A DNA stretch of 63,813 nucleotides, the filler included, from Reclinomonas americana ATCC 50394 (taxonomy: Eukaryota): assembly GCA_048213135.1 (NCBI GenBank). It is 5 parts of 3 records of this genome, joined end to end, with 100 filler letters (N's around TTAATTAATTAA, not from the genome) between each part and the next. Parts side by side here need not be neighbours in the genome. Positions count along the whole stretch, not along the records: positions 1 to 26,712 come from PS015306.1; positions 26,813 to 47,194 come from PS015306.1; positions 47,295 to 56,259 come from PS015308.1; positions 56,360 to 59,738 come from PS015309.1; positions 59,839 to 63,813 come from PS015309.1. One strand, given 5' to 3'. Positions 1 through 63,813 of this stretch are shown piece after piece; within the stretch, counting starts at the first letter, position 1; each line of letters opens with the position of its first letter. The position numbers and the translations under genes are program-made. Below the pieces are notes generated by a model that saw only the letters and a list, made by a program, of their open reading frames with translations, made no database searches and was not told the DNA's origin.

Positions 1-35
1 AAGGAGACATAGAGACAACAATCGGAGAGACGAAC

Positions 36-945
36 CCGCGATACACGGTAATGATCTTTGGATCGAGCTCACGGCAGGCCGCTACATACATACATACACA
101 CACGCGCGCTGAATGAGCACAGACAGCGTGCCGGGTCGACACACAACACCTCAGCGCAACGAGGAATGCTCGGATCATCCATGGCCTCTGCTCTCGCCGC
201 AATGCGCTCCTTCTCCTCAAACTTGGCCATAATCACATCCGCCAGTGTCTGCTGCTCACGCCGTGACGAGGGCATCAGAGCGGCCAGAGCAGCCTCATCG
301 CTCTCGTCGATTTGCTGCACAGCACGTGTAAGAGACGAGTGACAAGAGTGTCAAGTGACTGCACGCTCACCAACTCCTCTGAGAGACTCTCGGCATCTGA
401 GAAGTCACTCTCTGACATCGAGTCGACATCCACTGAGCCTGCACCGACCATCGGAGCATCACGACTGGTGTCGACGATCCACAATCAGCACACGCGATCA
501 CAAACTCTTGGAGTCAAAACGCATACACACCGCTTCTCCTCATCATCCAGTTCCGCACGTTGTCTCCTGGCCAGCTTGGTGATACGCCGCGCGTCCTTCT
601 CTGTCATGTGCTGCAGAGTGCGTGTGTGTGAGCGGCCATGTGCACATTCACATGCACAGACTTTGCACCCTCCTCCCCCCAAACCTGCTCATCGGCATCA
701 TCGTCATCTCCATCGTCCTTGTGCGCGGCTGCGGCTGCTGCAGTGGTGCCAGTGCCGACCGACGACGCTGTCTTTCTCCTCTTCTTCACGCGCTGCTTGG
801 CTCCGCTCGGGTCGTGCTCCAGTGGGCCCTCGTCCTCGCCATCGTCGGCCCTGCTCTTCTTGGAGGTGGCGTACTGATCGGCAATGATCTGCTCGCCAAG
901 TGGATCGTGCCGTTGGTTCTGCTTCGAGGTCTTGGCGCGTGGCAT
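36..945 (-). CDS. BYSL: Bystin / ENP1 (40S ribosome biogenesis), 5' part; runs off the window start
   Basis: Spliced exons read MPRAKTSKQNQRHDPLGEQI, RRITKLARRQRAELDDEE, TLADVIMAKFEEKE and ELDPKIITVYR, which match the bystin N-terminal pattern. ATG at 945. Confidence 0.85.
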
Positions 946-1446
946 TGTGTGATTGGAGAGGTGTGTTGGTCGTTTGGTTTGATCGTCGACATGCTTTGGA
1001 TTGTCGCGTGCATGCGCAGGTGGGATGTGCATGCTGGCCAATGTTGAGTGCAGCAGGCGACGCAGCGACTGCAGCGAGGGGTCCGAAGGCATACGGGGAA
1101 CCAAACATGACAATCATGACAACCCGGGCCCGCCACAACAAGGCCTGGGGCGGGGATCTATCTCGGGAGGGTTCTTTTTTTGGCTCCCCCACAGTGACCC
1201 CTCAGAATCTGCGACCACCCACGTGAGCTAGACAGGTCGACCACACCGGTGAAGGCCGTTTGTTGGACAACCGTGGAAAAGGGTCTATTTCAAGACCAGG
1301 CAGATATCGTAAATTTTTCAATCGCGACCGAGAGACGACAACTTCCTGCCACTGAGTTTCGCTCTCACTGTTTCCCTCCTGCATGTGTGTGACACGTGTC
1401 ACTCATTCGCTGCGTGTGTGCATAGACACAACTCAACGAGTGATTA

Positions 1447-8577
<7,131 letters not shown>

Positions 8578-8708
8578 CTCGCAGTAGGTGACACACACAC
8601 AGGTAGCCATCGGTGAGTGAGAAGATGAATGAGTGAAGCCCCTGCAATTCCCCTTTTGTGATGTTTCGGAGGCTGGCGCATTGCATTCGATCTGAACACG
8701 GGCACCAC

Positions 8709-10498
8709 TCAGCCCGAGCCGCAGTTCATGAACACGCCAAGGTACCTGCACGATGCGATGCAGCATGGGCAACATGGCAAAGGTGGAATGGAACGCAACA
8801 GTGAACGTACCACACGTGATCCTTGATGGAGCCCTCCACGAAAGGCACGTCACATGCCGGGTCAGACTCGCCGTTTCCGTAGCACTCGACAAATGACGTG
8901 CTTGCCTCGTTGTAGTGGATCTGTGTGATTCACGCTACAGTTAGCGGCGCGCGCGTGAACGTTCCTGCGGCGTCAGTTACAATACTCACCTCCGTTGGCA
9001 GGTGGTGGTAGCCGAGGAGTCCCTTGGGCGGCATCATCGGCACCTGCAATATTGTAAAGCGAGTGAGTCCACTGCGTTGCATACACAATATATACCCCCC
9101 GTCCGTGCGCCGAACGCAACGATATCGTGATGGTGCACGATGCGCCATGCGTTCTCCGGCTTGATGAGTGACGCGAACAGATTGGCGTACTTGTCATCGC
9201 CCACTCGCGGTGAGCCGACCGTGTACAGCGTCACATTCTGCGTTTGGGTAAAGGGTGAGTATTCATACACGAGAAGAGACACGTGCACGCTCGTCAGCAC
9301 ACGAGTACCTTGTCGGAAAAGGTGGTGGCCAGGTGCGTTGACGCCAGGGTGGCGATGGCGGCGCCGAGCGAATGTCTGCGCAAAAACAGCATCACGTCCG
9401 TCATCACAGTCAATCAGAGCACACATAAAACACGCAGCGCGGTACGGACCCCACGCAGATGATTGGAGCGTCGGGATACTGCTGTCGGAGGGCCTTGACA
9501 CTCGCGACCACCGTGTCCTTGACGTCTGCACCACGCGAGTGAGCTCAAACGCAAGATTCGGCCATCGACAACATGCACGACTCACCGTGGTACGCCTCAT
9601 ACCAGCCGCGGTACACTGTAGCACACAAAGGTTAGATGCGCGGCAATCCACACTTTCATGCTCTTCTCGCATGGGGACAGCTAACCATAGGCATCCGTGT
9701 CAAAGTACCTGCGAAAAAGAGAGTGATAGGGAGTGAGCAACAAATCAATCAAACTCTGAGGCAACACAAGAGGCTGGCTCACTTCACAGCCGGGAAGTCC
9801 AAGTCCTAACCACCAAAGCAAACACAAGGTGAGCACAGAGCTAGGGGAGAGAGCACATGAGGGGAGCGTAGCGAACACACACCGTGAGCCAATCCTCAAC
9901 AGAGATGGTACCACGAAACGTGATGAAAATGCTGTCACAACGTGTGAGACGAGCAGGTGATAAAACAGACTGTGCATCTCACACACACCTCTTCCACGTG
10001 TGATCGTAGGCCACCATGCCAATCGTCGAGTCCAGCGCTGACTTGTGCTCAAAGTTGGCGGTCGGCGGAAGAATGCCAGGCACATGGCTGCGAGCAAGAT
10101 GAGAGTCCAAACATGTAGAGAAAGAGGAAGAGAATGGGTCCGCGCAACTGGCAGAGACTGCAGTTCCACGCACGCACGTTGCCAAACTGGCACGTCATGG
10201 CGTCGCCAATGTAGCTGCTCTCCGTCGATGTAATCCATGAGTGATTCATGAAAAGGTGCATCGATGTATGTGTGTGTATGTGTGTGACGCAACGTGGCAG
10301 TGAGCGCAAGGTCCGCATTGTAGCCTGTCGGCGGTGACGGAGCAGCTGAGAATGCGCGCGACACAGCTCCGTGTGAGAAGACAGACAGACATGATGCGTG
10401 GCGGGAGGGTAGCAATCACCAGTGACGGTCACAGACGCAGTGGCTGCGGCAATCAGAGCCAACACTGCAACGAGCTGCAGCAGAGTGCCTTGTCGCAT
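8709..10498 (-). CDS. Secreted class-3 (fungal-type) triacylglycerol lipase
   Basis: Signal peptide MRQGTLLQLVAVLALIAAATA, spliced nucleophile motif G-HSLGAAIATL, YTVGSPRVGD, RIVHHHDIVP, GYHHLPTE, and C-terminal DHVWYLG. Confidence 0.88.
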
Positions 10499-10601
10499 GA
10501 TGACGGACGGAGGGAGAGAGTGTGACGAGGACACGACGTTCATTGATTGCTTCTTTACTCTCTCGTATTTCTTGTACATAAATGAGACTGCTAATCAGCA
10601 A

Positions 10602-13202
10602 CTAGTACTCTCGTGACGAGTACGTTGGTCTGCAACAACAAAATCCAGTCAGCGTCAGAAGTGCATGAACACGACAGCGCACGCGTACCTCTTTCGGTCA
10701 GGCTGATAGATGCTGGACGAAGAAGAGGAGAGCGATGAGCGGCCGTAGGTGTCGCCTTCGACATCGAGAGCTGGACTGGAGCGCTTGCGTCGGTATCGTT
10801 CCTCGCGGTCGCGCAGCGATTCGCTCTCACGCTCACGTCGACGCTGCGGTAAAGAAAAAATGCTCAGCAGCGTTGGGCAACAGCGCGACGAGCACCGCAG
10901 ACGGTACCTCTCGATCTGGCGAGGGCGGCTGCGGTTCTTCGCGGCGTGGAGGTGGCTGTGGATTCTGCAACGTCGCATTGTAGACATCGTCGCTGACCAG
11001 AGTTTCGTCGACCAGAATCGGAGATTTGGACAGGTCGACGCTGAAACCGAGAGTGAGCCCGGCGAAACAGCTCCAACCCATGATCGAGAAACACTCACCG
11101 CAACGTGTAGCCGTAAAAGGCGGCACCATTGAAAGTGGCACGAGCGCGAATTGCGCCCTCCTCTGAATAAAATTCTACAAAACCGAACCGAGTGACTTTT
11201 GGATCGCCCGGCACCTGTGTCAGCACTGGCCGTGAGTGGCGACTGAGACGTCGTATCAAGTGTGTCAACAATGGTTGTGTACCCTCTCGCCAGCCAACAC
11301 CACTTTCTCCACGCGACCGGCGCGCTCAAAGAATTGCGCGAGCTCGGCAGCCGTAACCTGATCATGTTTCAGATGAGCACAACGCAAACCGTGACCAGAG
11401 AATGCTCCTTGTCACGCACCGCCGACGATATGCTGCCCACGTAGACCGTGCGTGAAATGGCCTGCAAGCGTTCACGTGGCAGTGTCTCTTGATTGCGCAC
11501 CTCCTTGATGGAGGCCGCGATGGCCGACTTGCTCTTCTGCACCAGCAGTTTCTCCGCGCCCAGCACAATGTGGTTGAGCTGCAGAGCCACATCGGCCTCC
11601 TCCGGCGTGCTGAACTCTACAAAGCCGAAACGGCACGTGTGTGCACCCTCGGCCGTGCCGACCAGGCGCGACGCTGTCACCTGATTTCATGGCAGCCCAT
11701 TCTCAGAAACCGGCTGTCAGCTCTTTCTGCAGCTGCACCACTCACCCTGCCACACACTCCAAAGAACTCCTCCAGCTGCCTCTTGGTCAGGCCCTTGTCA
11801 ATGTTGGTCACGTAGACGGTGCGTCGGATCAACTCGCGTTCGATGCGACTCTCCAGCGCCCTCTCGTCGGTCTCCACGGCGCCGGAAAGCAATCGCCCGT
11901 GCACGTAGCGCGGCTGCTCGTCCATCGAGCTGCCGGCCGAACCAGCAGCACTAGCAAAAGAGGATGATGCCACTGATGACGACGACGACGGCGGGTAAGC
12001 TGGCGGTTGCGGTGGCGGAGGCAGTGGTGCATGCATTGCTGGCGGCGCACTCATGTGCATATGTTGTGGTATGGCCATCATGGCCATTGGGTGTGCCGCC
12101 TGCTGCTGCAGCACGCTAGCCACCGCGGCGGCAGCGGCAGCGGCAGCAGCCGGTTGAATGGAGGCCTTTTTTCATGCGAATTAGGTCATGCGCCAATACA
12201 GAAACACGGAAGCAGGGAGGACGAAACTGGCACTCCATGCTGTTGCAGCACGGCAACAATGCTGGTGGCCACGGTGGCCGACAGCTCCGCGGCACCCATC
12301 TGGGTCTGCAAGAGGCCGCAAAGAAAGAGGCACATGACACAGTGCAACAGAGCAGGGGGGTGGGAGAGGCAAGGGCGCAATGCGTGTGCGGGCCAGTGCA
12401 AAAACTAGGAAGAGGGCAGAGGAGAGGTGTGTGCGTGCGCTTACCGGGTACGCGTGCGACATTGGGGCCATAGGCATGGAACTGGCGTAGACGGAAGGCA
12501 CGGGCTGTGGGGGCGGTGGAGGTGGAGGCGGTGGTGGTTGCGGAGCAGTGCAATGCAGCTGGAGCACGCTGATGCCCTTGGCGGCCGGACACACACGCAA
12601 CGACACGCCTTCCAACGAATAGTTGTCAAGTTGCAGCGCTGCGTGCGCTTGCGCGCTGTCGGCAAACTCGACAAACGCGAAACGGCTGTAGGTGACCACC
12701 GGAGGGTTGCTGCAACACACACGCCAAGTCAGCTCGGCGGGAGAGCGGGGGATGCCAGAGAAAAAAACGCAACGCATTGGGATCGGGCCACTGGCCACTC
12801 GGCCCGATCTTGCAGTGGGTGATGCGCGCCACTGGCGCGAAGAACACCGACAACGAGTCGTCCGTCATCCACGCCGCCAGATTGCTCACATACACGGTCC
12901 GTGCCGAGTCAAAGAAGCCATGGTAGGGCCAGTCGGCGGGATATGCGGCACTGGCGGCGGAGAGTGCGGAGAGCGGAGGCACCGATGCGTAGCCGGCAGG
13001 CGGCGTGAAAGCCGAGACGCCCATTCCTGGAGCTGATTGCTGAAGTAAGGAGAGAGATGTAAGTGGACTGTTGTTTTGCTGCCTTGCTGATGAACAGCAT
13101 GTGTACCTTGCCTACTTCCTTGCGTTTCGACGTGCCGGCGGGCACGGCGCCCACGGCGGCGGTGGAGCCAGGCGGTGGAGCGGGGATGTCGTACAAGGGC
13201 AT
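10602..13202 (-). CDS. RNA-binding protein with three RRMs and an R/S/E-rich tail (SREK1/SRSF11/plant CID-like); 5' end probably lies in the gap
   Basis: RRM motifs RTVYVSNL..RFAFVEF, RRTVYVTNID..RFGFVEF and RTVYVGS. Pro-rich linkers and tail RERESESLRDREERYRRKRS. Confidence 0.75.
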
Positions 13203-13214
13203 GTCCTGCGCGCA

Positions 13215-13267
<53 letters not shown>

Positions 13268-14397
13268 GTGAGTGAGTGTGTGAGNNNNNNNNNNNNNNNN
13301 NNNNNNNNNNNNNNNNNNNNNNNNNNNNNNNNNNNNNNNNNNNNNNNNNNNNNNNNNNNNNNNNNNNNNNNNNNNNNNNNNNNNNNNNNNNNNNNNNNNN
13401 NNNNNNNNNNNNNNNNNNNNNNNNNNNNNNNNNNNNNNNNNNNNNNNNNNNNNNNNNNNNNNNNNNNNNNNNNNNNNNNNNNNNNNNNNNNNNNNNNNNN
13501 NNNNNNNNNNNNNNNNNNNNNNNNNNNNNNNNNNNNNNNNNNNNNNNNNNNNNNNNNNNNNNNNNNNNNNNNNNNNNNNNNNNNNNNNNNNNNNNNNNNN
13601 NNNNNNNNNNNNNNNNNNNNNNNNNNNNNNNNNNNNNNNNNNNNNNNNNNNNNNNNNNNNNNNNNNNNNNNNNNNNNNNNNNNNNNNNNNNNNNNNNNNN
13701 NNNNNNNNNNNNNNNNNNNNNNNNNNNNNNNNNNNNNNNNNNNNNNNNNNNNNNNNNNNNNNNNNNNNNNNNNNNNNNNNNNNNNNNNNNNNNNNNNNNN
13801 NNNNNNNNNNNNNNNNNNNNNNNNNNNNNNNNNNNNNNNNNNNNNNNNNNNNNNNNNNNNNNNNNNNNNNNNNNNNNNNNNNNNNNNNNNNNNNNNNNNN
13901 NNNNNNNNNNNNNNNNNNNNNNNNNNNNNNNNNNNNNNNTGAGAGATTGGTGATCACATGAGCGACAGGAGTGGGTGAGGGCAAGAAACTACGAAACTAC
14001 AGAAACGCGTTTTTTCCCGCCACTATCATCATCTGCACTCATGTGACTTTGGTGGTCAGCTATATGTGCGTGCGGAAGGTGGAGAGGAGAGAGGGTGTGT
14101 ATGTTCTGTCAGGAGAGAGTTGTTGTGTTTGTGCTGGCTGCGGGGCCTACGTGTGTGAATGAGTGAAGAAGGCGCAGGACAGCAAAACTGGATCTCCGTT
14201 GAAGTTGCCAAAGTCGACGTCTTTCGGCAAGCACTTCATAATGGCACAGGCTTATATTCAACGCAGTGCTCACCAGACTTGTTTTCTTTCTCACTTTCTC
14301 TTTGCCGCTGCATCACTTTTTCTCGCACTTACTCACTACCCTTCCTCATGCTCCCGACCTCTATCCGCCCACCGCCGCCGCCCCCTCGGCGCTACCC

Positions 14398-17300
14398 TCA
14401 GAGTTCACCAAACAGCTCGGGAGGTGCTTTCTGTACGCCACACACATCTGTTAGCCAAGTGCTTGCCACCAGCTCGTGCGACCAAGACATGAAACTCAAC
14501 TCCATTGTAGGAAATGTCGACCATTTCCTTCATGAGGTCGTACGCGATCTCCTTGGTGACCACCGCATCGCCGCGGTACAGCGGGTGCTGACGCACAAAG
14601 TTGCGCATATACGAGGCCGTCGTGTGCAACTCACCGTTGGCTCGCTGCGACACGAACCGGATGTAGCGATCGAGACAGCTGCGAGTCTCGGCCGTGATGG
14701 TGTCAGCCTTGGTCTCCAAGTACTTGTAGACCAGGGAGATGAGGCCGGGGAAGTCCTTCGGGTCGCCCGAGCGGACACCTGCACAAGCGAGTGAGTTGAG
14801 CTGCACAAGAAAAAACACAGCGAGTCCACCGCGCAAAGCAAACCATTGATGATCTCGTCAATCGTGTACTCGGTGAGCTCGCCATAGCCGGGGGCGCACA
14901 CGTTGCGGCGCCAGTAGAACTTGGACTCCAACACAGCGTCGCGCTTGTGTGCCTCGGCCAAGTTGACATCCACCTGCAAGCGCACGCACGCACTCGTCAG
15001 CGACAAGGCGCCCCTCACCAACTCAAAGACACCACAAACCAGCGACAGTGGCATGTACATGTTGAGCGAGAAGTGCTGAATGGCGCGAGCCACCAGCACA
15101 ATGAAGACAGTAAAGGCAGCATTCTCAAAGTCCGTCAACGACGCCTCCATGACACGGAACTCGACGCGCCAGCCAATACCACTGTTTTGTACGTCAGACA
15201 GGCATCTCGAGGACTATATGAGAATGGAAATAACAAAAATAGGCACGCAACGAGTTGGGTGGCGGCGGCTTGAACCGCACCGTCTGCCAGTTTGTGCTCT
15301 GAATGTTCTCAAAATGATCGACATTAACTCGATCGTCCAACTCAATGCGGTTCTGGTAGATCACCAGCGGATCACGAATGAACAGATGCGCACAGTGGCG
15401 CGCCAACATGTGGTCGACGCCAGCGGCCACCAATCGATCGTACGCCTCCTTATTTATGGGAGCTCGCACATCGTTCAGTGCCTCCACATCCACGTCTGCC
15501 AAACAAGAAGGTGAGTGGGCAGTCGAAAAGCGCCCATTTCCAGCAATAAACAAACCATCGCGGCTCGAGATGAAACACGAGACCGAGTCGTACCGACTCT
15601 TCGGCACTCGCGAGAACCCGTCCTCTCCCAGTTCCAACTCTTCCAGTGTGCGGTCGTCCACTGCACCACTCACCTGCGCAAAATTTCGAGCGACAGGCGT
15701 TGAGCAACGCGTGCATGAACGAAAACGAGGGGACGGAGAGTGCCACTCACCACATGCCATCGCACGTCCGTGTCCACCAGCGTGCCCTTGAGAATCGGTG
15801 TCGCGGCCGTCAGGGCCAACATAATGGGGCACAGCACGGCAAACTGATCGTAGAGGAAGCGCGCCTGCACCATGTCGCGTGTTTGGAATGTGACCTGCAG
15901 ACAGCAGCAGCCCATGCCGAATGCCATGCAGTCCATGTGCACGGTATCCAGCGGCTTCTCGCACCCACTGCACACGCCATTCTGCAGCGGAACCTCGGGA
16001 GACTCGCGGCGCACCGGCACCTCGATCTCGCTCGTGTCATCGCCCGACGCTCCGCCACTGGACGAACCGGAGATGGCATCAGAGTCACGGTCGACCTCGT
16101 CCGTCGGCTGCGCGCGCGCACACACACAAGTCAACACGAGTGGCACTCGAGCGCGATCTCTCTCTCTCTCTCTCTCCTCTCCCCAGCACTCGCTACGCAC
16201 CGACGGCAGGTAAGACATTTTCCGCTGCGATGCACGACGCGGAATGTCGTCTGTGATGGCACTGACACGCATGCCGGCGGGTTTGTAGTACTGCGGCAAA
16301 AAGTATGCATTGCGCGACAGTGTCGGGGCGTCGGTGGTTCGTCTGTGTCACGTCATTAATACTGTGCACAAATCAAAAGAGAAGAGAGGAAGGCAGAATT
16401 CATACCGGTACACGAGTGCCGCATAGGCGTGACACCGAGCATCGGATCCCACGGTGGAGCACACGTCGGGGTGGGCGGGCACATAGATGCACACTCGTCG
16501 TCCGCGTCGCTCACGAATGTTTCTTGTCAGCGTTCTGCAACGATAGCAACAGCCTGTGAGTCGAATCGAAACACGCGTATACGCACAGCCACGTGGTGGC
16601 GCAACTGGAATCGCTCGTGTGGATTGATGCACTCATCGGGCACGTAGCGCGATCGTGACACGTGACCCGAATCGCCGGGCGGCGCATGCGGAGGTGTCGT
16701 AAAGTTGTACGGCACACCCATCAGCGGGAACGACGTACACGACATGACTCGCACGCTGTCCTCGGAGCGACCTGCACGACGACAGCACACACGCGTCACC
16801 AATCGCGAGAACGATAGTGAACGAACAAAATAAGCCAGCAAACCATTCCGGCGACACCATCGCTTGACGCATTCATCCGCAATCCGCCTCCTCGCCGCCA
16901 TGTTGACCTCCACCAGCGGCAACGCATTCAAACTCTCACTGTACGGGCTTCCAGGCGTGCCTAAACCAGCGCAACGAGTGAGCACGCACGCTGGAGGGAT
17001 CAGATCAATCCAGCTGCACAGAGACACGGACCCTCAATCATGAATGATCCATACTCTGGTCGCCACAGCGCCACCATGTCTGGCTTTGGCACCGACTGCG
17101 GACTGCACTCCGCGCCTCCACCAGTCAAACATCCATCACAGATTAGAGGGAGAGCAACTGCAACAACACGCAACTCACGACCCTCCTCTTGCGCATGATG
17201 CACCGCCTCATTGTACGCATCCTCCTCCACTGTCAACTCAGCCAGCAGCTCCGCACCAATCAGTGCCAGTGTCACACTCTGCTCGAGAGAGGAGAGGGAT

Positions 17301-17742
17301 AGAGTGAGTGTCGCCATGTCACACGACTGCTGCACTCGTCGTCATCACCACTCCACGCGCTCCAAATGCACACAATGCATGCTTCTTTGCAACACGCCAC
17401 AGACACGATCTTATGGTCGCCACTGTGGCCTTCCCTTGTCTCTTTTTCACGAGCAAAGACGCAACTTTCGACTCATCATCAAACGCCCACAATTGGTACT
17501 CGATCTCATCGCCCCATGTCAGCGTCTCACTGCGCAGATCTCGGTACCGCTCCCACAGTGCCAGGAACTGCGTCGGGGGAGAGGGGAGGGGTGAGGCAAG
17601 CGCGTGAAATGACCGCGAAACAAACACACGCTCACACACACTCACTTACACACACCTGCTCAATGCCGTGCTCACGGACGTAGTTGAGGAATGGTAGGGC
17701 CTCGGCCCATGGCAGTGCATGACCACTGGTGAGGAAGCCCAT
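14398..17742 (-). CDS. GCLC: Glutamate-cysteine ligase catalytic subunit (gamma-glutamylcysteine synthetase)
   Basis: Motifs [97 protein letters not shown]. Confidence 0.95.
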
Positions 17743-18279
17743 AGCGTTTCTCTCGAGTCGCACGCTTTGAGGATGAGAAAATTCGGAGTGCGCTCGGAGT
17801 GAGCGGAAAAATGGGGACGTTGTTGGTGTGTTTTGTATGTGTGGAACGCGCTGGTGTTGCGGCGCTGTGCCTCTCGCGTACACACTCCGGTGTCACAGTG
17901 TGTGCTGCTGCGCGCGCGCAATGCGTGTGACTGCTGCAACGGGTGGGTAAAGTTTCAAGAGTTTTCGACCGGGTTTCGCGGGTTTTTCTCACACTCACAC
18001 TCACGGCGCAACACACCCCTGCGAGCGCACGCAGACGCACAGGCTCTCTCTCTCTTCCCTGGGTGACGAGAGAGAGAGAGAGAGCAGAGAGAGAGAGTGA
18101 GAGAGGAGAAAAGAGACCACGACGTCGGACATGAAATCGACTTCACACTCCTCTCTGCCTTGTTTTCTCACAGACAGACACACACACGCAGCCGCTATCA
18201 CACACAGACGCTGACCGATACCCACTCACGTCGGGAAATATGGATATTTTCGTGGGACAGCTCCTCGCTCAATTTGGCA

Positions 18280-21200
18280 ATGGAGGTTGGCGCGGAATCA
18301 CTTCCTCAGCCGCCGCCACCGGCCTCGCCACAAGACAGCGAGCGGCCGCCGCCTCCACGCACACCAGAACCACCCGCACTCCTGCGCATTCACGAAGACG
18401 AGGAGGATGACGGAGAGGAAGAGGACGATGAGGAAGAGGAAGAAGAAGAAGAGACCATCACTCCCACACCTCTGCAAATCAAACCGCCTTCCCCACCACC
18501 CCTGGTCAGCGCAGAAGCCGCTGCGCGCATGATCCCACCACAGCCACCATCGCCCTCGTCAATGGACGACGCACCANNNNNNNNNNNNNNNNNNNNGCCG
18601 GCGGCGTAACGGTTGATGGAGGAGCCGGCGGGCCAATGGAGCCACTGATGATGGCTTGCTGGTGGGATACCGGCAGGCGACGGAGCCCGCTGCTGCGTGC
18701 GGCCACGGCGGCGGTGCGGTGGTGCAAGTGGTGCAGGTGATGACGTGTGGCGCTGCTGCTGCTCGCGCCACCGCCACCACCAGCACCGCCGCCGGAGCCG
18801 AGCGAGGACGAGGAGGACGAGGAGGAGGAGCCTGTGGTGGAGCGGCGCAGAGGATGTGGATGCGGNNNNNNNNNNNNNNNNNNNNNNNNNNNNNNNNNNN
18901 NNNNNNNNNNNNNNNNNNNNNNNNNNNNNNNNNNNNNNNNNNNNNNNNNNNNNNNNNNNNNNNNNNNNNNNNNNNNNNNNNNNNNNNNNNNNNNNNNNNN
19001 NNNNNNNNNNNNNNNNNNNNNNNNNNNNNNNNNNNNNNNNNNNNNNNNNNNNNNNNNNNNNNNNNNNNNNNNNNNNNNNNNNNNNNNNNNNNNNNNNNNN
19101 NNNNNNNNNNNNNNNNNNNNNNNNNNNNNNNNNNNNNNNNNNNNNNNNNNNNNNNNNNNNNNNNNNNNNNNNNNNNNNNNNNNNNNNNNNNNNNNNNNNN
19201 NNNNNNNNNNNNNNNNNNNNNNNNNNNNNNNNNNNNNNNNNNNNNNNNNNNNNNNNNNNNNNNNNNNNNNNNNNNNNNNNNNNNNNNNNNNNNNNNNNNN
19301 NNNNNNNNNNNNNNNNNNNNNNNNNNNNNNNNNNNNNNNNNNNNNNNNNNNNNNNNNNNNNNNNNNNNNNNNNNNNNNNNNNNNNNNNNNNNNNNNNNNN
19401 NNNNNNNNNNNNNNNNNNNNNNNNNNNNNNNNNNNNNNNNNNNNNNNNNNNNNNNNNNNNNNNNNNNNNNNNNNNNNNNNNNNNNNNNNNNNNNNNNNNN
19501 NNNNNNNNNNNNNNNNNNNNNNNNNNNNNNNNNNNNNNNNNNNNNNNNNNNNNNNNNNNNNNNNNNNNNNNNNNNNNNNNNNNNNNNNNNNNNNNNNNNN
19601 NNNNNNNNNNNNNNNNNNNNNNNNNNNNNNNNNNNNNNNNNNNNNNNNNNNNNNNNNNNNNNNNNNNNNNNNNNNNNNNNNNNNNNNNNNNNNNNNNNNN
19701 NNNNNNNNNNNNNNNNNNNNNNNNNNNNNNNNNNNNNNNNNNNNNNNNNNNNNNNNNNNNNNNNNNNNNNNNNNNNNNNNNNNNNNNNNNNNNNNNNNNN
19801 NNNNNNNNNNNNNNNNNNNNNNNACAACCGCAACCGCCGCCGCCTCCTCCTCCTCCGCCTCCACCGCAGCAGCCGCCGCTAACGGTTATCACGGCCACGG
19901 TGTCGACTACGCCGCCGGCCGGTCGACTGACGAGTAACATTATCGTGATGCCGAGTCCGTATCCGTCGTCTACGGCGGCCAACTCGCCGCCGGTGCCACT
20001 GTCGCGAGCATGGGAGGATTGGCGCACGCTGCGGCTGCTCAATAGTGGGCTTACGGTCATGCATCCGCCCTCGTGGCGAGCGTTGCGAGTGAGTCTCTTT
20101 TCTTTTTCCCATCAGTTGTCAGTCATGAGACAGCATGTGCTGAAGGGATTGGTGTGTGGTAGGTCGATGGTGAGGCAGAGCTGATGTTGGAAGACAAGCA
20201 TGCACTCGATGGGTTGCGTTGGCCTCTTGTATTTTCGTTCCATGCTGGCTGCAGATCGGTGTGTGCTCACATGCGTCGCAGACCGGTGACCATGACGGTG
20301 GTGCTGGAGGATGTCCGTGCACATCCGCGTCTCGATCCGCAGCGGTACGCGGAGATGAGCATCAATCAGCATATCGTCAGTGACTCTGGTCGCGTACTAC
20401 TGTGCAGTGCGCATCGATGGCTGCAGATGACTGACTCGTGAAACGAAACTACGCAGTGCTGGAGTTGTTGCAGCCAAAGATGCGCTCGCGTATCAACGTG
20501 TGCGACCGTGAGACGTGGAGTTTTGCGTTCAGCGCGCCGCAAGCGCAGCCGACTCGTGGCAAGAATTGTTTCTGGTGTGTGTGGGGGGTGTGTCTCTGTG
20601 TGTTTGTGCGAGTTGTCTCGATGCTAATGTCGCTGGCAGGATGAACGTCTTCAAAGTCGGCACCACCTTTCTCATCGTCAACTGCTTCTGCCACGCCGAC
20701 AAGTACGAGCGACTAAAGCCCGTCTTTCAGCAAGTGCTGCTGCGCATGGAGATTGACCGCACACTCGAGCGACGCATGTCCTTGCCGTTTCAGGGTTCGT
20801 CACAGCACAGTCGCACTGTATCAGTGTGCTCCCGCAGGTCGTCTCACTGTGTACACAATGTTTGTCTGTGTGTGTGTGTAGGATCGGCGGTGCAGAGCTA
20901 CCATTTCATCGGCAAGCCCATCAGCTTTGATGTGCCGACGTACTGGGTGCGCCAGGAGGAACAGGATGAATCGACGGCATTTGCGCGTTTCCAGATGCCT
21001 GTCATTGCGCTGGATCGCGCTTCGCAGCAGCAGTGTCGCTACCTCACGTTCATGCTCATTGACGAAGGCAAGGTCGCCGAAATGTGGAATGTGGTTGGCT
21101 TTGCAGTTGCGGCGCGCTGTCCCCACCACGACCCTGTGTCAGTCGCATCAAAATTCTTACCCCCGTGCGCAGAAAGAAGTCAAGCGCACCTTCCGCGAGG

Positions 21201-34688: not shown

Positions 34689-37669
34689 TCAGGTGCCGAA
34701 TTCCTGTGCAGTAGTGAGGGGAGGGGGACATGGGGGCGGGGAAGGAAATGGGAGACACAGCTCACCGATTCTGTCTCCGAGGCTAATGTGGACATGCGGC
34801 CGAATGAGACAGAGTCTGGGTCGATGCGACCGCCTGCAACATGTGTAATGAGATAAAGGGAAGGGAGAGAGAGAGAGAGAGGAGGGAGATACAAAAAGAA
34901 GCGAAGAGGTGCAGAGAAGAAGCAGAGTACAACCGAGAACCCCGATAGAATAACAGCGTTTGTGGAACAGCTGCTTCTCAACGCCAGCAATTGAAACGAG
35001 GAAGGCAAGCCTGCAGCAAGTGGAAGACACTCTTACTTTCTCCAACACAGAAGCATGTATCAACATCCAGCTGCTTGTCAACATGAGCAACAGAAACGAA
35101 GACAACCGTATTCAACACACTTCCTCTTCCACCACGAGAAACAGAAAAGGCAAGCCTTCTGCAGAACGCTCTTCCTCTGAACAACACATAATCATGCATC
35201 AACATCCACCTGCTTCTCAACACAAGCAACAGAAACGGAAAGACAACCGCACTGCTCAACACACTTCCTCTTTCCAGTACCAGAAACTCAGAAGGCAGCT
35301 GCAACCTTCTCAGCACCGGCACAGAGAAAAGAAACTCTTCTGCTGATCCTGCTGCCTCCCTCCGAGACTGGCAAGGGAGAGAAGAAAGTCTGCTGCAAAG
35401 CATCCTTCCTCCCTCGAAGATTGTTACCGCTGACGACAGAAGGAAGAAGGCAACCATGCTGCAAAACACCCTCCCTCCAGAACCAACAACAGAGAACGGA
35501 AGGCCTGCCGCAACACTAACTCCCTCCCTCAATGCTTCTCCAACAAGTGAAACGAGAACGGCAAGCCTGTTGTGAAACGCTCTTCCTCTCCCTCAGCACC
35601 AACAACTGCAACGACCACTGAAAGCTCTTCCTTCGCCTCTTTCCCATCCCTTCCTCCTACTTCCCCCCTTCCCCATCCACCTTGCGGCTCCATATCATCA
35701 TCATACACCCTCGGCAACTTATATGACTGATGCATCTCCATCCACGCATTCAACGCCGCCAGCGCCTCATCGCGCGACGCCCTGCTCTCAAACGCCAAGA
35801 ACCATACTCGATCTGTGCAAGGGAGTCAGCGCCACCCACTCAGTGACACAGAGACAGACAGACAGACACACCCATTGGGTTCAGCGGCTCAATCACCAAC
35901 ACGTTCTGGCGACCACCATGCGCGTCTAGTCGCCGTATGCGCCCAATGCTGCTCTGCACGATTTCTCCTTTTGTTTTCCGGCCCTGCACGGAGAACAAGA
36001 GAAGATGATCATGACAAGTAGAAGAAGAAGGGGAAACAAAGGGAAGGAGGAGGACGAGAAGGAGAAAGAGAAGGAAACGGAGGAGAAGAACAAGAACAAG
36101 AGCAAGAAGCAGATGAAGAGAACAAGAAGAGAGGAGGAGGAGGAAAAGAAGAAGGGGTGAAGAAGGAGGAGAGGAAGAAGAAGCACATAAAGAGACGGGC
36201 TGACAGGAAGGAGACGACGACAGAGCAGAGCAAGAAGAGAAGAGGAAGAGGAAGAACAGCTGGTAACAGATGATGAAGAAGGACACGATGGAGAAGAGGA
36301 TCGAGGAGAAGAAGAACGAGAGGAGGAGGCGAAGAAGGAAGACAAAGAGGAGGAGAAGAGGGGCAGGAAGCAGATGGAGAGCAAACAAGAAGAGAGGAGA
36401 AGGAGAAGGAGAGGAAGAAAGAGGATGAGGCGAAGAAGGAAGACAGTGAGAAGGAGGAGAGGAAGGAAACGACGACAAAGAAGAAAAAGAACAAGATGAT
36501 CAAGAAGAGACGAGGAAGGGGGAACAGCAGGAAGCAGTTGAACAAGATCAGAGAGAAGAACGAGAAGAACGAGGAGGAGAGGAAGAAGGGCAAGAAGCAA
36601 GTGAAAACGAAGAAGAACAAGGAGAGGAAAGAGAAGGAGGGGAGAAAGAAGCAAATGATGAAGAAGAAGGGCAGGAAGCAGATGATGAAGCAGAAGAACA
36701 AGAAGAACATCAGGGAGAAGAACAAGAAGGAGGAGGAGAGAAAGAACGGCAAGAAGCAGATGAAGACGAAGAAGAACAAGGAGAGGAAAGAGAAGGAGGA
36801 GAGGAAGAAGCAAATGATGAAGAAGAAGGGCAGGAAGCAGATGATGAAGCAGAAGAACAAGAAAGAAGATGATCAGGGAGAAGAACAAGAAGAAGGAGGA
36901 GGAGAGGAAGAAGGGCAAGAAGCAGATGAAGACGAGGAAGAACAAGGAGAGGAAAGAGAAGGAGGAGAGAAAGAAGCAAATGATGAAGAAGAAGGGCAGG
37001 AAGCAGATGATGAAGCAGAAGAACAAGAAGAAGATGATAAAGAAGAAGGTCAAGGAGAAGAAGAACGCGGAAGAGGAAGAGGAGGAGGCAAAGAAGAAGC
37101 AGATGAAGAGCAAACAAGAAGAGAGGAGAAGGAGAAGGAGAGGAAGAAAGAGGAAGAGGAGGCGAACAAGGAAGACAAAGAGAAGGAGAAGAAGGGCAGG
37201 AAGCAGATGAAGAGCAAACAAGAAGAAGATGATCAAGAAGAAGAACAGGAAGCAGATGATGAAGCAGAAGAACAAGAAGAAGATCACGGAGAAGAACAAG
37301 AAGAAGGAGGAGGAGAGAAAGAAGGGCAGGAAGCAGATGAAGACGAAGACGAACAAGGAGAGGAAAGAGGACGAACAAGGAGAGGAAAGAGAAAGAAGAT
37401 ATCGATCACAAGATCACAATGCAAAGGCATCAGAAAAAAGCAGAAAAGGATCGCCCACGCAACAGGCCCATCCTTATCATGATACGTCACAATGCCACTG
37501 TCCAGCACAAAGAACCGACGCTGCCAAAAACAAAACAAATAAGCCTCAAACAAAACACAGAGTCACACACTCACACAGAGTCACACACCTTCCACGATCG
37601 CACCACAGCGCCCTCCTTGAACGCCCAAAAAAACCGCACAGAAGTCGACGAGCTGCCAGGCACACTCAT
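34689..37669 (-). CDS. Small PH-domain protein, about 6 exons
   Basis: Spliced product reads WAFKEGAVVRSWK|RRFFVLDSGIVTYHDKDGP|GRKTKGEI...VLVIEP..D|RVWFLAFESRASRDEALAALNAW. Includes a 1480-nt intron at 35984-37463. Confidence 0.8.
35990..37400. repeat. Purine-rich (GAA/GAG) intronic minisatellite with a higher-order unit of about 163 bp
   Basis: GAAGAAGAAGGGCAGGAAGCAGATGATGAAGCAGAAGAACAAG recurs, with near-identical units starting near 36547, 36709 and 36872. Confidence 0.85.
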
Positions 37670-37698
37670 TACAGACAGACACAGACAGGACACAAGAA

Positions 37699-38247
37699 AT
37701 GCTCACCAGCGCACGCCTTCATCGCCTGCTCTTCTCCTCCAGTGGTGGACGCCCTGCATCAGTGCCTATTATCCGGCTAGTCTCCGGTCGCGACCACGAC
37801 TGTGGCAACCCCGACTGCTGCGCGCATGAGCATCTAGTCGAGGTTGAGGATGCAGAGGGTGAGCGACAGGCACTTGCGCGGGAAATGGAGGCCAGTGGAG
37901 TGGTTACAGAGGCGGATCGCGGGGTGGAGGTGTTCTTTGAGCGGTTGAAGACGATGAGTGATGCAGAGGTGAAGCAGTTCTTATCGGTAAGTGCTTGGAG
38001 TGGCAGTCTGTGTTGTTTGGTGTGTTAAGCTGTTGTTGTAGAGGGCAAAGGAGCTGGAGGATGCGCAGGCGGAGAAGCAGCGGGTGAATCCGCGGACGGG
38101 CGAGGTCGATGGGCCAGCGGGTCCTGGTTGCGTCTCGCTCTCGTGCTCTCACTTGCGCCTTCTCTTCCTCTCACTTGCACGTGGTGTGGTGTAGAGCCGA
38201 CGCGGTATGGCGACTGGGAACGCAAGGGAAGGGTCACTGACTTCTGA
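37699..38247 (+). CDS. SDHAF4: Succinate dehydrogenase assembly factor 4 (Sdh8, DUF1674)
   Basis: Mitochondrial presequence-like start and the diagnostic C-terminus [31 protein letters not shown]. Two introns. Confidence 0.92.
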
Positions 38248-38267
38248 GCGGAGCTTTCGAGACTCCG

Positions 38268-39100
38268 ATGCCAAGTAGATAGATGTACAATGGAGTCTCC
38301 TCCACGTTTCATTCGACAGCAGGCGCAGAGTACTTACTGCTCAGAGTGAAACGCTAGTAGATGCAACGCTCTTCAAGCCTCCGCCTTTCGATCAACAGCA
38401 GGCGCGGAGTATTTCCAACATCAGGAGCTTGCGGCTGTCCCGCATCAAGCAAGTGGATGCAACGCTCTTCAAGCCAGGCGCAGAGTACTTTGAACATCAG
38501 GAGCTGTGCTTAGTCACAAGTAGATGCAACACTCCTCCAGATCTCCTCCCTTCGATCAACAGCTGGCGCGGAGTACTTTCTGAGCAAGTAGATTGCACTC
38601 TCTCGAGTCTCCACATTCCATTCAGCAGCTGGCGTTCTGCCATCAGGTGCTTGCAGTTCCAAGCGATCCAAGTAGATGCAAGGCTCTTATCTCCACGTCA
38701 TTCGACAGCAGGCGCAGAGAATTGCCAACATCAGGAGCTTGAGTCAAGCAAGTACAGATGCAACGATCCCAGACTCTCCGCCGTTCACTTGTCAGCCGGC
38801 GTTCTGCCATCAGGTGCTTGCAGTTCCGAGCGACAAGCAGATGCAACGCTCCTCTCTCCTCCTTGCATTCGACAGCTGGCGCAGAACGCATCAAACGTTA
38901 GGTGCCCGGTGCTTGCTTGCTTGCTGTGTCGAGTCTCCACCTTGCATTCAGCAGCTGGCGTTGGTTCTTGTAGTTCCGAGCGATCCAAGTAGATGTACTA
39001 AACTACAGGCAACGCTTCTCAGGTCTCCTCCACCATTCATTCAACAGCAGGCGCAGAATACTTTCTAACATCAGGTGCTTGCTTGCTGTTTTCGAGTGAA
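38268..39100. repeat. Degenerate tandem array of about 10 units of 70-95 bp
   Basis: Recurrent blocks AAGTAGATGCAACGCTC, TTCRNCAGCWGGCG and CATCAGGWGCTTG. Unit starts near 38356, 38452, 38519, 38587, 38671, 38751, 38836 and 38988. Confidence 0.85.
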
Positions 39101-39135
39101 ACACGCGGAGAACGACTGTCCCCATCATCCAATCC

Positions 39136-42100
39136 TTACTGGTTGGCGCGGGCAAAGCCGACCTGGTTGCCACCAACGTCGAACACGGTCGCGTCTGCAC
39201 ATTATAACAGAGAGAGAGTGAGTTGACTTAAAGAGCACGGATGGGGAGAGTGTATGTCACGCACAGGTGCTGATAAACACGTCGCCCAGAATCCACAGCT
39301 CGCCGAGCTGAGCCGGCAGGTCAATGGCCATGATGCCAATGATGCACTCGGACTGGCCGAGCTCGGACACCTTCAGCACGTACTCGGAGCCCTTCAGCTC
39401 GTAGGTCTTGCCGCTGATGGTGAACGACAGGGTCGGCAGCGTGCTGAGGTTGCTGCAGTCCTTGGCGACGGTGCCAATGGCCGCCAGCACCTTGTTGACC
39501 TCATCGCGAGGGCCAGCAATGAGCGAAGTGCCAGTGTCCACAATGGCGCTGCGTGAGGCACACAACAGTGGTGTGAGTGGAGAGCAAGAATTTAGAAGGG
39601 GGGTCGGTGAGACGCAACGGGGTGTTGGCGTTCACAATGGCCTTGCCGTTGACGTTGATGGCGTCGACACCAATCTTCCAGTAGGTGTCCGAGGTCTGCA
39701 CGCGCGACAAGGAAGAGTTAGGTGAAGGCGAAGGGAAGGCGAAGGGAAGGGAGGCAACAACAACGAACCACGGGGGTGTAGCTGAAATCGCCAGACACCT
39801 TGCTCTGGTCAATGCCGCCGAGCACCATCACGGAGGTGGTGGCACCGGGGGTCTGTGGAATGGGGGAAGGGGGGAGGTGAGGGGAAGGGAGGGGAGGGAG
39901 GGAGGGGGAAGAGTGGGGGGAAGGAGAAGGGAGAAGGAGAAGGGAGGGGAGGGGATGAGAAGGGGGGAAGAGGAAGGGGGAAGAGGAAGGGGGAAGAGAG
40001 GAGGGGGAAGAGAAGGGGAAGAGAGGAGGGGGAAGAGAAGGGTAAGAGAGGGGAAGAGGACAGACGGGAAATATGGTTGACGGGAGAGTGAACATGAGGG
40101 ATCGAGGGAGAGACAGAGACGAGGAGGAAAAGTGGTGCGAGCACAAGAATTCTGCTTCCTCACTCGCTTCTCATGAGAAGGACACGCGTTCCCAACCCTC
40201 TGCGCTCACACTGCTCCCCTTCCTCAATTCCCCCTTTCCCCTTCGTCCCCTCCACAAACCTTCGACAGGTAGAAGAAGAACTTGTTGGCCAGCTGACCAT
40301 TGCTCTGCTTCACGGCCTGGTCAAAGAAAGTCGGCACGCTGTCGACGCTGATGGCCGGGAAGGCCATGCCGAGGATGCCGTCCATCTTGCCGGCCAAGAA
40401 CGAGATGCCAGACTCCTTGGTCACCTCGCCGAAGAGCTGCGCGACGATGTTCAGGCAGGTGAGCACGGGGGGAAGGGGATGAGAGGACACGGCGGAAAAG
40501 GAGAAGAGAGGACACAGCAGGGAAAATGAAGAAGAGGCCAATGCTCTCAGACATGACAAGGAAAGCAAAAGAGGACACAGAGGAGTAGGAAGGAGACAGG
40601 AAAGAAGAAGAAGAAACACACGAGACAGGGAGGAAGAGAGAACGAGAGCAGAGAAGGTGAAGACCACGCTTGCTGAAGGCAAGAAGAGAGGCCAGCGCTC
40701 TCAGAATATAGCAGAAGAGACGAAGAGAGGACGACAAAGAAGAGAGGCCAAAGCGCTCAAACAAGGTAGGAGAGAAGAAAAGAGAAGTATGCTCTCAAGC
40801 AAAGGAGGAGAGGGAGAGAGGGAGAGACTTACGCTCTCGGTAACGGCAGGGAAGGAGAAGAGAATAGACAGGAGAAGGCACAGTTCTTGAGCAGAAGACA
40901 GGCCACCACTCTTGGACAAGCGGGGAGTGAAGATAAGCCCATGTTCTCAGAAAACGCAGAAGAGATGAAGTTCAAGGCAAGCACTCTCACACAAGCAGGA
41001 AAGAAGAAGAGAGGAAAACGCTCTGCGAAGGCAGGAGAATGAGAGGTGTAACTCTGTTAGACAAAGGAAGGAAAGAAGACGTGAGAACACAGCAGGGAGG
41101 AGAGAAGAACACACAGCAGGCAACAAAGAGAGAGGATAACGCTTTCGGAACAGACAGGAAGAGAAGAAAGAGAACACAGCAGGGAAGAAAGAGAGAGGTC
41201 AACGCCCTTAGAGCAAGGCAGGAGAAGGAGAGGAGAAGCAAAGAGAGGCGCAACAATGTTAGACAAAGGAAGGAAGACGTGAGAACACAGCAGGGAATAA
41301 AGAGAGAGGATAACGCTCTCGGAACAGGCAGGAAGAGAAGAAGAGAGGGCACAGAAGGAGGCAGGAGAAGGCAACCCTTCATCCAATCCCCCTTCAACCA
41401 ATCCCCCTTCAACCAATCCATCCACGCAACGAAGCGCTGCGACTCATCCGAGCTGGCGCCGACCGACACGTCACCGACCGTGACCTTGTCCTTGGAGAGG
41501 AAGCCGTGCACGCCACCCGACCCGTACTGAATGTCAAAGTCGCGTCCATCAACGCGGTACGTCGACGACTTGCTCGAGTCAAAGCGCGAGTGCAAGAGGC
41601 ACGAGACCGCGCGGCACTTGCTCGACGGCACCCACAGGTTGGAGGAGCCAGTGTCAAAGACGACCTTGAACGACTGCGGCGGAGTGCCAATCTGCGCAAT
41701 GCCAAAGTACTGCGCGTCCTCGTAGTCGCTCAGCGGGACGTTGTGGCCGTCGCCGAGGTCGAACGACGTCGTCGAGTCCATCAGCGACGTCGCACGCAGG
41801 CGGCCACTGCGAGAAGAAGCACCGGGGGTCAGTGCCATGTCGGAAAAACACCCCCGCACAAACAACAAACGCACACAGATACGCATGTATACAACACGAA
41901 TGGAGGGAATGAGGAGAGCAGAGAGAAGAAAAAAAGGAGCCCGGTTGTGCAACGCGTGCGTGTTGAGTTTCGAGCATTTGCAGCACTCAACTTGACCATC
42001 TCCATGCGGACACCGCCGGCCTCCTGCATCTTGCGGAGGATGCGGATGCGCTGGAGCTGCTCCTGCGCAGTCATCAGCTCGGAGCGGTGGCGCATGGGCA

Positions 42101-42188
42101 CGGCCACGCCGCCCTCGGCGGAGGCAGAGATGGCGGCCATCAGCACGGTGGCCAGGAGGGCCAGGCAGACCACGGAGAGGGTGCGCAT
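39136..42188 (-). CDS. Cathepsin D / pepsin-family (A1) aspartic protease
   Basis: Signal peptide, [53 protein letters not shown] and VGFA. Confidence 0.95.
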
Positions 42189-42557
42189 GGTGGGAGGGGG
42201 AGGCTGGGTAGGGGGAAAAGGGAGTGGTGAGGAAGGGGGGAGAGGGAGAGGCGGCGAGTGCTCCGAGGAAGACGCAACTTTTTTGTCTGAAAAAATGAGG
42301 AAATTTCGAAATGCATCGGTTTTGGGAGGCGAAGGAGGAAGATCAACGCGCGGGCACAGGTGCGTGGATGGAGGGAGAGGGAGAGGGTGAGGGTGAGAGA
42401 GACGTGTTGATTCTTCAAGCTGCTCAGTCGTTGACAGGATTTGGTGGGAATCATGGACACGACGACACTGTCGTGTTTGTCAGGTTATTGCATCCTTTTT
42501 GTGTGTGCGAGAGAGGGAGAGTGCCAGACTGCGTGTGTGTGCGTGAGAGTGTGAGAG

Positions 42558-45170
42558 ATGGCAGCTGCCGCTGGAAGTGCGACGGTGCCAGTGCGGGCGT
42601 CAAGTCGCACAGGGTTGCCGCTCAAGTGAGTCGTGCCTCTCACTCAAGTTGCACTCCACACGTGTCAGTGCTCACAACGCAGTCATGGTGTGCATCCGTA
42701 GTGTGCCTGCACTGCGTATCACCTCCGCCATGGACGGCCCGATGACGCTTGCCCTGCAACACATGGTGCTGCAGGTGTTGCCAGAGTTCCTGAACGACCC
42801 TGCTGGCGCTGGCATTGAGCACTTCGAAGAGTGGTCGAAGCAACTTAACTGCAACTCCAGTGGACGAGATCGGAGGTAACGTGCCTCGCCACGCTGTGAG
42901 GTCACGCTGCATGCTCTCCTTCGAACCTATCTGCGCACGCACTCTGTGTACCACGCCAGCGCGAGAACTCTCTCTCTCTCTCTCTAGCGTGAGCCACTTA
43001 GCGCAATGCATTACTCACAGAACTGTGGTTGACGGCTGCGGCGCCAAGATATCGGCTGCGGCTGCAGCCACCTTGCAGCAATGGCGAGGAAACATGTGTG
43101 ACTTGCCCGCGCTTGACATCTCCAATGCCGCACCGATTCTGGAGTTCGGTGCATTCATCGCCAGTGACGGCACGGTCCATCGCGTTCTCCCTGATGACCG
43201 ACAGGTGAGCCCATCGACAGCGGCGAATGCATCGTTATTTGGCTTCCTTCGAATTCCGTGCATGCATGTTCACATGCTCTCGCAGCGTGCGGCGGTTGAA
43301 TCTGTGCGAGACATCCGCAACACAATTGACCATGCAAATGATCGAGGATCGCATGCGCAGTCGCAAAAGGATCTGGAAGAACTGCTTGGTAATCTCGGTG
43401 AGCAAGGTCGGCTTCACGGAATTATTGTCGACTTGCAATTCGGTGCCGTTCTTCAGGCGCAATTATTGGAACAGCTGGATGCGGCTCGTGAGGGTGAGTA
43501 ATGAGCGCCAGCTGCACGTCGCCGTGTCTGACAAAAGCTTGATCATTATCGTTGTGATTGCAGGTCCGCTCGACGGACATAGACTCCCTCCTCGAGCTCT
43601 TGCTCTGCGCGTTAAGGAGCAGTTGATAGGCACTGTTACATGCTGCACATGTTGCGACTGCGACGAGCTGCCAAACTGGTGCAGGGTGTTTCTCTTGTTC
43701 GCTATGCTATTATTAATGGGTGGCGTGCCTGTTACCCTTGTCATAGCTTTTTCAACTTGGAAGGAACACTTTGGCGATTGGAACTTGGATTGTCGCAGCC
43801 GTGTCAACGCCACCGACTGCCGTGTTGCTTCGCTCACTCAGTGCTCCGAGTATGGAACGTGTGGCTGGTGTGCATTGCCCGCAGGCGACGACTCCGGAAC
43901 GTGTATGTTTGCTTCGAGCGGAGGTCGGCCAGCACTCTACCAGTGTGACGGGGGAATGTGGAGTGCTTTTGACAACCCGTCGTGCGATTACCGCTCTTAT
44001 ACGGTGTACTCGGTCGCTGCGTATGCGACTTCCGTGTTGGGGGTGTGCACATTTTGTTTGTTTTCTTACACGCTACTTGCTAGGTGAGGCTTTTGCTGCG
44101 CTCGCTCCCCTCCTCGCGTACATATTGTCCTAAGTAAGACTCTACAACCTCACAGGATTCGACGGTTTATGCTACGTGTTGCGCAACTGTCATATCGCAA
44201 GGTGTTTGTCCACGGATGCCGCTCGTGCCTATACCGCACGTTCCTGGTTGTCGTTAGTCCATTCCTGTACTTGATGGCTCACGCTGCCACATATGTTCCT
44301 CCCCTTATCTTGGCTGTTGCCCTGATGTTCTCGTCATCGGAGAATCTACCAGCTGTGCTGTATGGTCGCGAACGAATGGCCTTCATTTGCTGCACGTTTC
44401 TTGCGGCTTCAGCCATGAACTCTGTTCGCGAACTGGAGAAGCTGGAACGGACTGCAACATTACATAGAATGCGAATGAGACACCTTTTTGGTACGCAGGC
44501 AGTATCTTTTGGTCGCTTTTTTGTGTCTGTTGTTTACGTGCTTTATTCTTATGATTCGCGCAGCAATTGTGTTCATGAACTTATGCTGGTGGTCAGTAAT
44601 TCTGTACCCTTGGAACGGCGAGCTGGTTCCTGCAACGCGGACCACGTGGCTGGCCGTCGCAGTGTTGGTTCTGTTCGCTGCGGAAGCGGCGGGCGCCGCG
44701 GCTCGACTTGACATTGACCTCCGCGTGAGCCCTTCCGTGGGCTTCCGCTGGTTGACGTACGCATTGACTGGCATCGTCATAGCGACGAACATTGCACTTG
44801 TCATCGCCATCGCGGTGCTAGAAGTCAGAGCGCAGCGCACGTTGGACCACGACCTGTACGGCGTTGTCGGCAAGCTGCTCTCCGCTTTGTGTGGAATAAC
44901 CGTATGCAGTATTTTCCTCCGAATGGCTACTGTGCGTGTGCCGGATGCAGTCGATGTTCTCGCCAGCGATGAACCAGTTCCCCATATTGAAGTGGCTGTC
45001 TACGATGCCGGTAAGCAGAGCGGAATGACACGCATGCACCATATTAATACGGGGAACGCTCACACTGAATTGTTCATCTTGCAGAACGACAGCCACTGTT
45101 GGCGCCAGGTCACGAGCAATCATCGGTTGCCAACGTGAACGAAAGTGTTGACGCCACTGAGCAAGTGTAG
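42558..45170 (+). CDS. Hypothetical multi-pass membrane protein with a Cys-rich PSI-like extracellular loop
   Basis: In-frame splicing of several exons, a CSEYGTCGWC...C motif between hydrophobic segments, and several further hydrophobic helices. Stop at 45168-45170. Confidence 0.55.
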
Positions 45171-45785
45171 CTCAGTGATGCATTTGATTAACTCTTGTAA
45201 AACAGACATACTTAATGTGCAAACTCACACCAACAACAAAGACTTCATTCACGCAAGCACAATGATTACCGTCTCGAGTGAGCAGTAGAAACTGAGATAA
45301 TTGAATACCTCATGCTGGCGTTTCAGCACGAGATACCACGGAATGTAGCACACACATGAACTGCAGCCAGACTTCATCTTCAAACAGGCATGCAGAGAAG
45401 TGGCAAAGCGTTGATAGGAAACCAACAACATAGCCAAGCAAAGAGAAGGAGCAGAGTGGTGTTGTTGTCAACAGTGACTGCCTTTTGTTATTGAGATTGT
45501 TCAGTTGATGCTGGGGCACTCCAACAGCCAAAACTCATTCATGTGAACATATATCGCACGCTTCGTAGCGCCGCTTGCCTTGGACAGTCTGCACGCAGCA
45601 CTCCGTCATTCAGCAGCTGCACGAGAATACAAATACAACAAATGATCACTGCAAACCTCCAGCACCAAGAAACCCAACACCTCCATCCTCCCTCCCTCCC
45701 CCCTCCCCTCCCTCCCTCCCTCCCCTCCCCTCCCCTCCCTCCCTCCCTCCCTCCTCCTCCTCACCCGCCACCACCACCACCGCGG

Positions 45786-47144
45786 CTAGCTCCCGCGCAT
45801 CATCTCAACGACGACCTGCAACACCGACACGGGAAATACGCGTGCCGGCCTACAGTTATCCACGCCATCCAGCACGATGTACCCGCGATCGTTCAAGTGC
45901 AGCAGCGCAAACACGAACGCGCCTTCTCCCTCGCCCCCGCCCCCGCCCCCGCCGCCCGCCTTCCACACGCTCATCGACTCCTCGTAGGTAAGCGCCTTGA
46001 ACATTGTCCACACGGCCTCGTCGGAGACAATATTCTTCTCGACCTGCAGCGCATCCACAATCCACTTGTTCTTCTCGGCCATTTTGTTGTGGAGAAGCGC
46101 GGCGAGCAAATCGCCATACTTGTTCTTCTCGCCACCATCGCTGCTCCTGTCGTCAGTCGCGCCCGACGCGGACGCCACCACGCGCTCCAGCGCCCGCATC
46201 GACGAACCGACCATGAACACGCACAGGCGCGCAATCCTCCTCCTCCGGCACGCATCGTCACAACCTTTCGCCTCCAGCATCGCAACTGCCGTGTCAATGT
46301 CGACGGGCGTACTGCTGTGGACGCCCAATGTGCGGTACTTGGTGCCGTTGAAGTTGGGCGCCCCGCGCAGCCGCGGGTACTCTTGCCGCACCGCCTCGTT
46401 GCCGTTGCAGGTGACGAGGAGCGGGAGGATGGCGGCCGAGGTGCAGAGGTTGGTGGAGATGCGGCCGCTGGCCTGGTCGCCGAGGAATGCAAGTTCGTGG
46501 AGGGTGAACAGGGCCTTGTCGTACGCTCGTCCGGCCGCCCCCCCAAGCCGGTACAACTGGTCGAGATCGTCCACGAGAAGCAAGAGGCGCCGGTCGTGCT
46601 CCGCCAGCGCGCCGATCAGCGCAACGCCAGGCTGATGATTCGAATGGAGCGGCACGCGGATGCCGTGCACGGCGGCGAGCTGCTCGGCCACCACCTCCAG
46701 CAGGCTCTTCTCCGCAAACGGACTCTGCATCACGTCGGCGAAGCTGACGTAGACCGGGATAATGTCGGGGAAGATGACAGGGCACAGAGCCGCCCAAGAG
46801 CGCACAATGCACGTCATCCCCATGCCCTGGGAGCCGACAAACAGCGTGTTGCCGATGCCGCGCTTCCCGGCGTACCGGTTGCTCGAGAGGTTGCCGGAGA
46901 CTGTCATCAGACACTGGTACATCTCGTGGTGCGTGAGCGTCTTGTAGCAGGGCGTGCGGCCGGAAAAGTGCACTTCCGCCTCCGCGGATTGCCCGATGCG
47001 GTCAATGGCGCACATCACATCGTCGGGAGTCGGCCGAGGGCCGAGATCGCCGACCGCGCGCCGGACGAGGTCTGTCGAGGCTCTCGAGGGCGACCAGACG
47101 GCGGTGAGGTGACGCAGGTGGCGGAGCAGGGGAGGTGCGAGCAT
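45786..47144 (-). CDS. Intronless P-loop NTPase (STAND/AAA-like) with a degenerate Walker A
   Basis: 452-aa uninterrupted GC-rich ORF. Walker A-like LFVGSQGMGMT, VYVSF strand, Walker B LLLLVDDLD, and a C-terminal winged-helix-like LLHLNDRGYI. Confidence 0.7.
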   Translation of the reverse strand: MLAPPLLRHLRHLTAVWSPSRASTDLVRRAVGDLGPRPTPDDVMCAIDRIGQSAEAEVHFSGRTPCYKTLTHHEMYQCLMTVSGNLSSNRYAGKRGIGNTLFVGSQGMGMTCIVRSWAALCPVIFPDIIPVYVSFADVMQSPFAEKSLLEVVAEQLAAVHGIRVPLHSNHQPGVALIGALAEHDRRLLLLVDDLDQLYRLGGAAGRAYDKALFTLHELAFLGDQASGRISTNLCTSAAILPLLVTCNGNEAVRQEYPRLRGAPNFNGTKYRTLGVHSSTPVDIDTAVAMLEAKGCDDACRRRRIARLCVFMVGSSMRALERVVASASGATDDRSSDGGEKNKYGDLLAALLHNKMAEKNKWIVDALQVEKNIVSDEAVWTMFKALTYEESMSVWKAGGGGGGGGEGEGAFVFALLHLNDRGYIVLDGVDNCRPARVFPVSVLQVVVEMMRGS

Positions 47145-47336
47145 GTGCTGATGAGGGGGAGGGAGAGATGGGGAGTGAGGGTGGGGGGGGGGGGNNNNNN
47201 NNNNNNNNNNNNNNNNNNNNNNNNNNNNNNNNNNNNNNTTAATTAATTAANNNNNNNNNNNNNNNNNNNNNNNNNNNNNNNNNNNNNNNNNNNNGCGCGT
47301 GTGCGCATATGTGAGTACATTTTCACGATAAAAATG

Positions 47337-50300
47337 TCAGACATCGGAGATTACCAGTCGCGCTGCTCCGAGTCTGCTCAATCGTGTCTGCATGGCCTGT
47401 ACTGCCTTGGCACTGTCATTGTCAGCCTCCTTCTCCTTGATGCGAGTGATGGTGCGAGTCAGCACTCGCAAACACATGGAGTACAAATTGGTCATCTTGT
47501 CGGTGAGTCCGGTCTCCGACAGAGCCAGCATTTGACTATAGCACGTAACAGAAATGGATGATGAGCAGATCCAACGGCAACTCAGGACGGAAGAGTCTCC
47601 GCACACACGAAGTACCTCAGCAGCGTGATGAGTCGAGCCGCCTGCACGTCCTGCGTGGCGAAGATGGCAGAGAGGCGATCGAACTCGTCCATCAGACCGG
47701 AGTGAGCCGACCTGTTCACACGTTTGTAGCGGTCAACAAACACAACTCACATTCCGACTCGCAAGAATACAAGAGAGACATCAGCGAAACGCACAGACTC
47801 AGCAAAAAGTCGCCAATGTCTTCGGCGAGCGACTCTTCGACCGACATGGTGCTCGTCGCACCCTGACCAGTGCCACTGCGGAACAGCGAGAACGGGAAGT
47901 GCTGTGGCGCATAGAAACGTGAGTAACGAGAGTGTACGCGCTTACAACAAAATCAACGTCACGCGCGCAACTACAGTCGGTGCTGCTCCCGTGTTCTGCA
48001 ACAGCAATACAACGGCGGTGAGTCCTCAGTCACTCATCACCAAAGAAAGGTAGCAATGAACGCAACAGAGAATCCAGCCTTGGACATGCTCTGGCGCGCA
48101 CGGCTCACTGCGGTCTGCTCGTCCGGTGTCGATGCGAGCAGTTCAATGTGCATCAGCTGATCGGCCAGATCAACATTCAGCTCCAAGTCCGCCGGCCTGA
48201 GTTTTGTGTAAGCACAAGGGCAAGAGGCATGCATGGGCGTGCATACGCACACACTACGTACCCACGCAGTTTTTCCACGGCCGGATTCTTGTACAGAGAG
48301 GCAACGAACGGCAGCACACACTTGAAAATGTATGTCCTGTATGTTTCTCGTTCCTTTCGTCGTTGCTTGATCTGCAAGCGTGACAGTGAGCATGTAACGA
48401 AGCTGCGCACACTTTCGTCATTGTCAAACGTACCATCTCGTCAGTGCCCATGGTGGACCGACGCGAGACCAGCGGAGCCATGCTGACCTGGCGTCTAGTG
48501 ACCTTGCCGCCAACTCCGCCGTCGTTGGTCGCCGACCAGCAGTCCAACGATGACGATGTAGACGTGCGGCGAACCACTGGTGGTGGACTCATGACTGCTC
48601 CAGGCATGGTGGCCGTGTAAATCGAGCTCGAGTTCTGCCTGGCCAGCGGCAGTCCACGGCGCGACGTCTCGCTCCGCGGTAGTCCCGACGGTGGTGGCAT
48701 AGGCCCTCGCGCTCCTGTCAACGCACCATTGTCGCGTTCCACTGGCGAGAAGACGTTGATCACGTCGCTTGCCACTCGCGCTACGGGCGGCAATGCCGGA
48801 ACGACCACACCAGCTGGCGGTCCGTGGTTCAAATGTGACGACTGTGCCTGACTGTTGCCGTTCCACACCTGGCGAATACCCTGCAACTCCATGACAGTGG
48901 TCCTCTTTGCCAGATGCGGACGACCGCCAAAGCCCTGCACACGAGTGGCAGCGGCGGCACTAGCCACGTTCTCGTCGTCTGTATCGCCATCTTCTCCGTC
49001 GTCACTGCCGGTCGCTCCTGCAACATTGCCATGATCGCCAACCGCCACCAAACTCGAATCCGAATCTGCGCAAGACAAAAAGGGGACATGCGCATGGTGG
49101 TGAGACAATGGCGAAACAAACAGCAGACACATTGTGTCTCAAAAGGCCCTTTTGTCGTACCGTCGTCGTCTCCACCACCAGCGGCCTCCTCCAGGGCATT
49201 CAACACTGCCAGCCGAGTAGACCCAACGGAGGACATGGCATCGTCGGCCCCGGCACCACCGCTCTTGAGTGCTGGCGAGGCTTGTCGCGGGAACTCGCGA
49301 TCAGCGGCGCCAAACTGCAGCGAGTGCCGGTGGTGCTGCAGTCGCAGAATAGTGGTGCGTCGCCGCTCCAACTCTTCGTCTACCACAGTCGATTGCACGG
49401 GTGCCACCAGCGTCAGTGGCTCCGCACTCGGTACCGCCGTCTCGTCATCATTGTCGTGAGTGACGCCATCGTCACCGGCATCAGCTTCTTCCGTCAAGCG
49501 TCGTGCCTCTGCCTCCTGCAGCCGTTGCTGCTCCTCCTCCTGTCGGTGTTGTGCCTCGGCCAGGTAACGCTCCAGCTCCACGAGACGTGCCATCTCGCCC
49601 ACAATGCTGCGCAGCAGCAGTCGGATACGCGGCACCTCGTGAATCAGCGACGTCGACTGCTCCGTGTTCATGTACACCTCAAGAAGGAAGTCGAGAAGCG
49701 GGCCCTTGACTTCCAGCACAATGTGCGGGTCGTCAAGGAGATGACGAAAGACCTCTTGCGGCGGGAACCATGCCTGGCACTTGAGCTCCGTCTGCAGGGG
49801 TGATCGGCGAGTGAGTTAGCACGCTGCACAGGCGCAGAGAGGGAGGGAGAAGGAGGAAAGCGTGAAGAACGCAACATAGTAGTTCTTGCCCTTGGAGCAG
49901 AGAGTGAGGACATTGAGAAGTGCAATGTGGTATGCCAGCAGGCCGTCGTCCGGATGAGTCTCGTGGTCTCTGTCGCGCATCAGTTCCGACCTGCCAGTTG
50001 CGCAAGAGATTAGTGTCTCGAAGGAGAACAGTACGCACACACCTGCAAGGTGACAAGAACACACCGCAATGCAAAGCCATCGTCGCCGCGGAAGAGAACA
50101 AGGGCTCGACTTTCTCGCTCCGCGAGGGCGCGGAGGACCAAGTTTTGGTTGCGCTGGATCGGTTGGCTGCCGACACTGAGAATGCACTGTGTGGTACACG
50201 CAGATGTGAGCGCGCGCNNNNNNNNNNNNNNNNNNNNCAGCTCGTAGATGCTGAGCATGAGGTTTTGCTCCTCTTCTGCCGACTCGTCGTCCGTCAGTGG

Positions 50301-53300
50301 CATCTGCAGGAACGAAACCAAAAGGTCGAGAGTGCCAAGGTCGCGCAGCAGATTCTGCTTCTGGCGTCGGTCGCCGCCCTGTTGCAGCTCTGCAAAGACG
50401 GAGAGTGATCAATGATGGGCACGCGTGCAGACAGCAGAGCGGGCACGTACCGAGAATGAGATCGCGAACCAAACAGTTGGCCTCCTGCTCCTCGCCGAGT
50501 GTCAACACGCTGCCACCGGCATAACACGAGAGTTCGTCGACGATGCGTTTGAGCGAGCGATACAGCACAATGCTCCGCTCGGTGAGGATGTGAATGGCCT
50601 TGGCGCGCGTCAACAGCTCCTCCATCTGCCCGTGTGAACGGAACAGCAAGTCGAAGGCAGCCGTGCGAAGTGGCGTGTACCGGTACTGACACAGGTCGAG
50701 GAACATGGCGTCGAGCTCGGCGTGCGGCACGAAAAAGTCGTGTTGCTGAAACGAGGGGATGAGAGATCGAACCAGAAAGACGTCTACCCACATGTGCATG
50801 TGCAGCAGACACACGCACCTTGAGCAGAAACTGCAATTGCGCTTCCAAGTCGATCGTCCGACCGGCTTTGAAGAGAGCCAAGAAGTGGGTGATGCGCGAG
50901 TTGAGCCGCACGTCATACAGCGAGGACAGAATACGGACGGCCTCCAGTTTGCAGTTCTACAGCACACGGTGATGCTGTGAGATGAAGGACAGTGGAAGGT
51001 GTGCGGCATCCACCACGCGCGCACATACCATGATGAGCAAGTTGTTCTCCGTTTCAGAGAAGCGCGCGCTAAAGTTGCTCTCGCGCGAGTAATCATCGAA
51101 ACGGCCGTCCATGACACCAACAATGCTGCGTGCAACTGCGCCCGCCACTTGCAGGTTGCGCAGCAGGCCTTGACGCACCATGACTCCAAGAATCTTCAGC
51201 AGCTGTTGTCGCAGTGGATGTGAGACTCGGTTACCAGCGGCGACTTAGTCGTTGTCTGCCACGCAACTGTTAACGAAAACGCATTCTCCTCGACTTGATG
51301 CAGCCGCTGCGGTGAGCTCTGCAGAATGTGCTGCAGCGAAAAGTCGATCAAGCGCGCAAGACTGCGAACAGCCTCCTGGCGACCGGCTCCAGACAGCGAC
51401 TGCAGTGATACACCTTGGTCCTCTTGTAGCCGCAGGCCCTGCACTGCTGTGTGAGACAAGCAGTAGGGATTCAACACACTAAACCGTGTACGCGCACTTA
51501 CCTCATCGACCGCCTCTGTCATGTTGTCAATCCTCGTGGAGAGCGAAACAACACTGCTGGGAGCGGTCAATCGAGGACGCGCTGGTGCCACTAGCTGGGT
51601 ATTGCGAGCACGGCTGGCTCGCATATCGCCCTCCTGTATTTGAATGTCGCCAGTGGTGGTATGGTCGACCTCGTGCCATATCTGCGAATTCGCCTGTGAG
51701 CCAAGCGAACGGTCGCGATCACCCGGGATGAGACGCGAGCATACCCTGACTGGCTCCACCAGCGGCATGTCTTCCAGGGCGCCCAGATGGACAATGTGCA
51801 TCAGTGTTGCAAAGCGTGTGCGAAGGCGGAGATGCACTTGGGGGTTTGACAGCACGTCAAACACGAGCGAGAATGGCAGAATCTCCGAAATGTGTGACAC
51901 ACACGGTCGCGGCCGATTCTGTGCGACACAACAAGAAGGCACGCAAGTGGTCAGCCTTTCGTCTGTTCACAAAACTCTTGCCGCCAGCAGCCATCATTCG
52001 TACCACACAGAGTAAGCCGTACAGGCGGATCTGTTCCAAAAAGTATTCCACCAACTCGCTCTCGCCATCTGCGCGAAAGAGGGAGGGAGTGAGGCAACGT
52101 GCATGCAGGAGGAGGCAGAAGAAAAGTTTTAGTGTTCGCACAATGCAAAAAGTCGGCCAATGGTAGCCGGCGTGCCTGCCCTTCATGATCGTACTCCACG
52201 TAGAGACCCTTGTCGGGTAGCCGACGAACGTGCACCTGGACTCGCGGCATGGCCTTGACAAAGTGCTCGAGGATGAACAACTGCGACGGACAAAGTGCAT
52301 TGTTGAGTAGAATGCCGTCGCCAGCTGACAATGTGACAGAATAACCTGATTCTTTGTCACTCCACTGACATCCTCGCATACACACAGAGTGCACAACAGG
52401 CTCATGTATCTGTTTCGGAAGCGACAATGAGGAAGTGTGCCGTCGTGCAGTGCACGAACACTCACACCACATACCTGGCCTTTCGGCCGCACAGCAGTGG
52501 GAGGTCAACAAAGAACTGCAGTTCTTGATTGGTCTGTGACAGTGGAAAGTGAAAAGTGAGATGCGAGAGGTGAGAGGGAACTTTTCGGAAGCAAGCACGT
52601 TATTACCATTTCTTCGAGAAGCGTGAGGTTGTCCTTGTAGATCTCCATCAGCTGTAGAATGAACGCTGTCAGCAACGTACGTGGAATGTTGCACTAGTGA
52701 TGCTGCTCACCGTCAACGCAATCTCCTCCTCGTAGCCGAGCTGGTCTTGCATGAACTGTAATGACATTCATAATCAGTGGTTGTGACGGACCTAGTTGTT
52801 GCTGACAAGCGCACACACCTTGGCCATTGGACGGAGGTGTTCCCGATTCTTCCGATAGTCCTTGGCAAACTGCTTCATGAGGCGGTACACCAGTCGCACA
52901 ACATCGTGTACGTGTCGACTGCGAGAGTCGTCCATCGCGTACGATTCGTTGCGGAAGATGGCCACGAGCACGCGATGACAGAGCAGGATGACCTGCCATG
53001 TTCACAAACAATATCCGCATTGGCAAAGATGATAGGGGGGGGACACAAGCCTGTCGTTACGGCCAGCACACACCTTGCGTTCACGGAGTAGCTTTTGGTG
53101 CGCGCGAATCGGTAGACCCTCGCGTGTGAACGGGTTGGTGTCGGTGGACTCGGTGCAGAAGAGAATGAGCAGAGTGAGGACTTGACGGACCGGCTGCGTC
53201 TGCTCGCGAGACGGCAGACCAGGTTGTTGCATCTGCACATGCACGCGCAAAGGGTGAATAGGGGGAGCGCAACATGAGCGCCCCTCCGATGAGTGACACG

Positions 53301-54497
53301 TACCAGGACAATGAAATCACTGAGCGGCCGCGACAGCATCACCACCAGGCTGAGGTCGGCCACCACGTCAGGCGGAACTCCGACCAGAGCAAACGCGTCC
53401 TCGTCCATCGGCAGCGCCGACAGCGACAACTGGACTTGTCCGCCACCGTACTTGATGAAACTACCGACGCCCTGATGGACCAGCGGCGGTGGTTGGTTGG
53501 CCTGCTGAGGTCGGCTGCGTGGAGTCCACGTCGATGCAAACTTCATCTTGCGCTTTCGTTCGTCCAGGGTGAGGAGGAAACCGCGTGTCTCACGGTGCCG
53601 GATGCGGACGAAATCATCAATGTTGATGATACCATCGCCTTGGTACACCGGCGCAAAATCTGGACGCAAAACAGCACTGTGTGAGCTCGCTTGGTAGCTG
53701 ACGACGGTCACCGACCGCATCTCCGCTTAACTGAAGACACAGGAGGGGTCGTCACGATTGGCCGTAAGCAGCACGGCGTGTGTCCGACCAGCAGCATCTG
53801 CGCACGCGCAGGTCAAAAACAACACAACCGACCAAGTTGGTTGAAATGAGGGATAGTACCTCGCAGGATGGCATTCAAATGGTTGTTGGCGGTCTCTGGG
53901 GCCTCGGAGATCATCGACCCATCAAGCCCGCGCGGGGTGAGTTCCGATCGTTTCCGTTGCTGCGAGGCATTTTTAGTGGTGACCAGTGCGTTACTGGGCG
54001 CGACGCACGACTCACCCGACTGAGAGCGCCGGGAGGCAATGTCGAGTCGGATGGGTTCGCTACGCTCTGACGGTGACCTGCACTGCGGTCCTTCTCTGCT
54101 TTGACTGACAGGTACAGTCCCGAGGCCATGTGTCGCAGCAGGAATGAGCTGTCCCACGTCGCGATACCACCTGCAAAGACAACAACGATTCAGCAGCACG
54201 AATCAGCAACATCAGTCATGTGTGTAGACCTGTCATGGGGTCCTCGAACTCCAGTTGAAACATCAGATTGGAGCTCATGTGCGACGCCTTGCTGTTGCTT
54301 GTCGACTGCGATGAGGTGCGCTCGTCCGCGCCATTGCCACCGCCGCTACCACAGCCAGTGACCTTGACAAATACTCGACTGTGCTCGGTGCCGGAACCAC
54401 ACAGGTAGCCACCCAGCTCCTTGTGAAACAAGTACATGACACTGCCGGATTTCAACTGCGAGATGGAGCAGGGAGAGTTCAGCGGGAGTACGCAGTG

Positions 54498-54546
<49 letters not shown>

Positions 54547-56207
54547 CCAACGACAACGAAATGACACATTCGCCTGTGGTGGAGTGTACGGCTCATACAG
54601 CAGCGAGGNNNNNNNNNNNNNNNNNNNNNNNNNNNNNNNNNNNNNNNNNNNNNNNNNNNNNNNNNNNNNNNNNNNNNNNNNNNNNNNNNNNNNNNNNNNN
54701 NNNNNNNNNNNNNNNNNNNNNNNNNNNNNNNNNNNNNNNNNNNNNNNNNNNNNNNNNNNNNNNNNNNNNNNNNNNNNNNNNNNNNNNNNNNNNNNNNNNN
54801 NNNNNNNNNNNNNNNNNNNNNNNNNNNNNNNNNNNNNNNNNNNNNNNNNNNNNNNNNNNNNNNNNNNNNNNNNNNNNNNNNNNNNNNNNNNNNNNNNNNN
54901 NNNNNNNNNNNNNNNNNNNNNNNNNNNNNNNNNNNNNNNNNNNNNNCAACGAAATGCACATTCGCCTGTGGTGGAGTGTACGGCTCATACAGCAGCAGGC
55001 GCCACTTGACCGAGTTTGGTGATGCATTCACCTCCCACGTCTGCATAAAAAAGAGAGAGAAAGAGAGTGAGAAAATGTGAGTGAGTGAGCAGCTCCAAAA
55101 AACACAGCAGCGAGTGCACTCTTACCTTGCTGGCCAGCTCTCGCAGTAGCTCGTAACGTGCATTTTCTTGCGCCATGAGAAGCGTAGAAAACGCCACCGA
55201 TCCCCCTGCCGTTGTGTCCTGGTGGCTGACCGCCATGGCCAAATCGTCGTCGCTGTTCGGCGACGGCCCCGGCTGCGGCTGGAGAAAGAACTTGGCACTC
55301 AGCAGTTGTACCTGATCGCGAATGTGAATCCACTCGCCCTCGTTCACGAGTTTGGTGCCCGGCTTGATGTAGAACGTGGCACCAGAGCACGACTCGGGCA
55401 CAATTCCCAGGCGACTGCATCGCGGATCGCGCACCGACACCTGCATGAACAACGGCGCACATTGGCATCAGCAGGATAAGAAGAATTAGAGAATGCAAGA
55501 TGAGTTGGATGAAAAGAACATGCGAGGTTGCAGGAAAGAGACAGAGCAGGAGATTGACAAGGAAGAGACGAAGTCCTTGAATATCAGGCGAAAGGGAGGG
55601 CGAATGGAGCAACATCAGCCTCTCTCTCCCTCACACTGCTTGTGCCGGCACACTGACCTCGTGCAGCACCGTCAGGAACCCGTTCGACTTGACGTGACGC
55701 AGCTGCACGCTGGCGCCATACTTGACGAGCGAGCCCATGGAGCGACGCATTTCTGTCTCGTTTTCCCGGCGCTCCGCCTCCATTTTCATGTGCAGCGAGA
55801 GCAGTTGCGAGAGGACTGCGCCTTTTTGACTCAGTTCTTGCGGTGGCTGCGACACACAGAGGATCAGCGCATGTAGTCATCGCGTACGCAATGCAGCGCC
55901 ACAGTACCTGCTGGGGATTGAATGACAACAAGCCGTGCCGGTCGAGTGCCTTTTTGTACTTGTCCAGCGCCTGGTGCGACTCCGCTGGCAGCACTTCAAA
56001 CACGCAGTCGCGAAAGTCGGCAGGCGGTGCATCCTGGGAGCCGGCCTTCAAACACACTGTCCAGTCCACCGAGCTGTGTGCAGTCACTGGCGTGTGAGGG
56101 AAATGCAACGCGAATCCGACACATTCAAGTGTGCGCGCTTACCCTTCTGCTGCCAGGAAGCCTTGAACTTCGTGAAAGAGCGAAATGCACGCTCCGTACG
56201 ATAGCAA
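47337..56207 (-). CDS. ITPR: Inositol 1,4,5-trisphosphate receptor (suppressor, MIR and RIH regions); channel domain is missing at the gap
   Basis: Motifs LSYGACISLF, PPADFRDCVFEVLP, VKYGASVQLRHVKSNGFL, WEVNA, RLRHMASGLYL, DEDAFALV, QKLLRE, DYRKN, and QKQNLLRDLG. Confidence 0.9.
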
Positions 56208-56415
56208 CTGTTCCCGGCCAATGTCGCGAATCACGTCGCGCTCGCGCATCGTCGCGGCGNNNNNNNNNNNNNNNNNNNNNNNNNNNNNNNNNNNNNNNNN
56301 NNNTTAATTAATTAANNNNNNNNNNNNNNNNNNNNNNNNNNNNNNNNNNNNNNNNNNNNACATATATATATTCACACAAGCAGACGAGGTCGAGCGTGTG
56401 GAAGACGACGAAACC

Positions 56416-57060
56416 GAAAGTGCGCCCCAGCAATGCCTTGTAATCATAGAGCGTGTCGGCCGAAGACTTTTCGTGCCGGCGGCGACTGACATTGCCGAGA
56501 ATCCACCGACCCGTGGTACACGTAACACAGTTGGCAATGCATGGGGCCTGCAAACCGCAGCGGTCAACAACACGAGTTGCACGAGTGTGAATATGGCCAG
56601 ACAACTCAACTGCATCCTCCTGCAGCATCACAGGCTGTCCCGGCGACGCCACTGTAGTATGACGCAGCACCGACTCTGACAAGTCAGGCTCCCAGAACTC
56701 AGCTCCCTTCGGCACCATCCGCCACGCCTCTCGCGCCTCTCTCAACTCCTCCTCGTACGCCTCCTCCGACTCATCGTCATCTCCATCATCATCATCATCA
56801 TCATCGTCATCGTCGGCACTCGAGTGCGCATCGGTCGTGGCCGCATCAGTGACAGAGTGTGTCGTGTCTGCCGCATCGTGCTGGTGGCGGTGACTGTGCC
56901 GACGCGTCTCTCGCCACTTGCGCAACTCGCCAATCGACACATGACACATCACGTAGCAGCGCAGCAGATCGGTTCCAAAGTCGATGCCCACATAGCCCCG
57001 ATGCTCACCAGCCGCCGCCGCACTGATAATCCCCGGCGGCGCGGCACTGTCGGCGTTCAT
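56416..57060 (-). CDS. Divergent Hsp70-like nucleotide-binding domain, N-terminal part (separate gene or C-terminal part of the SPRY gene); truncated by gap
   Basis: YVGIDFGT at 56971-56994 matches the Hsp70 phosphate-1 motif. WILGNVSRRRHEKSSADTLYDYKALLGRTF resembles Hsp70 RLIGDAAKNQ..NTVFDAKRLIGRKF. Confidence 0.65.
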
Positions 57061-57150
57061 CACACACGCACACAGACAAAAGGACGCGAGCACATATCCA
57101 TGAAATTCACTTTGGCTTTCGCGCGCCTTACAAAAGTCCATCTCCGTCTC

Positions 57151-59738
57151 TCACGTGCGATCCGGATCCGAGATGGCTGCCGGATCGGAGCTGACTTCGA
57201 TCGGCGGTTCAGGGGCCACGACACCCGACGCCGAGCCGCCGCCCGCCACACCACCGTCCTCGTCTGCGGCGTGCACAATCGAGCTGAACGATGCGAAGCC
57301 CTCGGGTGCGCCAAAGCTATCAGGGGGAAGGAAGGAAGCAGAGAATAAGTACGACGCACAATTATTCGGACGCTACAGCGGAGGGAAAAAACGCAACACA
57401 AATGGTTGGTCGCCGAAATTGATGCGCGCCTGTTGTCGCCTGCCAAAGGTCACCGCCGGGCAGTAGTACTCGTGGTGTGAGAGAGGTGCGCCACTGAACG
57501 CCACGGGGCTCTTTGTTCGTCGCCTCAACAGCGGCTGACCGTTCTTGAAGAAGAAGATCTCGAGAGTGTCCACATCGATACCGCAACCAATCACATCGCC
57601 CGGAACCGCCGGTCGCCCATCCAGATACTCTCGTTTCTTGCCGCTAACGGTGCGGCCACGGAACACCTCAAACGCAAACGAAAGTGGATCGTCGCCGAGC
57701 TCACCGTCCTCCTCCAGCACCTCGCACTCGAGCGACGCGAATCCGCATCGCAGGTGCTCCACATTGTCGAGGACCACCTTCGCGTTGCACGAAGAGAGAG
57801 ACAGAGGTCAGCAGAGAAGTGCGCAACTCTTGTTCTCTTTCTCACACACACTCTTCCTCAATCACCTCGTAGTAGTATCGGCCAGCACTGGCGAAACCCG
57901 TGTATAGTACAGACTGAGAGATGGGCGCGTCGTTGCGGAAGTGCAAGCGCGACGGAATCATGTGCAGGAGACCGCTGAGTTTGCAGTGATGCGTGCTCTC
58001 CTCCGAACCCACATCTGTCGCCACCCCGGGGGTGAGTGCACACAACAACAGATGACGCCAAGAGATTTCATCGATGACGCACCAGTCTCTAGCATGCCGG
58101 TGACCCATTCCGCACAAAACTCCAGACCCTTGTCGTCGATGCCTTCACGGTGCAGACGGTCGCGGAACTTGGAAATGGTCGACTGCAACGAGGAGGAGCG
58201 CATCCGCTCCTTTACCGTTTCTGTGAAAGCAGTGAGCAGAGAGAAACGGCCGGAAACGGCGACCACGCGGTACGAATTCATCATGAGCTCACCGACGGTG
58301 GCGAGGAAACCCAGCGTGTTGATAGTGTTGATGAGTGTTGATGCATCCGACTCCGCCGCCAGTGTTTCGGCGAAGCGCTCAATCACTCCTTGTTCCGACA
58401 TGTTGCGGCACGCCTCACCCGCTACAACAGCCAATCAGTCTGCCAGTCAGCAAACTCCTATTCGCTGAAACGCAGCACACAGCCGGCACAACGTACCTCC
58501 GACAGCAATGTCGGCGAGAAGGAGCGTGGCGTCCCGTCGGTCGCTGACCTCGGCGGAGGAGCAGAGTGGCGCCAGGTGCTCTCGCCACAGCCGTCCAAAG
58601 TACCGATCTGCGCAGGGAGAGCATGAGTGACGAGCTCGGTGTTGACGAACAAGCGAGCGACAGACACAACACACTTACCATCCTCGGAGAGTTTGGCCAG
58701 CGCCGAGAGTGCCAGATGGCGCTCTGCGGCGTCGGTGCGTCGTGCGTACGATACCAACGAGGCAATTGCATTGGCCTCCACCAGTGCGTCACGTACTTGA
58801 AGAGCTGTGGTGCGCGTCAGATGCTGCTACACGCACAAACGGTAAATAGTGACGGATAAACGCAACACACGAGGGTCAACTGCGCGAGCACACTGCACGC
58901 AAGCAGGTCGTTGCCACTCTGACCGTGGAGCGACAATTCCACAAGCGATTCGATTCCGTGCTCGTCCATCAGCTTGATGGCGTACATGTCTGGCAAGGCG
59001 CACACACGGTTGAGAAGAGAAACTAGTCGCGGTTGTGCCACCCCGCTACGAAACTGGTACTCGACAGGTAGTACAGAGCAATGAGCGCGAAGCGAATGGC
59101 GTCGGGTTCGCGGCACGTCACGATAATGTGCAGCAAATGCCGAATGCCACCACTGTCGTGAATGATTCGTGCCGCTCCCTCTGCGAAGACGTCGACGACG
59201 ATGGCGTGAGAAGTGAGGGCACACACACACACATAAGTGCATGCACAGACCATGCATGGCCATGTTCATGAGAAGCGAGGCCGAGTCGACCACGGCCTTC
59301 ACTTCATCGGAACGCGCACCGGCGTACACCTTTTGCACATCGTGACTTTCGAGAATGTCGTGCAGCAGCGCCTGGTTCTCGTGATCCTCTGAACAGAGAG
59401 CACAAGTAAGCTTTCCACTGAACGGCGGCATCACAAGCACTGGAGCAGAACACACCCTGCCGATACACATTCTCCAGCGTGTGCGAGATGGCGGCAAAAT
59501 TGTTCGCGCGAATGTTGTAAATCAGATGCGCGCAGACGGGCGATTCGAGCACCTTCAGGCGGCGAGACCTGCTCAATTCAAGCATGCCCTCAACCGTGTC
59601 GTCGAGGGAGCGACTGGGAAGCAAATTGATGTCGGGTGGCTGCACGAAGACATAAGAGACGAGGAGGAAGCAACACACTGAGATGTGAAAAGACACAAAC
59701 CGAAATCCATGAATGCTCCAGCGCTTTTTCCAGGGTGA
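57151..59738 (-). CDS. ARM-repeat + SPRY protein (RSPRY1-like core); 5' end lies in the gap
   Basis: ARM-like helices (IRFALIALYYLS, LALSALAKLSED), LEFCAEW, and SPRY motifs GRYYYE, GELGDDPLSFAF, GDVIGCGIDVD, IFFFKNG, PAVTF, INFGDQPF. Confidence 0.75.
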
Positions 59739-59860
59739 NNNNNNNNNNNNNNNNNNNNNNNNNNNNNNNNNNNNNNNNNNNNTTAATTAATTAANNNNNN
59801 NNNNNNNNNNNNNNNNNNNNNNNNNNNNNNNNNNNNNNCAGTCAATCACACCAACGCCAC

Positions 59861-60970
59861 TCATTGTCGATCATTCTCGCCAACGAACTTTTTGCCGCCC
59901 TCCCCGGCAGGAACGCGCTCGTACGAGGCCACCGGACTCAACACCTCGCTGCGATTCATCCCCATGAGGAATGTCTTGCGCCCAAACCCGATCCCCGGAG
60001 CGTCGCCATAATAAGGGTTGACCGAGGGCACAAACCGCAGCTGCCCATCGGCCTCACGTCGAGGCGCCGGCGTCACGGCACGGCGGGTGTACCTGCACAG
60101 ACACGCAACGTCGCCGTCAGTCGTTCGCACGCCGCGAGCAGAGCAAGAACGCAGGAAGAATCATGCATGCACACACCGACTCTTGTATTCCGACACGTAA
60201 TCGTTGGGCTCGCCGCGCGGAACATGCGCACTCTCAAAGTGATACTTTTCGCTCCACATGGGGTCGGTGGCGACAGAGGCCGATCGTGGACGCGGGCGAT
60301 CGAACTGTGTGCGAGAATCAACACAAACACACACACACACATCGTCACACATACACAGAGTTTGCATGACAGACCCGCGGTGGCTGACCAGCGGCGGACT
60401 TGAGGGTGGCGGCTTCGAGGTACGACGTGCGCGGCGATTCGTACACGTCGCGCGATCGCCCGCGCGGTGTGTGCTGCCGATAGTACGAATCGCGATTCTC
60501 GTCAGTGTCCCATCGCGCCGGTGCCTCTGCGCAGCGCCAGTGAGACACCAGCCTCCTCCAATGCTCACATGCGCAAGCACCAAGTAACCTGTGTGAACGC
60601 GCGCTGCTGGGCGAATTTGAGCCGACGGTGCCACCAGCCGCTCAGTCGGTCGCGGTGACACTCGTGGCGACAGTCGTGGCGACGAGGCCGAGCGGATCGG
60701 GCGTGGCACCACTGCCGACGACGACGACGTGTCCACTGCCACATCCTTGAATTTGCTCTTCTTCGCCTTCTTCTCCTTCTTCACCTTCTTGGTGGGCGAT
60801 GGCGACGGCTGGTGAGCGGTCGGTCGTGGTGAGCGACGCGGCGATCGGCCACGCAATCGCGGGGACTCTGCGCATGCACGGTGAGCGATGCGAGGAGGGC
60901 ATGTCGAGCGTTAGGCGATACCTGAGGCGGCGCGCGGCGCTTTCTTCGGCGCGTCCATCGTCGTCGGTCG
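59861..60970 (-). CDS. Hypothetical low-complexity Arg/Ser/Pro-rich protein, 3' part
   Basis: Several exons join by GT-AG introns and end at stop 59861. No recognisable domain. Confidence 0.35.
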
Positions 60971-61199
60971 GCAAATTGAAACCGTTGTGANNNNNNNNNN
61001 NNNNNNNNNNNNNNNNNNNNNNNNNNNNNNNNNNNNNNNNNNNNNNNNNNNNNNNNNNNNNNNNNNNNNNNNNNNNNNNNNNNNNNNNNNNNNNNNNNNN
61101 NNNNNNNNNNNNNNNNNNNNNNNNNNNNNNNNNNNNNNNNNNNNNNNNNNNNNNNNNNNNNNNNNNNNNNNNNNNNNNNNNNNNNNNNNNNAACATACA

Positions 61200-63813
61200 C
61201 AGCCTCGGCGCCCGAATCCGCGCCGCGTCGTCGGCGACGCCGAGAGCCGGGACTGAGTTGCGAGTCCTACACACAAGAGGCATGAGAGAGGTGCAACATC
61301 CATTGCAGCCACAAAAAAACACAAGCAGACCTCGCCATCCGCTCCGCCATCCAGCAACTGCGACTCCTCCTCGGCGTCCTCGTCAGGGTAGATGGCCTCC
61401 GAGGTCTCCAGAGACAAGTCACCGCTCTCGGCCCGCTTCTCTCCTTCATCACCATCGTCGTCGTCGTCGTCGTCGTCGTCATCATCGTCGTCGTCCGACG
61501 CCATGTCAGCGTCTCCGTCACTGTCGCTCTCCACGTCGCGACCACGCTTGCCACCCTTCTTGCCAGCCTTGCCCTTCTTCTTGGCCGCAGCCTTGGCTTT
61601 CTTGGCTGCCTTGCTCTGCTGTTGCTGCCTGGCGGCCGCGGCGGAGGCGGCGGTCTTGGCACGCTTGGACGGCTGTCGGCCCTCGGATGCGGTGGGAATA
61701 TCGACTTCCTCCAGCTTGGCCGTCTTGTAGATACGAGCTCGACCTGCACGCAGTGTGGCCAGGCGCGTGTCGGCGTCGGCCACTTGCGCCTCGATCTTGA
61801 TTCTCTCGTCTGTGCGCTGCTTACGATCGGCGCGAAGCTGCTTCACCTTGACCTCCAGCGTGTCGCATGCCGTCTTGCACTCTTCGCGCTGCTTCAGTGC
61901 CGTCCGCACCTCCTCGCGCAGCTGCACACACACACAGAGTCACGCCTCAGTTTCGATTCACATGAGCAGCAACAGCAGCCACCGAGTGTGTCAGAACGCA
62001 CCTCGTCGACCTTGCTCTGCAACTGCTGCTGCGTCTTCTGCGCCTTCTTCAGCTCCTTTTCGGCCTCATCCACCTGCTTCGTCAGGTCGCGCTCCGTGTC
62101 GGCACTGACACGCGCACTCTCGTACTCGATCTTGGCCTTGACCTTGTTGATCTGCTGCTCGTACTGCGACCGTTTCTCGATCTTCTCCATCGCCGTACGC
62201 ACATACTTCTCCTCGTACTCGCGGATATCGCGCACACCCATCTGTCGCGAGAACGGGCGGAAAATGTCGTCGGTCTTGCGCCCCTTTTCGCCCTCGATGC
62301 GGTCGATCTCTCGCCTGCGCTTCGTCTGCGTGTCCTCCAGCTGCGCAGCACGAATGGGTGAGGAGAGACTGCCTACAAAATCAGAGAGAGAATGAGAGAG
62401 CGTGCACACAGTACACACCTCCAGCAGGCGCACACGTCGATTGGCGATCTCGGCCTCGGTCTGCGCCAGATCCTTCTCCAACTGTGTGACCTTTTTCGTC
62501 GTGTCTTCCAGGTCCAGCGTGATGCTGCTGATCTGCGACTCCAGTGTCACGCGCTGCTGATTCAGCTGGTTGACGCGAGACACCAGATCCGACTCTTCTT
62601 GTCGCAGACGACGCATGTCCGATCCCTGCCGACCGTTTTTGAGCAACAGAGAGAGGGGAACAGACGGACTTGCACACACACACACAACACACCTGCGTGT
62701 CACGAAGCCTCTTGAGCTCCTCCTTGGAACGGGTGCCGTCGGAGACCTTGGCCGCACGCTTACGCAGTCCCGAGTGGCCACTCGCCATCAGACCGTTCTT
62801 GTGAATGACAGCACCGTCGAGGGTGGCCGCCTTCACTCGAATGCTGCCGCCAAAGCAATGGCGCCGCGCCTCGTCCAGCGAATCACAAATGATGGCGTTG
62901 GCGCAGGCAAACTGCACGGCGCGCTCGATTGTCGGGTCGCACTTGATGACATCGAAGGCCAGCTTGGCGGAGCCTCCCAGCTGTCGCAGATGCTCGTTGA
63001 TCGGCTTGACCTTGATGGTGTCGAGCGGCAGGAATGTCGCCACACCCGTCTGATGCTCCTTCAAGTACGTCAGGCACTCCTTGGCCGTCTCGGCCGTGTC
63101 CACCACCACGGCGTCGAAATTGCGGCCAAAGAGCGCCGTCACCGCCACCGTGTACTCGCGACGCATCTGAGAGTGACAAGAGAGAGAGAGGGAGAATCTG
63201 TGTCAACAACGACGACACACACTGATTCAAGCGCAAAAAATGCACCTGCACAAGGTCATGCAAGCGACCCTTGACGCCTCGATTAGTGAGCTTCATCTGC
63301 TCAATGGCGTCCTGCATGCGTCGCTCACGCTGCGTCTCCTGCTCCGACGACCGCGCCGACTGCAGCTCCGTCTCAGTCGCTGCCTGAGCCTGCGCAAGTG
63401 CAGTCTTGCGCTGCACGATCTGCTGCTGTTGGTTCTCCGTCTCGCGAATGTCGGCGACGAGCGTGCGCAGCGCCTGCTTCTTGGTCGACAGGGCCTCGGC
63501 AAGCTGCTCCTTGCGATGTACGCCTACAAACAAGGAGTGAGGTTGTCTGCGGCGAGTAGCGAGCCACACGCAGCACGCACGACGCAACTCTTGTCGAGGC
63601 GATCGTGATGGTGGCCCTTTTGTGTGGCCAACCGCTCCGACTCGCCCTCGAGGAGGCGCTGCATCTCCGCGTCGGAGGCCGCCTGTCGAGTGAGCTGATT
63701 CAGCTGCTGATCGAGTGTGAGCGTGGCCTGACCAGCATCCTCCTTCCTGCAAGGGCGGGTGAGCGAACAAGGAAACGATTGTCGGCAATCGACGACGACG
63801 GCAGCAGCAGCGG
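61200..63813 (-). CDS. SMC1: Cohesin subunit SMC1 (hinge and coiled coils), partial
   Basis: Hinge motifs GVKGRLHDL, AVTALFGRNFDAVVVDT..AKECLTYLKE..GVATFLPLD, KAATLDG..IHKNGLMASG, and IFRPFSRQMGVRDIREYEE. Confidence 0.92.

Follow-up and report, generated by a model that had tools for sequence, protein, structure and literature searches.

A GTTGCGT-type class of 5' splice sites in Reclinomonas americana introns and its possible recognition by U1 in a shifted register

Introduction

How is the 5' end of an intron recognised where the exon does not end in G? The question is raised by a window of 63,813 nt (the whole stretch of DNA analysed, five joined parts) from Reclinomonas americana ATCC 50394. 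The host is a very intron-rich eukaryote. Introns in the window were noticed to begin GTTGCG or GTTGAG, and the original prediction, listing 26 such donors, proposed that their first G stands in for the exonic -1 G while the remaining core moves one base into the intron. A precedent exists in human genes, where Roca and Krainer (2009) reportedly described atypical 5' splice sites read by U1 pairing shifted by +1; such human sites are rare, numbering a few dozen. Roca et al. (2012) are likewise said to have described bulge and asymmetric-loop registers in human 5' splice site/U1 helices.

Materials and methods

All counts refer to the window only. Spliced profile-to-genome alignment was donor-agnostic, requiring a donor only to be GT or GC, and the 47 introns backed by it form the homology set. 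Gene-finder introns from other genes form the predicted set; the donor model used ignores exon bases, and the set includes false introns (for example 57529, which was refuted). The catalogue numbers 135 introns. Class donors were defined as GTT-NN-G-Y and ordinary donors as those with G at +5. Four weakly supported ABCC introns (1804, 2202, 2759 and 4065) were left out of the counts. The standard U1 5' end is ACUUACCU.

Results and discussion

A second donor class in the window

All 26 listed coordinates carry, on their predicted strands, GTTGCG (24 sites) or GTTGAG (two sites, 14500 and 41991); the observation is confirmed, and judged by sequence the sites look like those of real introns. Class introns on the plus strand are as follows, with the last exon base in lower case before the donor.

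2401..2469, plus, ABCC intron: t/GTTGCGT, phase 2; donor-agnostic profile alignment
2682..2747, plus, ABCC intron: c/GTTGCGC, phase 0; profile alignment
3229..3296, plus, ABCC intron: g/GTTGCGT, phase 2; profile alignment
3626..3699, plus, ABCC intron, not in the original list: a/GTTTCGT, same class; profile alignment
5053..5111, plus, ABCC intron: c/GTTGCGT, phase 2; profile alignment
5194..5260, plus, ABCC intron: g/GTTGCGT, phase 0; profile alignment
5680..5749, plus, ABCC intron: a/GTTGCGT, phase 2; profile alignment
5821..5890, plus, ABCC intron: t/GTTGCGT, phase 1; profile alignment
6275..6414, plus, ABCC intron, 140 nt, new: c/GTTGCGC; profile alignment
6557..6624, plus, ABCC intron: a/GTTGCGT, phase 1; profile alignment
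20213..20281, plus, predicted intron in an unnamed gene, new: g/GTTGCGT; gene finder only
21337..21395, plus, predicted intron, new: a/GTTGCGT; gene finder only
21689..21746, plus, predicted intron, new: t/GTTGCGC; gene finder only
38127..38194, plus, SDHAF4 (DUF1674) intron: g/GTTGCGT, phase 1; Pfam profile continuity

Those on the minus strand are:

82..160, minus, intron: c/GTTGCGC, phase 1; open frames, branch site, TAG (gene finder picked 144)
8692..8799, minus, predicted lipase-gene intron, new: t/GTTGCGT; gene finder
9044..9120, minus, class-3 lipase intron: c/GTTGCGT, phase 0 (HHHDI/VP); gene finder, frames
10088..10148, minus, lipase intron: a/GTTGCGC, phase 2; gene finder, frames
10215..10293, minus, lipase intron: c/GTTGCGT, phase 2; gene finder, frames
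12166..12227, minus, predicted RRM-gene intron, new: a/GTTTCGT, weak AAG acceptor; gene finder
12710..12773, minus, RRM-gene intron: c/GTTGCGT, phase 2; gene finder, frames
14431..14500, minus, GCS intron: a/GTTGAGT, phase 0; alignment to P0001
15182..15251, minus, GCS intron: c/GTTGCGT, phase 2; alignment
16535..16605, minus, GCS intron: a/GTTGCGC, phase 2; alignment
17103..17174, minus, likely GCS intron: a/GTTGCGT, phase 2; alignment ambiguous
17279..17465, minus, GCS intron, 187 nt, new: a/GTTGCGT; alignment
24059..24129, minus, predicted Naa15-gene intron, new: c/GTTGAGT; gene finder
24485..24564, minus, Naa15-gene intron: a/GTTGCGT, phase 1; gene finder
27778..27847, minus, predicted intron, new: a/GTTGTGT; gene finder
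37457..37463, minus, candidate donor closing a PH-domain-like exon: t/GTTGCGT
39549..39618, minus, aspartyl protease intron: c/GTTGCGT, phase 2 (NANT/PAIVDTG); alignment
40437..41430, minus, probable aspartyl protease intron, 994 nt, new: c/GTTGCGT; Pfam coordinates (alignment chose a mini-exon)
41806..41991, minus, aspartyl protease intron that follows the signal-peptide exon: a/GTTGAGT, phase 2
47902..47971, minus, predicted RyR/IP3R-like gene intron, new: a/GTTGCGC; gene finder
47996..48066, minus, predicted intron, new: t/GTTGCGT; gene finder
49792..49875, minus, predicted intron, new: t/GTTGCGT; gene finder
51203..51267, minus, RyR/IP3R-like gene intron: a/GTTGCGT, phase 0; gene finder
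56548..56610, minus, predicted intron, new: a/GTTGAGT; gene finder
57317..57397, minus, intron directly after a SPRY domain: t/GTTGCGT, phase 2; gene finder, frames
58805..58866, minus, RyR/IP3R-like gene intron: t/GTTGCGT, phase 1; gene finder, frames
58990..59054, minus, predicted intron, new: a/GTTTCGT; gene finder
63524..63588, minus, SMC gene intron: a/GTTGCGT, phase 1; open frames, branch site, TAG

Alignment placed 12 of the 26 sites (eight in ABCC; three in the glutamate-cysteine ligase gene, GCS, at 16605, 15251 and 14500; one in the aspartyl protease gene at 39618) and also recovered 17465, 6275 and 3626, which had not been listed. At 38127 the Pfam DUF1674/SDHAF4 profile continues from one exon to the next (profile positions 8-33, followed by 32-50), and the remaining 13 sites were placed by frames and motifs only. 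Among these, 9120, 10148, 10293, 12773, 24564, 51267, 57397, 58866, 63588, 160, 41991 and 17174 combine suitable frames and motifs with a branch site and a CAG or TAG 60-190 nt downstream. At 17174 alignment favoured a donor at 17203 (GTGCAT), whose acceptor is a poor GAG, and for donor 37463 an acceptor was searched for and not found. The quoted motifs were recovered (PPPPN/SGIGWRVEFR, HHHDI/VP, NANT/PAIVDTG and GP[E]PTRYGDW).

The class accounts for 36 of the 135 catalogued introns (~27%), and the estimate of roughly a quarter of ABCC introns is borne out by nine GTTGCG donors and one GTTTCGT among 37 aligned. GTTGCGT or GTTGCGC is found at 29 of the 36 class donors and the remaining members are one change from GTTGCGT; the same-shape heptamers GTTTCGT (three), GTTGAGT (three) and GTTGTGT (one) nearly all lack -1 G. 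As a heptamer the class is tight, ordinary donors being only loosely constrained at +3 and +4. All or nearly all class donors have G at +4, a base present there in 1/82 ordinary donors. T at +3 is specific, the GTNGCGT words of the window numbering 34 with T, 18 with G, nine with C and three with A.

Could the class be an artefact, made up of chance motifs, mis-modelled genes, GC-AG introns beginning three bases later or introner copies? The 13 sites placed by frames and motifs only leave some room for this, as does the gene finder having yielded false introns. However, GTTGCGT occurs 34 times on the two strands, where 100 dinucleotide shuffles gave 11.13 +/- 3.42 and none reached 34 (0/100), an approximately threefold excess, and 12 listed sites together with 17465, 6275 and 3626 come from homology alignment over conserved motifs. 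When GC donors were left unpenalised, none of 13 GTTG donors shifted to the in-frame GTT/GC reading, although 5194 was displaced by an unrelated GC site and 6275 was unstable. The introns also lack mutual similarity beyond their signals, and the artefact reading is largely refuted and very improbable.

The last exon base

As predicted, G precedes only three of the 26 listed donors (3229, 5194 and 38127). In the homology set -1 G was found at 2/15 GTT donors against 27/28 ordinary donors (p=3.8e-8), and the four omitted ABCC introns, all without -1 G, would if real put -1 G at 31/36 non-class donors. The predicted set gave 1/21 class against 39/54 ordinary donors (p=6.3e-8). The two kinds of donor are split by the -1 base in a nearly all-or-none manner, which is the exon context that distinguishes the class.

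Class donors have A at -1 in 15 cases, C in 10, G in 3 and T in 8, where 5.6, 11.7, 10.5 and 8.2 would be expected, so that A is enriched (p=1.5e-4) as well as G depleted (p=0.0024). At phase-0 class sites -1 is A in 8/16, compared with 6.7% A at third codon positions (p=3e-6); ordinary donors have this same preference for A one base further out (-2 at phase 1, 5/25, p=0.023). The -1 position of the class acts like the usual -2 position, a consequence of register shift that the original prediction had not drawn. Enrichment of A with depletion of G fits U1 in a +1-shifted register and argues against a register with a bulged U. Furthermore, -1 A followed by the intronic G rebuilds an AG one base downstream, which points to U1 rather than U5: U5 holds the exon bases, and it is U1 that reads the AG before cleavage.

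U1 pairing and the +5 C

Pairing was counted with the human U1 5' end, Reclinomonas U1 being assumed standard, and on that basis class donors average 3.4-3.6 of nine possible pairs in the normal register, a figure that rises to 5.5-5.6 on a one-base shift (homology set, 3.6 and 5.6; predicted set, 3.4 and 5.5), while ordinary donors average 6.8-6.9 in the normal register. The shifted-register proposal gains from this result, as it does from the class size and the missing -1 G, but the class core cannot be described as the ordinary one merely displaced by a base. Against U1 positions 3-6, a G at both +4 and +6 and T or C at +7 fit, but C at +5, the most conserved of the variable bases, would face a pseudouridine of standard U1 and cannot pair with it. 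The wording that a GCGT/GAGT core moves is not supported as it stands, as +5 is C in 32/36 class donors while the equivalent +4 C is present in 24/82 ordinary donors. A standard U1 predicts that GTTGAGT or GTTAAGT be favoured, and GTTGAGT is found in only 3/36.

We infer from these patterns that U1 is the reader of the class, in the shifted register. The reading preferred here, with a probability of about 0.5, is that one major spliceosome serves two donor classes, of which the second is recognised by U1 displaced by +1. Ordinary donors would then be (A)G/GTNNGT, the exonic G being almost obligatory, and the second class (A)/GTT-NN-G-Y, mostly A/GTTGCGT. In the early U1 snRNA-donor helix the first intronic G would replace the exonic -1 G and, because it would stand in that place, U1 would sit one base downstream. 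Cleavage would still occur before the sole GU, presumably set at a later stage through U5 and U6 together with the catalytic core, and introns could occupy sites where the coding sequence offers no G as last exon base.

The same donors could instead pair with U1 in its normal register if the U at +2 or +3 were bulged, GTTGCGT being read as GT(T)GCGT. Pair counts alone are equal (5.7 bulged, 5.6 shifted), and the class heptamers minus one T are ordinary hexamers of this window (GTGCGT, GTGAGT, GTTCGT and GTGTGT). Bulge and asymmetric-loop registers in human 5' splice site/U1 helices are documented in the part of Tan et al. 2016 (PMC4856993) used here; as in those registers, an extra intron nucleotide lies between the GU and the downstream G-U, with an equal number of pairs possible. 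Such a bulge, however, leaves U1 C9 free and predicts that -1 G is kept, whereas in the class it is depleted (three against 10.5 expected), A is enriched and only T at +3 is enriched, other bulged bases being uncommon (GTAGCGT 3, GTCGCGT 9). Heptamers are also disproportionate to hexamers, GTGAGT being the commonest ordinary donor of the homology set but GTTGAGT accounting for 3/36 of the class. A bulged register is accordingly considered improbable.

Because C at +5 is not pairable by standard U1, a variant U1 remains a candidate. A dedicated RNA, either a second U1 or a U1 altered at positions 5-6 and complementary to (A)GUUGCGU, might act alongside the ordinary U1 within the same major spliceosome. 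Rigid donors are the product of dedicated guides, as in U12-type introns, and a near-invariant heptamer looks more like the mark of a guide than of a shifted loose consensus; the near-universal +4 G and the +5 C, which standard U1 leaves unaccounted for, suggest the same. Yet the -1 A and the G depletion are equally expected from a shifted standard U1, and +4 C in ordinary donors is unlinked to absence of -1 G (4/16 against 20/66, p=0.77), so that nothing here points to pairing of C with U1 position 5. To our knowledge the 5' end of U1 is conserved nearly without exception, which argues against a second U1. No snRNA genes were found within the window. This alternative is unlikely, and the broader picture of a two-guide major spliceosome, in which another U1-like snRNA, or a U1 with its 5' end retuned, would serve about a quarter of introns beside the ordinary U1, is equally doubtful.

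Branch site, acceptor and intron type

The 3' half of the class is ordinary. Median intron length is 70 for class and ordinary introns alike, a YTNAY branch-site-like motif is present in 15/15 class introns of the homology set (CTCAC seven, CTGAC five) and 27/28 ordinary ones, the branch A lies a median 21 nt from the 3' end compared with 22 nt, and the acceptor is of the ordinary type (CAG). The class appears to consist of spliceosomal GT-AG (U2-type) introns, whose removal from the sequence restores frame and protein homology. Like U12-type introns, they are a minority whose donor word is rigid and extended and makes no demand on exon bases, but U12-type introns were rejected, the donor being GTTGCGT rather than /RTATCCTT, and the branch motif (not TCCTTRAC), spacing, length and acceptor being those of ordinary introns. 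These shared features give no hint that a second spliceosome is at work. Introner-like mobile introns were also rejected, since all-against-all blastn of 43 introns gave a best match of 15 nt; pairs of at least 18 bits numbered one among class introns and 15 among ordinary introns.

Comparison with known systems

Human 5' splice sites with +1-shifted pairing are described in the parts of PMC4856993 and PMC9311317 drawn on here. The class resembles them in that the cut would fall at the normal GU with the complementary core one base deeper in the intron, +1 G opposite U1 C9, +2 U mismatched and the last exon base serving as -2. It differs in frequency, the human sites being rare, and in its sharp separation from ordinary donors at the -1 position. 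In the model oligo of PMC4856993 Table 2, on which this comparison draws, the core is AAGUAU and pairing extends to +9, whereas the Reclinomonas core is GCGU, ends at +7 and includes the C that standard U1 cannot pair.

A further alternative dispenses with U1 pairing, the class being extreme intron-side donors read mainly by U6 (bulged), by U5/Prp8 or by a protein binding UUGCGU. Within the part of Parker et al. 2022 (PMC9803359) considered here, AG//GU and //GURAG donors with compensating U5/U6 contacts show a -1 G/+5 G 'seesaw' in many eukaryotes, and the present donors likewise fall into exon-side and intron-side kinds in which -1 G anticorrelates with intron positions; the four homology-supported non-class donors without +5 G all carry AG at -2 and -1. 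Unlike //GURAG as presented there, the class is a seven-base word with G at +6 and not +5, and in place of a gradient the split is close to all-or-none. In either register, moreover, the U6 ACAGA box would set its central A opposite the +5 C, as reasoned from published pairings. Recognition of this kind is thought improbable, if marginally less so than a bulge.

If U1 does read the class in the shifted register, a geometry known as a human oddity would appear to be a routine, selected solution in about a quarter of Reclinomonas introns, and the genome would offer a natural, genome-scale system for studying how U1 binding at one position is uncoupled from spliceosomal cutting at another. Should the doubtful two-guide reading be true, intron placement would no longer require an exonic G and this would be the first genome-scale case of two donor-recognition RNAs sharing branch-site and catalytic machinery. 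The unexplained +5 C is a reason to look at the lineage's U1 and U6 sequences, and gene finders trained on only one donor model will misplace a large fraction of the exon ends in this organism.

The class also bears on how far a lineage can depend on the G:C9 pair and on the coding constraints that shape splice signals. G at -1 would alter the amino acid at 23 of the 36 class sites; at ten phase-0 sites, however, a synonymous -1 G is possible yet not used, and coding constraint can therefore explain its absence only in part. Phase 2 is in excess in the homology set (class 7/15, ordinary 0/28), an excess absent from the predicted set (class 6/21, ordinary 15/54).

Results

The window (63,813 bases, 56% G+C, with 18 masked runs and a total of 4,147 N) derives from a very intron-rich eukaryote and contains the following genes:

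about 1638-8511, plus strand, ABCC transporter
about 8440-10500, minus strand, class-3 lipase
minus strand, RRM protein
14124-17742, minus strand, glutamate-cysteine ligase (GCS)
about 23000-27900, minus strand, NatA auxiliary subunit
about 38040-38250, plus strand, SDHAF4/DUF1674
39136-42188, minus strand, pepsin-like aspartyl protease
about 47300-59600, minus strand, very large RyR/IP3R-like gene with a SPRY domain
about 60000 to the window end, minus strand, SMC gene

Neither Rfam families (at gathering thresholds) nor tRNAs (ARAGORN) were detected within the window, and one protein search with a Naa15 exon as query gave no match. The ABCC gene (1638-8511, +) carries 33-37 introns of 57-93 nt within less than 7 kb, i.e. 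about 8 per kb of coding sequence, which is unusually high for introns so short.

Positions are counted from the intron start (+1), the last exon base is -1 and a slash marks the splice junction. The original prediction held that many introns in the window begin GTTGCG or GTTGAG and rarely follow an exonic G. All 26 donors that it named are present in place and on the expected strand, 24 as GTTGCG and 2 as GTTGAG, and a -1 G precedes 3/26; the observation is therefore confirmed, and it is extended by about 15 further donors of the same class. The two strands together contain 34 copies of GTTGCGT, compared with 11.13 ± 3.42 in 100 dinucleotide-preserving shuffles, none of which reached 34, and enrichment is restricted to T at the third base of GTNGCGT (T 34, G 18, C 9, A 3).

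Introns were aligned with a purpose-written profile-to-genome spliced aligner that requires only GT (or GC, penalised) and AG, and it is thus blind to -1 and to +3 to +7. A profile of 60 ABCC homologues aligned 37 introns, among them those at all eight predicted ABCC donors and a further one at 6275. For GCS, a profile and three single relatives, one of which (P0001) is up to 82% identical within exons, recovered donors 16605, 15251 and 14500 and added another at 17465. A pepsin-like profile (43 proteins) placed donor 39618 inside a conserved protein stretch. At 38127 the flanking exons match DUF1674 positions 8-33 and 32-50, and site 17174, where the alignment is ambiguous, is likely to be a class donor. 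The other predicted sites are supported by open frames, a branch-like motif, a CAG or TAG acceptor and protein motifs such as the class-3 lipase HHHDI/VP and the end of the SPRY domain. No acceptor was found for donor 37463, which ends a PH-domain-like exon (...RRFFVLDSGIVTYHDKDGP, 37200-37560, -) and is followed by a CT-rich, low-complexity tract of several hundred bases without a recognisable acceptor. The aspartyl protease probably has a 994-nt intron (40437-41430, -), compared with about 70 nt for introns otherwise, and this intron starts with tandem GGATTGGTTGAAGGGG-like repeats. Use of a GC donor three bases further on (GTT/GC) was rejected: once the GC penalty was removed, 0/13 GTTG donors shifted to the in-frame GTT/GC, and donors 5194 and 6275 jumped to unrelated, implausible GC sites.

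Donors with G at +5 were sorted as ordinary, and donors of the shape GTT-NN-G-(T/C) without +5 G as the class. The homology set combined ABCC introns, ten GCS introns consistent between alignments and 4/6 of those in the protease. Four weakly supported ABCC introns (1804, 2202, 2759 and 4065) were left out before counting; their donors all lack a -1 G and none is of the class, and if they are real, -1 G would occur in 31/36 non-class donors. The 47 remaining introns comprised 28 ordinary, 15 class and 4 others, with a -1 G in 2/15 class and 27/28 ordinary donors (Fisher p=3.8e-8), as had been proposed. The 4 others (3134, 3394, 3710 and 7575, +) have neither a +5 G nor the class shape and all read AG/GT; their AG at -2 and -1 is clean exon-side compensation. 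The sole well-supported ordinary donor without -1 G is t/GTGCGTGAC, in phase 1, in the aspartyl protease (39195-39264, -).

The same division was found in introns of other genes, predicted by an ab initio gene finder with a donor term on +3 to +7 only (54 ordinary, 21 class, 11 others and 2 non-GT), where -1 G occurred in 39/54 ordinary and 1/21 class donors (p=6.3e-8). The gene finder recovered 34/43 homology introns, missed the SMC gene and made at least one false intron call, and this noisier set is used as a second, weaker sample only. GTGTGT occurs 245 times in the window (both strands), and GT microsatellites mislead donor prediction. With the sets pooled, the class accounts for 36/135 introns, as GTTGCGT (22), GTTGCGC (7), GTTTCGT (3), GTTGAGT (3) and GTTGTGT (1), so it is a shape rather than a single word, though a narrow one. 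G occupies +4 in 33/36 class and 1/82 ordinary donors. An association between +4 C and an absent -1 G among ordinary donors was sought and rejected (p=0.77).

The exon side of the class differs in A as well as in G. Observed -1 bases across all phases were A 15, C 10, G 3 and T 8, compared with expected values of 5.6, 11.7, 10.5 and 8.2, so that A is enriched (p=1.5e-4) and G depleted (p=0.0024). Third codon positions contain only 6.7% A (background from 1,621 codons), whereas phase-0 class donors have -1 A in 8/16 (p=3e-6). Ordinary donors show this A preference at the next exon position outwards (phase 1, -2 A in 5/25, p=0.023). The class is thus A/GUUGCGU and the ordinary donor AG/GUNNGU; the "AG" is retained in class donors and cut one base earlier.

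The 3' half of the intron is common to both classes. Median length is 70 in each, the branch motif is CTCAC and then CTGAC, the branch A lies 21 nt (class) or 22 nt (ordinary) from the 3' end, and CAG is the shared acceptor, which together give no indication of a distinct, minor-type spliceosome; U12-type introns were rejected on these grounds. CTAAC is rare as a branch motif (1/28 homology-supported ordinary introns). When 43 introns were compared all-against-all by blastn, nothing exceeded chance matches of 15 nt and a single class-class pair attained 18 bits or more, so the introns are not introner copies, and that origin was rejected.

Coding constraint was also considered. A -1 G would alter the amino acid at 23/36 class sites, which fits a role for the class at positions where the coding sequence does not allow a final exon G. 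This case is incomplete: at ten phase-0 class sites a synonymous G is possible and none is there. Phase 2 accounted for 7/15 class and 0/28 ordinary introns in the homology set, but for 6/21 and 15/54 in the predicted set, where the class excess is absent.

Discussion

In a U1 helix shifted by +1, the class -1 A would lie opposite U10 and the intronic +1 G opposite C9, and the enrichment of A and depletion of G at -1 are as such a helix predicts. Counted against the human U1 5' end (printed in PMC4856993), which may differ from that of this organism, class donors form 3.4-3.6 pairs in the normal register, 5.5-5.6 in the shifted and 5.6-5.7 in the bulged, and ordinary donors 6.8-6.9 in the normal. 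A bulged-U helix would keep favouring -1 G, but the class shows the opposite, and this register is unlikely. The +1-shifted register is the best-supported mechanism for class donors, with a probability of about 0.5.

The shifted register originally proposed fits the exon side and falters at +5, which is C in 32/36 class donors and in 24/82 at the equivalent ordinary position. Standard U1 (ACUUACCU) places a pseudouridine opposite class +5, where A would be favoured, and +5 C does not fit this U1 in the shifted register. Words as tight as those of the class would be expected from a dedicated guide that is complementary to GUUGCGU, and reading by a dedicated or retuned U1 has a modest chance of being correct; reading of these donors independently of U1 is improbable. 

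The primary papers on shifted and bulged registers between the 5' splice site and U1 are reportedly those of Roca & Krainer (2009) and Roca et al. (2012). Both registers are well documented for a small proportion of human donors (PMC4856993, PMC9311317), and across eukaryotes AG//GU and //GURAG donors are described as two classes that are anticorrelated (PMC9803359). The literature searched by motif and register contained no description of GTTGCGT donors as a class, whatever the organism.

The GCS protein shares 52% identity with one protein and 45% with its Andalucia godoyi counterpart, and in a quick tree it falls outside opisthokonts and red algae, with a loose placement near the jakobid (support 86). 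Andalucia is described as poor in introns and Diplonema as having few, long ones (1.6 per gene), and neither matches this intron-rich gene set. Searching metagenomes with a conserved GCS exon yielded 80 distant loci, none above 77% identity and none with a clear excess of GTTGCGT; the 12 loci that were aligned contained no GTTGCG donor. In the 30 loci that span 4.4 kb or more, none of the well-supported introns shares its position with one in this GCS gene, the nearest being 352 phase 1 in three loci, as doubtful "introns" of 33-36 nt, compared with 353 phase 1 here.

Elsewhere in the window, the gene finder predicts a multi-intron gene or genes at 19948-23458 (+) without a Pfam match, with GTTGCG donors at 20213, 21337, 21689 and 22870. 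The RyR/IP3R-like gene (47300-59600, -) has at least 35 predicted introns, and Ins145_P3_rec, RIH and SPRY matches fall on its successive exons; a SPRY-bearing channel of this kind outside animals may itself be of interest.
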